This document shows, piece by piece, positions 1 through 64,000 of a stretch of DNA of 64,000 nt. Numbering within the stretch: position 1 is the first letter of the stretch; each line of letters begins with the position of its first letter. Below the pieces are notes generated by a model. That model was not told where the DNA came from. It made no database searches and saw nothing but the letters and a program-made list of their open reading frames with translations. Location of the stretch: contig CAJINV010000004.1 of the NCBI GenBank assembly GCA_905178155.1, positions 2,673,513 through 2,737,512 on the forward strand, read 5' to 3'. The position numbers were made by a program, and so were the translations under genes. Origin of the DNA: Amoebophrya sp. A120. Taxonomy: Eukaryota > Protista > Dinoflagellata.

Positions 1-143
1 TGTAGTCTGTCGTTCCCCTTCACCGTCGCTTTGGGTTTCTGGTTCAGCTCCACTATCTTGCAGGGCTGGCCTTTGATCATCACGTAACCCGGTTTTTTCA
101 ATGAGGACGCGCTCATCGTCGGAATGTCGTCGGCGTCCGGCAT
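1..143 (-). CDS. eIF5A-like protein, 5' part (runs off window), with divergent hypusine loop
   Basis: Manual translation MPDADDIPTMSASSLKKPGYVMIKGQPCKIVELNQKPKATVKGNDRL aligns to the eIF5A N-terminal SALRKNGxVxIKGRPCKIVE, but the STSKTGKHGHAK motif is replaced. Confidence 0.7.
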   Translation of the reverse strand, partial: MPDADDIPTMSASSLKKPGYVMIKGQPCKIVELNQKPKATVKGNDRL

Positions 144-1006
144 TTTGGTAGCAGTTTTTTGGCAGGGTACGTAGTACGACGCTGGAAATAGTATCTATGA
201 GGGGCGTTGAAGGTGGCCGTGGGGATAGTAGAAAGGTAGATCGGAGAAAACAAGTGCGGTTGAACTACAGAAAATGTAATTGTCGCCTAAACGTAAACAA
301 ACCACATACCATACCTATCAATGTCCCACCTAGACTTACATTTACAACTGGCTGCTCAGCAAAGTAGTTCCCGGTGACATTTCTTTTGCCAAATGTTGAC
401 GTACATACAGCCAATAATATGCTAGAGCTTTGACATCCTCGCCACTAATATTGATGACAACTCGTACGCATCTTTGCTATATAGAGTCGATTTTCACGAC
501 GTGGAAAAAGACTGATCCAGCGATCTACTGCTACCGAATCTTTGACTTTTGATCGCGCTCGCCACTGGTTGATCATTCAACACTTTTATCGGATCTACTT
601 CGTGGTCGGGTTTGTGCCAAAATCGAGATCAAGTAGTGATAGATTCTACTCAGTCCATCTTTATTTCATAAACAGCATGGCAAATGCGATTCGATCACGA
701 GGAGCGTCAGGACAAAGGACCTTTTGCGTCAGGGACATACAATTGAAGGCACGAACAGCCCCTGCTAACAAAATACTAATATCATTTTCCTGGTGCTTAA
801 TGTAAACGGCTGTGGTAGAGTTGAGTTTCACTTTCACTTGCATGCTGCACCTCATCAAGAAGATTCATGTCCGCACACTCCTTCACTTCTTTTACGCAAA
901 AAATGTAGACACAGACATCAGGATTCACCAAAAATTCATCGTCCGCATCAACATGATCGAGGGTCGTCAGTCACAATGAGGAGCAACACCAGGAAATGAA
1001 TTGTAT

Positions 1007-3973
1007 CTATGAACTGGTAAACACACCGTCAATCTCGTGAATGATCCCGTTCCAACAGCGCACGGTTCGCACGATGTTGCAGCTCCGGTTCCCCACGGCG
1101 ACCTTCCGGTCCAGGCCGTAAAAGTACTGGTCCTCGAGGCAGTGCTTCACAAACACGTCGAGTTTTTTTATCCTATGTAAAAACGTCCCCACCCCATAGT
1201 TGTAATGCAAATGCGCAATTACAGGAACATTTGTAATGCGCATCTCCATTACGGGCATTTCCGATCGTGTTTTGGACTTTGTAGTGCTGTAAACCGGATG
1301 GCAAGCTAGCTTTCTCATGCGGCTGCCCTTGCTAACAAGCACTACACTGCAGATGGGAACTTGTCATGCACAACGCCCAAAGCTTGGAGATTTGTGTTGC
1401 AGATAGAGCAACTTGACTATGGGGCGGGGACGTTTTCGCTCAGGATATTTTTCCGGGGATTTTCCAACGTCCGCAGTTCTGCCCCGCCGAACGTGCTCTC
1501 GTTGATGCCGTAGGGGAGATGCCGGCGAAACCGGCCCTCCAGCAGCGCGTACTGCACTTCGCTCGCGGACTGGTTCGCGACCAGCTGGTAGGGGTCGATT
1601 TGGGGCTGTTCTGACTGCTCGGTCTGTGCGAGTGCACAACTCACCCTCCCCCTCATTTGTAATGCAAAATCCCATCAAATCCAATTGCTGCCTTGTCCTT
1701 GTGGCGCTGCTTGCATTACAAAGTCTGCAAACCCAAGCGCATGCAGCACTGCACTCAACGCGTGAGCTTGTAATGCGCAGCATCCACAAGTATTGGTCTT
1801 TGTGTTGCTGTTCATGCCATAGAAATGAGTGGGAGGAGCGGGACTTGTGCACTCTCATACGGTCGTGTGTAGTCCACGTGCCCGCAGGGGTCCGCCGCCT
1901 CCACCCGGTGCACCTATTTGTCCTGCAGCTGGACCGCCTGGTTCTTCTTGCAGCTCTCCTGGTGCAACAACATCTCCACCTGCCAGCCCCATTTTTTCCC
2001 TTGCCATCTGCTCCGTCTGCTCGCTGATGCTGGCCCGCTGCATGGATTCCGTTAACAGGTTCTTTTGCACCGACGACAGCTCTGTACTGGGGATCTGACC
2101 CACGTACTCCGGTAACCGGTACCCGGTGCGTGCCGTGCGAAAGTGTATCAAATACAAACACGTCTGGATCTGGAAGATTGATGCGAGATTTGTCATGTTA
2201 GTCTGGCATCATGTTCATGACTCTGCGCCCTGTATTGTGTGGCCACCAAGTAGAGGTCCGCTTGCCGGTAATGCAAATGCGCAGCTTCTCATGCGAAATA
2301 CGCAGCACAGACGCACAAAAAAACTTGTCATGCTTGGCGGCGCATTGCAGAGCACTTATTGCTCCTCACGGACTTGCATCACAAGTTTCCAGACCCAGAC
2401 ACATTTGCATTTGATAAAGTGCTTCTCGTAGCAATCCTCTATGTAGCCGTCCATCAGCGCGCGCTCGGGGTAGACGTACGAAACCGGCTCCGAAGAGAGA
2501 CACTGAAACGTCGCGTGATCATCGTGGCCACCACTGCGAGAGTCGTCTCCAAAGTAGTTGTTTTTGTTGAGCGCAAGAAGCTGTTCTTTTTGTCCATCGA
2601 AGAACGAGCTGGAGTTGTCTTCGTGCTCCTCCTATCCAGTGCAAACATGTCTGGGCCCGGAGTAAACTCATGATGCTGAGTGGAAAAATCATGAGCAGGA
2701 TGCCACAAGTGACGGCTCGGCGTGACAAGATTCTGGGTTCTTGCTAGGTGTCGTCTAATATCCAGCATGACAAACTTCTGCGTTTTTGCATGACAGAAAT
2801 AAGCCGTGGCTCTTTGGTACTAACCTACATGATAGACTTGAGAATCAGGTCCGGACCCGGAGCTGACCATGCTAGCAGAGCATGACAAACTTCCATCCTT
2901 CCAGACCACCCAAACATATTTCCGATGCATACCTCCTGCATCCGCTTCTCCCGTTTCAGATCCTCTAAATAGTTCAGAAGTGCAAGTTTCTTCCGTGCGG
3001 CCTTCTGCGTCTTCGGGTTCGGGTCAGTTAGCTCGTTTTCGAGTTCCTGATCCTGGGATCGCTGTTCGGCGTAATAATCTCCCCACCAGCGTCGATTTTT
3101 GCCTTGTTTGTCGCTCGGTAAGTTAAAGTTTCTATTCCCCAACGCAGGACCATCGTTGTCAGTCGCAGAAATTGATGCGGCCCCATTCTCCGCCAAGGTC
3201 GCGACGGCGTTGTACGAGTTCACCAGCTCTGGAATGTCGAACTTTCCCAACACGAGGTGTCGCTTCAGAAATCGCAGCAACAAATCCGGGTTGTCGCGCA
3301 TGGTCTGCCACGAATTTTTCCCAATTTTCGCAATCGCCTCGTTATTGGGCACAAACATCGTGAACGGACCGCTGGTAGAAATCAAATTCAGCAATCTACT
3401 CGTGCAGGCAATTCTATTTCCTGGTCCTGCGCCTTCGGCGTCACCGATCCCAACTCTTCCGCGAAAGTTTCCGTCGTAGGAGCCGTCTTCACGTGGTTCA
3501 CCCTCTAATCCCAAAATAGGAGAAGAACTGTTATCAAGCCCGTCATGATCATCATGTGAGAAAACTAAATCCTCCAGCCGGCCGTGTTCCAGAAACTTTT
3601 TCTCCCGCCTCTGCTTCGTCCGAAAGTCCACCTCGTTGGTGAGCAGTTTCCCCTTGGACAGCAAATTGTACCAAAGCGAACACCGCTTCACTTTCGCCGT
3701 CGCGTTCACAATCGTGTCGCGCCGGCTGATGTCGTGCACGTGCTGGTAGTAGGCCAGCGCGTTGTGCTTGGCGTTCGGCGTGTTGTGGTGAAAGCCCTTG
3801 TAGACCGCACCGCGCTCCTGCCGTGGCGTGTAGTTTTTCGTGAAGCGCCCATTACACTGCGCCGGACAGACCTTGGCGTTACTGTTCCCCCCGTTACTGT
3901 GGTTGTGGCCCATACCACGCAAAATCTTCGAGAAACGAAAGATGCCGCCGAAGCAGCCCGTGGCTTCTGACAT
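1007..3973 (-). CDS. Fasciclin (FAS1) domain protein, 5 exons (3973-2932, 2627-2417, 2140-1860, 1619-1448, 1163-1007)
   Basis: FAS1 H1 GPFTMFVPNNEAI, LKRHLV, and H2 CWNGIIHEIDGVF; removing four TAT..ATA elements plus one 5-bp repeat each gives a continuous frame (MQE|EHED, EKHF|RTAR, LHTT|EQS, PRK|KLDV). Confidence 0.8.
1169..1447. mobile_element. Introner, family F
   Basis: TIR TATCCT..GTAAAAACGTCCCCACCCCATAGT; TSD TTTTT; no GT-AG possible. Confidence 0.9.
1625..1859. mobile_element. Introner, family B
   Basis: TIR T(G/A)TG(C/A)GAGTGCACAA; TSD CGGTC. Confidence 0.9.
2146..2416. mobile_element. Introner, family C
   Basis: TIR TATCAAAT(A/G)CAAA..GTCTGG.TCTGGAA; TSD AAGTG. Confidence 0.9.
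2633..2931. mobile_element. Introner, family C
   Basis: TAT..ATA ends; TSD CCTCC (sense GGAGG permits GT-AG). Confidence 0.9.
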
Positions 3974-4030
3974 ATTTGAGGTTTCTATAGAGAAGCGATT
4001 ATGTTTATCATTATAGTTGATTAATATATT

Positions 4031-4485
4031 TATATAAGGCAAACTTTGGGGCCGGAGAGGGTACGGTAGAGGTTGGGGAGAGGTTTCGTAGAGGTTAGAC
4101 AGAGGGTCGGAGAGGTAAAGTAGAGGGTCGACAAAAACAAGAGGGTCGGGGAGAGGTAAAGGGAGAGGGTACGGAGAGGGTCGGGAGAGGGTGCGCAGTA
4201 TAGGGACCCGTATAGCGGCGCTATACGCGCGCAGAGGGTCGGTAGAGGTTGAGTAGAGGTCAAATAGAGGGTGGGGGGAGAGGGTGTAGAGGGTCGGAGA
4301 GGTTCCACAATATAGGGCGACCCTCTAAGCGACCCTCTACCGCGACCCCCTCCGGGAGCCTCTATTTTACCTCTCGGCGGACCCTCTCGGGACCTCTTGG
4401 ACCCTCTCCCGGACCCTCTCCGAACCTCTCCCGGACCCTCTCCGAACCTCTCCCGGACCCTCTCCGGGACCCTCTACCAGAACCG
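4031..4485. repeat. Inverted pair of short-unit arrays (AGAGGGTCGG-like, then CCGGACCCTCT-like)
   Basis: 4050-4300 repeats AGAGG(G)T(C)GG; 4320-4480 repeats its reverse complement ACCCTCTCC(C)GG. Confidence 0.85.
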
Positions 4486-5919
4486 CCCGCACAGTGAAGC
4501 TCGCCCGCCTGCGCGCAGTGCCTGTGTCTTAGAATAAGAATAAACAAAGCTAGGGCCTAAAAGTTAAGGTCTCCTCTGCAAGTTTTTCTTTTTTGACTCC
4601 AGGGCATACCAGGGCGGCAGTTCAAAGTGCATGCGCCGCTCTGCGTCCCCCGGGGGGGGCGCGGCGCCACGCCTTAACGTAGGCGGCCACCTAGGGTGGC
4701 CGCAACTTCACACAGTGCCCGCGCGCGGGCGCCAGGTGTCGCGTCTTTGTAGCGTCGCGAAAGTGGTTGCGACCAAAGTAGCGAAAGTTTTTCTCTGCCC
4801 GTTGTCTCCCGGCGCAAGCATAGCGCATTAGCCTTCGCAAGCACATGCAAGCCCCGCCGCGTGCTCGCTGCCTAACAGGATTCCAGCTCGCCACCTTTTA
4901 GATGCGGCATTCCTCCTGTTCAGGGTGCACACCTGCAACAAACTCCCCCTCCAAGAAAGGCCAACAACCTCCGGCCCCGGGCGCTGCTTTTTTCGGAAAC
5001 AAAGAACGCAGGCCGCGGAGGTATCGCTGCGTGTGTGCGCTGCGCTTTCTGGGCCAACCCCGTCAGACCGGCGCGGCCCCGCCTGCTTTTTTGGCTGTGC
5101 AGCGGCGCGCCACCCTTGGCATTGCCTTCCCCGTTGGAACACCTCCCCCGAACAGCCTCCCTCCCCGGCGGCCTCCGCCGGGGGTTGGCTGGTTTATTTG
5201 ATAAACTAAAAAGACTAAAGACGACGGCAAAGCGGGACTATCAATCTGCAGCAAACAAAAACACGCCGAGTTGCCAAAATATAAACGGAAAAACATGAGA
5301 CGGAGAGGGGAGGAGCTTCATCTGACGTGGAACGCATACACAACAAAAGGAATACAAAAAGGAAAAGGACAATGTTGGCCGCTGTTGCAAATGAGAAAGC
5401 CGAGGAGCTGCAGAATGACGCTCACTCTCGACAGCAACCAGGTGATGGTGCCGTAGCAGACGCCCAGAGTGAGATGCGGTTGACGTGACTAAATCTGCAA
5501 ACTACTAACCGTTGTGGTAGCTTTCTGCTGCAGTCTTCGTCACCAACGTAGAAACGAGGACGAACAGATACAACTAATAGAGCATCTACATCGGCATCGC
5601 ACAAGCAGACCATCTTTTCGGTAGGGACCGATTTCGCACACGACGTAGCAGTAGCACATGTTCTTGCACAGCCACACAATCTGAAAACGATTAGGATTAC
5701 GTCGAACACGAGGACCTAGGAGGAAGAGTTGATGTACTAGATCCGGCGGAAAATAACAATGCGTGTCGCATTGGCAGCGTGAGCGTCGGACTCGGAGCGC
5801 CCCACCCAACTTTGTTCATGACTGAGACTGAAAAGATGTAAACCAATCTGATCGAGGAACAGGTTCTTGTCTCTTCTATTTCAGTAGGCTTCTCTACTTC
5901 TTCCGCCGTTCCCTAAGTC

Positions 5920-5967
5920 TTGATCTTCTACACTCTCAGCGGGACTTGATCTTCTACACTCTCAGCT
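5920..5967. repeat. Short tandem duplication
   Basis: CTTGATCTTCTACACTCTCAGC occurs twice. Confidence 0.8.
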
Positions 5968-6324
5968 ATTGACTCGGAGCTGATGACGTGGCTGCTGGTG
6001 TAGTGGAGGATTTTCAATTTTCACGCTTTGTATCTGAAGACTCGGCGGCCGCGCTCGAACCACTCAGCCGCAGCCCTAGCGTTAGCCTCAGCCCTAGGCT
6101 TAGCCTCAGCCGCAGCCAGAGCCTCGGCCATAGCGTTAGCCCCAGCCTTAGCCTCGGCCCGAGCTTTAGCCTCTGCCCTAGCCTTAGCAGTAGCCTTAAT
6201 CTTCGGAATTGCGGCGATCCACATCCCTTGGATTGGGCTAGGGCCGCCTGAGCACACGTAGGTCGTTCCTCCGTGGAACATAGCTTGGACTCCCCGTAAA
6301 AAAACCTAGGGGCATCATGGGCGA

Positions 6325-7559
6325 TACTACGTTGAAAACTTCAAGAATAAGAAAATGAGCAAAATTTGGTGTTTAGAATTCAAAACGGTAAGGCGCCGGG
6401 CGCCCTGTTTTTTGTTTTTGTTTTGGATAGCGCTTGGCAGGTCGCGAGGCATACTACTTCAAAACTATCAGAAGCAGAGGACGCGACACACTGAGTGTTT
6501 TATCGCGGCCGCCTACTTCTCGATATGAAAAAAGGGAGAGGCAGGCCTGGCATGGAGCCGGCCAACGAAGACGGGCCGAGGGCTACCAACCTCACGCGCC
6601 AAACTAGTTAGCTAGGTGTGGCCCTTCCTGGAACATTCGTGACCGGGGCCCAATGGGCTCGGGTCGTTGCGTGGTCCGAATGGACGAGGCGCGGCGGCGC
6701 CTCCGCAGGCAAGCGAAAAGCGACCCGAAGTTGCTGAAATATTACAGCAAGCTTCTGCGGGAATGCCCGAGCAAAGACATCGCCAGGGGACTCGATACAG
6801 GCGCTCTTTTTTGCATTCCGCCCGTGATTCACGCAAAATTTTGCAGTTCCCGATGGGAAAAATTGCAAGAATGAACAGGGTCGACCCCTAGCGAAGACCC
6901 TAGATTTTGGCCATTCCCGAAACGGCTTTTTTCCCACTTCCCGATGGAAAAAATTTCAAGAATGAAAAAGCAGACCCCTCCGGCGACCCCTGGCGCAAGG
7001 GGTCGCCCAGAGGACTTTATTGCTTACTTTTTGCTCAAAAAACGCACTTTTTGAAGTTCGCCCGATTCGGAAATCGATTTTGGAGCCACGCGGCGCCGCA
7101 ATTGTGGACGCCCAAAATGCAGCCCGTCGGCGAGGGGAGTCCCGCCCTGCTAAGGGTCCGGATTGGGCGTGCAAATTGGGCGCACTATTTTAGGCGCCGA
7201 AAAACATGGCCCGGCATTTGGCAAACTCTAGCAAAAGGGCGCCGCAAATGTAACGACCCCCCATTGCCCAGCTCAGGTCTGCTGCTTGCCGCCGTCAAGA
7301 AGAGCCGGCTTTTTGGATTGAGGGGGCTCTGCCGGTTTCTCTCCAAGTACAAGCGGCGCCTCGTGGCGATGGTTGGCGAAATGATGTCCCGGCCGGATGC
7401 AACCCGGCCGAGCCCAAGGGCGCCGCGTGCTGCTTCTGCGCTGCCGGTCGAGCCGCCGGCGTCGTGTTTCGTCGATCTTGGAACCCCTCCCGGCCACCCT
7501 AAAGACTCTAAAGACCGAATTTTGCTCGTTTTCTTATTCTTGAAGTTTTCCACTCAGTA
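6325..7559. mobile_element. 1.2-kb non-autonomous TIR element, TAC...GTA ends, 5-bp TSD
   Basis: Left GAAAACTTCAAGAATAAGAAAATGAGCAAAATTTGGTGTTTAGA matches the reverse complement of ~7505-7550; GGCGA at 6320-6324 and 7560-7564; GC-rich interior with no transposase ORF. Confidence 0.85.
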
Positions 7560-8416
7560 GGCGACATCGGGTTATGATAGTCATCAGACACGTATGCCCA
7601 TGCGGAGTTCTCATCGGGATCCGTGAAGTCCGTGCAGTGCCTGAACGTGTTCGCCAGCCGCGAACTCAAACTGGGGGATCTCCGACTGGGGCGCGTCTCC
7701 AACATACTTCCTCCCGACTCTGCGGCTGGCGAATCCGTGGGCAGGATGACGCCGCACTGGTTCTCGCTGCTGCACCCGCAATAGAGAAACTCTGGCAAAT
7801 TCACCTTTATTTATTTGTTTTCAGGAGGCCGAATAAAAAATCAACATGCTGAAGAAGAAGAAAAAACTTTACCTTGTGGTTGTGAAGAATGAAAGTACTT
7901 TATTAAATTCATGACAGTCGTTGTCTATTTGTATTTTTTCTTCCATCATGATCCTGATCATCATGCACAAGTATTCTCCTCATGGAGGAGAGGGAGACAT
8001 ACCGTATGTTTGCAACACCACCGTCAGGCTCAAGGTTCCCAGGCAGAAGCAACGCTACAACGGCAATAGGCAGTGAATGTGTGAAAGTACCTTTCCATCC
8101 TTGTTCAAATCGAATGCATTTACGTCGAACTCCGACCCAAGATCCAGAACGCCATTGCGGTCCTTGTCGAGCGTCTCGAATTCGTCCAGAAGCCCACTCG
8201 CGTGTAGGTGTACGATAAATGCGTCGGCGTCCTGAAGTTTCCGTTGGAATCTTTTTCCAATGTTAGTTGCGCATAAACATCAAGCGGTCGGGAAACACAA
8301 ACACTCCAAATTCAAACTTCAGTGCATTTTTCATCAGTTTAACTTGAACAAGAATACCATTGCCGTTCATCATCTTCGTACGCAAAATTCATTCCTGGTA
8401 ATCATCTGGCACTGGC

Positions 8417-8899
8417 TCAACGACAATCCGATAAACATTCGTCGCAGTCTCTACTTACGGTGACAAGACGTACCTGGTAGCTCTTCCCAGCAGCACTGGT
8501 AGATCGGGGAAGAAAAGCGGCCGCAGCTTCGAGGAGCAATTTCATCTTGTACGCGCTGACCCCCTGGTGCTCGAGCCGCGCAGTCAGCATGCCCAGACTC
8601 TGCGTCACGGACTGTTTTGCGTGGAACAGCGGAAGGAGCATCCGCAGGTCACTCTCGAGCTGGGCCGGTATTTTCTTAGCCGTCGACGATTCGGATTCCG
8701 GCTGATTGTCAGCTTCGCTGGTCGTGGTCTTGGAGGTGAAGGAGCCGGAGGGCGTCTCAGCATCGGTTTCCGGGGAATACATTTCTTTCTGTTCGTCCTT
8801 GTCCTCGACATCCTCGCTCGGCCCTGAGTCGGCTTCCCCTGTGTAGTCGAGGTCCAGCGAGGACGAGGTGGGCTCCTTCTTGGTACTCTCCTGCTGCAC
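8417..8899 (-). CDS. Exon of a hypothetical acidic/Ser-rich protein (gene model incomplete)
   Basis: 160-aa ORF with coding-like composition, bounded by plausible CAG| and |GTAC sites; downstream frames look degenerate. Confidence 0.4.
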   Translation of the reverse strand: MQQESTKKEPTSSSLDLDYTGEADSGPSEDVEDKDEQKEMYSPETDAETPSGSFTSKTTTSEADNQPESESSTAKKIPAQLESDLRMLLPLFHAKQSVTQSLGMLTARLEHQGVSAYKMKLLLEAAAAFLPRSTSAAGKSYQVRLVTVSRDCDECLSDCR

Positions 8900-11416
8900 C
8901 TGCGTAATATTTGAATTGGAATTTTATTTCAATTCGAGCTTGTTTAATTTTTCTGTGCGATTCATCTGAACACGCAGGGGCCAAGGCTATCGCCTTAGCC
9001 CATCTAGAGGGGGGTGATACCACAATTCTTTATCCAGTACACCAACACTTCTTTGAAGGAGGATATCAATCACCTGTCCATTTGCTTCAGGACGCATCGT
9101 TTTAATCTCACCGCGTCCAGTGATTGAAGATGTAAAGTACGTGTATGCAATTTTCACATTCGACGCTACATCAAAATTGATATTGTACCACTGCGGTTGC
9201 ACATCCAACCATAGCTGCGGTAGCCACGGCGGTGCGCGCCGCGATCGGACATGGGCAGGAGGAAGAAACGGGGGGGGGGGGGGTGTTTGTTTGTATTTAG
9301 ACAGCGACATTTTTTGGTTGGTCTTTGTCTTAGTGTTGGTAATCTTGTCCTGCTCTGAATCAGGCAATTTATGCAATGAGATCCGATTGGACTTTCCCTT
9401 CCGAGAAATTCCTTCTCTCCCCCAATCACGACTACCGGGCCACTGCAGCTACTACACAAAAAAATGGTGTGGCTCTTGAGTCTTTTTTTACGATTCAGAC
9501 GGACCCAAACAAAGATGAAAAGCCAACTTTACTAGTTGTACGGCCTGCACCACCGCTATAAAATTAAAAGTGCAATGAGGGAAGGGGGGCTGTGGTGCGG
9601 CTGGAGGTAGAATATGAATACTAGAGGTGTGGCCAAATAATTCCAGATAGGGTGCCTAGTGCTACGGTGATGTAATGATGATGAGGCACGGTACGTTGTT
9701 TGAGAGCAAGAAGTCGGGAAAGTCTTGCAGTGAAACCAAACCACTGGCACAACTTACTTAATTTGAATTTACTAATCTTGATTGGGTCGTCGTCGTTCGC
9801 ACTGAATAGAGTCCAAAGATGTGGTTCAGGGTCGCCGTCACGTACTTATTTAGGTATGGTGGAACATAAAGAACAACAACATCAAGAAATCCCAAACACG
9901 AACGAACCCACAGAGCCAATTTATCAGATCCAGACCGCCCACCCTGTCGCTCTGTGTGTTTGTGAAGGAATTTTTCACTCAAAAAGTCAAGGAATTTTTC
10001 ACTCAGCCCTGTTTCAATCCACTCATCAATGACGAATACCTCAGCGGTTGATGCTCTTCGTACGAACATCAACAAAAGGTGGGAACAAGTTGATGAGAAG
10101 CAATTCGATTCATAATTCGAACACCTAGAAGTAGAGGCGCCAGGGTCCCGATGCTAGGTAACAGCACGATCACCAGAATGAAACGCTGTGGCATGTTTAT
10201 CACAATATCTATACTTCATGATCATGTCGTTGGTTGAATAAAGCAAAAGTCGCCGAGAGATAAAGTCGGACCACGACCCACGAGGTGCCGCAGCTGCAAA
10301 TCAATTGTCGCTGTGTATGCTTCTAGTAGAAGCGTTTTTGGTTTTGAAAATAATTGTGCTATTCTCCTCTAGTGGTCTTCATGCCAAATCAACAGCCGCA
10401 GTGCCTTCAGCTCGCTTGGAATACCTCTGCAACTTGCTGCAATGGTGCCAATTCTAACAGAAGACCTCGTCATCGCAGATTGAGAAGTCGTGCGTGCCGG
10501 TCTTTGTCATTCAATCAGTCACTGATGTCTGATCCCCTCCACGAACACGTAGAACTCCACTTCCTGCTTCCGGCACCGCGTTTCATTGCCCCTGGCACAT
10601 CTCGCGTTGCTGGGGTCCAGGCCTGTCTTCGTGGATCATCCCTTTGCGTCTTCACCGTACAGACTCGCTCGTGAGGGAGGGCGTTTAATATTCTGCGGAA
10701 CAACTAGCTACATCAAGCCGCCACCGCCCGCTCCTGTCGTCGTTCTTGTGCTGTCCAGCTGGTACTACGTCTCAAAGTCGCAAGGAAGGCACGTCTTGAT
10801 GTCCACACTGTGAAAGAAACCAGCCACCACGTCGTCGCAACCACGGACTCGGCTTTATGATCTGCAAAGGCCGGCAGCTCTCCAACCTAGTGTGGTCTGG
10901 CAGCTTGCAGTTCCCGCGGCTAGTAGTAGTCGTATTAAGAACATCAACCGTGGTTGTAGTCGTTGCTGTTGCTCGTGCAGATCACAGTGCTGCGAGGTGT
11001 CGTGTTCTTCGCCATCCCATCTTGTTCCAGGAGGTGCACACCTTTGAGTTGTTTAAGGATAATTCAATGCATCATGATCATCGCAGTATCGTTCGGGATG
11101 GCGATCTGCATGCAGGAGGTTTTTGTCGAACTTATACATCAAGGGATCTTTCTACACAACTGCCATGTAGTACTAAACTACAAGAAAGTAGAAGAACGCT
11201 CGACAAACGAAGCAGGCAGTTCTCCATCAAGATCAACTCTACATCAACTCGAGGTGACATCAAATGAAGTAGAGTATCGTATAGATTGCAAACACAATTA
11301 CCGCGCAAAGTTCTTTGACGACGTATGTTTCCGAGGTATTTGTTCGTGTGAGGATTTAGTAGTTCTTATCGCTATGTGTCTTTTCTCATCGCAAGTTGTT
11401 GTGTGAGGCCCAGGAA

Positions 11417-11699
11417 TATGCAAGGAGAAAATCACTCCATCGTATTCAGCATTTTTTCGTCTACTTGCCGGTGCAGTGGGAAAGGAGTTTTTTCACTGGT
11501 ACGTGTGCATCCAACTCCTGAAAATCAAGCATGCATTTTTCCGCCGGTGCCGGTGGTGCAGCATCTGCCCTTTTTTCATGACTTGGGGTTATCACTTTCA
11601 GTGTGTCAGGTTCTGGAGAAGGAACATGATCCTCAGACCAGCAAATTTTTCATGCAAAGCAGCGTCGTGTACGGTGTAGCGTCATCTTCTCCTTGGATA
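11417..11699. mobile_element. Old introner-like element
   Basis: TAT(G/C)CAAGGAGAA(A/G)AT(C/G)AC inverted ends; TSD not retained; TTTTCATG(A/C) motif variants inside. Confidence 0.55.
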
Positions 11700-12686
11700 T
11701 AGTATGGGGACCAGCACTTCTTTTCAACAACATCCGCTCGCGCCACACACGACGTCAGTCACGACACAGCACTTCTTGTTTAAGCGGGGGCAGCATGATG
11801 ATGCGAAGATGAAGTGGTCCTAGACAACTTCTTTCTCCACCACACCAGGAACAGGGGCTTCTGTGTTTTTCAATTCATGTGGTTGTTTTTCTATGGTTTA
11901 ACAAAAGAATCATATGTTCAAAATTAGCGAATCCCATCACAGAGGATCTTGCCGAGAATCGAAGAAATTTTCATATGGAGAACCAGACATATTTATGAAG
12001 CTGTGACTACCTTTTTCATGCAAAAAACTTCAAAACGCTAAGCGTAAGGTGAAACCATAAAAACCAGTCTACTCTACTTTCATGCTATGTGCAACTCGGC
12101 ACCTTCTAAAAGACAACTTTACGGATACGGGTATGATATAAGAAAACATCAAACACCTATGATTGCGCTACTGAAATGTGCCTAAATTTGAAACAAATGG
12201 AAAAATGCAAATGACTGTTACTTGATTTATCGCATCACGGTATCGACGCAGATTGCGCTATCATGGGAAGAGATGCTGAGCTGGCAGCCTGGCTAGACCA
12301 CTGCTCAGGAGTAGTACTGTCCCGTTGTACTGCTGGCCTGGTTTGTTCTGCAGCTTCCTCGTTGAACTATGGCACGAGGGACGGAGTCGGAGTCCGAAGA
12401 TCTCGTCCTGACACAACGGATAGCACGGCACCACGAGCTGCCAGCACTGAAGTACCAGCAAGTGAACGTAGAAGGTTGGCTGTTGAATTCGGTTATCGCA
12501 CTACAGTTTCATGATCTTCAAGAACCTGATGATGCAGCGGCTTGCGTTCGCCCTCCTGCGCCAGACGGAGGATGAAAAGAAAGTAGACGCATCAGGTACA
12601 TAGATGATGCGCAGCAGGCGGTGACTTGTTTTCTTTGGTCGTCATACAGGAACTAGGGCAAGATGAACCAGGGAGCGATGAAATCA

Positions 12687-14611
12687 CTAAGGCGCAGGTG
12701 GAGGCGGTGGCGGCGCGGGGGGCTGTGGTGGTACTGTCCCGCTCTGGGGCATACTCATCATTTGCATCATCTGCATCTGCGTGGCCATCATGTGCTGGTA
12801 AGCGGCCCCCTGCTGAGCGGCGCTGCTCACCGGAGACACAGCATTTGCAGCAGCTGGAACTGGTGGTATGGCAGCAGCAACTCCTGTACTAGAAGAAGTT
12901 GATGTTCCTGTTGTATTTCCTCCCGCTACGCCCTTCATAGTCGCGTTAAAGTTCGGGGGAAGCGGGGCCAAAGACGTTGAGGGGGGACTACGCCGTGGGC
13001 TGCGGGACCGAGAGCGCACGCTGGCGGCTGGTTGAGGGACTACTCCTGTAACAACACGACTTTGTGGTGCGCCAATTCCTCCTGGCACGCCCATACTCGA
13101 GGCCGTGGCGGTCGCGGCGAAGGGAGCGCTGCTCTTGCCTCCAGTCAAGATCGCCGTGGAAGTAGATGATCCACTTCTGTTGTTCGCCGCCGCACTGGCT
13201 GTATTTGCAAACATGTGGTAGGGCAGGTTGGTGACCACCCGGCCAGCGGCTTTGGGGACTGTGCCCTCGGGCGGGGGCCCCGGAATCACGCTGTTTTGCG
13301 GGCCCTGGATGGAAAAGCCCTGCATATGAAATGCAAAAATGTCTGGGTCTGGAAGATTGCAACTTGTCATGCTGTTTTTGGACTCTAAAAAATTTTGTAT
13401 TGCATGACCAGCAAGAGGGACACCGTTTGTGCTACACGGGCAGGGCATTTCTCATGCGGAAGGTGCATCAGGAAGCCCTCTAGATGTCTGCGATGCTAGG
13501 TCATGCATTACAGGCATCATGGGTCATGAGAAATATGCATGACAAATCTCACAACCTTCCAGACCCAGACATTTTTACAATCCATACTGCACGGGAAACG
13601 GCAACAGAGGGCGCTGCTGGTTCATGTGCTGCTGTGGTTGTAGTGGTCCTGCTCCGAACATACCAGGTTGCATCACGAAACTGTTCGGGCCGCCCATCAT
13701 GCCTGCTCCTCCCCCCGCTAGTACACCTCCCACGCCCAGTCCTGCGGGCGGCACCGTGAAACCTGCCGCAGTTCGGAGTTCCGACGTGCCGTGCGCGTAG
13801 TGGCAGTTGTCCCCCCACTGACAATAGCCCTTCAAATGTTTCTGGCAGATCTTCGTCTTATACAGGTGCTCGCGGCCCGCGAAACAGGCGGGAATGGGCC
13901 GGTTGGCCGGCGGCCCGGTGAGCGCGTTCATCTGTTGCTCGCGGTCCCGTTCCTCTTTCGTCACCTCGCGGACGTGAGGACCACCACGACGATGATGGCC
14001 CCCGGTAGCGGAGGTTGACGCTGTGCCATTCGCGTAATTCTGCTCGTCGTCACTACTGTCGTCGCCGCTGCCGTTGTCGTCGTTGCCGGTCGCTGCTTCC
14101 TCGTCGTCCTCCGAATCCATCCAGGCGAACTCCCGTTTTTTCTTCTTCTTTTTCTTCTTCCCGGAGTTCATCCCTTCGCCCTGCTCCTCTTTCGCCTTTT
14201 TCTCGAGAAGCTCCTTGGCCCGCTGTAGCCGCTCCTCCCGCTCCTCCTTCTCGGTCTGTTTCCGGAAATCCTCCAGCTCTTTCTCGGTCAGCTAAAAAGT
14301 GATGAAGGAAAGTTTGTATAAAATTCATTAGAGAGGACAGGGGCCGTGCTGCCAACAGTGGTAGTAAAAATGCAGTTGTATCTTCAAACATCAATGAAAC
14401 AATCTCTCTATCGCTAAAACAGGGTACGTAGATATTAAACATAGAATCTTGTTTCATCTACCTGTGGATTTATATCGTCATTGACGGCTTTGTCCTCCTC
14501 GTCCTCCTTTACTTGCTCTCGCCAGTCTTTCGCCTTGCTTTTGACTGTGGCACCTCCAGCACCCACGACGGCTCCCCGCTTTGCGCCAAGCGGGTTCTTG
14601 CGGCCAAGCAT
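12687..14611 (-). CDS. CCCH zinc-finger RNA-binding protein, 3 exons (14611-14462, 14291-13587, 13319-12687)
   Basis: YKTKICQKHLKGYCQWGDNCHYAHG (C-x8-C-x5-C-x3-H); canonical GT-AG intron 14292-14461; introner removal gives FPVQ|GFSIQ; Pro/Gln-rich C-terminus. Confidence 0.85.
13325..13586. mobile_element. Introner, family C
   Basis: TIR with TGTCTGGGTCTGGAAG; TSD CTGCA. Confidence 0.92.
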
Positions 14612-15519
14612 GGTTTTGTGGTTTATGGATGACGTCAATATTAGGTTTACAGCTTATTTGCTCATCATGATTATATGATCACGGAATGTAGACAAGCGAG
14701 GAAAAAATTATTCACTTTGTCTAAACGTGGGTGTGGTCGAGAGGCGAAGAGTATTGGTGCTTCTTGCACCAGCATCCCAATAAAGCAGCTACTGCAACTA
14801 CTACTTCGGTTTTACATTACGGTGATTGTTTTTCTTGTTCAGTTCCATGTTGGTTTTTCTTGATGCGTCAACATACACATTGAGCTGCCTAACTAGAGCC
14901 AATTAAGTACTCTTCAGTTCTTTGCGTTTGCGTTTCGATCCGAAACAACATGATATTCTGTGCGTGCAATGAATAATTTGTAAGTTTGTTTGAAGTGATG
15001 TGAACAAGAGTCAAGAAAGGATGTCGTGGGCGTCTGCTCGGATTTTCATATTTGTTCGTGGAGGTTCGTTCGTTTCAAATTCTGATCGTCCGACACCTTT
15101 ACCTTTAGCGGTTTATTTGTTCTATCCTTTATGTGTAGTAGAGCTTCTGTGAATAGTACTTGCGGCAGCTGCAGCTGCAACTATCGATCTCGCTCCGTAC
15201 GTTGTGGTTTTCGGAGATGAAAGCGGATGAAATATGTTGTCAAATCAACATGTAACTCCTGCGAGATTTTGCGCTTCTTAGGTTGTAGCCGGATAGCTGC
15301 GCTTTCAAATCAGTTTCGTCCACATCAATCACGAATTTGAACACCATGTAGTTGCTTACGCACGTGCACTTCGGACTAGATGCAGATGTTAGAAACTCAA
15401 AGTGCTGTAGTCGCAGGACGACGGTTATTGTTCATTTTGATGGCTTCCCTTGAGTCTGCATTAGCAGAAGCAGAACAATCTTCTAGCGTGCGAAACTAGA
15501 CACTAGAAGAAATCGCACT

Positions 15520-18500
15520 TCAGTCGAAAACCAGACCCGGATCTCGAATACGATCGCCTTTATCTTCTTCAAAACCTCGTCCGCCCTCCGCTGCACTCCG
15601 GACAGGCCCGCACGGCACGCTGGTCCGCGGGATTCCAAGCGGACGCGGGATGCTCGCGAGGATCTGGTGGAGGGGGGTGGTATTACTGCCCCTCGTCCCA
15701 GCTCTCGCAAGGTCTCGACGTCCTGGGGTGATCGGATTCCGTCTGGCGTCAAGGCCCGCTGGGTGATGTTGTTCTGCTGCTCGGTTATTTAGTGCTGCGC
15801 TCGTCCCGGGGCTCCATCTCGAGGGGGCCACATTTTGGTTCTTGGGCTGTCTTTTGTTTTCCTCGCAGCCCCTGTTGCTCAGATGCCTCTGCTCGTGTTC
15901 GTCAGAACTTCTCGCATGGAACAAAGTGTGAGAGGTCTTGTGATCCTCGAAAGCCTCCACCCCACCTGGAGAGTCGTTCATCTGGCGGCAACTCAACACT
16001 GGGACCACGTCGTTGCGGGACCGCAGCTCCGGATGGAAGTCCCTCGACGGGGACGATGAATACTGCTCCTGCAACATCTGGTGCCTCAGCGGCTGGTGCC
16101 TTTGCGTTTGTTCAGACAACTTGCTGGCCGCGTGGTTCACTTGCATTAAGCTCGCAACACTTCTACTTGTTTTAGAACTGTCCTCGTCCATCACCGGCGA
16201 GCCTAAATCCGGGCGCACCACTTGCGGCTCTTCGGCTGCCGAAGTCACGTACCCGCGACGCACTGATTGCAGGCTCTTCCTGGTGCTTCTCAAGTCGTTG
16301 TAAATGGGGTCGTTCAGGTACATAGGAGGCTGGTGCAGTTGTTGTTGGGGAGTGTAGTTATTTTTAACCCGGGACATGATCACGCCAGCACGACCGGGAG
16401 GTGTCGCAGCGGTTGTCGAGGAACTAGCTGCTCCTGAAAATTCGCTATTTTGAAGAAACAAATTCTTCGACGCCACTTCTTCTGCAGCGCTACTGCTGTT
16501 CATCCGGCAAGCTGCACCTTGTTGGGTAGAAGACACAAATTGTAATTCCGGCGGGGGAAGTGAGTAGGAATTATTGTGGGTCCAGCTTATGCTAGCTTCT
16601 TGCTGTGGAGGATGCATACGCAACGCGCCGTCGTGGGGCCCGTAAGAACCAGGACTCATCCGGCGTTCGTGGTCGTAGGACTCTGTCGGTGAAAAAGGAA
16701 GTTCACACACATCTTGATTCCATGCGGCTCGCTGCTTCGTCTCGCGCAGGTCGCGCAAATCGTACGTCGGTGGCAGTTCCCGGCGCGGGGGGCAGGAAAG
16801 TTTGCGCGGCAGCTGCAGGGAGGAAGGGGTGTAAGACGCGTCATTTTGAACGAGGTCATTTCCACGAGCTGCTGTGCGCGTCATCCTCTTGAGTGGTTGC
16901 TGTGTCGTCGCGCCGCGCAGGTTATTTTCCTGTGTGTCTTCGTGCTGGTGAGGCCTACGTAATTGCAGAGACTGGAGGTCGTGTGGGTTGTTATCACCAC
17001 TCCTGTGCGCAGGATCGCGTTTTTGATATTGCTGCACCACACGACCCTGGAAAACCAATCCGGGCTCTACTTGAGATTCTTCGTTACAGAAGTCCACGTC
17101 CTGTATTTCGCTCCGATATGGTCCTCGTGGAAGCTCACGACCTCGCTGCAACCCCAAGCTGGCTTCGTCAAGCCCCCGCCGCTGGGCCTGTTGTGCGGTG
17201 GTCGCAAGATGTTGTACTGCATGAGCTTCGTGCCCACGTCGCTGCTGCTGGTGCTCTCCCACTCCCCCGGGTCCTCCCGGAACTGTGTTGGGCACAGGAA
17301 TGTGGTACGGCTGCGCGCCGGCGACAGGGTGGATTTGGTGTTCGTGAGATGAAGTGACGGCGCCGTGGTTGTGCAGCTGCTCCACTCCGCCACCCCTCCC
17401 AGTAAAGCCTGCAGACGAGGAGCTTGTTGCAGGCGACAGCGGCCCGCTCCTGCGGTCCATGTCTTCGTAGTTTTCATCTTGTCCCCTCCTGTAGTGCGAA
17501 GCAGGTACGATCGACGGTCGCGGGTGATGTTGCTGCACCACTATCGTCACCGGAGGCGGCGCTGCACGAGGACCAGGAGAATTATGCTCCTGCGCGTAGA
17601 AATCACAATTAGCAGCTCTTGTCTGACTCTGCTGGCTTTGCTTCTGCATTTTGCGCCCTGCACGAACCGGACTTTGGTCGCGCTCCTCGTCAAACAGCCG
17701 CCTGCTATGGGAGTGTCAGGATTGAAATCGTCAAAGTTGAAATAGTTTGGCATGCAGAAAATCCAACGCAAAGATTACCTCTGTTGCAGAGGACGCAAGG
17801 GAGGCAGATTGTAGTGCAAGCAAGGGTCGAGAATTGGGCTGCTGACTAGCATCACAGAGGGGGGCCCCTTTGCCCTGAACAGCATGACAAACTGGCTTCC
17901 GGTACGGACGAAATTTGTCATGCGCCGACTAGAAACTGTGGGTCCAATTGGTAATCCATTTTATGCATGACAAATCATTTCATTTCAACTTTGTCGATTT
18001 CAAACCTGACGCTTCCATACCTGCCGTGCTTCCCGTACTTCGCATGGGCCTCCGCCAGCAGGCGCGCGGCCTCGTCGGATGGGGAGAAAGCTGGAGCAGC
18101 CCGAGTCGTTGCCGACGAGGGCTGCGTGTTGAGGGTTGTAGGTTTGTCAACGCGACGGCCGGATAAAGATGTTGTGGTCCTGACGTCGTGGAGGTCGGGA
18201 GGAATATAATTTTTAACGTGCTCTGGTACTTGATGTTCCCGTTTCGGAGTGCGCGGCGGATACACGCTGTAAAGTTCCTCGTCCTCGTAGTGGGCCGTCC
18301 CATGATAAGGGTCGTCGTAGTACTTCTCCTCCTGCTTATTTTCGGTCCTGACAGACGACGACGAAAACAAATCTTGATCTTCGCCATCAGAAATCACCGC
18401 CTGGAGTAGCTGCTGTTTCTGTTGCTGGTGCTGGTGGTGATGTGCGCCGCGTCCTGTTCGTCGTGCGTGATTCGTCTGTTGACCACCACCACATCCCGGA

Positions 18501-19339
18501 ATCATGCAGACCGGGCGTTGTACTAGGTGGTCTGGTGGAGGTGCTAGACCCCTACAGTTTCCGATGTATCTGGAGGACGACGATGAACTGCTTCCGCCAG
18601 CTTGTGCTGCTCCTCCTGCCCCGCCCGCCGCAGTGACATCATTATACTGCGGATGCTGTTTTGTGCCCTGCTGCAAGTAGTGGTCCAAGTGCTCCAGCTC
18701 CTTTCGCTTTCCACCATACACGACGACCTCGTGATGATGGTTTTGCCTGCCGTAGTTGTGTCTCGATTTTTCCTGGCCGCCGTCGTCCAAACGGTGCTCC
18801 TGCGCAGACGTTTTCGTGGCCGCGAGTTCAACATCTCGTCCTCGCTGGTGTCTATTAACTGCATCGTCGTCTTCGTTTGTACTAGTACTTCTGTGTGCGT
18901 GGAGATCATGATGACCCTCCGCATTGAAAACCTGGTTCGCCAGCTCCTGGTTCACCAAACGGGACCTATTGATGTTATTGTTTTCATTTCTAGTAGTTCT
19001 CACGACCCGTTTTGCTATATCAGCCTTGTCTTGTTCCACCAAGGCATCAAATTTTTTCTTTTCTGTGGGTTTGACATATTTTTGCTCATCCACCGACGTC
19101 CCACCGCTATGATTCCCTACTTCCAAACACGCTCGCACTTTCCGGGAGCATTCGGGACAAAGCTCTAACGAGGTAGAACTATTGCAGTAATTTGTCTTGC
19201 TTCTTGCCGCATTTTTGGAATCTAGAAAATCTGTTTTGGGCCCCTTGATGTTGTTCTTGTAGTTGTCTTTCAAAGGACTCACAAATTTTTGCTCGACGAC
19301 GTGCTGCTCGTAGATGTGCCTGGAGGGCTGGTGGTCCAT
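15520..19339 (-). CDS. Large low-complexity (Q/H/S-rich) hypothetical protein, 2 exons (19339-18020, 17700-15520)
   Basis: 454-aa and 709-aa ORFs join in frame (KHGR|RLFDEERDQ..KMQKQ) on removal of the element plus one TSD. Confidence 0.75.
17706..18019. mobile_element. Introner, family D
   Basis: ~38-bp TIR TATGG(G/A)AG(T/C)GTCAGG.TTGAAATCG.CAAAGTTGAAAT; TSD CCTGC (sense GCAGG permits GT-AG). Confidence 0.92.
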
Positions 19340-20563
19340 TATCTGGCCACTCCTCAGCTAGAAAAATCCCGCCTACAACTGACAAATACTAGTAGCTTCT
19401 TAGGAATATTCATAAAGCGGAATCGGTCCATAACACTAACAAGCCTGCGAGATTCAGATTCACATTTTTGAAGATAGTGAACTACATACTATTTTTACTT
19501 CCTGACAACATTGAAGATCTGCATCGGACGTTCAAATCAAAACTTCAATACTTGACAGCCTCCTCGAGCGCATCCAATGAGCGGACCAGCTGACTCGCTT
19601 GCAAGCCCTTCTCGATTCGGTGGATCTGTTATTTGGTCGTTTTTGGAGGAATAACGAATACGAAATTAGAAAAGTTCAATCATGTCAGCATTTGTCGACG
19701 CGGAGCGTTTGACGACTGTAATTGTTTCTCCATTGGTTGCTGCTTTGGTCCGTGGCTTTTCGTATACTTACACGCTGCTAAAAGGTTGTAGCTGTACTTC
19801 TATCGTTCGCTTTTCTGTGTAAAGAATGTATCTTCCACGCGGCGATGGATAACGATAAAGTCAAACATTGAGTGAACCTTTGTGGTGTTACAAAAACGCC
19901 CTTGGCCAGCTAATCTTTCTGCGCAAGAGTAGTAATTTCTTCAAACGGAAATAAACGCAACTTATGTGAACGCGCAGCAAAAAGAACGTGCAGCAAGTGC
20001 CGAAATAACGATCTAGAATATAAAAACATAAACACCTACCGGCAAAGATAAGAAATGGTCCTATGTTCTTGAAATCAAAGGGAACGACGACATACGCATA
20101 CTCGCCGACCATACGACAAAAAATAAAGAAGACCGCACGAAGAACGTAGCCTGGTTCTAAGTCTAACCCCGTATAACCCGGCACAACAGGTATTGGAGGA
20201 GAACATGGTCGATTGATGCCCTTTCGGCGTGGGTACTTACGACTCTTAGCGACCGTCACCAAGGCTGCTCAAAGCTGCTGGGGTTACAGCAATGAAAATG
20301 TAGTTCTAGTACAGGCGGGGTCTCGCTCTTGTTCTGTGGCATGAGAGGACAATCGCCATGCCGACGTTCTTGATCATAGTCTAGTACGTTACAGTTGTAG
20401 TATCAGTTTCATGAAACGTCGCAAGTGGGAGTGGTGTCGTGCTACTCAATGTATCATGATCTCCTCGGAATAAACCACCACGCGGAGCAGCTTCGGCTAA
20501 TTTATTTCATTTTGCTTTTACTACAGCCTGCAACGAGTAACCATCCCTTTTTGTGATCTATCT

Positions 20564-20809
20564 TCAGCTGCTGTCGCCCTTGGTGACCATGGAGACGGCA
20601 TCCCCTCGGACGTAAAGCATCTCCATCTGCCGGAGCTCCTTCGCTGGGGTCTTTTCCTCGACACTCGAGAGCAGCATGTTCAGGTGTTCGTCATACGCGT
20701 GCAAGGTGCCCTTCAGCTCCCGCCCATTCCTGCACTTGATGAAGCACTCCTTCGCGAGAAGATGGGCCACCATGTCGATAGGATTCGAGATTTTCGTGGA
20801 CCCGTTCAT
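20564..20809 (-). CDS. LSM3: U6 snRNA-associated Sm-like protein LSm3
   Basis: IKCRNGRELKGTLHAYDEHLNMLL (Sm1) and MLYVRGDAV (Sm2) match LSm3. Confidence 0.88.
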   Translation of the reverse strand: MNGSTKISNPIDMVAHLLAKECFIKCRNGRELKGTLHAYDEHLNMLLSSVEEKTPAKELRQMEMLYVRGDAVSMVTKGDSS

Positions 20810-21660
20810 GATGCTGTTTGAGTTCTCAGTCGTAGCTGTACTATTGGTCGTTGCTTTCTTCAGGAGATAAAGAACTGCCTCTTCTTAGTTGTCGGGATAA
20901 ACTTTTTATTTTATGACTTCTAAGGAAGACACTGCCCGAAGATGCTATCGCGTGGAAAAACGTAACGAATACTACCACGTAGAAGGGCCAATCTGAAATA
21001 TGGACTGGCGTATGGATGAAAATTGTTTTTCAAGAGGTGAGACCCATGAATACATTTAGAAATGACGACGTCGCTGGTTTGTTTGTGGAACGTTGATGTA
21101 GTCCTAGTCGATCAGAGAAAACTTGCTCTCTGAAAATAGAGGAACGCAGATTGTTGTGAGCCTTATTTTGCGACTTTTAGGTGGAGCATTAGGGGAAAAT
21201 TGAAAAGATGATAACTGAGCTCAACAAGTGTAAGTAGAAATGTCGACGGGACACCAATCATCATGATCCTCGTGGCAGCAATTCTATCGTGCGTGGTCAG
21301 GATCATCCAAACTTATTAACTTTTCTCATTCGCTTTTCTTAAGGTAGGTGAGTTGAAGAGGGAGCAGACCTCCTCAAAAATACGGAGGTTATCGAGGACG
21401 CGCACATTTTCATTTTTGGGAAATGCATTTGGACGATCCTTCCCTGAATAAAGATTTATCTAAGTACTCCTTCAGTATTTGGCAAACAAGAAATTAAAAT
21501 AAAATGGCCGGCATCAATGTGAGCCTCGCAACACAGTTTTTTTCCTTCGAGCAACATGAAAAATTTACGTAGCGTCTAAGTTGAACCAGAACCGCGTCCG
21601 CGCCGACAACAGATGAATAAAATTAGAGAGGATACACAATGGTAATTATATTAGAATTCT

Positions 21661-22173
21661 CTATGGAAGATGAAGAAGTTGTAGTACCTTTTGCAGCAAT
21701 CCATGCACCACTTGCTGCTTCGCCTCGTCTTCACTCCTCCTATCGGGAACCAGAAGACCATCTTGCTGCACCCCAGGAGCATGATCCTGTCTTCCCTCCC
21801 CCCGCTTCTGCAGCACCTCTTCGAGTTTCCTGGAGATCTGAACGAGCCTGGAGTGGTGCTTCTGGCTGACAGGGCTGCAGTTGGTCCTCTTTCCCGGCGT
21901 AGTTCGTGCAGATCCACCTCCTGTTCTGTAACTCCTCTGTCCCGGCGTAGTTCGTGCAGACCCTCCTGTTCTGCTCGCTACAGGCACGGCTTCTAGTCCG
22001 TCTTGAGAAAAACAAGACCCTGCAGCTAGTTCTGTTGCTTGAGACGCGGTAGAGACAAAATCCTCTTCCATTTGTGTGTCCGTCGCGGGAGCCGAAGAGT
22101 TGACGTGCGCTGGGTTGTTGTCGGAGCAGGAGCCCGGAACGGGACTGCTACACGACACGGTGCTCAGTGTCAT
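21661..22173 (-). CDS. Hypothetical protein with an internal 2x repeat (GGSARTTPG)
   Basis: 170-aa ORF from ATG; duplicated CCCGGCGTAGTTCGTGCAGA..CCTCCTGTTCTG at ~21892 and ~21941. Confidence 0.5.
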   Translation of the reverse strand: MTLSTVSCSSPVPGSCSDNNPAHVNSSAPATDTQMEEDFVSTASQATELAAGSCFSQDGLEAVPVASRTGGSARTTPGQRSYRTGGGSARTTPGKRTNCSPVSQKHHSRLVQISRKLEEVLQKRGEGRQDHAPGVQQDGLLVPDRRSEDEAKQQVVHGLLQKVLQLLHLP

Positions 22174-22858
22174 CTTCTTCGTAGCTTTTTGTACGCGGTC
22201 CTTGTAAACGAAAGCTGTCGTAGTTGTTGCTATTTAATACCAGAGTCTCAACAATTCCCTAGCGGTATTTGCTGCCGCTTTTCTATCTGTTTCGTTCCGA
22301 CCTTTACTTACATTCATCAACTTAGTTGAGCCGATTTGCAAAAAACCCGACCACCAAGAGCCGTTTTTCCGTCTCTCAAAGTAGAGCGATTCGCTTGCGT
22401 TTTTTCTTTTCTCTTGCCGTTTATTTGAAAGAAAGAAAATTATGAGGACCAAAACATAGTAGAAGATGGACAATTATAAGCATGTTCCTTCTGCATCACG
22501 ACGGAGACGGGTAAACGAAGAAAGCATCATCTGCTCGGAGATCAAATCCGGACGACCACCAGACACGAGTCCTCTAAGAGTAAAGATTGAAACAGCCACA
22601 ATTTCCTGCAGCGAAACACCAGCAGTGGTGCAAGAGAAAGACCCAACATCCGGGCTTTCCACAAGCTGGACTCACTGCATTTTTTCTGGTGAGAAATGAA
22701 TCTCGGGGATTTCGATTCACCTCCGATCCTTGTCTCGGTTCATTTATCAATGCGGGTGCGTTTGCGTATGGCAAGTCGTTGTTGTCGTTCATTTGTTTAA
22801 AATCAATTGTAGTCCTTCGCTTGCTATATAAAAGTAGAGCTGAACAATCCTCCTTCCA

Positions 22859-25800
22859 CTATTTCTTTTGCCACGGCAGCCTTCGTTGCGTCGACCCCGG
22901 TTGCCCTCCCGACCTGTTTCCCGCATTCGCGCGCGGCGCCGCGCTTGTGTTCGCGAACATTTGGGCAAATTGCGATTGCTGCTGTTGTGGTGGCGCAGCT
23001 GGTGGTGCAAACTGGGACTGGCTTTGGTTCATTTGGGCGAAGGAAGAACTGCCCGCAGGTATTTGCTGCTGCTGCTGCTGCGGGACGCGCTGAGCGCCGC
23101 TCCCTGCTGCAAATTGGGAAGAGTTGTTGGTGTTTGAGTTCATCATAGACGTCGAAGGGTCGATTTTTTGTCTCTTCTGCGGTGGTTGCCCTTGCCCCCC
23201 AGCGCTCATTTGCATGAATGAACTAGGGAGAGCAGAGCTGTTCATGTTTGGGTTGGGCTGCTGCATCATGTTTTGGTTTTGCTGCTGCTGATGCATGTTT
23301 GGATTTTGTCGGACGTGCTGCTGCTGTTGCTGCATATTGGGCCGAAATTGCTGTTGTTGCTGCATGTGAGGTTGAAACGGCTGCTGCTGTTGCTGCTGAA
23401 AAAATGGTTGTTGCTGCAGCCCACCTCCGCCCGCGTTCAGCATCTGTTGCTGCTGGTTCGCCATGGCCAGAAACCCGACATTGTTATTGTTCCCCATGGT
23501 CAAGTCGTTCGGACTTGGGCGCGCGCTACCGCTGCCAGAAGACGAAACCCCACTGCCGGCTTTCGCCCGGCTTTTCGCCTTTCCGGCTTTTGCCTTGGCG
23601 CGGGATTTCGCCTTGGCTTTCGCCTTGCCTGCTGGACCTTGGTGTTGAAGTTGTTGGCCGCGGGGTATCCAGTGCAAAAGTAATATCATCGCACTCGTCA
23701 TAGAGGACTTCTACTTGTTGTTTCGAATTGCGATCATGCATGGGAAAGATGCTCTGTATACCTGATTTCGCATCATGACAGAGTCCGTTATTTTTGTTTG
23801 CCGAAAACTTCTTTTACTTGGTCATGCAGTTTTCGCTACTCGTTTACGATATTACCATTGCATGCAATGCATACCGCGCACGTCCGCGTTAATATCGTCG
23901 TCCGACACGTCCATGGGAATGTCGTCATCCATGAAGTTACTGGCCATTCCAGTCATATTCTGAAAAGTTGCGTCGGACGCGAGCTTGATTTTGGTTTCCT
24001 GCCGGATCTGCTCTCGCTTCTGCTTCATGGCAATCAAAATATTGTCCACCTCCGAATTGACCTGGTCTGCACTAGCGGAGAAAAGCTGTTGGTTTGTCGC
24101 TTCGATCGTGGCTTTCACGAAGCGCTCGATCGACCCCGCGTCGTTTTTTTCCACAAAGTTCAAAATCGCGTGGTTAAAGTCTGTGCCCGGGAGAATTGCG
24201 TAGTCCTGTTTCGGCATGAGGTTGAAGAGCGTCTCGCCCATCGTTCGCTGTTGCTCCATCTTGGCCTCGCGACTGAAGGGGTCCACGCGGTCGCCGGCCT
24301 CGTCAAAGGTCGTGTGTTCCAGCGGTTTGTCGATGACGTTTCCTTGCTCATCGTACTGCAGTTCCTCCATTTCGTCAAAGTACATGACGTTACCGAACTC
24401 GTCCGTTCGTACCTCGCCGGTCTCATCCAGCATCGGGATTCGCTGGTTCGCCGCCCGCCGTTGCGTCTTCTTGGTGAACAGCAGCAACGCGTATGCAATG
24501 TAGATTTCCCGTACACGTACAAATGCGGTCTCCGCATGACAAAACTTGGCTTCGATTCTAGTTTAGCATGACAAGTTTTACGCTTCAAATTGGTAGAATT
24601 TGTGATGCATCTTGTGCATGTACGGTAAATTTGTATTGCATAACGCGTCGGGATTGGCGACCCGGCCCACGAACTGCTGGCCGAACCGCGCGTTGCCAAT
24701 GATGTTGCAGGGGAAGTCGGTGTAATCGACTTTGAGTCGAATCAGGGGCAGCTTTTTCGACCGCAATTGCTCGTCCTTTTGCTGCTGCTCCTCTTCGTTC
24801 AGCGCGATGAGCTTCTCAATGTGCTGGGTCAGAAAATCCCAGATCTGCTTGTGGTCGTTGGGGTCGAGGTATGACAGTGCACAACTCCCCGTCGTCCCCC
24901 TCATTTGTGATGCTAAATCCCAAGTCCAGGCTTTGCCTCTTGGCACTGTTTGCATGACAAGTCGTGGCAGCCCAAATAGCACCACAATCCTGTGGAAATT
25001 TGTCACGCGAGACCCGCGTTCTTGCTGACGCTTGTATGGACAGTCATGCAATACAAATGAGGGGGAGGCGGGGGAGTTGTGCACTCTCATACAAGAAAGG
25101 AGTCCAGGTCGTCGTCTACTTCGTTGTCCATAGTACCAGACGCATTCGGTTCAAATCCAGCGAGACGCGACAGCTTTTGCCGCTTCGCCCGAGCAGGATT
25201 GCCGACGTTCTGCAGGCCGAAATTCTGGTCCACGTCCTCCGCCCGCACGTCCTTGAGGCAGACCTCGTCGATTTTGAAGGGGCGGATGGTTTTCAGGGGC
25301 ACCTTGGTCGTCTTGTATCATATGTAAAAACGTCCCCACACCAGAGTCAAGATGGGGATTTTGCAACACAAACCTAGAACTTTTGGGGGTCACGCATCAC
25401 AAGTTGCAGTCCGTAGTGTAGTGCAGGTGCGCAAGGCCAGCTGCATCAGAAATCCATCTGCTCATCCTGTTTACAGCATTACAAATTCCAAAACGCGACT
25501 AAAAATGCCTCTCCTGGCGATGCGCATTACAAATGTTCCTGTCTTTGCAAATCTGCATTACAACTCTGGTGTGGGTACGTTTTTCCTCAGGATATCTTGT
25601 ACTGCGTACCCATGATCTCCAGGTAGCAGATGTATTTGGGCATGTATGCATTGCAAAACTACCGCTATCGCTCTAGTATAAATCGCATGACAAATAATTT
25701 CCTCAGCATGAAAAGTGAAATTTGTAGTGCGGATTCCCCTTGAGAAAGAAATTTGTGATGCATGAATGCGATTAGTACGAGTTTGCAATTCATAGCACGG

Positions 25801-27658
25801 CCTCCGCGGCAATGTACGAGGTCGCGACCGAGGAGCCGGGCTGCATGATGTGGTAATTTCCCGCTTTCGACTCCGCGGGGTCACACTTCGATTCGTGCTC
25901 GTGGCCCCAGATCACCAGGTTCAGCCAATCGGGCAGAAACTCCTCCTTCACACACTGCTTGTTCGGCATACCACCTGGATAGTCAGTTATTGCTTTACGT
26001 GTGGAAGAGCTTTTAGTTACCTCCGCATTTTCATATTTTCATTTCTGTGCACAGGATAAGAAGAACAGCTCTACTCAAGAAACTGTAAAAACTGGCGACG
26101 CGAAGAACGCCTCGAGGAAAACCGTACGTAATGTAGAATCGCTATTGCTGCTCACACGACACTGACGCACTTCATATATTTATCACTAAGTAAATGGTGT
26201 ACCAAAATTTCCGCGAAAGCGGTTTTGGTGTATAAGCATGATGTTGAAGTAGTCGTCGGGATTTGGCGTGGGTCGACTCCACGACACGTGTCCCTTTTCG
26301 AAGGTGCGGTTGAGTCGCTCGTCCCGCACGTTGCCAAGGCCGTAGAGGGCGAGCTTGGTGCCTTTTTTCTCGATGCAAATTGGGCCGAGCTTGATGTCGT
26401 CCACGTCCGGCTGATTGCCGAAGTAGTTGACTAGACGGTTCACGGAGAGCAGGTGGTTGGCGGACAGGTTGTGGATCCCGCCGGGATCGTCGTGGTTGCC
26501 GTGGATCATGAAATATCGAATGCAAAAGCATCGTACTAGTAGAAATCGCATTACAAATTTCCTCAGCATTACAAATTGAATTTGTAATGCTGATTTGCCT
26601 TGAGCAAAAAAATTGTAATGCATACACGCAATAATTACTACGAGTACGATACTTTTGCACAGGATATGAAAATCGGGATCGCAATGTTGTAGTTCGGGTC
26701 GTAGAAGTTCACCTCCTCGCGGGCCAAAAACGCGTGCTCGTCCACGTGGGACACTTGGATGTGGATATTCCCTGAAAATTGACCATCCCCAACATCTTCC
26801 AATTTGTCATGCAACATATGCAAAAGCTGTTGCGTTTGGCATGCGAAAAGTGAATGGGAACGGTTACTTTTCAGGAAATAATGGACCGGCGTGTCACCCA
26901 TGCAGTAGTCGGATAGGAGTTTGAAGGTGTCGTTCATGCACTTTCGACTCGGCTCATGCAAGACAAATTTTCTGTACATGTACAAAATGCATCACAAATT
27001 TCATGAACTTGGAGCATGCTCCTTGTCATGCTGAATCGAATGAAAAAGAAGCTTTGTCATGCAGAAACCGCATTTGTATATGTACAGGAAATTTACTGTG
27101 GATACGGCTTATTTTCGTCGAAGAGGTCCCCCGAGTGGAGGATGAAGTCGACCTCGTATGAAATGCAAGAAAAGCATCGTACTAGTATAAAAATAAATTG
27201 CAATACAAATTGGCTCAGCATTACAAATTGAATTTGTAATGCGGATTTGCCTTAGGAACTGGATTTGTAATGCATAAAAGCAATTAGTACGAGTACGATA
27301 CTTTTGCAGAGGATACCTTATTCTCCTTTGCGATGAGCAGAATCTCTTCAAACGTTTCCATGGCGTCATTGCCCAGCACGTCGTCGTGGTCCTTGTGACC
27401 CAGGTGCGTGTTATGCATTGCAAAAGCATCGTACTAGTATAATTCGCATGACAAATTTCTTCAGCATGAAAACTGAAATTTGTAAATGCTGATTTGCCTT
27501 AAGAGAGAGATTTGTAATGCCTGATTGCAATTACTACGAGTACGATACTTTTGCACAGGATACGTGTCCGTGAAAACCAAAATTCGCATCGTGCTGTCGT
27601 CCCGGGCCCGGTGCTGCGACGGGGCGGATGCAGACGAAGATCCTGGGACGCCGGACAT
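22859..27658 (-). CDS. MRE11: Double-strand break repair nuclease MRE11, 12 exons
   Basis: Spliced motifs RILVFTDT|HLG, VDFILHSGDLFDENKP|SR, PIF|MIHGNHDDP, LYGLGNVRDERL, HQNR, VIWGHEH, QPGSSVATS, LPLIRLKVDY, FGQQFVGRVANP; 10 introners plus canonical intron 25975-26202; Q/N-rich tail. Confidence 0.95.
23666..23873. mobile_element. Introner, family A (aged)
   Basis: TATCCAGTGC...GCAATGCATA; flanks CGGGG/CCGCG. Confidence 0.75.
24492..24642. mobile_element. Introner, family E
   Basis: TIR TATGCAAT..A.ATTT.CCGTACA.G.ACAA; TSD ACGCG. Confidence 0.9.
24870..25091. mobile_element. Introner, family B
   Basis: TIR TATGA(C/G)AGTGCACAACTCCCC; degenerate TSD CGAGG/CAAGA; frame DSFL|DPND. Confidence 0.85.
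25316..25594. mobile_element. Introner, family F
   Basis: TIR with AAAAACGT.CCCACACCAGAGT; TSD TCTTG. Confidence 0.92.
25645..25794. mobile_element. Introner, family A
   Basis: TATG(C/A)ATTGCAAA ends; TSD GCATG/GCACG. Confidence 0.88.
26514..26666. mobile_element. Introner, family A
   Basis: TGCAAAAG(C/T)ATCGTACT.GTAG TIR; TSD TGAAA. Confidence 0.92.
26766..26880. mobile_element. Introner, short, H-related
   Basis: TATT(C/T)CCTGAAAA TIR; TSD GTGGA/ATGGA; frame PVH|IQVS. Confidence 0.85.
26955..27104. mobile_element. Introner, family E
   Basis: AAATTT.CTGTACAT.TACAAA TIR (left end CAT); TSD CGGCT. Confidence 0.88.
27157..27315. mobile_element. Introner, family A, with GT-AG ends
   Basis: TSD CCTCG/CCTTA; sense AAG|GTATCC...CATACGAG|GTC. 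Confidence 0.88.
27412..27562. mobile_element. Introner, family A
   Basis: TSD CGTGT; splits MRE11 motif I (DT|HLG). Confidence 0.92.
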
Positions 27659-28864
27659 AGTGTCGATCTATTCAAGTTATTTCAACAAGTACTGGAGGGG
27701 ATAAAACAAGATGCGGAGTGTCTGTATCATTGGCGGATAAGAAAAACGACTCTGTTGCCAGCTTTACTATTATGCCACTGAAGGCACACACACCTTAAAT
27801 CGTTACACGGTCCTGTGTCGTGAAAGTTAAGCATTTTTTTGCAGCAGCGACGGTCATCCATCGTCGTCAAAAAATGATGAAGTCTAACATTCAATAATTA
27901 AAGGGGGTCCTGATGTTGAATCATGAAAAAGCACAGCGGCCGGTGCGTCTAATTTGACGGGCATCGACGTCGACAGTGTCTAACTGCTCGACGTCGACAA
28001 TGTTGTCTAGAGGGTTTACTACTTGTCCGTTTTGTTGCACTAAATTCTTTTGCTCTTTTGACTTTGTAAGTACCTATTTGCCTTTGCTGTTTGAACAAAA
28101 ACGTAGTGAGCTGCCTTTTCACAGCATCTAAGTGTTGCGGCTGTTTTCCCAATTCAAAAAAATCCGAAATATCAACCTCATCCTCTTCAATTGTCGCCAA
28201 ATATGCCAAGTACTCTTTTTCTGTAAATTTATACACCATGGCTGCGGCGAGGGAGAACTAAAACGAAAGGCTTTAAGTGTATACGTGCATACTTTTAGCA
28301 GGGTCAGTTTTTTATTTATATAGCCGGGAAAGATGGCAAAAGGGTTTTTTTGCGTAAGCAGGGTTGTTGCATGAAGTGGGGGGCGCTGCGGGTGTTAGAA
28401 GGAGCAAGCAGGCTGGGCTGGATGTAGGAGGGCAGAGCTGTCGTCTGGCCTTTCGCGTGTGCAGCAATAAGAAAAGTAAGCGAAGCCTCTCGCGTCATGA
28501 CAGAAAAAAAAAAGCCTGCCCGAAAACGAAATCAGCTTTGGGCTTGAAAAAAAGACAACAGGTCTGCTCGTAATATTAAAGAAAGCCACGGCCTTTGCCT
28601 TTCGTTCTTTGTTTTGAGTTTTGCACTCTATATCGTGTTCGATTGTCAATTTAGGTTGCTTGTGATATGTTTCGCTTGATGACTGACCCCGCTACGTTTC
28701 GAGGACGCAACCAGCCAAAGTCACCACAAAGCGAAAAAACTTTTCGTGTTTTTTTCTCTTTAGTACACACACGCCAACAGATCGGCGCTTTGCTCAGCAA
28801 CAAGCTTTTTTTACACACTGAAGCAGGAATGTTCTCGTTGCAAAAATGAGCAAGCTTAGTCGCT

Positions 28865-29140
28865 TTTTTGACCTTCTGAAGAATTTTTTGTCAAAAAATC
28901 GAAAAAATTCTTCAGAAGGTGAAAAAAAACCTTCAGAAGACTGAAGCTTCTGAAGGTTGCAAAAAATGAGCAAGAATTTCGTTTGCGGGGGCTAATTCTG
29001 CGATTTTTACAATGAAAAACGAGCGGCCAATTTTTTTGGTCTTCTGAAGGTTGAAAGTCGAGTTTTTATTTTCAGAAGCTCTTCAGAAGGTCAAAGCTTC
29101 AGAAGCTTTGGGAGGAGCAAGGACATATCTTGCCCCTATA
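28865..29140. repeat. Array of CTTC(A/T)GAAG palindromes ending TTGCCCCTATA
   Basis: About ten copies separated by A/T tracts; hairpin at ~28864-28929. Confidence 0.85.
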
Positions 29141-29230
29141 GTATATAGATTTATATTTGCCTTTGCTGTTTGAACAAAAACGTAGTGAGCTGCCTTTTCG
29201 CAACACCGCTTTATTGGTTAGTGAGAAAGC

Positions 29231-29532
29231 TATCGACTGCAGTTAAATATTTAGTGCTTGGTTAGTGAGAATGGATAAAGCATAGTGGTCGGCGGTAGCG
29301 TCTAGGTGCTGAAATCCGCGCAGTCGCTCGCATTTTCGATTTCGGCAGATTCCCCACGTTGACGGATATTTGCTCTCTGTTCACATACATCGTAGTGCGG
29401 AAACTGTATTTCGGATTTGCAGGAAAAAAAAAACCGAGTAGTTGAGTGTCTTTGTCGTGTCTCGAATGTCGGCGCCGGACCCGGATGGAAAAAATCTCAC
29501 TAACCAAGCATCTAATGTTTAACCTCGTCGTA
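29231..29532. mobile_element. Degenerate MITE-like element
   Basis: GTTAAATATTTAGTGCTTGGTTAGTGAGA (~29241-29270) is inverted to TCTCACTAACCAAGCATCTAATGTTTAAC (~29495-29523). Confidence 0.6.
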
Positions 29533-29724
29533 GTGTCATTTTAATAATAGGAAAAAAAGAACCGAAAAAAAAGCAGGGCACTCTCAACAATTGAGGAAAC
29601 AGCTTTTTATTGCGCGTCTGTAGTAGGGCTGGCGCGCGAAGTTCAAAAAATAAGTGGCTTACGCGCGGCGCCTTCATCGTTTCGCGCTTTTTCGAACATG
29701 TTTGTCGTTTTTTGTCATCAGCTC

Positions 29725-30257
29725 CAAACTCTACAGAAGGTTTTCACTCTTCAGAAGAATCTACAGAAGACATTCTTCAGAAGACCAAACCTTCTGAAGA
29801 AGTTCAAAAACGGAGCACAGAAAATTGCAGAACTGGAGACAGATTTGAAAAACCTTCTGAAGGTTTTCAACCTTCTGAAGGTTGGGCAAGATTGGCATAT
29901 TTGACAGCGTTTTTTTGTCGCAAAAATCTCAAACTCTTCTGAAGGTCAAAAAAATGCCGTCTTCTGAAGCTTTTTAACCTTCTGAAGAGTTGGAAAACGG
30001 TCATTTTTAGCCTTCAGAAGGTTTTTTGGCTGATTTTTCGTTTTTTTCTTCTGAAGGTCAAAAAAAACCTACAGAAGGTGTGACCTTCAGAAGAAAAAAA
30101 TGCTCACGGTTAAACCGAGCTAATACTCGTTCAAAAAAAAGTCGCATTTTTCAAGTTCTTCTGAAGGTTTGATGGACCGTTTCAGAGCTTCAGAAGGTCT
30201 TCAGAAGAAAAAGCTTCTGAAGAATCAGCATCAATTGCTTGGAGCTTTGTCCCTATA
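29725..30257. repeat. Second array of CTTC(A/T)GAAG palindromes ending TTGTCCCTATA
   Basis: About twenty copies; followed by the same GATTTA+repeat A junction as the first array. Confidence 0.85.
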
Positions 30258-32077
30258 GTTATTAGATTTATATTTGCCTTTGCTGTTTGAACAAAAACGT
30301 AGTGAGCTGCCTTTTCGCAACACCGCTTTATTGGTTCCTTACCCGTTTCAGATGCTGAGCGATTATCGTAACAATGCCTATATTACAAATATAAAAATGT
30401 TTCGAACATCGCAACGCCCTGAAAAGCATGCAGCATCCGCTGCGAAGTGTTTTATTTTTGGAGAGGACCCTGAATTCAATCCGCGCAGGGTCAGCGCATC
30501 TCACGAAAGGCAATTTCTTGTCGAACCCAAAAAGGGAAGGGACTAGAGCTACACTTAGCTTCACGCTGCACATCGCATGATCGAGGTCAGAAGTAGATAA
30601 GTACCGCGAAAACACGCTACGATCGTCTGTAGGCAGAGCGGAAATCGCAAATAATAAACACAAAAACCGACGGCAGTACCACCACCGGCAAAAATGGGTC
30701 ATTCGGAATCGCTATCGCAGTACAAGAACCAATCAAAACATAACAAAATAGAGGGAATCGGGATCGATTCCCCCCAGCAGTCTGGCATACCCGCCATCGA
30801 CCAACCCGCCATAGAACAACTCAGCAGCCAGACTGCCCAAGGGGCTAGCTACCGCGTCGACCAGGTGGCATTCGTGGAACGACAGTGCAAGAACCATTCG
30901 GAGCAAGGGAGCCTGTGGAGGCCCTTGACAAAATTCCTAATAACCTGAAGCCCATAGCCAGAAAAGCTGCAGGTCGTATAGTTATCAGCCCCAAGAGAAC
31001 CCCTTCCAACGCGCCAAGAGGCGCGCGTACTGAAGTTTACCTTGCAACGCGAAGTGAGAGTACCAACTTTGCCAAGGCGAGAAGTCCTTTAGCAAACTTC
31101 TGCCCAAAAATGGGCAGACGAGTACACTCGCACAAGTTTAAGCAATAGCAAAAACAAAACTTCTTTAACGAACTTCTAACTTCCAGCGAGAGAAATAGAA
31201 GAAGATCATTAAAAAAGAAAAATACCCAAAGCCAAGAAAAGGCCAGACGGGTGCCCTCACAAGGTTCGAAGGGAGAAGCACGAGCAACCAAAAATTACTT
31301 TAACGAACTTCCTTCTCGCGCAAGCCAAGGCGAGGGAGTTCGATAAAGAAGAAAGCGCTGCAGTGTGAACCTTTCCAGCGCAAAAACTGCGCGTACTGAA
31401 GTCCGAAAGGGGAAAATGATAAGGCCCAAAAATCACCACTCGCCCCAAGGCAATCCCATCCTGAGATCCAAGACGGGGTGCGTGAAGGAACAATAGGTAA
31501 AAAGAAAAGGGGATATCAAATAGCGGAGGATGGCCAAGCAAAGGCCAAAGAGTCAGAGCCTCAGGAGGGTGGAGTCGGTGGCATATGCCATTCTCCTCAC
31601 AACAAGCCAAGCAATGCTCCCTAGATAGAGAGAGCAAAAACTAGTAGCCTATTGTTCCTTACCCGTTTCAGATGCTGAGCGATTATCGTAACAATGCCTA
31701 TATTTGCCTTTGCTGTTTGAACAACAACAAAAACGTAGTGAGCTGCCTTTTCAAAGGACCGCTTCTTGGTTCCTCGAACACGAAAGAAAAAGCAAATAGC
31801 TCACATCTTTCGACAAAAGATGATTTTTTGCGCATCCTCGCTTATCTTCGTTATCTTTTTTCTATGGAGGACATTCCAGCACGTCTTCAGCCGCTTAAGC
31901 CATTCAGCTGCTGAAGAGCTGCAATTGGCGGTCGTCATCGTCTCCAAAAAAATTGCGAAAACAAATTCTTTTCAGGTGAAAGGCGTGGAGTGGTTGAGTG
32001 CTGCCCCTGTGTACCAACTTTCGATTAAACACGCCGAAGTATTCCGGCCTCCAATCCTGTTTGTACCAAAGTCAACG

Positions 32078-33875
32078 TCAACCCCCACTCCCAGCGGGCG
32101 GCGGAAAGTTGAAGCTGTGAGTGAAGGGCCCCCCGGTGCAAAGCTCCAAACCCTGGCGGCCACCAAAGGTGCCCGTGACAATCGTTGGAAGGCGAAACGC
32201 CGGGTCGGAAGGCTTGGCGGTTTCAAGGACGCAGGGTCGCAGTGTACTATCGGTCGGGCCGTCGGTTCCTTTCTGTTGCAATTCAGTAGAAGGCTTCTCC
32301 GGATGTGCTAGCTGCTCCTGGGGGGCGGTGGTGCTTGATTTGGTGGAAATCTCTTCTGCTGGAAGCTGTTTGATATTCGCCGCTCCTTTATTTCCCGTAT
32401 CGCTTGCGACGTTGCCAACATTCTTTTGGCCTACTCTTTCGTCAACAATTTGTGAAGTAGACCCTCCGGAGGTCCTCTCCGTCTGGGTCTGCTGCGTAGA
32501 AGTAGGAGCCTGGCGGGTCGTCGCTACATTCTTCTGCTCGTACTTTTGCTTGTACTTGGCCCACATTTTCTCAAGCTTCTTCCGCCGTGACTTTGCCACG
32601 GGCTCACCCGTTGCCGCGGCTGTCACTGGAAAACCGGAGTCATCGAAGGTGGAGAACTCGTGTTCTTGGTTGGCAGCAGTAGATTCGTCCTGCTGCTGTA
32701 TGCATTGCAAATATGTCTGGGTCTGGGAGGACGCGAACTTGTCGTGCTAAGAAAGTCCTCTGGATCGGGCAACAATTTGTGTTGCATGACTACCAAAAGC
32801 TGTCCACTTTTGAACAAATTTCGAGGCAGATTGTCATGCAGGTTAGGCATCATAGAGACGTCAGAGAACCTGTCATGCTAGGTTCTGCATTCCAAACCTC
32901 ATGGGGCATGCCGCATGGAAAATATGAAATGCATGAGAAGTTTGTATTGTTCCAGACCCAGCAGACACATTTGCAGTTGATATGCTGCTGTTCCCAATTG
33001 CGGTACTCGCCACTTCTGAAAAATTCCTCGGGAGGTGGCAAATTTACTCTCTCGTCGTTGCTCTGGCTTTTTCCGCCAATCCCAATCATACGACCATCGG
33101 GCCGAAATTTGCCTGGCTTGTCCTTGTGTCGTCCCGCCGTTGTACTACAGCCACTACCAGATACAGCTGCTCCACAACACAGTTGCTCCACGACCACCGC
33201 TGCCAGCGCTTTCCGGAACAAGCGATACAAAACCTCCGCCTCTTCTTTGCCGCACTGCGAGTGGTACTTCAGCGTTTTGTCGCCCGGGTTCAGCTATCCT
33301 GTGCAGAAGTATCGTACTCGTACCGTAGTAATTGCAGTCATGCATTACACATCTTTTTCTTAAGGTAAATCCGCATTGCAAATTTTATTTCTCATGCTGA
33401 GAAAATAATTTGTAATGCATCTATACGAGTACGATACTTTTGCAGTTCATATCAGCTTCGCCGTCAGCGAGGCCTGCGGGATCAACACCAGGCACTGGTC
33501 TTGCCCCTGCTTGCACAAGTCGACGACCGATTTGGCGTCTGAGTGGTCCTTTTCCCACGCATTGGTACTGGACAAACTCGCGGTGAGCAGCGATTTGCAA
33601 ATCTTCTTCAAATGGGTAAATTCCTTTGAGGTTTCTTCGTCTGCTTCTTGTTTCTCATTCTCAGCTGTACTACTCTTCATGATGCTGAAGAACTTCGTGA
33701 AGGAGACATGGAGGATCAGTCCGCGGTTAAAGCTCGCCCACACATCTTTGTCCGCGTCGACGAGTAACCGCCCGGAAACCACACGCTGCGTCACCACTTT
33801 CAAACCAGTCGGAGGCTCTGCGGGTGGTGCGGCCGGGGATTTGTTCTGGAGAAGGTCGCTGGACGGATTTGTCAT
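32078..33875 (-). CDS. DTD2: ATD/DTD2-type aminoacyl-tRNA deacylase with internal insertion, 3 exons (33875-33452, 33289-32983, 32693-32078)
   Basis: KVVTQRV, GLILHVSF, LIPQASL (ATD PQATL type), LKYH, GTFGGRQGLEL.TGGPFTH (ATD TNGP[F/Y]TH type). Confidence 0.82.
32699..32982. mobile_element. Introner, family C
   Basis: TSD TGCTG. Confidence 0.9.
33295..33451. mobile_element. Introner, family A
   Basis: TSD TCAGC. Confidence 0.92.
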
Positions 33876-34708
33876 CGTTATTGGTTGCGGTTATTCATCT
33901 ACTTACTCCGCTGCAAAGGCGTTTGTCTTTTATTTTACTAGTATTTTCAACCAGATCACTTCATGTTCCCTTTCTGGCGAGTTGTGATGTTTACAGACAA
34001 CTGCTACTGCAACGACAACGGATAAGACGGCGCAAGAGAAGCGCCTACCTTATAGACCACGATCTTCCGACACGTTCCTGAGAAATTGCAATGACCAGGG
34101 AAGGTGGAGGTGGTAGTTCTCGAAGTTACAACGATGAAAAGAACTTACGCCCACCGGCAGCGACTTTATAGAAAGTGCAAAGCAAAAGCATAAATGCCGA
34201 CCTGGTGCAACTACAACTACTCGAATGATCCACACGAATGTGAGATCTTCCTTTTGCGCGGCAGACTCTATGAAAGAATTAATAAAGAGTTGTAGCCGCC
34301 CCGTTGGACTGTCAATTTTGACTTTCAGGATCTTCTGCAGAAGCCGATAGCATGAACTACTGGTGATCTTCGCTTCCTCTCGTTGTCGCTGATCGTCCAA
34401 CGCAATGCTATACAGAAAGGCGCCGATCCTTCCGCGAGCAGTCCGCGAGTTGCGATACAAACATTGAAGCGCTTTCGCGGCGCAGAACTACTTCGTTTCG
34501 GGACCACAGGAGTTGAATCACTTTTCGGGTTACGTCGCACATTCAACACGACAAAGAACAACACAGTACCTTTCGAACGAAGATGCACCTCGCGCCAGTA
34601 CATGTTTTTGACGACAAAATGTCAAACTTACCCGTACACACAGACACAACATACACCAGTTCATTTTTTATCGATAATACGCCTCGCATCGCGATTTTTC
34701 TTTCCGCA

Positions 34709-37700
34709 TCACAGTTCTCCACCCTCCTGCGGCCCCTCTTGTGCAGTTTCCTCTTCCTCACCCACCCGCCACCACCACACACCGTCCATACCGTAGTAGA
34801 TTTTCTGCTGCGCGTATGGAACAGAAAGAGACGAGGAGAATGCATGCTTACGCCAGAGAAATTAGATCGAGCTAGCGGCAATCCTCGGGTTACCTTGTGC
34901 GCAACGCTTTCTTATAGAAGAACCCGTGGACGAAAGCAGGAACATTCGTGTAGATGCAGCAACGCAACACAGATGATAGTCATAGTTGTGACAAAAATTG
35001 TCTTCCTCTCTCTTCTCTCATACCCACAGGCGCTGGTCTGACACTCCCCAGAGCAGTGGCGGATGCACGCAGGTGAAGTCGTGCCCCGCCAGGATGCCCA
35101 GCGGCTTTACCTTTTGCGCGTAGTGCAGGATGTCGTGGTTCACCTGCTTGTAGGTGTGCGGCCCATCGATGAAGATTAAATCGAAAGAAGCGTCCGGGAA
35201 GCGGTCAATGGTGGCCTGGGACGTTTCCGCCAGCAAGTCGTAGCGGTGCGGGGCGAAGTTTTGGGCGAAACGGGCGCGGTATGAATTGCAAAAGTATCGT
35301 AATCGTACTCGTATTGCAATCATGCATCACAATTTTTTTTCTTGAGGTATATCAGCATTACAAAATTTATTTCTCATGCTGAGGAAATTTGTAATGCATT
35401 TATTTTTCTACGAGTACGATGCTTTTGCAAAGGATACGCGGACCTCGGGAGCGATCGTCGGGTCCACGCCGGTGTAGTGCAGGTTGGGGAACCGGGAAAG
35501 CAGGTAGTTGCCGTTTTGCCCCACGGCGACACCGATCTCCAGCACGCGTAAAGGTCGGGTTATCCAAGATGAAACTATGAAGAGGGGTTACTAAGCGTAG
35601 TTCTTCTTTTTACTCGGGAGACAGCATCACAAATCTGGCTGGCATGACAGCACATAAACCTCCAGACATGCGCGGTAGATCTGACGGTAGGGTACTTGAA
35701 CGGGCCTTACCGAATGCATGCCCGGTGGTGCAGCATGACATATGCAACTGTCTTGCGAGCATGAGCAGTCTCACCCTATCACCGTATTTTTTCTGCTTCC
35801 ATATGGGTCCGACGGTCCACGAGTTTTTGTGGGTGGCCGCGCAAGAGAAACCGCACGTCGCGGTCGAGCAGTAGAGTGGGTAAGTCCGAGTGCCATTCCT
35901 CCAAGAGGAAGGCGTCTAGCATGTCCCAGTGGCGTCCGTAGGCGATGGGCTGAAACACGTAGACAGGGTATTACAGTGAAAAGTGCCCCCCCCCAACCCT
36001 GAAATCGCAAAAATTTGCGATGCGAAGTTTCCAAATGAAAACTTTTTGTCATGCATGAAAGGAGTATGAATCTTTCTGATGCAGAGTCTAGGCGTGTATC
36101 GCATCGCTTGTATGACAAGTGCCTCGCTTGCTGGGGTCTTTTGCAATACAAATTTTTGCTATTCACGATGGGAAACCTGTGATGCTGGTAGATACAAGAG
36201 GGCGAGCGCGAGTGTTTCATTTGGAAAGGTTTGCAATACAAATGCTCCCAACTACGTTCGGGGTTTGGGGGCATTTTTCATTGCAATACAGGGGGAAGAT
36301 TCCACGGAAAGTCGTGGTTTTGGGACTGGAAAACTTCGGTGAACACCAGCTTCAGATATCCACAGTAAATTTCCCGTACACGTACAAATGCAGTCTCTGC
36401 ATGACAAAACTAGCCTTCAGTCCTAGTCTAGCATGACAAGTTGTACACTGCAACTTAGCGAAATTTGTCATGCATTTTGTACATGTACGGGAAATCTACA
36501 TGGCATATCAGGCCCAGGCTGGTCCGCGCGTGCAGCATGAGGAGTCGCGCCGCCACGGTCAATTGCAAAGCCAGGGCGGTTTCGTAGCCGTTTTTCTTTC
36601 GCGCCTTATTGTTTTTCTTGCTGGCAGCTACCGCGGAGGAGGAACTAGATGTTGAAAGAACTACGTCTTTTACCACGCAGGCCTTTCCCAAGTCGTTCAG
36701 CGCGTTGGGGTCCCGGTAGCCCAGAACTTCTTTCTCCACGGTGGCTTTCCAGCGACCGTAGACCGCCAGCAACGAGTCACCGACCTCCTCGAAGTGCGGA
36801 TTTTCCGGATTGGAGGGTAAAAGAAACTTTTGGTACTGCTCGAGCAGTTTTGCGTTGTCCTCAATCGCGAACTCGGACGGGTCAATCATCTTTTCCTCGG
36901 CCGACAGCAGGGCGACCGAGATTTCCCGCATCTGCTCACACAGGTCGATGATCAAGTTGGCTTGGGAACGCACCTGCTCCTCAGGCAGGCCGCCATCGAC
37001 GACCTGTTGCAGGCCGTTGGCAAAGTGGGACAGACCAAAAACGTGCTGATCCAGGGACAGCGGGACGTGATCCTGCTCGTGGCCCCAGTGGCAAATGCGG
37101 TCATCTTGCAGGAGCTGCTCTAGCTGGTCCCCGTTCTCGTGCTTGATATTCCCACGTGTAGTTCTTTTATCGACATTATTTTCCTCATCATTATCCCCAG
37201 CAGCGGCACAGTAGTCCAAATACGGAATCAACACCCTCCCTTTGGTCTTGGGAAACAGGCTTTCTGGATTGTACCCCGGCTGGTGGAGCTTCCAAACACC
37301 GTCGTCGAAGTCTTGCTGGTATGCTTTGTAAAAGTATCGCACTCGTACTAATTGCAAATACGCATGACAAATCTTCCTCCTATTAGGGTAAAACAGCATT
37401 ACAAATCCGGAATTTGTAAAACCATTTTTCTTCTTAACAAAATTATTTGTAATGCAATTTATGCTAGTATGTTACTTTTGCAATGCGTAGTTGGGTGATG
37501 GGCAGCTGATCCACTTTGTCCTGATTTTTTTCCGCACAATCAAACGACTCGCAGACCTTCCGTAAAAAGCTGCCGGCCTCCTCCCCCAGAAGCGTCTCCA
37601 CGTAGTCGTGACACTGCTCGAAGTTTCCCAGGCACAGCGCGAAATTTTCCTTCTCGCGCTCGGCGTGCTGGACCGCGTGGACAGATGGAATTATAGGGTT

Positions 37701-38129
37701 ATCGTGAAAAAGAAGTTGAAGTGTAGTGGTTGTCGTGAGAAAGAACAACGAAGAGGCTGTAGTTCCTACAGCGGAAGAAAAAAAGCTCGCGCAGGAGCTA
37801 CTTCCGGAGTCCTTCATCTCCTTGACGCGGAAGCGTCTCGACCACCGGGTGGAGACTTTTGATCTGTGCGGCTGAGGATGGTGTTGCGTCGACCGCCTGT
37901 GTGCGTTACCGTGAAAACTGGACATGAGCAAAGTCTTCTCGTCGTCCTGCTGGTCTTCGCAGCTACTCTGCAAAGAGGAACCAGCGACGGGCAAACTTGC
38001 CCGTGCTAGGGAATCTCTGTCCGCAGCATGACGATCACGATCATGAAGATTCCGAAACCGCACGGCACCGTCCAACATATTCGTTTTTGGGTTTGTTTCT
38101 TCGCTCAAAAAAGCTATAGTAGAGTGCAC
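34709..38129 (-). CDS. Class I SAM-dependent methyltransferase (Methyltransf_24-like) with long N-terminal region, 7 exons; start uncertain
   Basis: Spliced RVLEIGVAVG, YTGVDP, FDLIFIDGPHTY, KVKPLGILAGHDF, YYGMDGVWWW. Confidence 0.8.
34815..35022. mobile_element. Aged introner (TSD lost, GT-AG available)
   Basis: TATGGAACAGAAAGAG / CTCTCTTCTCTCATA; frame restored. Confidence 0.6.
35280..35436. mobile_element. Introner, family A
   Basis: TSD CGCGG. Confidence 0.92.
35561..35803. mobile_element. Aged introner
   Basis: Degenerate TIR; TSD CGGGT/TGGGT; frame DRRTQ|PLRVLEIG. Confidence 0.75.
35969..36288. mobile_element. Introner, family G
   Basis: TIR TATT(A/G)CA(G/A)TGAAAA(G/A)TGCCCCC; TSD CAGGG. 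Confidence 0.9.
36357..36507. mobile_element. Introner, family E
   Basis: TSD TCAGA/TCAGG; interior closely similar to 24492-24642. Confidence 0.9.
37320..37489. mobile_element. Introner, family A
   Basis: TSD GCTGG/GTTGG; right end GTA. Confidence 0.85.
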
Positions 38130-38601
38130 TTTTACGTCGACCTTGGTGATCCAGATCTAGTTCGTAGCTAGACTTTCCTATCGATAATTTTGATCGTGAG
38201 CGGTGGGGTGTTTTGTGGATCTGAAAACAACTAGCGTGGCAGTCAGATCGCGGGCAGATGATAGAGTAAGGGTGCGTCGGGGCGCCACCTCAGAGACGAA
38301 ACGACCAGGGGCAACAACAGAATTCAGTATATCAAAACATCTTCATGTGAAGTGAAGCCTCATCTTCTGCAAAAACAGAAGAAAAGGAAAACTCAGCCTT
38401 GGCACAAATTTACCAGAACAAGTCAGAAAACAACTCGCGAAGCTTTTGCCTGTTGCTTCTGTGCCACAACGAGCAAGCGACGACGGTACTGTGCCACTGA
38501 GACGTGGTCAACGCAGAATAGCTGCTGTTCTCTGCAGAGAGTTCTTTGTACATAGCCTTCATTTATTGTTCAAAAAATACTCTAAAGTCCGAAGCTACGC
38601 C

Positions 38602-41600
38602 TCAAGACGAACTTCGAAAGCAGATGCCGAAGGTCCCTCGAAGCGCGGCGCGGAACTGTCCGAACACCCCCGCTTTCTGGCTGTCCTTGCCCGCGTCTTT
38701 ATTTTTCGCCGCCGCAGCACCGAAGTCGCGGAGATATCGAACATCCCCAACCCGACGGGAGTAGACGACGTAAGTGTGTGTGAAGTAGAACGCGACCAGG
38801 AGCATGACGCCGGCCGCGGCGAGTATTCAGTACAAACATGTCTGAGTCTGCTGCTGGAGGAGTACGGCAGCGATTATGTTGGCTCACGCAGCAGCAGTAG
38901 TGTAACGAGAGTGGCTTGTGAAAGGTCTCTAAGGCTGCTTGCGAAAGCATCTTCACGAGTACAGGCTTTATTTAGGCGACGACTTCTCCATGGCTGTTTT
39001 GTGAGTGGAAAGCTGGCTTCTATTTGCGTAGCTGCAACAATTGAGAAGCTTTTGTGCGTCACATCACAATCTTCACAGCTTTTATTTTGTGTGCTTGGTT
39101 GGTGTCCCGCGCAAGCATGACAAATGCGATGCCGTCCTTTTTTCCAGACCCAGACATCATATCTGCAATTCATAGCGAGGAAGAAGAAGCCAAGTCGGCG
39201 GTTCCTTGAGCCCACCCAGGACGCTGTGCCGATGATGATTTCCTTGCTGAAGCTATCAACCAGGAATAAAGTGCATCACGTTCTTTCATAGCGGTTCGCT
39301 TCGTTCGCAGATTGCTGTAAGGGGGCATGACCAGGAATGTAGCTTGTAGTTTCATCGTGCATACTCCTGTGGTAGACAAAGTAAAAATTCAGTGTACAAT
39401 GGTAAGTGTCTCCACCTGTAATTATATGCGTTTATTGCAATGCGGATGTCGATGTTGAGTACAACCTAGTGCTGCATTTACATTTTTTCCTGTGATAAAT
39501 GTGCTCGCTGTTCTTGCTGCCGCGGTTGGTCTATCCTGTGCAAAAGTATCGTACTCGTAGTAATTGCAAACATGCATTACAAATCTTGTTCTCAAGCGAA
39601 ATCCGCATTACAAATTTTATTTCTCATCCTGAGGGAGTTTGTAATGCAATTATACGAATACGATACTTTTGCAATGCATATGGTCTTGAACCGACTGAAG
39701 ACCGTGAGCCGGATTTCCTTTATCACGAGAAAAAAGTGCTACAGTTACACACTTCTTGGAGTTCCTGCATCACAAATTTTCTCTGTGTGGCAGAGAAAAC
39801 TTGTAATGCGAAGATCATAAGGAAAAACAGGAAGGAAACGAGGCTCCCAAGCGTTTCCTGCATGAGACAGGTTGTCTGTGTTGCCGGTCTTGCATAGACT
39901 ATGTGTGTAACTGTCACACTTTTTTCTTGCGATATCCTTGTGCACGGTGGGCGTGGCCTCGTGCCCGGACTTGGCCACCTTGCCCCACAGCTTCGTGAAC
40001 ACGTTGGTGGCGGCGATGTGAAACCAAATGGTGAAAAATATCAAGAAGAAAAATTCCCCCTCCCCATATCAAAGCGGAAATCCGTGATGCAGATTTGCAG
40101 TCACGAATCAGCTTTGTCATGCTAGAAGGGAAAAGATGCGGACTGTAGTGCTGTGTGGCGTGGGGAAGTCTTGCATCTTCAGCATGACAGGAAGCAGCTG
40201 GAAGTGGGAAACAGCAAGCGAAGTTGCCTGCAAACGAGGCCACGACGGCGGCCCTTGGCCTTCTAGCATTGCAAGTCGATTTGTGTACTCAAATACAGCA
40301 TCACAAATTTCGTTTTCGATATGGGGTGATGGGATTTTCCCTTTTGATAAAAAGCGGCGACTCGACCCCCCAGCGCCTGTTCTCGCGCAGTTCGTACTGG
40401 CGCGCCTGTTATGCATTGCAAATTATTATATCTGGGTCTGGGAAAGTGCCGGGTTTGTCATGCTCTGGTAGCACGACTGTCAAGTCTGTCATGCAAGGTA
40501 CTCAAAAGCGCCACTTTTGTGTCATGCAAAGACCCAGTTTCTCATGCAGAATAGGCAACACCTAGCGACTCAAAAACCTGTCATGCTGAGCCGTCATTTC
40601 TGGCGTTCTCTCGAGTCGCCAGCCAGCATCACAAGTTTCCGGACCCAGACATATTTGCATTTCATACCTGTGAAATCGTGGTGGTCGCCGGAGCGACTGT
40701 ATCCTGTGCAAAAGTATCGCACTCGTATTGGAGTTATGCATTACAAATCTTCTTCTTAAGGTAAATCAGCATTACAAATTTTATCTCTCATGCTGAGGAA
40801 ATTTGTAATGCATTTATACGAGTACTTACGATATTTTTGCAAAGCATAGACTGAGGTGGAGGTGGTGGCGGTACTAGATGATGTTGAGGACGACGTCGTG
40901 CCCGCAAGTGGTCCCGCGGTCGGGCTCGCGGCGGTTACCATGTGGCTTCCGGTCCACTGGGAGCACTGCTTCCGTTCGTACGACCGCTGGTAGTTGTCGG
41001 TCTGGGCGGTGTTGGTGTTGTTCCAGTTGACCGGAACCGCATCTGGGTCCTCCGTGCTGGTAAACAAACAGTTGGCCGCTGGGTCGGTGGGCCGAAAGGG
41101 GCCAATTTTTTGCTCGGTGCCCGCGTCGTCGTCCTCAATCTTCCATTCTCCCGGGCGGTTCAGCTCGTAAGGCCCGCAAGCGTACTGGCGCGTCTGCGCG
41201 TAATTCGGGTTGGCCGGCTCTTTGCGCGCCAGGTACAGTGGCGGCACCTGCACCGAATAGCCGAACTCGTCCGCCTGGTGCTTCTGCACACACTGTATGC
41301 AATTAAAATCTCCATCCCCGCACTTGTACAAAATGTATCACGACGAATTTCACCAACTAACTATAGTTAGAAGAAGCAACGTGTGATGCTGAACAGGCCT
41401 CTTGAAGAAAAAGTTAGTCATGCCAGCAAAGCCACATAATTTCTACGTCGCGCAGTACGGGAATTTGTTTACTGCGGATCATACACTGCACCGGCGGGAA
41501 CGAGCGCACCACCCACATGTCGACGCCCTCCTCGTAGGTGGGCACGTAGTCAGATATCCACAGAAAAAAACCCATCCACACGATTTTTTGCATGACAAAC

Positions 41601-44358
41601 ACAGAATTTTATGTATGTTTTGCATGACAAATTGGATGCGGATGGGTGTTTTTTCCTGGATATCAGACCCGGTGCTGCTCCGGCGATAGTCGGGCTTCAT
41701 CTGGAAAAACTGCCCGCTCTCGATCTCGGGCTCCTTCCACCCTATGGAATCCACATCCTGTAGCAGCTCGATCTTTCGCCACTTTCGGCTTGTCGTGGCA
41801 GAAACCTGGCCCCCGGGCGCAGCAGCACTGAGATACAAGGAGGCGTAGTCGCTGGTGGCGTTGCTCTGGCCCTCCGGGAGGTCCTCCATCAGGATTTCGT
41901 CGTTAAAAGCGTGCTATCACGTGCAAAAGTATCGGACTCGTAGTAATGATCTTCGCAACTACTATATATAATGCATGACAAATCTCCAGCTCTCCCAAAA
42001 TAAAAAAAAAAAACAGCATGACAAATTTCCTGTGTCGTGCTGAGCACCTAATTTGTACTATTGCAATTCGACGAGTAGGAGTGCGATAATTTTGCAATTC
42101 ATACGTGCTTCCCGATCAGTCCGCAAGGGTAGCGCAGCACCGTGTCTCCGTCCGCGTTTTTTTCGTACAGGGCCTCGGCGTATCAAATGCAAAAATGTCA
42201 GGGTCTGGAAGATTGCCAGGCTTGTCATGCATATTCTGCATGACACATGAGGTCTGTAATGCATGCACTAGCGTCACAGATTTTGAGAGGGCTTCCTAGT
42301 GCCTATTCCGCATGACAAATGCCCTATCCGCGGCGCACAAACTGGAGTCCTGTTGCTGGTCACCACGCAATACAAATTTCTTTTGAATGCAGAGACAGCA
42401 TCACAAGTTTAGAATCTTCCAGACCCGGACATATTTGCAATGCATACGGCGCAAGACTCGCCCGCGGCGGCGGCCTTGCGGTACTCGTCCGGCGTCGTGT
42501 AGGTGGACACGGAAAGCTGCGTGACGTCCTTGCTGTACACAAACCGGCGGAGATTCTGGTGGAAGCCCCGCATCCCGTAGTACACGTACAAGTCCTCGTC
42601 GCCCGGCACCGGCTCCTTCAGCTTCAGCCGGACCTGAAAGGCGGTGTATCATTTGTAAAAACGTCGCCACCCCAGAGTCAAGTTGGGGATTTTGCAACAC
42701 AAACCTTGAAGTTTTGGGAACCACGCATGACAAATTGCAGGCTGTAGTGTAGTCCAGTTTAGCAAGGGAAGTTGCATAAACAAATCCATCTTTTCATCCT
42801 GTTTTAAGTTTACAGCATTACAAGTTCCAAAACACAGTGGGAAATCGAAATGCCTCTCAAAGGGATGCGCATTACAAAAAACAAACGCTCTTGTGCTTGC
42901 AGATCTGCATGACAACTCTGGGGTGGGGATGTTTTTACACAGGATACGGTGGTCTTAAACTTCTCCTTGTCCGCGTTGGGGTATGAAAGTGCACAAGCCC
43001 CTGCTCTTCCCCATATTTGTATTGCATGGACAACTCAATACAAACGCTCGCACCTGTGGAGCCAGATGTGCACGAATGCGCATAATGTAGTACGGCTTGG
43101 GCTCCTTCCGGAATCTGCCAACATCCAAACAGTACCACTGAGCAGCACTAGGATTTGGTATTTTGCATGACAAATGAGGGCGGGGAGGGGGTGGAGTTGT
43201 GCACTGTCATATGGGGCCGGAGCCACCGACCTTGTCGATGAAGGTCGCGACGTTCTCTACGACAACGTGGACGGGGTCATTTTCCAAAAACGCACTCCCG
43301 TCGGATACGATGAGCCGCTGCGGCGACGTCGCCCCGTCCATTCCGGTGTAGTCAATGGCAACCCGGAGGACGTTCGCGACACTGGCGATGATGGAAACGC
43401 CGATGATGAGCAGAAACAAGGACACTGCGTAGGTGAGCCGCACCACGAGCCGCGGCGTCATCAAAGGATGCCAGGACTTCAGCTTCTGTTGCGTGAATAT
43501 GCACTGCAAAAGTATCGTACTCGTAGTAATTGCGAACCTATATCCGCGTATACAAATTTCATTTTTCATGCTGAGGGTATTATTTGTCATGCGATTTCTA
43601 CTAGTACGAGGCTTGTTTTGCATTTCATAGTGAACCGCCACCAACAGCTTTTCACGCTAGCATTTGTTGACGTTCGCACACGCTCCGGCAGCGAGACGTT
43701 CGTCGACGACCCAGAGGTAGTATGAATTGCAAAAGTATCGCACTCGTATAAATGCATTACAAATTTCCGCAGCATGATAAATAAAATTTGTAATGCAGAT
43801 TTGCCTTAAGACAAAGATTTGTAATTCAAGACTTGCATTTATACGAATACGATACTTTTGCACAGGATAGGTAGCGGTCGCCGCGGACTGCTGGTTTGGG
43901 GGCCTCGTTACTATGTTGTTGGGCGGTGGAGGATTTATCAAGTCACTAGCACTACCCTCAGGAGCCGTGATGTTTCTTGCACGCAGAACATCTTCTTGAT
44001 CAATGCCATCGCTCGCTGCATAATGGTCTCGACCTTGGTCGCTGTCACGCGGCAAGTTTGGTGGCTTGATGGCCGAGGCAGAGAGCTCCTTGAGGTGGGC
44101 GCCACTCGACGTAGTTGCACTCGCTTTTGTCTCCCTATTTCCAGCTGTGGGGCTCGCTGCTCTCGGCATGGCGGGCTCCGGCTCGGGTGAAGCAAAGTGC
44201 TGGTCACCAGCAGTCAGGTCACTGCTTGGAGGAAAGGCCTGCTGATCGTGTTCCGCCTCGCCCGCCGCGGGAGAAAGCCTTATGTTTGGCGAGGTTAAGG
44301 TCGGGGTGCGGTCTCGAAACTCCTGGACCACGTCCGGCGCTGTCATGATGCTCGACAT
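38602..44358 (-). CDS. CDC50: CDC50/LEM3 family (P4-ATPase flippase beta subunit), 16 exons
   Basis: FTQQKLKSWHPLMTP + TM1; LYVYYGMRGFHQNLRRFVYSKDVTQL; FTIWFHIAATNVFTKLWGKV; KEIIIGTASWVGSRNRRLGFFFL + TM2; RRVGDVRYL. Confidence 0.9.
38824..39174. mobile_element. Introner, family C (long)
   Basis: TSD GCGAG. Confidence 0.88.
39254..39497. mobile_element. Aged introner (TSD lost)
   Basis: TATCA..CAGGAA..AA.TGCA.CAC TIR; removing the element plus 5 nt gives SEH(I)|SKEIIIG. Confidence 0.75.
39532..39680. mobile_element. Introner, family A
   Basis: TSD TGGTC. Confidence 0.92.
39721..39934. mobile_element. Introner, family J
   Basis: TIR TATC.C.AGAAAAAAGTG..ACAGTTACACA; TSD TCCTT. Confidence 0.92.
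40039..40349. mobile_element. Introner, family I
   Basis: TIR TATCAA.A.G.AAA.TCCC..C.CCCCATATC; TSD AAAAA/AAAAG. Confidence 0.88.
40410..40666. mobile_element. Introner, family C
   Basis: TSD CCTGT (sense ACAGG permits GT-AG). Confidence 0.9.
40700..40848. mobile_element. Introner, family A
   Basis: TSD GACTG. Confidence 0.92.
41296..41483. mobile_element. Introner, E-related
   Basis: TSD CACTG; TAT..ATA ends. Confidence 0.85.
41555..41662. mobile_element. Introner, family H (108 bp)
   Basis: TIR TATCCA..GAAAAAA..CCCATCC; TSD TCAGA. Confidence 0.92.
41915..42103. mobile_element. Introner, family A
   Basis: TSD CGTGC. Confidence 0.88.
42181..42446. mobile_element. Introner, family C
   Basis: TSD CGGCG; interior similar to 13325 and 47880. 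Confidence 0.92.
42647..42946. mobile_element. Introner, family F
   Basis: TSD CGGTG; interior similar to 25316. Confidence 0.92.
42982..43211. mobile_element. Introner, family B
   Basis: TSD TGGGG. Confidence 0.92.
43498..43629. mobile_element. Introner, family A
   Basis: TSD GTGAA. Confidence 0.92.
43721..43869. mobile_element. Introner, family A
   Basis: TSD GGTAG. Confidence 0.92.
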
Positions 44359-44699
44359 GAGAGCGGATGGAGAATGTTCTTTGTGAAGATTGCAATATTA
44401 CGTCGTGTAAACCTAAACAATTCATTGACGTACGTCAAAATTTATTGGCTGTAACTGTAAGTATCTATAATAACTCGCGAAAATTAAATTTTTCTTTTTG
44501 TTTTTGATAGATAAACAAAGACCGCCAACCAAGAAAGATACACGACACAACGAACAGACCGATCGTGCGGAATGAACATATGTACTTAACTTACGCCCCT
44601 TGCCAGTGAAGATGAAAACATCAAATCCGGCATCTTCACAATAGACCAACTAGCCTTGAATTTTTCATGCGTAGCTGCGTATTGCAGTGCGTACGCCAT

Positions 44700-44749
44700 T
44701 CACTTTTAGCATTACAAGTCTCCAGACCCAGACATTTTTGCAATCCATA
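44700..44749. mobile_element. Solo right end of a family C introner
   Basis: AGCATTACAAGTCTCCAGACCCAGACATTTTTGCAATCCATA with no matching left end found. Confidence 0.7.
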
Positions 44750-46921
44750 CCAGGTCTAGATGAACAACGTCAACATCGCCAAGTTGAAGCTCATCGCGAT
44801 GGTACTCACCCTTCCTCGTAGCTGCGACTGCTGTTTCAGAATGAAAAGACGTCAGACATCATGAACTGTTTTTAGCAGGCTTTTGATAATTCCTTTTGTT
44901 GTAAATAATTTTGATAATTCATCTGGCAGGCTGTTGGTACTAATTTGTTTCTTTTTCTATATTATCTCGCGAAAATTAAATCTTGTTTTAGATAACACGA
45001 CAAAACTACGAACAAAACGCTCGTGCAGAACACTATATCAAACAGCGACTCAGTAGCGGCCTGCCTCATGGTAATTGGATGTTGTTCTGTTCAGCAAAAT
45101 AACCATACGAGCATGTAGTTGCCATTGACAGCAAAGATAAAAACACATTCTCCGTTCAGGCATTCCTAATTTGATCCACATGAGGGCGTGGTGAAGATCC
45201 GCATGAGCATTTACCTGGGAAGATGTAGCTTCAAAACTGATCAGGTATGATGTTATCGCCGTGGTTGTATCGTGCACTATAGGAGACACGACAATAACTC
45301 CGCCAACGTAAGTAACCAAGCACGCACTAGAGGTAGCGTAACTAACGTCGAAATAGAAGAAGAAGAGAAGAGAACCAACAGCACAACTTTATTCTGCACC
45401 TTCTGAAAAGGATGAACACCAGCGCCTGCAAGCAACTTCTGGAGAGTCGGCATGACGAGGAGCAAGATTCGGGGAGGTTCTTCTTGCGTTTTCATTTTTG
45501 AAGATCAGTGGAAAATAATCTTGTATACAAGAAGTTCGTGGTCGGGTAGGAGCTCGTCTTGCGTGCGAGAGGAAAAGGGAAATCAAAATCATCGTCTGCG
45601 GTAGTTCTTTTATATTTCGCGTGGACAATTTCTCAATATAGAATTACGAGACGAATTCTACGATCAACAAAGCAAAATAGAAACTAAATATTACAGAGGA
45701 GAACCACTTCTCATGCAAAGAAGACATAGAGCCACTGGCAGCGAAGTAATGATTCAGTTCGCAGTACTAACTAGTAGAGGAAATCCGACCGCGACCTCGT
45801 CCCATAATTTGCTATCGGGTGAGCAGTCCACCAAGAAAGGACCGGAGTTTTTGTGCAGCGCGGGCCATTTTTCTTTGATGCGCAATTCCAAAATATAGCC
45901 TCTTATCAGCGGCAAGAATGGCGATGTTGGTCACAAAATCTCAGATGGAGATGCGGTTAGTTTGGCAGAAGTCGCGGCCAATAGTTTCGCTTGGCTGCAA
46001 TAGCTACCCAAGCTCCAGGCTTTGGTACAGAATACTCAAAAGTGTTCGTAGCTACGCAATTCTTTTTAGCTTTCGATTTTCACAACTACGAGTGCGAAAA
46101 CTGTTGTTGCTTTTTACTTTATCACTTTGTTCCTAGTTTTAATTGTAATTTCAATTTCTACTAGTACTAGCTCATTCGCTACACACTGCAAGCGCCTCGC
46201 TGCATTTACATTTTTTTTCCATACAGCTCTACACGAACAATAATCTTCAACCTTGAAGCGGTAGTTGCTGAGGTGGCAGAGGCTGAAAATTATGGAATGA
46301 TAGGAAGATTATACTATAGGGAGATATAATAATTAAAATGAACACGACCGGATAATTATTTGAAAGGCAAAAGGAAAAATCGTCCTGGCTACTTCCTCAG
46401 GTGGGCGAACAATGGGTAGAGTAGTTGCTTGTAGTAGTGGGTTTCTATGGCATCAAAACTCAAAATTAATAGTCCACTATTGTATCTGTAAGTTCTTGAT
46501 CTTCCGGTTCAGCTTCAGGTTGAACTAGAAGATAGTCTTGGTTCATCTTCCGGCGATTTGTTCACTTCACAAATGGCTAGCTGCACACAATTATCCCGGA
46601 TGGTGATGAACCAGATCGACGTATTAAAATAAATGAGCCAAAAGTACATTGTGCAAAGTGGTTTAGAAGTTCTTATGGCACTAGAGAAAGAGAGTATGTC
46701 GAGGTCGAACAGCGGCGCCGTGGCTGTCCAACGCAAACACTCGGTAAGAGACAAAAACTACAACTCCACACGATCATGCTCGTTATCACGTAAAAGGTGG
46801 AGGTATTAGAACTTACTACACATCAAGTATCAATAAAATTCATCGAAACAAAGCTGAACTTCAAACAATTTGCTTTTATATTTTGCACAGCGCAAGAACA
46901 TGATGATCACAATGAAAGAAC

Positions 46922-49498
46922 CTAGACCCGGCTCATTCCGCAAATGATCAGCGGTCGGCACGTTTGGTCCGTGTGCTGTTGATGTGCGGCGGCACCAGCA
47001 CGACCGTACAGCGCCGTCCCCGCCACAGAGAGGTCGAGCATTCGTGCAGCGGTTCCACTATGAACTGCAAAAGCATCGTACTATAGTATAAATTGCATTA
47101 CAAATTACTCCTTAGCATCAGAATGAAATGGAATTTGTAATGCGGATTTGCCTTCAGAAAAAGATTTGTAATGCATGACTGCAATTACTACGAGTACGCT
47201 ACTTTTGCACAGGATATCCACCTCTCGAGAGTCCGGGTCCCGAGGTGATGGTCCACGCGTCCGGTCGCTCCAGTTGTCCGTTGCGCATGGTTATGCATTG
47301 CAAAAGTATCGCACTAGTATAAACCGCATGACAAATTTGTTCAAGAAGAAAATTGGAATCTGTAATGCAGATTCAGACAGGAAAGCAGCTTTCTCATGCA
47401 TACCTGCAATTCATACGACTACGATACTTTTGCAGTGGATAATGGTCCAGTGCTCAGCGGAGAGGTCAATTTGATGCCGTTGGTTGTTGTAGTTGTATCG
47501 AGTTGCTGTCGTGCGACCACTAGAGGACGACGAGGATGCCGCAGTTGTTGTGCTGGCTTGGGCCAACACTCCACTTGTTCTAGTGCAGCTCGTAGAGTCG
47601 GTTGTAGTTCCACCGCCCGTTGCAGCGCTGGCGGTGCTCGTCGTCGTTGTCGTCGTCGTCTGCACGCCCCCTTCGCTGCTTGATGTTGTGCGCAAACCAG
47701 AAGAGGTGGAACAACAGCAGCTGCTGATATTACCGTACAGAGGACTGCTGTTGGTCCTCTTGTCCTTTCCAGTAGCTCTTTCGTCATCCCCCGAAGACGA
47801 AGAGGAGTCGTCTTCTTCGGATGTGGTGGAACTTGGGTAGGACGTGCTGGCCCCGGAAAAATCGTACAAGTTGCAGCCATATCAAATGTAAAAGTGTCTG
47901 GGTCTGGAAGATTCTGAGACTTGTCATGCCTGTTTTGCCTGGGCCATAATGTCTGTGATGCATGCCCTAGCATCACAGACTTTTTGAGGGCTTCGTGATG
48001 GTGCCTATTCCGCATGACAAATGCCCTCTCCGTGTAGCAAAAATTCCACACCACTCCCTTTGCTGCTCATGCAATACAGATTTTTGTGGAATCCAAATTC
48101 AGCATCACAAGTTGCATTCTTCCAGACATCCAGGGATTTTTACATTTGATAAGCCATCGATGCTGCAGTCGCCCTCGTAGTAGATGGATTTCTGCTCGTA
48201 AAAGTCGTGCTGGTTCTCCCGGGAAAACAGGATGCCCTCCAGCTCGTCCTCGTCAAACAACTCCGGAATAGTCAGTTCTTGATCATGTGATGTAGAAGTA
48301 GGGGTCGCGATTTTTAGGCTTAGGGAGGTAGAAGCTTGTAGTTGATTTTGGGGTGCGGGTGCCGACGTCGAAGTAATTCTGGCCGTTTTCTTCATATTCA
48401 TTCCTTTTTTCGTGGCAGAACAAGAAATAGTCTTCAGGTCACGATTATCAAATGCAAAAGTGTCTGGGTCTGGAAGAGTCATGCTGTTTTTGCATGACAC
48501 AGAAGGTCAGGCATGGAAGCTCTAGCATCACAGGTTTCGAGAAGCTTCCGCAATGCCGAATCCGCATGACAAATCTTCCATTTTGGTGACAGAAAGTGGG
48601 CAGCTTTTGCCACCTATGCGTGAGAGATTTTTCTGTGTTCTGAAATGCGCATCACAAGTTTGTATTCTTCCAGACCCAGACATTTTTGCAATTGATAACG
48701 ATCTTCATCTTGTTCCTCATCCTCGTACGTCGCCCCATTATCACTGCTTGTTCCGTGGCTGCTCGACCGCTCCGTGGCGGCGTCGAGAGCGGGAACTTCT
48801 CCGGATCGTTCGCTGCTGAACCCAAAGGATGAAGCACGTTCTTGCAGCTCAGATGATGCGGAAACTGCACGACCAGCAGCGGTTTCCTCGTCGTCTTGCG
48901 CAGCCGAAAGCGAACCCGCAGTTCTTGTCGTCTCCTGCTGCTCCACACTACTACTGGTAGCATTTGTTCCCTGCTGCTGCTGTTGCTCCATGAGGCTCAT
49001 GTGCGGGAAAAACACCACGACATTGCTGTTACGGTCGTGGAGACGGAAGATGTGGTTTCGGTAGGTGTAGTCGAACAATTCATTTGACAGAACGTGCTCC
49101 GAAAAAACCGGTCGCGAGCCCAGCAGGTCCAGCACCGTCGGATCAAACTGAGACGCAGAAAAACCGCCACCCAACGTGGAGGTGGTGGACGATAATCCAC
49201 CGTTTAATAAATTCGCAAATGGCGCGGACTCATTCACACTCAATCGGTTGCGGACCACCGCCGTCGTGGTGGGAGTTGTTGTCGAATTCGTTGTATCAGC
49301 TCCGACCCCTCCTTGCTGCTGCTGCTGCCGTTGTTGTCCCCGCTGCTCAGCCTGTTCCTGCTGCTGCAGGTACTCGGGCAGCCAGTGGTAATTCTCGTAG
49401 ACCTGGGTCCAGTGCGAATGCACGACCACGGCAAAACCAGACGCCTTCGGGACGAGAAGGTGGGGGGAGATGCCGGGAACTACGGGAAGAAGCGGCAT
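46922..49498 (-). CDS. Hypothetical protein, at least 5 exons; may extend to ~49700
   Basis: Frame continuous after removing four introners (EDR|DLK, IDG|CNLYDF, HWT|MRNG, SRGG|TAAR); no family recognised. Confidence 0.6.
47059..47216. mobile_element. Introner, family A
   Basis: TSD TCCAC. Confidence 0.92.
47292..47441. mobile_element. Introner, family A
   Basis: TSD ATGGT. Confidence 0.92.
47880..48151. mobile_element. Introner, family C
   Basis: TSD AGCCA. Confidence 0.92.
48446..48697. mobile_element. Introner, family C
   Basis: TSD ACGAT. Confidence 0.92.
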
Positions 49499-50891
49499 TT
49501 TGGTGTAGTTGTATCCCTGGTTATATTAAGCCGGAGCCTCAATAGTAAATTAATATCCGGCTCTTTTAGCGACGGAGGAAGTTTTTCGCGGGCGGCTCGA
49601 GTCGTCAACAGAGTTGTGCTTGTATTTGTTGTGAAAAATAAAACGGGAAATAGTAGTACCAGGAGCACTGGGTTTAGGTCATGCAACGCAGACATACGAG
49701 ACTGAAATATCACAGTCGTGTCGCGTCGGCATACAGTGGCTTGTCTTCACAATGTAGATAGAAGAGATATTAAAAGTGAAACAACAGTAAATAAGAGCAA
49801 AAGCGCACCTGCAGCTCAAGATCACTTAGTAGCACAGTTCCAAAATTTAAGCAAAAGGTTCAAAATGAAGCAAAATCAAAATGGCAAAATCGGCAAGAAG
49901 CCTGGATAGGTCGAAATAGTGTGCTGCAGTTCTAGTTAGTACGAATTCTTGTACAAAGAGGAAGCTATTTTGGAAAATTTTCACACTGACTTCAAGATAT
50001 TTTCTCGGTGCACAAAAACTTAGTAGTTGTACTATGCAAGAAGCACTATTTTGTTACATTACTACTGTACCGGGAGTGCAACTTCATAGCATGATAACAT
50101 CAGAAGTCATTTTCCCGTTACTGTTTGTCGTGGGTTGCAAAAAACATCGGCTACACAAAATATGACTACACGCGGGAGGTGGTCCTGAAATTGATCGATT
50201 TTGAAAAGCAAGGTGGATGTACATAGTACCATTGCACGAATGCGATTGAAAAATGGCGCTTTGCTGTTTTGCACGACTCACTCACGTAGTTCACGATAAT
50301 TGCGAGAATCGACTTTCTTGCGATTGGACCGAAAAAAAAGGCACGATGGCTGGCGCAATGGCATGCTTTGTAGTGGGTTCTTGCGGCAAAAAGTTTTGGG
50401 AAGGAAAGAGCCGAGGTTCTTTGCTGTTTACTTGCGACGAGGACCGAGAAATTCGAACGAAAAATAGGAGTAATGCTCATCAATCTGTTTCTGTATCTGA
50501 AAGGCAGTTTAAGTGCTCTACTCTTGAGCTCGACTTTGTGCACGAAAACGAACGATAGAGTCGAGTTTTTGCGAGTTCAAACGGTTTTTCACACGAGAAA
50601 GAAGAACCATCTTGCGTAGTAAGTATACGAGCTGATCATTTTTCAAGGGCTGCTCTTACGAATGGCTGATGGCTTGTTGACATGACAGGAACGCATCTCA
50701 GCTATGATGCCATCGAAAAATCAACATCGAAATCAAGTACGAACAGGTAAGCGCGCAGTTGCAACTTTCCGTACTGTAGTAGGAAAAGGCAGCAGATGAG
50801 ATGAAGTATGCAGCTTTATTCTGTAGTTGTAGGATGTTTTCTTTCTCAAAGCAAGCGCCACACAGCCAAAACACCGAAGTGAAATATAATG

Positions 50892-53800
50892 TCAGGTAAC
50901 CACCTTGCTATTTTCCCTGTCCCATCCCTGTTCGTTAATGCCGATGTGTCGATTTGGGTCGTTGGCCGCGATTTGGTTTGCCTCCGAGCAGTGAAGCAGA
51001 TTGACCAAGGAATGGATGTATCCTGTGTAAACAAATCAACAACAGCATCGTGGTCTTCTACCCGTGTAAGTAGTACATTTTTACATCAACCCGATGAGCT
51101 TCCATCCAAGCGTTGAAGTTTCAAGATTTTATTTTAGATTCGTCATGCAAATGCATAGACAGATCACAGCATGGTGCACAGGGAAGAACTCGTGGCTATG
51201 CAAGCGGCGGTAATAGTGAAAGCGTTGTTCTTGATGGTTGCACAGGATATGTCGTTCAGCGCGTCGTGAAACTCGTCCGCAGTGAGGAAGGTCAGGTCCT
51301 GCTCCAGGTCTAGGAGTATGCAATGGATGAAACGTATTTGTTCGCACTGGTTGTATGAATCGCTATCGCATGAGCATGACAAACTCTTGCAAGAATTAAA
51401 TAAGTCCGTGGATTTGCATGTGCTATTCCACGCCGGCGAAGACAACACTTGACGTCATGCATGACTGCATCAATTCTTTGTACGAGCGCGACACATTTTC
51501 TTTTCCAGGAGGGATACGGAGCTGCGTGAAGCTGTTGCCCTGGACATCCCGGCCACCGCGTACCAACCGACTGCTCTCTCCCACCGCCATCTTTTTCGTG
51601 AACACATTCCGCCGGTTCTGGTTCGGCTTCTGCTTGTTCAGCTGCATCTTGTTTTTCTCCTTGTCAAGATTATACTGCGCCACCGCGATATGGATGTGTC
51701 AGAATCGAAATTAACCAAATCGGAAAACTTGTGATGCACAAAATCGATGCCAGTTAGAGCCTCAGTTTTCAAGTGGCGCATGAGAAATTTCGGGAGCACC
51801 AAGATCCAGTCTGTCATGCTGTTTGGACGAAGAAGACTGCTGCTGTCATGCTACTCTGGCAGCACATCGTCTTCCCCTAAACAGGCCTGCTATCGGTCTC
51901 ATTTGCCTGCTCCCCAACACAGGCCTTGCGTGCCCATCATTTTACGCATTGCAAATTTTTCGACTTTGTCGATTTCGATCCTGACGCTTCCATACGCGAA
52001 GGGGTCAAATTTGAGCGCCCGGTCGAAGTAGTAGGTTTCGTTCAGCATTTGCTCGTACACTTGCTGCTTGCGGACGAGCTCGGATGAATTTTGCTGCTCT
52101 ACATCAACATCATGATCATCTTCTGCGGATGGCAATGGCAATGCTGGATCGCGGCTCGGCGATCCACCAGCGTCGCTCTCTTCCACAGCAACGCTCCCAA
52201 AGGACGACGCGAGTGGCAGGCGCCCAATGAATTCCGACCCCAGTTGCTGGGGTTGGCTGAAGGCAACTTTTTTAGACGTAGTTGACGAGGAGCTGGTCTT
52301 TGTACTTCTATGGGATAGTACAACCGGTGTAGTTGTAGTTCTACTACTTGAAGGCGCGCCGCGATGAGGACCTGGCGGTCCTCGTGAAGACGCGTCGTCC
52401 TCCGAAACAACAACAGGTGGCGCTACAAAGGATTCACCGGCAGCACCGGCCGCGACCTCGTCCCGCTCCTGGTCAAACATGAAACTGTGCATCAAATTCT
52501 GTTTCTGCGACCGGCTCATGTGCAAGGAGAGTTCGTCGAGGTAGGTTCTTCTGGGTAAAAAACGGGTCTTCGTCAGCTCGCGCAGCGGGCGGGGCAGAAG
52601 CTCCGTTTCGACGGAGAAGTCTGTGGTCAAAGCGAGCGCGAAGGATAGCGCACCAGTGAGAAATTTTTGCGCGTCCGAGTGCAGAAAACTTTCAAAAATC
52701 AAACTCGCCCGCTTTGTGAATAGCGAGTCCACGGGCCAAGGCTGGGTGCCGTATGAACTGCAAAAGTATCGCACTCGTATAAATGCATGACTCAGCATGA
52801 GAAACAGAATTTGTCATGCGGATCTACGTTAAGAAAAAGATTTGTAATGCATGACTGCAATGAGAATTACTTTTACTGCGAGTAAGGTACTTTTGCACAG
52901 GATATGCCGCCCGTTTCGACGATAACGTGGTGGAGAAATTCGGAGAGTGCCTTTTTATCTAGTCGGAAAATCAGGTCAGGAAGGGACCGGATAATTTTTA
53001 TTTTTTTGTCGACAATAGCACTACTTTGGCTTTCGTCTGGCTCAGGTTTATGATTTTCTACTGAAGATGCTGCAGCGCCCGGCGCGGCCGCGCTCTTGGT
53101 CAACACCGCGGCTCCATCCGTTGTGGCGAACCGTCGCAGAAGCTGGGAAAAGGTTTCAAACTTGAGCACTTGTTCAACTTCGACAGCAACATCTATTTCC
53201 TCGGGTACTGTTGTAGAAGTCCCTGCGCCGGCAACATCAAGTAGATCAGAGCGGCTCTCTCGCCGGAGCCAGGCCACCTCCGCCTCTGAAACTGGCGCGA
53301 ACAGTGCGTCGAGTGCGACCAGCAGTCTCGGCTTTCCCGAGCGCTGCATTTGGTGAAGCTGAAATTGGTACTTGTCGGGCAATATCCTGTGCAAAAGTAT
53401 CGTATTCGTATAAATGCAAGTCTTGCATTACAAATCTTTGTCTTAAGGCAAATCCGCATGACAAATTTTTTTTCTCATGCTAATGCATTTCTTTATACGA
53501 GTACGATACTTTTGCAGTCCATAGGCAAACAGCTCTTTTCCGACAAGAGCCACTCATGGTATCGCTCCACCGTCGTGGCGCTTTATGCAGGGCAACAGTG
53601 AAAAACAGTGTCCTCGCACGACGACGTAAAAAGAATTGCATTTACAAATTGAGTCGTTCTCGTCTGCTTTCGAGAGGCATTAGAAAGAACACTAATGGAA
53701 CCTGTAATGCCGATTTTGCTTGGCAATGGGAACAAGAAAGCTTGTGGCCGTCAACATGCATAATTTCAAATTGCAACTAGAGTCCGAGGACGCACTATAG

Positions 53801-55935
53801 ACTTTTACACCAGAACACGTGCGTACATTTCTGCTCGAGAAGTACCGCACTCCCGTGGCGGCGCAGAGAGCCACGACCTCCTTTCGCCAGTTCACAAACA
53901 TCTCCGCCATGTACTTCCGTTATCGTAAGGAGAAACTCCCCCTGCCCATACTGAAAAGAGACACTTCTGAATATTTGCGATGCTGATTTGCAGACGCGAA
54001 TCGTCTCTGTATTGCAAGAAAGCAAGGCCAGAGACCCCGCCGCGCTTTGTGGGCGCAATTTGTAATGCTGTAGGGCGTGCAGAGGATAAGCCTCCCTCGC
54101 TAGGCGCCTACACCAAAAAGGCCCAGCTCAGGCTTTGTATCTGCGCGCGGTGAGACCTCTACGACTACTGCAAGACAAAGCTGATTTGTGTACACAAATC
54201 TTGCATCACAGATTTACGATTTGATACGGGGAGGGAGGATTTTTCATTTTGATATCCGCTGCATTTTCACGAGGGAGAAATTCCAGAACTCCTGCGGAAG
54301 GAGATCCTCTTCAGCGTGGTTTCCCTTTCTTTCGGGAGAAGAAAAAGGGACTTGCTCATTTGCTTGGTCCTCTGCAGGACGATCGAGATGACGATCTTCT
54401 GCAGTTCCAATTATCTCGCTGGTACTACCACTTTCCAATTCACCGAGTAGCCGAACGTTTTTCCGCAGCTGCGTGGACTTTCGCTTTTCCCCCTTGGTCA
54501 GCAGGTGATCGTTGTCGCGCGCCATGTAGAGCATGCCCTGCGAGACTATCCAGAAAAAAACACCCATCCCCATCCATATTTAGCATGACAAACACTGCAC
54601 TTTATCCAGGTTTTGCATGACAAATTGGATGGGGATGGGTGTTTTTTCCTGGATAGAGACCGCCCAGACCAAATGCAGGGAGATCGCGCGGAACCACATG
54701 TGGCCCACGGGAAAGACAATTTTGTGGTCATACTGCGACTTGCGCAGCTGCGTCACCTGCACCGTCTGCTCCATCACGGAATTCCCCGGGTCAATCACCC
54801 GACCCTCCACCGCCTCGCGCCAATGGTCGTAGGGCACCTCGCCCCACTTGTGCTGCCAAAAATGGTCCGCAGAATCCATATCCGAGGCTTGCTTCGGGGT
54901 CAGGGAAGCGGAGGATGGTGGTGGTGCGGATAACAACGTTTTTACATCTCGGCTTCCGGAATATGGAGCATGAACATGATCCGAAAGATGAACAGTAGTA
55001 CCTGCAGGAGGACCAACATGACCATCATTGGGTGGAAATTCCGGTACTGCCTCAACGTGATTTGATGTTATCGCGGATGAAGCAGGTCTTGTAGTCACCG
55101 TCGTTGTGTAGTACGGCCTCCGTCGCACTCCCTTCGCGTGTTCCAACAACTCCAGCTTCCGCGGGCGCCACTCCGTGCGCGCAATCCTGGACATTTCGCC
55201 TCCGCACGCCCAGAAGAAGAGTTTATCAAAGCCGCCCTTCACGTGGCCAATGTTTTTCAATGTCTCCTCCGCGAAACAGGCGAAGGCGGCGTTGGCGAAA
55301 ACGGTGAACTGCATCTCAAACGTGCGGGAATTCCACCCGGGAATCGCGTAGTGGGCCAGGGAATCGAGCCAGTAGTCCCGCGGGAGCCGGGAGCTCGCCG
55401 CGCACAAGGAGTGTGGCTGGAGTACGGCCAGCTCATTCTCCCAAATCACCGGAAACACAAAGTCCGGATCAAAGCGCGCCACATGCACGTCGTCGAGCAG
55501 AACCAAAACATAGTCATAGTAGGTTTTGTTTTCATAATTTTCGCTTTTTCTGTTCGTGGTTCCGGTTCCTACCCCCTTGATAAACTGCTCATACGCGTTC
55601 CACAGAGCGTTCTGGTAGTGTGCTTGTTCGTTTCGCACCACGGCGCAGCGATGCACGCCGGTACCGTTGTGCGGAGGGGCTGGGGGTGAGTGCGTGGCGC
55701 GCGAGGTGGTAGCAAGGCCGCTGTCGTGGAGCTCTTGTGTATGTGTATGAACGATCCGCTCCAGGTCGTATTCTTCCCTTTTTCGCCAAGTGAAAATGGC
55801 ACAGTCCACGTCCCGCGCCGAAAAATATTGGCTCCGGGAGAAGCTGTTTTGCAGCGTCTCGATGCTCTTTTTCAAATACGGCCATCGCTCCCGGTCGCCG
55901 TGGCCGGGGACCAGAATTAGAAAGCGAAACTGCAT
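50892..55935 (-). CDS. Large protein with an N-terminal DUF707/glycosyltransferase-like domain, about 9 exons
   Basis: YYDYVLVLLDDVHV..FDPDFVF..LAVLQP..FEMQFTVF.NAAFAC recalls DUF707; frame restored across 7 introners; one intron at ~53584-53800 is unresolved. Confidence 0.6.
51019..51249. mobile_element. Aged introner
   Basis: TATCCTGTG(T/C)AA TIR; TSD degenerate; frame restored. Confidence 0.75.
51317..51516. mobile_element. Aged introner
   Basis: TSD AGGAG/CGGAG; frame TQLR|DLEQ. Confidence 0.8.
51689..51994. mobile_element. Introner, family D
   Basis: TSD CGCGA. Confidence 0.92.
52752..52904. mobile_element. Introner, family A
   Basis: TSD TGCCG. Confidence 0.92.
53383..53523. mobile_element. 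Introner, family A
   Basis: TSD GGCAA. Confidence 0.92.
53921..54254. mobile_element. Introner, family I
   Basis: TSD TCCGT/TCCGC. Confidence 0.88.
54547..54655. mobile_element. Introner, family H (109 bp)
   Basis: Near-perfect TIR TATCCAG.AAAAAACACCCATCCCCATCCA; TSD GAGAC. Confidence 0.93.
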
Positions 55936-56480
55936 CTATGTCCCCGTCGTTCCAGCGGGAACTCGAACTCTGGAACGACAATGCTGAAAACGACGAGGAC
56001 GAACGCGGAGCACTAGTACAGGACGCGACCAACATTTCGATTTTTCATTGCCGGTATTATGTACGGATTAGACGGCTAGCTACCTGGCAACGCAGCTATG
56101 ATGTAGTCAAAACTCGTTGCTAAGTAGAAGTCGAAGATTTTCTACTTCTACTGCAAGTAACAATACAAGTGATGCCACGCCCGGGCATGTAAAGAAAACA
56201 TAAACAAGGAATACGACCGGTAGAAATTCAATATGATCTATCAATCACGATCTCCTCGCCAATACGACTCATCTTGAGGAGGAGGAGGATCCTTGTCCTT
56301 CGCACCTGTTTAAGCTATGCTTATTGCTACCAAGTGGAACATGATTTCGCAGATCACCCGGAGGAAACGAGCAGGGAGGCACCGCTCTCAGGAGAAACAC
56401 CTAATCGGCCAGCATTATCTCCCGTTCCTTGTACCAATCGCGCCATAATGCAACTACATCTCTTTGAGTCGCGGGCACTG

Positions 56481-57784
56481 TCAGTCAGGCTGCCGGCCCC
56501 GGGCAAGCTACCCGGTTTGAAATTGGCGTAAAAAGGCATTAATGTAAAAGCAGAAAGGCGGGCCGGGAAATACGAAAAAGCGGCAGCGGGAAACCCCAGA
56601 GGGAAGAGACGGCACACGGCCCCAACAACCAGGGGGCGAACACAGGAAGTGGCCGCGGCCGCGCGAGGACAACCCCCCCTCGCGCGAGGAATCCCCGGGG
56701 GCCCCCCCCCCCGGTCCCATCGCGGCCCTGCCTTCTGCGCCAGATCGCGAAACGGAACCGGGCGGGGCCCGGAGCGGAATGGCTGGGGCCAGGATGCCCC
56801 AATGGCCCGGGCAAACATCGACAACACTGGGGCCGACACTGGCACAGCGCCGCCCCGGAATCAGAAGAAAACTCCGCCAAGGATCAAGGGGAGACAACGC
56901 AAGACCCCCGCGGGCTGCGCCGAAAAACCCTAGATCGCAAAAACGGCGCCCAAAACCAAAAGCCCCGGGCCCCCCGGATGCCGCCAAAACCATCCCCAAA
57001 AAGTGACAGCTTTTTCTGTTTTCTCCAGCTTGGGTTTCCGGCGTGGTTAGTGCTTTAATTCATGTTTAGTTTTTGTTTAATTGGTGGTTTAATTTTGAAT
57101 TAAAATTTGCATCCATTAATTTGCTTCCAAGGCGTTTCCTTAGGGAAAACGCCTATGAAGCAAATTATTGCAATTTTAATGCACAAATTATCGCACCGAT
57201 TAATGCACTCATCATTCCGCGACCATCCTCCACGGATGGTCACGGATTAATCCGGACAAGACGGGACCCCGGCTGACGACACAAACTGGAGTCCGGGCGA
57301 AAACTCGCGCAACGAAGAGTCGGGGCCCTACAAATGGCCGACAGGCAAAAGAACCCCGAGAAGGTTGCGCGCCCCCACCAGACCAAAGGAAGAGAGCAAC
57401 CACCCCAAGCGCCGCCCAACAGGACAACCTGGGGGCAGAACAGCGCGAAAAGGAGCAAGGCGGCCCGGGAGAGAGTTGGGCCACCAAAGTTGCGCGTCCT
57501 TCTATTGGGCAACACGCGAAGCGGCATCCATGTTGGGAAAATAGAGAAACATGGACGAAGGACTCGGCGGATGGGGGAGCAAAAACACGAGCACCGAACG
57601 CACAACCCCCCCCTGGGAAACGGAGGTCGGGGCGCCTTTTCAAGTTACCGAAAACAAAAGTCCCCGGGCAGGCGAAGAGAAGGGGCCTACGCCAAAAAGC
57701 CCGCGCGCTTTGACATTAGTGCTCTTTTACGCCGATTTTAATGGCCGAAATTTGCCAGGGCCTGGCTGCCTGAGCACTGAGATA
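56481..57784. mobile_element. 1.3-kb non-autonomous TIR element with 5-bp TSD
   Basis: ~70-bp imperfect TIR (TCAGGC.GCC.GGCCC..GGCAA...AAAT.GGCGTAAAA..GCA.TAATGT.AAAGC); CACTG at 56476-56480 and 57785-57789; GC-rich with an AT-rich core at ~57050-57210. Confidence 0.8.
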
Positions 57785-59126
57785 CACTGTTGGTGTTGCA
57801 GCTTCGTCAGTCTCTTCGAGCCGCGGCCGGGTGCGCTCCATCTGCTCACAAGCTTACCCTCTGTGGTGCGGGTGTCTACTCTGGGACGGTCCGGGGCTTG
57901 GGCGAGTTTAGGGTCATATCGGGCACCATATATGTTAGGTGCTTGTCCCTTAACTCTGTAGACACTTCGCTGCCTCCGCCCGGGAGCAGCTTGCGGCAGA
58001 GCTCACCTCCCGTTTTTTGTCACGATCAGGCGCTTCAAGGTGCTAGCTCTCGTGGTCCGCTAGCACCTTCCCTCGGATGGATCTGGCCGGACCTTCGTCT
58101 TGTTCTACAAGGTCCACATCTACTGTTTTTTTTAAGATGCGGACCTTACCTTCACACGCGGGCTATCTGAGATTCTTCCACAAAGGCAGCACTCTGGAGC
58201 TCGGAGGAATCAGAATATTTATGAGTCTGTACCTTGAATCGAGAAACGATGTTGATAAATCTGCAATCCCTATTTGAGAAATAATCAATATCAGGATCTA
58301 TCGACATCTCAGCAGCTCGGTGTCCGGATAAATATCTAGCCGCTTCGTCTCGCTCTGGTGCGGTTGGTTTTCTTGTTCTAGAATTTGGCGTGGCCTGTTG
58401 TTTTCGTTTTTGCGCTGCCGTCTGCAGAAGAAGGTGCAGACCGGATGAGGAAGAGAAGAAGAAACCGATCGCGAACATCTCCCGCGCCCCTCTCTCAGAA
58501 GTTGTTCTTGTTGCATTTTTCAGCTCTTAGTTTTGTAGTTGCTCACGGCCTCTCACAAAGATTTTGCTTGCGTTCTACTTCGTGCTACTTCCTCCGACGC
58601 GTTCGGATCTTTAATATTTTTCACTCGAGGGAGGCTCCTGAAATGTGTTGATTTATTTTGAGACCGCCAGTACGACTCGTCTTGAGCATGTTCTTCTTGA
58701 TCTATCGTAACAACTGCGAAAAGCGAACAGGCGAACAGGAGCAGGAAACAGCAACAGGTGCGAGGATAGTTGTTACATTAACATTTTCTCTTTATATCAT
58801 TTCGTTTTTCATCATCATCTCTTCGTCTTCCGTTAGATGCTCGTCTTCTTGAAACCGAAACAGAAACTAGGCACAAAATGAAACGGAGACCAGCACTTGG
58901 TATCACATTCGGATTCGACAAGATAATTGGGAGGGAATATTAAGAACTGCCAGCTTTGCATAAAAGAATCGAGCCACCCAGAAGCATCGTCCAGTTTTTG
59001 AAACAGATGAATATCCATTCGATTCTGTCGTGCCGTTCAAAATACACCGCAAAAGTAACAGCTGCAAAAACAAGTAAGCAGTAACAAAATCAGCTTCACA
59101 AAAAAAACTTCCATGGTGCGTTGTTG

Positions 59127-61686
59127 CTACAACTCGTGCACCATGCCGTCGGGCGGCTTCAAGTCTGCCAGCCCGTTGCGCCACATCATGAACTGCCAGA
59201 CCTCGTTGTCCTTCTTCGCCCAATCTGGTCGCTTGTTCGCGTACTCTTTCACCGGCGACCACTCCGCGTGCCCGGTCTTCAAGTCCACATCCACTTCCGC
59301 CGGAACTTGCTGCATGTACCGTGCCAGTGAACGCATGTTTCCCGTTATCCAGGAAAAAAACTGTGTAAGTGTGAGCTTCTTGGAAGAATAGCATCACAAG
59401 ATTGCTCCGCATGACACAGAAAACCTGTCATGCGTAGCTAGTACGTGAAAAGGAAAACACGCACGAAAATTGCCTCTGATGCATGTCCAGCACGACAAGT
59501 ATAACAGTTTTGCATTTTCTGCAACACAAGTTTACACTTACACAGTTTTTTTCTTGGATACCCGTGTCCGGCTTCAACCGCAGGGTTTCCGGGTACACCT
59601 CGTAGCTTATGAGAGTGCACAACCCGACGTCCCCCTCGCCCTCCCACCGCCCCTCATTTGGTATGCAAAATCCCAAATCCACTCTTTGCCCTGTGGCACT
59701 TCTTCCATGCCAGACTCCCGAAGCCCAAACAGCATTAGAATCGGTCGCGCTGGACTTGTCTTGCAAAACCTGCATCTGTGCCAGCACTTGTGTTGCTGTT
59801 GTTGCCATCCAGGTGCAAATGAGAGAGGCGGAGTAATTGTACTTGTAGTTGTGCACTCTCATATAGCTCAGCGGGGGCGGCGCGCCGGAGCCCGGGGGAA
59901 ACTTATCCTTCAGCTCCTTCGGGTACAAAAAGTCGACCCAATCCCGACACGCGTTGGGCCATTTTTCACAGGCGGATTTGTTCGCCAAACTGTCCAAATC
60001 ATTCGGGTCCTGGGCGGTGTGTCGTGTGGTGACAGAAGAGGACGACCCGATCACTTCGCGGAGCTTTTTGTACAGCAACGGAATGCCGATCGGCCCGTTG
60101 TCGGGCGGTTTCGTCGCGCCGGAAGACAACCGCGTCACTGGGTACTGCGGGACGCTTTCCTTTCCCAGATTTGCCAGCGCCGCGGTTTCGTCCGCCGACT
60201 CGTCGATCTCCTGCTGCGGTGGGTGCAACTGGCTGGTCGGGTTGTTTGCATCTGCTGCATTTGCATTTGCGGCACTTGTAGCTCCGGCCATAGAAGTAGT
60301 ACCAACACGACTCGGATCGTCGTCGGCAGTGGTGCTATCCGTTATCGAGGGCGCGACGATCCGGACGGCGGAGACCGTGCCGCTTTCCGGCAGTAACTCC
60401 ACGTCGCTTCCGCCACAGAGCTTGGTGAAAATTCGGGTGTCGTCGTCGTCGGAGAGGTAATTCCAGGGCGACGCCACGGTCGTCATGGTCCAGTGCGTGC
60501 ACTTGGGGGTGTTCTTGCACAACACCGCGGCATCCCTCGCCTCAAACACGTTGGGCGCGACGCGGAGGGTCTCGTGGCACGCAGTCTTCGCGTTCGCGAA
60601 GAGGAGCGTGCCCGGGTCGACGGGGTGCGGCGGCAGGTGCAGGGAGTCCTATGCATGGCAAATGTGTCTGGATCTGGAAGAGTCCGAGATTTGTCATGCA
60701 GTTTTTCCAAGCTCCACCAACTTTGGAGTGCAGGGCGTACTTAGCATCACAGGTTCTGCGGTGCCTTGGTAGTGCCTATTCTGCATGAGAAATGCCCTCT
60801 CAGCATGGCCAGAATTAGAAATGCAAATGAGCAGCACCGTTTGCAAGTCATGCAACACAGATTTTTGTGTGATCCCCAAGACGCATCACAAGTTCGTACT
60901 CTTCCAGACCACCCAGACACATTTGCATCTAATAAGTCCCGGGCCTTCACGAGTCCGGCGTGGAATTTCTTCTCCACCTCCGTCGCCTCCTCCGGTATGG
61001 GGCTCTCAAACGTTACACTCTCAACTGTTGCAAAAATTTGTCATGCAAAAACAGCCAAACTGAAAGGGGGATCCATCCGTGTCTTGCATTACAGATGATT
61101 TGGCACGGATTCCTAATGGTAATTTTGCATCACAAACTCATGCAACAGTTGAGAATGTAACGCTTGAGAATCCCATATCCGGCAGCGGCGGGTTGCGGTA
61201 GTCCGCCCGCAGGACCCGGTCGTAGTGCTCTCCAGAGGTGACATTCTCATCCGAGTCCAGATCAAACCTGGTCCCCTCCATCAGGGTGACGCTCTGCCGC
61301 TTCGAGTCCCACGCAAAGTACCGGCAGCGGGGCGCCTTGTCGCAGAGAAGGCTGGCGTCGTTGAGACTTTTCACCTCGTTCTTGGTATCGACGTACTTCC
61401 CGTGCGTCGTGTCCGGCACGGCTTTGAGCCCCTTCAACAGCAGCGGCTTCTCGAAAAAGTCCGCGTACTTCAGCGTGAAATGCCGCCGCAGCGTTTCCTG
61501 CCGCTCGCGGCGCTGCTGCGCGGGGGAAACGCCGTCTGGCGTGGTGGGCGAGGGCGGCCTGATACTCTTCGCCCCGATTGGGGGGTAGAAATCCGGCGCC
61601 AGCGAATGGCTCTGCAGGAAAGCGCCGAGGCCTTGACCCATAGTTGATTGGAAGTGGTGAAAGAGGGAGTTGTTGACTCCCCCCAA
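59127..61686 (-). CDS. Protein with two PAN/apple-like Cys motifs, at least 5 exons; start uncertain
   Basis: ASLLCDKAPRCRYFAWD and AAVLCKNTPKCTHWTM resemble the PAN core CxxxxxCxxF; joins PPLSY|EVYP and DTG|NMRS checked in frame; four introners delimited. Confidence 0.6.
59346..59560. mobile_element. Introner, J-related
   Basis: TIR TATCCA.GAAAAAAACTGTGTAAGTGT; TSD CCCGT. Confidence 0.92.
59608..59863. mobile_element. Introner, family B
   Basis: TIR TATGAGAGTGCACAAC; TSD TAGCT. Confidence 0.92.
60650..60934. mobile_element. Introner, family C
   Basis: TSD AGTCC. Confidence 0.92.
60996..61177. mobile_element. Introner, family K
   Basis: 37-bp TIR TATGGG..TCTCAA.CGTTACA.TCTCAACTGTTGCA; TSD TCCGG. 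Confidence 0.92.
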
Positions 61687-62493
61687 ACAAGCGTTTTATT
61701 AAGAAATTACAAAAAATACGACAGCGGGGAATCTCAAGATATTACTTTCTAGCCGAACCTCCCTTCGCGGCGGCACAATAGCATAAAAGAGGTCCGTGAA
61801 GATACGTAGAAACCACAAGCCGTACGAGCCGACTCGGGGCGACTTGATGATGTCGCGGCTATGATCGGTAACAACATGTCGAGAAACCACGAGAGAGATG
61901 CTGGTTTGTGACTCTTTTGTCTTTGTTGGTACTCAATGCAACTCACGACCTCTGCAACTTCATCGCACAGTTCCAATACACGTTCACCATCCTCACAGGC
62001 GAAATTCGAACTACCTTGAAGCAGAGTCGGCACGTGCAATCGAGACAAAAATTCCGAAAGAGGACGACGACTGCTCGTGCACACTCAATTGATTCCGCAC
62101 CAGCGCGAAGTAATGCTGCTTGCCGAATAATACGAAGTAGAACACTATCTCCTTCACGCCCTGGCGCTTGCTTCCCAGGCGAGTGCGTCACTTACACAGA
62201 TTGTGATATCTTAGAACCAACTACAATGAACATCCGGTACCTTAAACTCAAAAGTTTTTCATCTTCGCGACCCCAAGAGGACATGATCAATCAGCATGCA
62301 ACCTCCCGTCAAGGAAGTGCGTCGGTTGTAGCAGTCATAATCACATCCCATATGATGTAGTGCGGGATGTTCTTTTTATGATTATGATCCATGTCTACCG
62401 CCGCACGCACAGTCAGAAGCAGGGGCGCCCTACTCATTATCCAATTCCTACCAGATGACCCGCATGCGCTGACGCCGACAGGCTTTTTCTTGC

Positions 62494-63665
62494 TGTCGAA
62501 TCAAATTGCGTCGCACTACCCCTCCATCTGCATCTGTCCAGGAGGCACCCCCCCCACTACCAGTCTCCCCCTTTGCTCCTCCGTCTGTTACTGCTGTACA
62601 ACGGCACCGGCGTGGGAGGAAGTGGTCCGGCCGCAGCGACAAGACCCGTGGACGGCCGGAAGCTCGGGATGTTGTCGCTGGACAGATGAAGATCCCAGAG
62701 CTGTTGCGCCGCGCCCTTAAAGTACACCATCAACGCGTCCACCAGCATGTAGTCGATGGGGGGGGGCGAGGCCGGTAGTGTGGAAGAGGACGGCATTACT
62801 AGTGTTCTTCGGGAGATCGAGCCGCTGCTTGATCTTACTGCTGAAAGCTGTGCTGATATCCTTCTTGGCTGCGAGCGTAAAGTAGGGGAAGGTCACCACC
62901 GAAATGGAGGTGACTGCTGGATAGGCGAAGGCGTTCATCAACATGATCAGCTGCTTGACCCCCCACCCCTTCTCTGTCTGTAGGAAGTCAAACTCCTTGC
63001 CGACCTTGCGCAGCACCTCCTTCGCGTGAGCCCTGAAATTCATAGTGCCATCATAAATAACTCCGAGGCTTCTGCCTGTACCTGTAGCCGAAACTGTGCT
63101 TGGCTTTTCTGCGTCATACATAATTCTGGAGTGCTTTGCTGCATCAAAAAATATCTTCTTCTGTAGCCCCTTCGCTTTCATGACACTGGGCACCTTTTCT
63201 GCCCCTGGGGATTCGTCTACGACCACCGTTATGTCATCAGAATACGCACTCAATACTTTTACGCACTGTCAAGTATGTTATCCAACAATTTCGAAAAAAC
63301 ACTACACAAACTCACTGGCCTCATCAACATCTCCAAGAAACATCCTCCCTCCACCTTCGGAACAGCAGCCATGGAAATCAGGTGGCCGACGTTCGGGTAG
63401 CATCCAAACTCGACAAAGGACGCAAGGCACTGGAAGATCGCCCACCACATCCTGGGGCCGCTGTTCATGATCAGCTCGTGGGTCGTCATACAGAATCCCG
63501 GCGTCCTTCCCTTCTCAAGTTTCCGGACTGCGGCCTCCAGTTCCTGGAACTTCAGTGGTCCTCTCCAGGGTTCCTCTCCAGGTAGGCTATTCGTGTCGAA
63601 TCAAATTGAGTCGTACTACCCCTCCATCTGCATCTGTGTCGTACTACACCTCCATCTGCATCTGC
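62494..63665. repeat. 44-bp direct repeats bracketing the RT remnant (62494-62537, 63594-63637, partial third copy ~63638-63665)
   Basis: TGTCGAATCAAATTG(C/A)GTCG(C/T)ACTACCCCTCCATCTGCATCTGT. Confidence 0.88.
62557..63575 (-). pseudogene. Non-LTR (LINE-like) reverse transcriptase remnant
   Basis: RT0 FQELEAAVRKLEKGRTPG; RT1-2 VPK..MRPVSLCSVFSKLLDNIL; then directly RT5 AYSDDITVV and RT7 LGVIYDGTMNFRAH; stop at 63259 and frameshift in the G-run at ~62760. Confidence 0.85.
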
Positions 63666-64000
63666 ATCCGGCCTGCAAGAACCAACCAACGCTGGGAGCC
63701 AGCGGCGACCCCACACTCTCCCCCCCGCATGACAAACGCCCTTCCCGCATGATGTGGACCCATCTGTTCCTGTCTAGAATGGGCGGGGTTCTCCATTTTT
63801 CTGGATCTTTACTGAAAGGTAAGGGGGCCACTTTCTAAAAGAAAAGCAAGCCTTGTTCGTCAGATAGGACGAGGACGCTCATTTTTCTGGATCTTTCAAG
63901 CCACTGCCTTTTGTAAAACGTTCTCAATTTAAGAGAAGTACAACAATAAGCCGAGCGAAGTAAGCTAGAACCTAATCTAACAAAAAGCGCAAATGGCTTG

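What the first reader, a model, noticed from the sequence alone, without database searches (positions are those of the whole stretch)
1169..61177. Multi-family system of non-GT-AG introns: TAT...ATA inverted-repeat elements whose removal with one 5-bp TSD restores the frame
Seen: 54 elements of 108-351 bp in about 11 TIR families interrupt coding sequence. Ends are almost always TAT...ATA, often TAT-N7-AAA. About three quarters have a perfect 5-bp direct repeat and the rest a degenerate one. At the junctions I translated, removing the element plus 5 nt restores the frame and often a conserved motif (MRE11, CDC50, FAS1, methyltransferase). Only about 5 can be given GT-AG ends by sliding the junction within the repeat; TSDs such as TTTTT, TGAAA and TCAGA cannot. 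Established (recalled): similar inverted-repeat introner elements were described in Amoebophrya, so their existence is probably not new, but I know of no established excision mechanism or mobilising enzyme. Inference: a structure-guided splicing or excision pathway tolerates transposon insertions anywhere in exons.
Basis: partly seen in the sequence, partly recalled or inferred. Interest (0 to 1): 0.85.

Follow-up and report, generated by a model that had tools for sequence, protein, structure and literature searches.

The report
Transposon introns with fixed cut register
These are the already described transposon-like introns of the algal parasite Amoebophrya A120: transcript contigs lack them exactly, and the cuts likely fall at one fixed distance from their ends, which narrows how they could be spliced.

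Summary
Window proteins match deposited Amoebophrya sp. A120 proteins at 100%. Farhat 2021 describes these introner elements down to the TAT-N7-AAA motif. I count 55 elements of 108-351 bp; 40 have a perfect 5-bp repeat, and 4 can read GT-AG on the sense strand. RNA-like contigs from one sample lack element+5 nt at 26 elements (14 joints, 2 abutting pieces, 10 length sums); none resolved was retained. Added here: all 8 RNA junctions where the two repeat copies differ fit one register, a cut 1 nt before TAT and 4 nt after ATA. Seven were predicted beforehand, and 4 deposited-protein sites agree. The paper calls the position variable. Both orientations of one family are removed, as are copies with a decayed repeat or stem. 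Introns then begin N-U-A (55 of 55), a donor-like site, so a modified spliceosome is likeliest; this is untested. I found no transposase; a Ginger-like one is proposed in print. The scan has unchecked notes of similar introns in other dinoflagellate genomes and none in this one.

The parts
1169..1447 (-). element, perfect 5-bp repeat (FAS1-domain gene)
1625..1859 (-). element, perfect repeat, 3' end ACA
2146..2416 (-). element, perfect repeat
2633..2931 (-). element, perfect repeat, GT-AG at k=1
11417..11699 (.). element, decayed repeat (2/5), in no long reading frame
13325..13586 (-). element, perfect repeat (CCCH zinc-finger gene)
17706..18019 (-). element, perfect repeat, GT-AG at k=1
23666..23873 (-). 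element in MRE11, repeat 3/5, k in {0,1}
   Evidence: RNA joint 23660-23874
24492..24642 (-). element in MRE11, perfect repeat
   Evidence: RNA joint
24870..25091 (-). element in MRE11, repeat 3/5, k in {0,1}
   Evidence: RNA joint 24864-25092
25316..25594 (-). element in MRE11, perfect repeat
   Evidence: RNA joint
25645..25794 (-). element in MRE11, repeat 4/5, k in 0-3
   Evidence: RNA joint 25639-25795
25975..26202 (-). ordinary GT-AG intron in MRE11 (no inverted repeat; control)
   Evidence: RNA joint
26514..26666 (-). element in MRE11, perfect repeat
   Evidence: RNA joint
26766..26880 (-). element in MRE11, repeat 4/5, k in 1-5; retained in the deposited protein
   Evidence: RNA joint 26761-26882
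26955..27104 (-). element in MRE11, perfect repeat, 3' end ATG
   Evidence: RNA joint
27157..27315 (-). element in MRE11, repeat 3/5, GT-AG at k=1, k in 0-3 by deposited protein
   Evidence: contig length sum
27412..27562 (-). element in MRE11, perfect repeat
   Evidence: contig length sum
32699..32982 (-). element, perfect repeat
   Evidence: abutting contig pieces
33295..33451 (-). element, perfect repeat
   Evidence: abutting contig pieces
34815..35022 (-). decayed element found only through RNA, repeat 1/5, k in {1,2}
   Evidence: RNA joint 34810-35024
35280..35436 (-). element in methyltransferase gene, perfect repeat
   Evidence: RNA joint
35561..35803 (-). element, repeat 4/5, k in 1-5, no predicted terminal stem
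   Evidence: RNA joint 35556-35805
35969..36288 (-). element, perfect repeat
   Evidence: RNA joint
36357..36507 (-). element, repeat 4/5, k in 0-4
   Evidence: RNA joint 36351-36508
37320..37489 (-). element, repeat 4/5, 5' end TAC, k in {0,1}
   Evidence: RNA joint 37314-37490
38824..39174 (-). element, perfect repeat, in a 145-codon frame
   Evidence: laid but not resolved
39532..39680 (-). element in CDC50 gene, perfect repeat
   Evidence: laid but not resolved
39721..39934 (-). element in CDC50 gene, perfect repeat
   Evidence: laid but not resolved
40039..40349 (-). element in CDC50 gene, repeat 4/5
   Evidence: laid but not resolved
40410..40666 (-). element in CDC50 gene, perfect repeat, GT-AG at k=1
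   Evidence: laid but not resolved
40700..40848 (-). element in CDC50 gene, perfect repeat
   Evidence: a contig piece starts at 40849
41296..41483 (-). element in CDC50 gene, perfect repeat, no predicted terminal stem
   Evidence: contig length sum
41555..41662 (-). element in CDC50 gene, perfect repeat
   Evidence: contig length sum
41915..42103 (-). element in CDC50 gene, perfect repeat
   Evidence: contig length sum
42181..42446 (-). element in CDC50 gene, perfect repeat
   Evidence: contig length sum
42647..42946 (-). element in CDC50 gene, perfect repeat
   Evidence: contig length sum
42982..43211 (-). element in CDC50 gene, perfect repeat
   Evidence: contig length sum
43498..43629 (-). 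element in CDC50 gene, perfect repeat
   Evidence: contig length sum
43721..43869 (-). element in CDC50 gene, perfect repeat
   Evidence: contig length sum
44659..44749 (.). partial copy (one arm only)
47059..47216 (-). element, perfect repeat
   Evidence: laid but not resolved
47292..47441 (-). element, perfect repeat
   Evidence: laid but not resolved
47880..48151 (-). element, perfect repeat
   Evidence: laid but not resolved
48446..48697 (-). element, perfect repeat
   Evidence: laid but not resolved
51019..51249 (-). element, repeat 2/5, k in {1,2} by deposited protein
51317..51516 (-). element, repeat 4/5, k in 1-5 by deposited protein
51689..51994 (-). element, perfect repeat
52752..52904 (-). 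element, perfect repeat
53383..53523 (-). element, perfect repeat
53584..53825 (-). decayed element found through the deposited protein, 5' end TAC, k in 0-2
53921..54254 (-). element, repeat 4/5
54547..54655 (-). element, perfect repeat
59346..59560 (-). element, perfect repeat
59608..59863 (-). element, perfect repeat
60650..60934 (-). element, perfect repeat
60996..61177 (-). element, perfect repeat; ends shared with an 815-bp element in L031

Best explanation
These are the introner elements of Amoebophrya sp. A120: short non-coding inverted-repeat insertions with a 5-bp direct repeat that are absent, together with 5 nt, from transcript contigs, and that are likely cut 1 nt before TAT and 4 nt after ATA by what is probably a modified U2-type spliceosome. 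Step 1 (inferred): a cut-and-paste transposase, possibly Ginger-like and acting in trans, inserts an element and duplicates 5 bp; a short motif repeated inside nearly all families would be its binding site. Step 2 (shown in contigs of one sample): the mature RNA lacks element+5 nt in either orientation, so the protein is unchanged. Step 3 (inferred from 12 informative junctions): the register is fixed, so every intron starts N-U-A-U, an ordinary donor with a free first base, and ends ATA plus any 4 nt. Step 4 (inferred, untested): the terminal stem brings the ends together, and the spliceosome core reads U+2/A+3 and sets the acceptor by distance instead of by AG.
For: Identity: 100% to A120 proteins; same motif in print. 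Removal: 14 of 15 listed joints skip element+5 nt and the 15th is a GT-AG intron; 2 more by abutting pieces and 10 by exact length sums. Orthologues align without a gap at 9 of the 10 MRE11 element junctions; the tenth lies in a poorly conserved region. Register: the only offset allowed by all 8 informative RNA junctions is k=1, and 7 of these were written down beforehand. The chance of fitting is 0.005 if k were uniform over 0-5, and 0.0004 with the 4 deposited-protein sites. A k=1 model reproduces P0121 exactly over 8 elements. Orientation: 25645 and 26514 against 33295, 35280 and 37320, one family, all removed. Donor-like end: +2 U and +3 A in 55 of 55. Pooled strand-resolved end variants hit +2/+3 once against 9 times at the mirror positions (Fisher p=0.013). 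A25 elements begin TTA plus two purines and its top classes are TT-xx, again N-U-A. A120 has nearly all U2-spliceosome proteins but no detected U1 snRNA, while a GT-AG relative has U1. Fixed branch-to-acceptor distances of a few bases exist in other species.
Against: No result here touches the chemistry: contigs cannot show lariats or circles. All RNA evidence is one sample in one study, the runs are only guessed to be RNA, and 5 of 20 joints were not shown. No single junction pins k=1 alone, and a wobble over k=0-2 is not excluded (p=0.088 on RNA, 0.039 with protein sites; k=1-2, p=0.125). Farhat's legend says the site is variable. The end asymmetry was first seen in the window; in the independent loci alone p=0.07-0.09, with 14 of 28 variant elements strand-called by a codon model. 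The A at -7, my branch-point candidate, is changed in 2 of those 14. GT-AG at k=1 is not enriched in the loci (3 of 156). The Table S4 N-T classes may be aligner bias. The one verified GT-AG intron does not end in ATA+4. No transposase was found.
Confidence: 0.55

Rival explanations
1. Same elements and same fixed register, but removal is by a separate, non-spliceosomal nuclease and ligase that recognises the terminal stem, as proposed for the nonconventional introns of Euglena.
For: The first and the last four intron bases are free. TAT pairs with ATA at probability above 0.5 in 40 of 54 and the fold z-score is below -2 in 45 of 54. Both orientations work. Euglena introns have the same geometry, a short 5' and a longer 3' offset from a paired motif, and their authors favour separate factors. 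Ordinary GT-AG introns coexist in the same gene.
Against: Elements with no predicted terminal stem are still removed (35561, 41296). End variants that break pairing (+4 C or G, -6 C) outnumber those that keep it (+3 G, -7 G), while +2 U never changes. The register puts U at +2 and A at +3, as in a spliceosomal donor.
Confidence: 0.3
2. The hairpin only brings the exons close; the cut slides by a base or so inside the direct repeat from intron to intron, as the original paper's legend implies.
For: Farhat Fig. 3 and Fig. S23 legends. Each informative junction allows at least two offsets; a spread over k=0-2 fits the RNA set with probability 0.088.
Against: 12 of 12 informative sites contain k=1. 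Three RNA sites exclude k=0 and three exclude k of 2 or more, with no contradiction. The published spread is expected from aligner ambiguity inside perfect repeats (inference).
Confidence: 0.12
3. The junctions are not RNA splicing: they are reverse-transcriptase jumps across hairpins between direct repeats, or DNA-level excision, or the genes are pseudogenes.
For: Hairpin plus direct repeat is the classic substrate for template switching (established knowledge, recalled). The runs are not on record as RNA, and only cDNA-type data were seen.
Against: 38 of 54 insertions would shift the frame if kept, and removal restores long frames in 53 of 55 and ungapped MRE11. Elements with 1/5 or 3/5 repeat identity are removed at the same length. 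Single contigs lack every resolved element and also a GT-AG intron, and one gene has a poly-T loose end. Contigs of run X5, of even depth 41-45, read from unique flanks into the elements.
Confidence: 0.03

Closest known systems
Introner elements / non-canonical introns of Amoebophrya sp. A120 (Farhat et al. 2021, PMC7789003; sections 10-12, 16, 32, 36 and supplement parts 2-3 read, figures not seen)
   Same: Same organism, same TAT + N7 + AAA inverted-repeat start, 3-5 nt direct repeats (5 bp in the Fig. S19 legend), many families, no internal transposase, non-GT-AG ends, RNA-supported removal.
   Different: The text I read leaves the cut position variable or unknown and does not mention element orientation, lariats or a shared internal motif in the passages returned. 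Here the junctions fit one register and both orientations are removed.
A120 introner families in Gozashti et al. 2025 (PMC12130899; passages and supplementary file 8, parts 15-16 and searched rows)
   Same: TIR DNA families of similar lengths (about 106-340 bp) with about half non-canonical ends; family 38 is listed as Ginger, 5-bp TSD, TA/TA termini, about 810 bp.
   Different: Their automated calls of TSD length and splice-site origin vary between families. No family sequence was available to me, so the match of the 815-bp L031 element to family 38 or 196 rests on length, arm length, termini and TSD only.
Nonconventional introns of Euglena (PMC12501133, passages; PMC11282704, passages)
   Same: Non-GT-AG, MITE-like, flanked by direct repeats that make junctions slidable, cut at set offsets from a paired terminal motif, coexisting with ordinary introns.
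   Different: Signature N3-CDG...CH'G-N5-6 with a purine starting the next exon, against N1-TAT...ATA-N4 here. Circular excision is reported for Euglena and unknown for A120. Unrelated lineage.
Spliceosomal introners of Micromonas, Aureococcus, Symbiodinium, Polarella (PMC9860276, passages) and the non-canonical introns of Fritillaria (PMC11282704, passages)
   Same: Non-autonomous transposons that become introns, with one TSD copy lost on splicing.
   Different: Those keep or co-opt recognisable splice dinucleotides. Here only the second base of the donor is fixed, and no acceptor dinucleotide is (32 end classes among 55).
Ginger DNA transposons (PMC2836005, passages)
   Same: TIR elements with integrase-type enzymes; TDD-4/5 make 5-bp TSDs.
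   Different: Ginger termini are TGTNR and most make 4-bp TSDs. These elements start TAT and code for nothing recognisable.

Membership tests
A120 introner elements (Farhat 2021) | Located in the Amoebrophrya A120 genome | tested here: met
   Two exons 100% identical to proteins named Amoebophrya sp. A120; the spliced model equals P0121 over 1095 aa.
A120 introner elements (Farhat 2021) | Terminal inverted repeat starting TAT, 7 variable nt, at least 3 A | tested here: met
   TAT bases 107 of 108 at each position; TAT-N7-AAA at 74 of 108 ends.
A120 introner elements (Farhat 2021) | Direct repeat of 3-5 nt overlapping the exon-intron borders | tested here: met
   5 bp, perfect in 40 of 55.
A120 introner elements (Farhat 2021) | Removed from RNA with mostly non-GT-AG ends | tested here: met
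   26 elements supported by contigs of one sample; GT-AG possible in 4 of 55.
A120 introner elements (Farhat 2021) | Repeated in families, no internal transposase, hairpin-forming | tested here: met
   16 clusters, largest 21 members; longest stop-free stretch 103 codons; fold z below -2 in 45 of 54.
U2-type spliceosomal introns | GT(GC)-AG ends | tested here: not met
   4 of 55 at the supported register.
U2-type spliceosomal introns | Excision as a lariat through a branch-point A | not testable with these tools
   Only contigs were available. The internal motif has no fixed distance to the 3' end and lacks a sense copy in 12 of 54; the A at -7 is 55 of 55 in the window but changed in 2 locus elements.
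Euglena nonconventional introns | Signature N3-CDG ... CH'G-N5-6, purine at the next exon start | tested here: not met
   Ends are N-TAT ... ATA-N4; the first exon base is a purine in 34 of 54.
Euglena nonconventional introns | Excision as full-length circles | not testable with these tools
   No raw reads of this strain were available.
Ginger DNA transposons | TGTNR termini | tested here: not met
   Termini are TAT; definition.
Ginger DNA transposons | 4-bp TSD (5-bp in TDD-4/5) | tested here: inconclusive
   5 bp fits only the TDD type.
Ginger DNA transposons | Gypsy-integrase-like transposase in autonomous copies | tested here: inconclusive
   No genome held. The 815-bp relative in L031 gave no integrase hit in Pfam, PDB, Atlas or the representative library.

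The most novel reading that the evidence does not exclude
A120 has a single, orientation-independent splicing code, N-TAT ... ATA-NNNN, with the first and last four intron bases free. It lets any insertion of this transposon group be removed without trace, either by a spliceosome that has given up U1, G+1 and AG recognition or by a new machine, and a sister strain reached the same N-U-A donor with different elements.
Probability: 0.6. Interest if true: 0.75.

Novelty: already known. Interest (0 to 1): 0.42.

Why it matters
The elements themselves are published, so the finding as given is a rediscovery. What the window adds is a concrete rule for an open question: how tens of thousands of introns without GT-AG are removed exactly. 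A fixed 1/4 register tells where to look for a branch or a circle junction and which bases to mutate. It also allows correct gene models: the deposited MRE11 keeps a 120-nt insert that the RNA contigs remove. If a spliceosome does this, it would be one of the most relaxed known and would show how a genome becomes tolerant to transposon insertion anywhere in exons.

Tried and rejected
No whole genome is held, so no genome-wide count or transposase search was possible. The run search listed no holder on record as RNA. The joint table was swamped by repeat copies from run X5 (15 shown, 1931 hidden), so it cannot show or exclude element-free DNA alleles. X1-X4 have no cover over 28270-31608; not used as evidence. 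The internal motif as branch point was rejected: it occurs on both strands, has no fixed distance to the 3' end, and has no sense copy in 12 of 54, including removed elements 23666, 34815 and 35561. An invariant branch A at -7 was weakened by 2 exceptions. Enrichment of GT-AG-compatible targets (4 of 55 in the window) did not repeat in the loci (3 of 156). G at intron +1 is mirrored by C at repeat position 1, so it reads as target symmetry. Rfam found nothing in the window at E up to 0.1. The element pattern is absent from viral contigs. The 815-bp element gave no Pfam, PDB or Atlas match; its 159-codon frame found one unnamed 87%-identical protein without domains and one repetitive protein. 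A search meant to name the organism of the L loci found nothing, so whether they are A120 or a relative is open. The snRNA alignments of the paper are figures and could not be read. The tunicate paper search returned nothing relevant. Literature searches; none listed a paper on the A120 splice register or intermediates, but subscription papers are not covered.
Full report
Observation. A scan for TAT...ATA pairs with complementary arms found 48 pairs against 0-3 in 20 shuffles. Relaxed scans and BLAST gave 53 complete elements; an RNA joint added 34815-35022 and a deposited protein added 53584-53825. Of the 55, 51 have both ends perfect and 40 have a perfect 5-bp direct repeat; no other repeat length fits. 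All interrupted genes lie on the minus strand. Removing element+5 nt puts 53 of 55 into stop-free frames of at least 300 codons, against 11-19 for other lengths. Keeping the element would shift the frame in 38 of 54.

What it is. An MRE11 exon and an exon of the gene at 50895-55935 are 100% identical to proteins named Amoebophrya sp. A120. Farhat et al. 2021 (PMC7789003; named sections and supplement text read, figures not seen) describe A120 introner elements with inverted repeats that start TAT, 7 variable bases and at least three A, direct repeats of 3-5 nt, 1954 families, more than 60% non-canonical introns, and no U1 snRNA detected. The finding is that system. Gozashti et al. 2025 (PMC12130899; passages and parts of one supplementary table read) class many A120 families as TIR DNA transposons and list family 38 as Ginger, 5-bp TSD, TA/TA termini. 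A candidate enzyme class is therefore in print, without proof.

RNA evidence. Runs X1-X4 are one sample and are only guessed to be RNA. Their contigs behave like mRNA: they skip an ordinary GT-AG intron at 25975-26202 and one gene ends in a poly-T loose end. Over 23500-37800, 15 joints were listed and 5 hidden; 14 skip exactly element+5 nt. Two more are shown by abutting contig pieces and two by a length sum that predicts the contig ends. One contig over the CDC50 gene holds 977 nt where the genome has 2579, which is exactly eight elements plus 5 nt each. That makes 26 of 55 supported, 10 of them only by sums. Orthologues align without a gap at 9 of the 10 MRE11 element junctions, so these are insertions specific to this lineage. 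The deposited MRE11 equals my model with the in-frame element 26766 left in, an annotation miss. Contigs of run X5, of even depth, read from unique flanks into the elements, which fits presence in DNA.

The cut register. Where the two repeat copies differ, the mRNA shows which copy each base came from. Let k be the number of upstream-repeat bases that leave with the intron. I wrote down the joints expected for k=1 before the last lay. Seven of the eight predicted joints were listed and all seven matched; the eighth was not listed. The unexpected element 34815, whose repeat is nearly gone, allows k=1 or 2. The only value common to all 8 informative junctions is 1. Deposited proteins give four more sites, all compatible, and a k=1 model reproduces P0121 exactly; these gene models are only partly independent. 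The fit has probability 0.005 (RNA) or 0.0004 (all 12) if k were uniform over 0-5, but 0.088 or 0.039 if it wobbled over 0-2. So a fixed register is likely and a one-base wobble is not excluded. The paper's legends call the position variable or unknown; its top A120 classes all begin N-T, which fits but may reflect aligner preference. My searches listed no paper that states this register; figures and subscription papers were not seen.

What is read. In this register every intron begins N-U-A (55 of 55) and ends with ATA-like bases plus four free ones, giving 32 different end classes. In the 14 elements defined by RNA joints, the two arms mismatch 1, 0 and 1 times at positions 1-3 and 3-8 times at positions 4-10, so the triplets are held while the rest decays. 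Members of one family are removed in both orientations (25645, 26514 against 33295, 35280, 37320). Most elements fold into a terminal stem (40 of 54 with TAT:ATA pairing above 0.5), but 35561 and 41296 have none predicted and are removed. A motif of the form GCAT-N-ACAA occurs on both strands in 50 of 54 elements, with 165 of 183 window hits inside elements that cover 18% of the bases (the pattern was drawn from these elements). It has no fixed distance to the 3' end, so I read it as a transposase-binding repeat, by inference.

Related loci. The largest family's arm was found in at least 149 stretches of metagenome contigs; the listed rows share one assembly prefix, and DNA flanks were fetched for 80. 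They hold 328 distinct elements, 263 with a perfect repeat under a filter that demands 4 of 5, and 48 of 55 window elements have relatives at 69-94% identity. Their organism was not determined. Of 28 elements with one changed terminal base, 14 could be strand-called: changes fall at +2, +3, +4 in 0, 1, 4 cases and at -7, -6, -5 in 2, 3, 4. Pooled with the window, the 5' U and A are spared more than their mirror bases (p=0.013); in the loci alone p=0.07-0.09. Pairing alone does not explain the pattern, since pair-breaking changes at +4 and -6 are commoner than wobble-keeping ones at +3 and -7. This is a lead, not a result. An 815-bp element in L031 shares its ends with window element 60996 and resembles family 38 in size, termini and TSD, but no transposase was detected in it.

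Mechanism. Most likely (0.55) a changed U2-type spliceosome removes the elements: it reads a donor with a free first base, uses the stem to find the other end, and sets the acceptor by distance. Support is indirect: the N-U-A start, the same start in strain A25, missing U1 in these strains and its presence in a GT-AG relative (PMC12005148, passages), and fixed short branch-acceptor distances in other species (PMC2483917, passages). The main rival (0.3) is a separate nuclease and ligase as proposed for Euglena (PMC12501133, passages). A sliding cut (0.12) and artefact or DNA excision (0.03) are less likely.

Verdict. Real, correctly described, already known. The addition is a testable splicing rule drawn from 12 junctions. 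Supplementary figures of the 2021 paper (S14-S25) and the unread rows of the 2025 table could bear on the claim that the register is new.

Noticed in passing
window 26766-26880: The deposited A120 MRE11 (P0001, 967 aa) keeps this in-frame insert as 40 residues; RNA contigs of all four runs remove it.
   Followed up: yes
L031:4528-5342: 815-bp element with a perfect 5-bp repeat whose ends match window element 60996-61177; size and termini like published family 38; no recognisable transposase.
   Followed up: partly
L001-L148: An assembly in metagenome contigs carries the same element families at other genes; organism not determined.
   Followed up: partly
window 47880-47913: About 90 raw RNA reads of run X8 match only this element arm and continue into other sequence, which may be a related element in another strain.
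   Followed up: no
window 25975-26202: The ordinary GT-AG intron sits where the predicted protein P0002 has an insertion, so the position may be ancestral.
   Followed up: no
window 28051-31772: Four copies of a 60-90 nt repeat about 1.1-1.4 kb apart, with many short palindromic repeats between them; no Rfam match.
   Followed up: no
window 6325-7559: A 1.2-kb stretch bounded by 53-nt inverted arms (89% complementary) of a different type.
   Followed up: no
window 4052-4475: Opposed GA-rich and CT-rich short tandem repeats forming a long imperfect inverted repeat.
   Followed up: no
window 62720-63268: 183-codon minus-strand frame that recalls a reverse-transcriptase fragment (from memory); no Pfam hit.
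   Followed up: partly
window 20570-20812: An LSM-domain gene with no element in it.
   Followed up: no
window 39532-43869: Thirteen elements in one CDC50 gene, with exons between elements as short as 28-35 nt.
   Followed up: partly
window 11417-11699 and 44659-44749: One element outside any long reading frame and one single-arm remnant, so insertions are not confined to coding exons.
   Followed up: no

Follow-up and report, generated by a model that had tools for sequence, protein, structure and literature searches.

A helically phased 12-bp word inside the introner elements of Amoebophrya sp. A120 as a probable DNA docking site, and an apparent splice register carried by the element ends

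The introner elements of Amoebophrya sp. A120 carry an array of the 12-bp word GCATNACARRTT, which we read, with a probability of roughly two in three, as a set of double-stranded-DNA docking sites for a mobilising protein (a putative transposase or a partner of one). Splicing of the elements appears to be encoded separately, in the element ends, by three fixed letters that are likely to represent a new splice code. The elements themselves are already published and are of the A120 Amoebophrya type; in the window (the whole stretch of 64,000 nucleotides analysed here), 55 genic copies running TAT..ATA (108–351 nt, with a 5-bp target-site duplication, TSD, and the motif array) are spread over 1169..61177, in genes on the minus strand. 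As in the published A120 introners, which share the start of the inverted repeat (TAT, seven variable nucleotides, As), direct repeats of 3–5 nt and non-canonical boundaries (PMC7789003; PMC12130899), the inverted repeats were found by terminal position weight matrix (PWM) to begin with TAT, seven variable nucleotides and at least three As, and the boundary direct repeat is a 5-bp TSD, perfect in 351 of 487 copies. To these published elements the analysis adds a single splice register, three invariant bases with polarity and an internal array of phased sites. Neither motif nor splice register was found in print in a literature search, and no internal motif is described in those parts of the text and supplement text of PMC7789003 that were available.

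The initial annotation had proposed that a shorter form of the word, GCAT[GTC]ACAA, is enriched in the introners in both orientations, and this was borne out: the window contains 105 exact copies of the word or its complement, compared with a mean of 2.4 (maximum 6) in 30 first-order Markov resamples, and 102 of them lie inside 52 curated elements that occupy 11,213 of the 64,000 bases. The remaining three are found in a half element at 44709 (44560..44749, strand unassigned, with one family-1 end and two sites kept), in an aged element at 51374 and at 63727, outside any element. All the words listed for the example elements at 1169, 17706 (family 5, 17706..18019, minus strand, within a 1172-codon ORF), 41555, 54547 and 60996 (60996..61177, minus strand) were present. 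PWM sites occur at 18.55/kb in elements and at 0.37/kb in the rest of the window, so the motif is not equally frequent in the background; there are about five sites per element, and the 12-mer ends in an A-tract-like ARRTT. No exact copy lies in the canonical introns 14292..14461 (GT-AG, minus strand) and 25975-26202, as had been stated, and the same holds for the claim that two large intergenic elements with terminal inverted repeats (TIRs) are motif-free, since the large intergenic repeats at 4020-4560, 6325-7559, 28600-30260 and 56485-57773 have zero PWM sites. Intergenic motif-bearing copies amount to one candidate in 540; unspliced controls are thus nearly absent. Searches of the window against Rfam and of viral contigs with the family-0 TIR each gave 0 matches.

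An internal signal that does not depend on the TIRs therefore exists and is conserved beyond chance, as had been suggested, although the families are less separate than was supposed. Their TIRs, described as unrelated, all share a 14-nt terminal consensus, TAT[CG]-N6-A-rich, together with 5-bp TSDs; their interiors indeed fail to align end to end, yet have stretches in common outside the motif as well (118 nt at 71% and 64 nt at 78% are two examples), and two groups that had been set apart, family A and the 24492 type, cluster as a single family. In families 0 and 1 the TIR is itself word-like (terminal PWM mean −5.5/−6.4 versus −25 when shuffled), whilst in most other families it is not. Elements at 34815, 39254 and 51019 had been called eroded: they do lack exact copies, yet nine of the ten aged window elements examined keep a strong degenerate site, usually one, the exception being 39254.

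The spacing of the sites follows the helical repeat of B-DNA, not a period of 11. Direct pairs are typically 31–33 bp apart; pairs at 29–34 bp were found in 12 of 13 families, and those at 31–32 bp make up 17.5% of direct pairs compared with 2.0% after shuffling; both family 7 elements, 41555..41662 (108 nt, the complement alone in the pre-mRNA) and 54547..54655 (both minus strand), have two sites 32 bp apart. Across the consensus-site distances of nine families the mean cosine was 0.47 at a period of 10.5, in a scan of 30 period/offset settings, a value reached by 0 of 2000 permutations and still 0.42 without the pairs at 30–34 bp. The best period was 10.4–10.5, with a score of 0.06 at 11.0; the held-out families 9–12 gave 0.23 at 10.5 (0/500 permutations) versus 0.008 at 11.0, and 53 singletons gave 0.146 (p 0.004). 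A 16.5-bp period also scores, but fades at the offset that maximises 10.5. Phasing extends over ~110 bp and so spans short elements entirely; in three long TSD-flanked copies (631, 753 and 815 nt) sites lie only within ~250 nt of an end, four of the seven long TIR pairs (L011, L019, L027, L074) having been set aside as probable mispairings. Relative to the termini the phasing is weak (R 0.24 for the families and 0.09 for the singletons). Multiple sites close to both ends, in either orientation and at a spacing that suits a protein array on double-stranded DNA, are what is seen in subterminal repeats, and a subterminal transposase-type DNA site, which the initial annotation had offered as its alternative, fits best.

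The reading favoured in that annotation, an RNA signal that a protein or guide RNA binds and that licenses removal, is not supported. Where the sites of a family lie on a single strand, the strand content of a copy changes over with the direction of its insertion. The family 3 copy at 1169..1447 (minus strand, splicing inferred from the ORF) gives a pre-mRNA with six GCAUNACAA-type sites and no complement; the copy of opposite orientation at 42647..42946 (minus strand) gives six complement sites and no sense site, and is one of eight elements whose summed length+5 (1602) equals an RNA contig gap. Spliced copies do not all carry the same word on the sense strand, and the check for sense-strand bias went against an RNA signal: of 427 genic elements, 18 have sense sites only and 35 have antisense sites only, and motif conservation has no polarity with respect to transcription in a site-matched test (CMH OR 1.11, p 0.23), whereas the termini are strongly polar. 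An apparent strand effect in families 1–8 (5.7% versus 4.7%, p 0.036) came from an unmatched comparison and is absent from the site-matched test. Strands at metagenome loci are codon-model predictions, and family 0 was excluded or filtered wherever the search pattern had selected it. The private-change rate of the motif (5.0% in families 1–8, 3.7% in family 0) is near the post-insertion TSD clock, TSD pairs differing at 177/2435 = 7.3% over two copies, and TAT changes at 44/3108 = 1.4%. Motif columns change at 5.0% compared with 9.7% in other interior columns, and the ratio is constant (0.51–0.55) over quartiles of TIR divergence; this constant half-rate fits selection in unsampled mobile lineages but also continuing selection after insertion. 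In two shared-insertion pairs the motif is unchanged, but both pairs were chosen by the search pattern and are hence uninformative.

RNA contigs from one sample show that the elements are removed without GT-AG. Within 34400-41540, each of the 14 joints in poly(A) RNA contigs leaves out the element together with 5 nt, and the boundary dinucleotides are diverse. None of the runs is recorded as RNA; X3–X6 are treated as such on the grounds of a poly(T) end ahead of 34619, the skipping of 14 elements and an intergenic bin with no coverage. A single register accommodates all 14 joints, with the cuts falling 1 nt ahead of TAT and 4 nt past ATA, so that the intron reads N-TAT...ATA-NNNN; this choice rests on four joints, assuming one rule for all, and option (3,2) fits 13 of the 14. 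All the features of this region are on the minus strand. The aged intron 34811..35023 (element 34815-35022) has lost its TSD and holds no exact motif and one degenerate site, and is spliced, with joint 34810/35024 in 4/4 runs and register options (4,1) or (3,2); the intron at 37316..37490 (element 37320-37489) has a mismatched TSD and options (5,0) or (4,1). Contigs skip all four elements of 35280..36507 (at 35280, 35561, 35969 and 36357) and all those of 39532..41483 (at 39532, 39721, 40039, 40410, 40700 and 41296, the last with no exact motif and one degenerate site); the aged element at 38824..39174, with one site, is spliced, and removal of 41555 was derived by contig arithmetic. X1 contigs run unbroken through 34815, 38824, 39254, 41296, 51019 and 51317, and of the raw RNA runs, X9 yielded 106 reads and X10 yielded 10, most of which continue unlike the window. 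The aged intron 39250..39498 (element 39254-39497; TSD lost, best PWM 3.5) is the single RNA-confirmed case with no site above background. It is spliced in 4/4 runs of the one sample, which argues against the motif being required for removal, although one X4 contig (39221-39528) crosses it unspliced; further site-free introns, L014 1200-1468, L059 1184-1594 and L058 1889-2183, are predictions only.

Elsewhere on the minus strand, introns have been placed by reading frame. The MRE11 gene (22862..27667) contains ten elements, starting at 23666, 24492, 24870, 25316, 25645, 26514, 26766, 26955, 27157 and 27412, beside the canonical intron 25975-26202; exon 26189-26512 matches Mre11 (E 1e-28), and the frames open once the elements are removed. 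The aged predicted introns 51015-51250 and 51313-51517 (together 51015..51517) keep one site each and came from a search by reading frame in which the ends had to follow the −1/+4 pattern, with no RNA joint seen at either; that at 53580..53826 begins G-TAC and also keeps one site. ORF length does not separate the six registers. Template switching by reverse transcriptase was rejected as the origin of the joints: removal is clean in aged elements whose junctions share 1 nt of homology, and long frames, including MRE11, open on removal.

The same ends are fixed in a wider set of 447 copies, found without use of their termini. At the 5′ end +2T and +3A are present in 447/447 and +4T in 435; at the 3′ end −7A is present in 445, −6T in 438 and −5A in 435, and the terminal-polarity control gave Fisher p values of 4.5e-4, 3.8e-3 and 0.012. 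Thus +2U and +3A are invariant and −7A is changed twice, and the constraint exists in the transcribed orientation only. Their pairing partners vary in 12, 9 and 12 of 447 whilst +2U, +3A and −7A hold, which argues for base identity rather than pairing. These are not U2-type GU...AG ends: +1 is G in 139/447 and a final AG occurs in 36/447, compared with +2U in 447/447. The branch-site logo of 31 predicted canonical introns has no clear equivalent of −7A, and the intergenic TIR element at 6325..7559 (strand unassigned; TAC..GTA ends, 5-bp TSD GGCGA) lacks a −7 A in either orientation. Farhat et al. 2021 regarded the splice position relative to the hairpin as variable or unknown (PMC7789003); all nine predominant A120 splice pairs of their Table S4 start N-T, as the register predicts. 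Splicing would be spliceosome-like, the 5′ site NUA corresponding to GUA with +1 relaxed and the 3′ cut being measured 6 nt past the invariant A, a candidate branch adenosine. Since a TIR reads as UA when at one end and provides the invariant A when at the other, either insertion direction would work without the internal motif.

Partial parallels to such a rule are known. The nonconventional introns of Euglena (PMC12501133) have a MITE-like origin and are cut at constant small distances from complementary triplets at their termini (N3-CDG ... CH′G-N5-6), unlike the elements here, where the offsets are 1 and 4 and the constraint is on single bases, not pairing. In Yarrowia, Trichomonas and Giardia (PMC2483917) the 3′ end likewise lies a constant few nucleotides from a conserved A, at −6 and −8 (counted from the published consensus) compared with −7 here. 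Unlike these fixed branch-to-acceptor introns, the elements have no ACTAAC context and no terminal AG, and −7A is only a candidate for the branch role. The non-canonical introns of Fritillaria (PMC13326754) are transposon-derived and non-GT-AG, and are handled by a changed spliceosome.

For the array itself, the docking-site reading supposes that phased sites are loaded cooperatively on one helical face, and that loading brings both ends of a short element together. Selection would keep the sites on copies that still move and let them decay after insertion, and many families may have converged on, or retained, the array because one protein is proposed to serve them all. As precedents, Lemi1 binds subterminal repeats of the Emigrant MITE (PMC1636448) and IS1535 TnpA binds helically phased 9-bp repeats (PMC6188088). 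Like these and hAT repeats, the sites are several, short, end-proximal and in both orientations, and like those of IS1535, an IS607-family element, they are helically phased. Unlike subterminal repeats of MITEs, one word extends over at least 13 families with differing TIR interiors and covers short elements fully, and its binder is putative. TA..TA termini are shared with IS3EU and GingerRoot (PMC10045372; PMC12730594), and the TATGG start of families 5 and 6 resembles TAYGG of fungal IS3EU; the usual TSD there is 6 bp, whereas it is 5 bp throughout here, and those elements have an integrase-like DDE transposase, which was not seen in the ORFs here. One introner family of A120 is reported to have both TIRs and integrase-like ORFs. 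A Pfam search gave no transposase domain in 113 ORFs (110 of 119 long unspliced ORFs, nine overlapping antisense frames having been dropped, plus three window ORFs), and no autonomous copy was found.

Two other readings also place a protein on the DNA. The array may be an intron mark at the DNA level, a host or domesticated protein on phased sites in chromatin recruiting the splicing machinery during transcription; this we consider unlikely, although it accounts for strand symmetry and helical phasing just as well, and the greater conservation of motif columns (twofold at all divergence levels) is in its favour. One site would usually be enough under such a mark, because sites are redundant. 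This agrees with the retention of at least one strong site by nine of ten aged window elements, which also counts against the docking-site reading, and with its absence from only 1 of 30 genic singletons; putative transposases are found only in A25 and U1 in neither strain (PMC7789003), and the one unspliced contig is across the site-free element. Against it stand the splicing of that element, 39254, in 4/4 runs, the predicted site-free introns, a zero class that is not depleted in genic singletons (1 observed versus 1.1 Poisson-expected) and a motif change rate that matches the TSD clock. It is doubtful that the binder is a host chromatin or architectural protein (acting by bending, nucleosome placement, silencing or base modification) that aids spread or tolerance and is neither transposase nor splicing factor: phasing over ~110 bp with full cover of short elements, the A-tract-like end and the want of a transposase in the ORFs scanned agree with it, but outside elements the word is near chance, which a general host site would not be; in long copies it keeps to the ends, and it resembles the TIR in families 0 and 1.

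That a protein or guide RNA instead reads the word on the pre-mRNA, or that the word serves as a branch point working both ways, is very improbable. The branch consensus is UnAy, and the variable position of the word coincides with its n on both strands; the word is also nearly exclusive to non-canonical introns. However, spliced or in-frame copies carry the word alone or its complement alone, the period is 10.5 rather than 11, and splicing occurs in an element that has no site. At 3′-proximal sites the A that would serve as branch point is unprotected, being changed in 9/127 and 7/104, the top of their rows, and with this and the lack of polarity the two-way branch point fails. Least credible is a functionless word shared by descent from one ancestral element: the common end consensus and TSD length and the shared interior patches would follow from it, but word and phasing are retained by families that show no end-to-end alignment of their interiors and that differ in layout and orientation, and motif columns change at half the interior rate, by which this reading is largely refuted.

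The docking sites and the end register could belong to one system, a DNA-encoded intron label in which a domesticated transposase-derived protein binds the phased array, spreads the elements and hands them to a U1-less spliceosome cutting by the ruler N-UA ... A-N6, with no need for G or AG; we put this forward as speculation with the odds well against it. The genome paper left two questions open: by what means non-GT-AG introns, numbering in the tens of thousands, are excised when no U1 has been detected, and which agent mobilises elements with no known transposase. Both are now testable. The phased 12-bp word is a possible bait for catching the mobilising protein. A splice rule would also fix gene annotation, in which aligners slide junctions within the 5-bp repeat, and a three-base, orientation-proof rule, N-UA ... 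A-N6, would explain the precise removal of insertions in either direction.

A search that took no account of the motif, looking for inverted TA..TA ends and target duplications and followed by hand curation, yielded 52 introner elements in the window (named here by start coordinate), whose ends agree with the consensus given for Amoebophrya A120 introners in the available text of PMC7789003; the elements belong to an already published kind. Of 105 exact matches to GCAT[GTC]ACAA or its complement in the window, where 2.4 are expected, 102 fall inside these elements, so the enrichment claimed in the initial annotation is real. The learnt word is GCATNACARRTT, with about five sites per element. 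It is absent from the canonical introns 14292 and 25975, as had also been claimed, and from four large intergenic repeats. The description of the carrier families as unrelated was overstated: TAT[CG]-N6-A-rich termini with a 5-bp target site duplication (TSD) are common to all element ends, and some families share patches of interior sequence. The motif has apparently not been described before; five motif 9-mers searched as whole words gave no match in the searchable text of openly accessible papers, and neither an internal motif nor a splice register appears in the accessible parts of PMC11282704, PMC12005148 and bioRxiv 10.1101/2020.10.14.339549. Convergent sites lie 16 bp from each other at 26566-26590 and again at 27218-27242, each pair making up a perfect inverted repeat of 12 bp around a 1-nt spacer; opposite-strand pairs at 15-17 bp recur in several families.

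Long minus-strand frames, MRE11 among them, open once each element plus 5 nt is taken out. A three-site pattern scanned against metagenome contigs picked out 143 loci, all from one public assembly. They hold 540 distinct elements, as against 10 in a control with reversed sequence; these 540 and the 52 window elements cluster into 13 families and 53 singletons. A model made confident coding-strand calls for 376 of the 540 and called minus for 51/52 window elements; calls within one locus were concordant in 326 of 332 cases, and most families are inserted in both directions. Coding sequence holds almost all elements (51/52 in the window); amongst the 540, drawn from loci picked near genic copies, only that at L052 540-792 lies well away from contig ends and yet outside any coding context. 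An aged TIR element with one site (11417-11699) lies outside any predicted coding frame, a half element at 44560-44749 has two sites, and a lone introner end (ending at 26058) within the canonical MRE11 intron 25975-26202 is perhaps a decayed insertion. Predicted GT-AG introns with 2-5 motif sites (L043 4148-4361, L043 5111-5250, L026 783-1179 and L016 1755-1941; predictions only) are possibly introners turned canonical, or hosts of decayed introners. Elements of different families at L057 3937 and L057 5957 have similar flanks in a tandemly repeated gene segment. Across all families the copies of the TSD differ about half as often at the middle base (position 3) as at the other positions (20 vs 35-44 of 487), a marginal effect.

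In its behaviour the motif resembles a site on double-stranded DNA. In RNA, copy 1169 of family 3 presents six sense sites and no antisense ones, whilst copy 42647 shows the reverse; of 427 genic elements, 18 present sense sites only and 35 antisense sites only. All but one of the 13 families have direct site pairs spaced 29-34 bp, and consensus-site distances in nine families are phased at 10.5 bp (mean cos 0.47, reached by 0/2000 permutations, with 30 settings tried), the period peaking at 10.4-10.5 and being flat at 11; without the 30-34 pairs the mean cos is 0.42. At a preset period and offset, the phasing reappears in families 9-12 and in the singletons; as families are partly related, the samples are not fully independent. 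In three long copies the sites lie near the ends only. The phasing, the use of both strands and these end-confined sites favour the subterminal transposase-type site that had been offered as an alternative. Comparable arrays are reported for transposases (PMC1636448; PMC6188088, in the parts available), and the array resembles subterminal transposase repeats in its probable working; 113 scanned ORFs contained no transposase. The motif most likely serves transposition (probability about 0.65). The TA..TA ends recall IS3EU/GingerRoot elements, which differ in having a 6-bp TSD (PMC10045372; PMC12730594, in part); the accessible text of Gozashti et al. (PMC12130899) places most A120 families as TIR DNA elements of unassigned superfamily, one family having integrase-like ORFs. 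Foldback-like intergenic repeats at 4020-4560 and 28790-30260 carry short internal words of their own (GGAGAGGGT-type at 11-12 bp spacing; CTTCWGAAG), which suggests candidate further TIR families with other binding arrays. A 44-nt direct repeat, its copies separated by 1100 nt, encloses the segment 62460-63700, which holds a broken minus-strand frame that looks retroelement-like by eye; a 183-codon piece had no Pfam match.

The initial annotation read the motif as a candidate signal licensing removal from the RNA. Contigs from runs X3-X6 (one sample, its RNA nature indicated by a poly(T) end) skip 14/14 elements of 34400-41540, and one RNA contig omits exactly 1602 nt, as predicted for the eight elements from 41296 to 43721. 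Element 39254, with no site above background, is spliced in 4/4 runs, one X4 contig also passing through it unspliced. Site-matched motif change rates do not differ between 5′ and 3′ intron halves (OR 1.11, p 0.23), and no protection of the word's would-be branch A was found in change rates; the licensing signal is thus not borne out, and an RNA-level role is very improbable. An array aiding splicing at the DNA level is unlikely, though less so; zero-site elements are not depleted amongst genic singletons. Private changes occur at a rate of 5.0% at motif columns in families 1-8 (3.7% in filtered family 0), 9.7% (8.0%) at other interior columns and 6.6% (5.3%) at TIR columns. Between the two copies of a TSD the summed difference is 7.3%, and for TAT the figure is 1.4%. 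These rates put the motif close to the post-insertion clock, yet it is clearly more conserved than the other interior, and the ratio between the two is constant. We read this conservation as selection in mobile lineages; weak selection may nevertheless continue after insertion. Against transposition stands the retention of one strong site in 9/10 aged window elements, its strand and position not fixed.

Polarity is found instead at the element ends. Most joints can slide because one TSD copy is removed. The options are fewer for 34815, 35561, 37320 and 39254, whose TSDs are lost or mismatched, and just one register accommodates 14/14 joints (next best 13): the intron would start 1 nt upstream of the 5′ TAT and end 4 nt downstream of the 3′ ATA. 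In 447 copies (profiles without termini, TSD at least 4/5, strand taken from neighbours), the 5′ end is unchanged at +2T and +3A in 447 each and at +4T in 435, and the 3′ end at -7A in 445, -6T in 438 and -5A in 435. Since the DNA of the element is itself symmetric, such polarity reveals selection that depends on the direction of transcription; it is a positive control that the motif fails. Variation in the bases that would pair with the invariant ones points to base identity rather than hairpin pairing. In the available parts of PMC7789003, all predominant A120 splice pairs in Table S4 start N-T and the splice position is described as variable. The 5′ splice site would be a relaxed spliceosomal NUA and the 3′ cut would be measured from -7A, a candidate branch A, much as in species with a fixed branch-to-acceptor distance (PMC2483917, in part); available text on Euglena introns (PMC12501133) describes a similar fixed-offset code, and Fritillaria introns (PMC13326754, in part) bear a looser likeness. 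The 1.2-kb intergenic TIR element 6325-7559 (5-bp TSD GGCGA, an A-rich position as in introners, a 218-codon frame without Pfam match) has TAC..GTA ends and hence no -7A in either orientation, which would explain, in this one case, its lying intergenic without the motif. The splice rule at the ends, polar and of three bases, is a more striking result than the motif.

What the first reader, a model, noticed from the sequence alone, without database searches (positions are those of the whole stretch)
32078..33875. ATD-type tRNA deacylase with a CysRS C-terminal-like module inserted inside the fold
Seen: PQASL and TGGPFTH motifs. Established: ATD/DTD2 has PQATL and TNGP[Y/F]TH whereas canonical DTD has SQFTL and NDGPVT, and ATD is mainly animal with a few protist homologues. 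Between the last helix (LYRLFRKAL) and the final GTFGGRQ strand lie ~250 extra residues including LPPPEEFFRSGEY...FSTFDDSGFPVTAAATGEPVAKSRRKKLEKMWAKYKQKY. This resembles the eukaryote-specific C-terminal extension of cysteinyl-tRNA synthetase (P.E.F...YS.FD..G.PT....GE...K...KKL.K). Inference: a borrowed tRNA-binding domain that could give the editing enzyme new tRNA specificity.
Basis: partly seen in the sequence, partly recalled or inferred. Interest (0 to 1): 0.7.

Follow-up and report, generated by a model that had tools for sequence, protein, structure and literature searches.

The report
tRNA proofreader carrying a synthetase tail
A parasitic dinoflagellate gene encodes a relative of a tRNA-proofreading enzyme published as mostly animal, with a small module inserted that also forms the tail of cysteinyl- and some glutaminyl-tRNA synthetases and likely helps it hold tRNA; the same build recurs in other algae and protists.

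Summary
Confirmed, but not special to this organism. The gene has three exons. Both introns are skipped in contigs of four probable RNA runs from one sample, giving a 448-aa protein identical to an Amoebophrya A120 record. The core is ATD-type (AlphaFold model Z 18.5 to mouse ATD). Of about 230 extra residues, only 225-303 fold; the rest is disordered linker. A profile of ATD inserts alone finds eukaryotic CysRS tails (best E 9e-19) and three GlnRS tails, so CysRS is not shown to be the donor. The module is in 104 of 150 listed relatives and at the same site in 84 of 84 complete ones, including Perkinsus, diatoms and a chlorarachniophyte. Four lysines are 91-100% Lys/Arg in all three hosts. 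Best reading (0.55): a tethered, general tRNA-holding arm; new tRNA specificity is untested (0.2). The family keeps both the DTD-type and ATD-type arginines, so substrate chirality is open. I found no paper on this build. This scan noted it before in another genome (e1-7378734).

The parts
33452..33875 (-). Exon 1: start codon and N-terminal part of the ATD core (residues 1-141)
33783..33788 (-). Gln30-Arg31; Arg31 aligns with Arg7 of DTD, where mouse ATD has Gln16
   Evidence: PMC5802732 section 6
33465..33479 (-). Motif 1, PQASL (ATD PQATL; DTD SQFTL)
33290..33451 (-). Intron 1, 162 nt, non-canonical ends, 21-nt inverted repeat (33302-33322 / 33424-33444) and 6-nt direct repeat; introner-like, 12 other long copies in the window
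   Evidence: element type described in PMC7789003
32983..33289 (-). Exon 2: YHSQ segment, last core helix, disordered linker 1 (residues 179-224) and first half of the module
32694..32982 (-). Intron 2, 289 nt, non-canonical ends, inverted repeats (32699-32719 / 32962-32982; 32717-32747 / 32931-32961), 5-nt direct repeat; sits in a poorly conserved loop of the module
32516..33041 (-). Inserted module, residues 225-303 (short helix, beta-hairpin, long Lys-rich helix), split by intron 2; homologous to the last ~60 residues of eukaryotic CysRS and of some GlnRS
32528..32596 (-). Lys-rich helix, residues 277-299, net charge +8, with conserved K278, K282, K283, K286
32201..32515 (-). Disordered, poorly conserved linker 2 (residues 304-408)
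32105..32200 (-). Final strands of the ATD core (residues 409-440): Arg423 (ATD Arg151) at 32158-32156 and motif 2 TGGPFTH at 32137-32117 with the Gly-Pro dipeptide
32078..32693 (-). Exon 3, ending in the TGA stop
31836..34069 (-). Extent of the longest spliced contig (contig ends do not show transcript ends)
   Evidence: X1 record 1

Best explanation
This is a spliced, ATD-type gene whose predicted deacylase fold is interrupted by a conserved ~60-80 residue module shared with the tails of eukaryotic CysRS and some GlnRS, and the module likely works as a tethered, general tRNA-holding arm. Shown: exon structure, ATD-type core, position and homology of the module, its spread and its conservation. 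Predicted: the core closes around the insert and the module folds on its own. Inferred from mouse ATD and DTD: a homodimer with cross-subunit Gly-Pro active sites that hydrolyses small or D-amino acids off tRNA, contacting only the acceptor end. Inferred: the Lys face of the module's helix grips the tRNA backbone away from the 3' end, raising affinity so that the enzyme can compete with elongation factor for mischarged tRNA, without choosing a tRNA species. Inferred history: one old insertion, inherited vertically at least in the Amoebophrya-Perkinsus line, and lost several times.
For: Core: family profile hits Leishmania ATD at 5.7e-38 and mouse ATD at 1.2e-34, canonical DTDs at 2.4e-10 to 6e-3. 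Model aligns residues 23-440 to 5XAQ, Z 18.5, rmsd 1.9 over 156, ahead of DTDs at 14.9-15.2. Module: pLDDT 69-96 in ten-residue blocks over 221-300 and 94-97 in a relative. Residues 255-299 are 27/45 and 23/45 identical to two close relatives, like the core (79/155 each) and unlike the linkers (6-9/46, 13-14/109). K278, K282, K283, K286 are Lys or Arg in 95-100% of 84 ATD modules, 91-100% of 22 CysRS modules and 3 of 3 GlnRS modules. All three host enzymes act on tRNA, but on different tRNAs. Spacing is loose: motif 1 to module 45-142 residues, module to final Pro 39-129. Full-length GlnRS P0201 shows no Pfam match for an N-terminal appended domain and carries the module instead; that N-terminal domain raises tRNA affinity in yeast (PMC3333875, abstract). 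ATD is expected to touch only the first 3-4 acceptor base pairs and competes with EF-Tu (PMC5802732 passages).
Against: No binding or activity data exist for this protein. The only functional statement I could read on the CysRS C-terminal extension says it matters for anticodon recognition (PMC12542199 citing Liu 2007; the original is not held), which points to specificity. The module is only mildly basic overall (median net +4 in ATD, +1 in CysRS, -1 in P0001). 29 of 113 complete relatives, and mouse and Leishmania ATD, lack it, so it is dispensable for ATD chemistry. The query contained the module, so the 104 of 150 count is biased upward. The core tree has no animal ATD and no root, so gain and loss cannot be told apart. 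Motif 2 has Gly where ATD has Asn, and Arg7 is kept, so the substrate may differ from animal ATD.
Confidence: 0.55

Rival explanations
1. The module reads a tRNA identity element (anticodon or elbow) and aims the enzyme at a particular mischarged tRNA, most plausibly Ala-tRNA(Cys) or Ala-tRNA(Gln) with a G4-U69 pair.
For: The CysRS extension is reported to matter for anticodon recognition (second hand). Eukaryotic AlaRS mischarges tRNA(Cys)(G4-U69), and mouse ATD clears it only weakly, at 50 nM against 1 nM for tRNA(Thr). Choanoflagellates carry G4-U69 in tRNA(Gln). The two synthetases that share the module are CysRS and GlnRS. The linkers are long enough to reach the anticodon end.
Against: The most conserved exposed residues are lysines, the same in three enzymes with different tRNA partners. 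Linker lengths vary about threefold. In CysRS and GlnRS the known anticodon-binding domains lie upstream of the module. No genome was held, so G4-U69 tRNAs could not be checked.
Confidence: 0.2
2. The module is a protein-docking tag that brings ATD, CysRS and GlnRS to a common partner (a synthetase complex, eEF1A or the ribosome) rather than to free tRNA.
For: Appended synthetase domains often mediate complexes (PMC4394549, passages). A conserved aromatic/Pro/Gly hairpin and a near-neutral overall charge could be a docking surface.
Against: A strip of four near-invariant lysines on one helix is more typical of nucleic-acid backbone contact (general knowledge). The helix weakly matches the AsnRS N-terminal domain (15 of 30 members at E<=1, best 1.3e-4; the whole proteins scanned stay below Pfam's cut-off).
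Confidence: 0.15
3. Whatever the module does, the core behaves like DTD (Gly-cisPro, D-amino acids and Gly only) or as an intermediate, not like animal ATD. This rival concerns the chemistry and can hold together with any module function.
For: Arg31 (DTD Arg7, said to lock the cis form) is kept in 82 of 84 module-bearing proteins. Mouse ATD has Gln and Leishmania ATD has Ala there.
Against: Arg423 (ATD Arg151, said to hold the trans form) is kept in 76 of 84, both arginines in 75 of 84. Choanoflagellate ATD keeps Arg7, lacks Arg151 and still clears L-Ala-tRNA(Thr) (PMC7302879 passages). Sequence and model are closer to ATD.
Confidence: 0.25
4. The insert is a neutral leftover, or the fusion is a gene-model artefact.
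For: Two thirds of the insert is low-complexity and unconserved. The gene has non-canonical introns.
Against: Single spliced contigs hold all exons. The module is as conserved as the core and sits between motifs 1 and 2 in 84 of 84 complete carriers.
Confidence: 0.03

Closest known systems
ATD / DTD2 (Animalia-specific tRNA deacylase; mouse 5XAQ, Leishmania major 1TC5)
   Same: DTD-like fold, PQAxL motif 1, GT(F/Y)GxRQ with Arg151, GP(F/Y)TH motif 2; best sequence and structure matches.
   Different: About 230 extra residues between the last helix and the final strands, where mouse has ~16 and Leishmania ~30. Keeps Arg at the DTD Arg7 position. PQASL and TGGPFTH instead of PQATL and TNGPYTH. 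Activity untested.
Canonical DTD1 (E. coli 1JKE, Plasmodium 3KNF/4NBI, human 2OKV)
   Same: Same fold (Z 14.9-15.2) and Arg7 equivalent.
   Different: Lacks SQFTL and NxGPVT; has ATD's Arg151; far weaker profile scores.
C-terminal extension of eukaryotic cytosolic CysRS
   Same: In 22 of 22 CysRS hits the match ends 0-26 residues from the C-terminus, with the same P-x3-F, (Y/F)-x2-(W/F)D-x2-G-x-P, G and K-x3-KK-x2-K pattern.
   Different: Terminal in CysRS, internal and doubly tethered here. Only the last ~60 residues are shared, not the preceding long helix or the anticodon domain. No Pfam family covers it.
Protist GlnRS with the same tail (for example Thalassiosira oceanica EJK54997.1)
   Same: Same module at the very C-terminus. 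T. oceanica also encodes an ATD with the module (EJK62042.1).
   Different: Host is a class Ib synthetase; seen in only 3 of 58 hits here.
Lys-rich tRNA-binding helices of eukaryotic class IIb synthetase extensions (consensus xSKxxLKKxxK, recalled from memory, no paper found)
   Same: Similar lysine spacing; weak AsnRS_N and 8FA3 matches on the helix only.
   Different: No match to the hairpin half; may be convergence.

Membership tests
ATD (DTD2) | DTD-like fold, closer to ATD than to DTD | tested here: met
   (predicted model)
ATD (DTD2) | Motif 1 PQATL | tested here: met
   PQASL, one conservative change also seen in Leishmania ATD
ATD (DTD2) | Motif 2 TNGP(Y/F)TH | tested here: inconclusive
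   TGGPFTH: GPFTH kept, Asn replaced by Gly; Leishmania ATD also lacks the Asn
ATD (DTD2) | Invariant Arg151 | tested here: met
   Arg423; 76 of 84 module-bearing relatives
ATD (DTD2) | Gln in place of DTD Arg7 (Gln16 in mouse) | tested here: not met
   Arg31; 82 of 84 relatives. Choanoflagellate ATD also keeps it, so I file this as ATD-type, not as an animal ATD proper
ATD (DTD2) | Gly-transPro at a cross-subunit active site; homodimer | not tested
   Monomer model only, coordinates not inspected; no dimer model was obtained
ATD (DTD2) | Deacylates L-Ala-tRNA(Thr)(G4-U69); co-occurs with G4-U69 tRNAs | not testable with these tools
   No assay; no genome held; no tRNA gene in the window
Canonical DTD1 | SQFTL and NxGPVT motifs | tested here: not met
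Eukaryotic CysRS C-terminal module | Profile-level homology in both directions | tested here: met
   ATD-only profile to CysRS, best E 8.8e-19; CysRS-only profile to P0001 43.7 bits and to 103 of 150 relatives. The CysRS set was itself picked by the ATD profile
Eukaryotic CysRS C-terminal module | Similar predicted fold | tested here: met
   Atlas TM 0.61-0.65 over about 60 residues to clusters named CysRS; both sides predicted, scores under the tool's naming bar
Eukaryotic CysRS C-terminal module | Descent from CysRS (direction of transfer) | tested here: inconclusive
   62-column tree mostly unresolved; ATD modules as one clade not rejected, p-AU 0.06
Eukaryotic CysRS C-terminal module | Binds tRNA or aids anticodon recognition | not testable with these tools
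   Second-hand statement only

The most novel reading that the evidence does not exclude
ATD is an old, widespread eukaryotic enzyme rather than an animal innovation, and its common algal and protist form is a tRNA-selective editor built by grafting a synthetase tail into the fold, aimed at Ala-mischarged tRNA(Cys) or tRNA(Gln). The short animal enzyme would be a stripped or sister form, and the insert would explain why earlier surveys scored diatoms and dinoflagellates as lacking ATD.
Probability: 0.2. Interest if true: 0.78.

Novelty: new variant of a known kind. Interest (0 to 1): 0.52.

Why it matters
First, the published picture ties ATD to animals and choanoflagellates, with a few parasites explained by gene transfer (PMC5802732, PMC7302879). 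Its supplement scores 10 of 48 protists as positive, and Thalassiosira pseudonana, Phaeodactylum, Symbiodinium and Emiliania as negative. ATD-type proteins are named here in Amoebophrya, Perkinsus, two diatoms, Amorphochlora, Mesostigma and Pterocystis. These are not the same species as in that survey, but most are not animal parasites, so the origin story needs re-testing. Second, a small module with no Pfam family, shared by CysRS, some GlnRS and ATD, can be studied alone or deleted from a simple enzyme. That is a clean way to learn what the CysRS tail does. Patient variants fall in the human CysRS extension. Third, a family with both the cis-locking and the trans-locking arginine directly tests the proposed cis-to-trans switch. 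The limits: no function is shown, the enzyme family and the CysRS tail are both known, and this scan has met the build before.

Tried and rejected
Exon-by-exon Pfam found neither the core nor the module; the spliced protein gives Tyr_Deacylase at 1.2e-7. A word-based search with the P0002 module found only itself among 54 candidates, a sensitivity limit. The module has no solved relative by sequence (heparin lyase hits at E 0.013-0.17 rejected as a chance hairpin match) or by fold (Foldseek none at E<=0.001; VIA best Z 4.7); this does not show a new fold. The Atlas feature search gave only unnamed hits at 0.75-0.80, leads at best. Two raw-read RNA runs of 2026 laid 0 reads: no test. No RNA holder was listed on record. 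A virus-contig scan with the module alignment could not be run. No whole genome was held, so the organism's own CysRS, GlnRS, DTD1 and tRNA genes were not examined. No dimer prediction was obtained. Neighbouring genes (Mre11-like by my reading with a weak Metallophos match, a methyltransferase, a CCCH protein) show no link. The module tree is too short to name a donor; its weak grouping of Amoebophrya modules with GlnRS (94/62) was not accepted. Literature searches listed no paper on an ATD with this insert; I saw listings and abstract starts for most hits, and the library lacks most subscription journals. Liu 2007 on the CysRS extension was not held. PMC11580382, PMC4394549 and PMC6366043 (passages) said nothing on the module. 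Of supplements, only those of PMC5802732 were searched.

Full report
Gene structure. The region holds one gene on the minus strand in three reading frames. Contigs from four runs of one sample, guessed by the tool to be RNA, skip 33290-33451 and 32694-32982 exactly, and single contigs span all three exons. Run X5 covers the flanks, runs from exon into intron and shows neither joint. Both introns have non-canonical ends with terminal inverted repeats and 5-6 nt direct repeats, and intron 1 has 12 other long copies in the window. This matches the introner elements described for Amoebophrya (PMC7789003, passages). The spliced frame gives 448 aa, identical to a database protein labelled Amoebophrya sp. 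A120, unnamed product.

The core. The best solved relatives of the single protein are mouse ATD (1e-6) and Leishmania ATD (1.7e-4). A profile of 107 relatives scores them at 1.2e-34 and 5.7e-38, and canonical DTDs at 2.4e-10 or weaker. An AlphaFold model from that alignment (pTM 0.59) aligns residues 23-440 to mouse ATD at Z 18.5, rmsd 1.9 over 156 residues; DTDs follow at 14.9-15.2. So the final strands are predicted to rejoin the N-terminal part, and the insert loops out. The published ATD signatures are PQATL, TNGPYTH, Gln16 in place of DTD Arg7, and Arg151 (PMC5802732 section 6 and passages). This protein has PQASL, TGGPFTH and Arg423, but keeps Arg31 at the Arg7 position. Among 84 complete module-bearing relatives, 82 have the first arginine, 76 the second and 75 both; among 29 without the module, 14 have both. 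[quoted passage not shown] I therefore call the core ATD-type, with the Gly-Pro conformation and chirality open.

The insert. 244 residues separate the last helix from the final strands, against about 16 in mouse. Only 225-303 fold with confidence: a short helix, a beta-hairpin and a long helix. A relative's module folds the same way at pLDDT 94-97. Against A25 and a second close relative, residues 255-299 are 51-60% identical, the core 51%, and the linkers 12-20%. A profile built only from 30 ATD inserts found 58 proteins among the 7991 candidates scored: 19 with the deacylase domain, 22 with the CysRS catalytic domain, 3 GlnRS-type and 14 without Pfam label, the best CysRS at 8.8e-19. In all 22 CysRS the match ends 0-26 residues from the C-terminus, and in all 3 GlnRS at the very end. 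The reverse profile from CysRS alone scores P0001 at 43.7 bits against 10.2 for the best of 1000 module shuffles, and it finds 103 of the 150 relatives. The CysRS set was chosen by the first profile, so the two tests are not fully independent. The signal comes from the hairpin half, not from the lysine-rich helix. The Atlas structure search also pointed to CysRS clusters and to a deacylase cluster. No Pfam family covers the module.

Spread. An exhaustive search found 211 clusters at 50% identity, of which the best 150 were listed. 104 of 150 carry the module; of the other 46, 29 are complete without it and 17 are fragments or did not align over all core parts. The query held the module, so carriers are over-represented. 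Adding 10 hits gave 160 rows, 113 with all three core parts; 84 of these carry the module, and in 84 of 84 it lies between motifs 1 and 2. Most records are unnamed. I looked up 30 clusters. Named carriers are Amoebophrya A25, Perkinsus marinus and P. olseni, Conticribra weissflogii, Thalassiosira oceanica and Amorphochlora amoebiformis. Named non-carriers are Mesostigma viride and Pterocystis, besides mouse and Leishmania. T. oceanica has the module on both its ATD and a GlnRS. In a quick tree of the 113 cores without the insert, A120 groups with A25 and Perkinsus (9 rows, SH-aLRT 97), and module presence needs at least 7 changes, 5 forced by strong branches. Given one shared site, one gain and several losses is simplest, but the tree is unrooted and has no animal sequence, and some losses may be gene-model errors. 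A tree of 68 modules (40 of the ATD carriers, 25 CysRS, 3 GlnRS; 62 columns) is mostly unresolved, so the donor is unknown.

Mechanism. Shown: architecture, homology, conservation. Inferred: like ATD and DTD, the protein is a homodimer that hydrolyses the ester of mischarged tRNA and touches only the acceptor end (PMC5802732). The module's most constant exposed residues are K278, K282, K283 and K286, Lys or Arg in 95-100% of 84 ATD, 91-100% of 22 CysRS and 3 of 3 GlnRS modules. It hangs on linkers of variable length. One lysine face serving three enzymes with different tRNA partners suggests backbone binding and a general gain in affinity (0.55). One full-length GlnRS carrier shows no Pfam match for the usual N-terminal appended domain, which raises tRNA affinity in yeast (PMC3333875, abstract); that fits replacement of one tRNA grip by another. 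The specificity rival (0.2) rests on a second-hand statement that the CysRS extension aids anticodon recognition (PMC12542199, passages), and on G4-U69 tRNA(Cys) and tRNA(Gln) being known AlaRS errors. Protein docking (0.15) is not excluded. The resemblance of the helix to the xSKxxLKKxxK consensus of class IIb extensions is recalled, not sourced (searches found nothing).

Novelty. Nine literature searches listed no paper on this build. The ATD papers describe the enzyme as animal and choanoflagellate with a few exceptions, and their supplement scores 10 of 48 protists positive, with both diatoms, Symbiodinium and Emiliania negative. I did not test those same species. That the insert hid such proteins from BLAST is an inference. 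This scan has noted the same ATD build in another genome (e1-7378734) and a GlnRS with the same tail (e1-7182352); both are AI notes and I count them as leads only. Verdict: a real, conserved, apparently undescribed variant of a known enzyme family, with a clear experimental handle and no demonstrated function. Interest 0.52.

Noticed in passing
proteins P0196, P0201, P0216, P0261 (T. oceanica EJK54997.1): Protist GlnRS ending in the same module as CysRS; P0201 shows no Pfam match for an N-terminal appended domain.
   Followed up: partly
proteins P0014, P0018, P0020, P0040, P0045, P0057, P0058, P0063, P0067, P0069, P0071, P0081, P0086, P0101, P0129, P0139: A 16-row clade of ATD-type paralogs without the module, inside the 33-row group that holds Amoebophrya and Perkinsus. 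The two I read (P0020, P0058) have a ~165-residue N-terminal extension with no Pfam match in P0020, and several have GPFMH in motif 2.
   Followed up: partly
protein P0197 residue 697; P0001 residue 257: The module's conserved aromatic is Tyr697 in a 745-aa mosquito CysRS. The human CARS1 variant p.Tyr698Cys (PMC12542199, uncertain significance) may hit the same position.
   Followed up: no
window 26521-53523: Twelve further long copies of the intron 1 element at 69-84% identity, on both strands; the known A120 introner phenomenon.
   Followed up: partly
window 32983-32693 junction, residues 241-254: Intron 2 sits in a CAG-rich, acidic loop of the module that is longer in Amoebophrya than in most relatives; the Gln run supplies the 5-nt direct repeat.
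   Followed up: no
window 26186-26806 (-): Exon that reads like an Mre11 nuclease by my recall; Pfam gives only a weak Metallophos match (7.7e-4).
   Followed up: partly
window 35018-35587 (-): Upstream neighbour is an intron-split class I methyltransferase (Methyltransf_24, 4.3e-14), on the same strand.
   Followed up: partly
protein P0126 (Amorphochlora, 659 aa): ATD with the module followed by about 380 further residues with no Pfam match; may be a gene-model fusion.
   Followed up: no
window 54580-55935 (-): A 451-aa open frame with no Pfam match.
   Followed up: no
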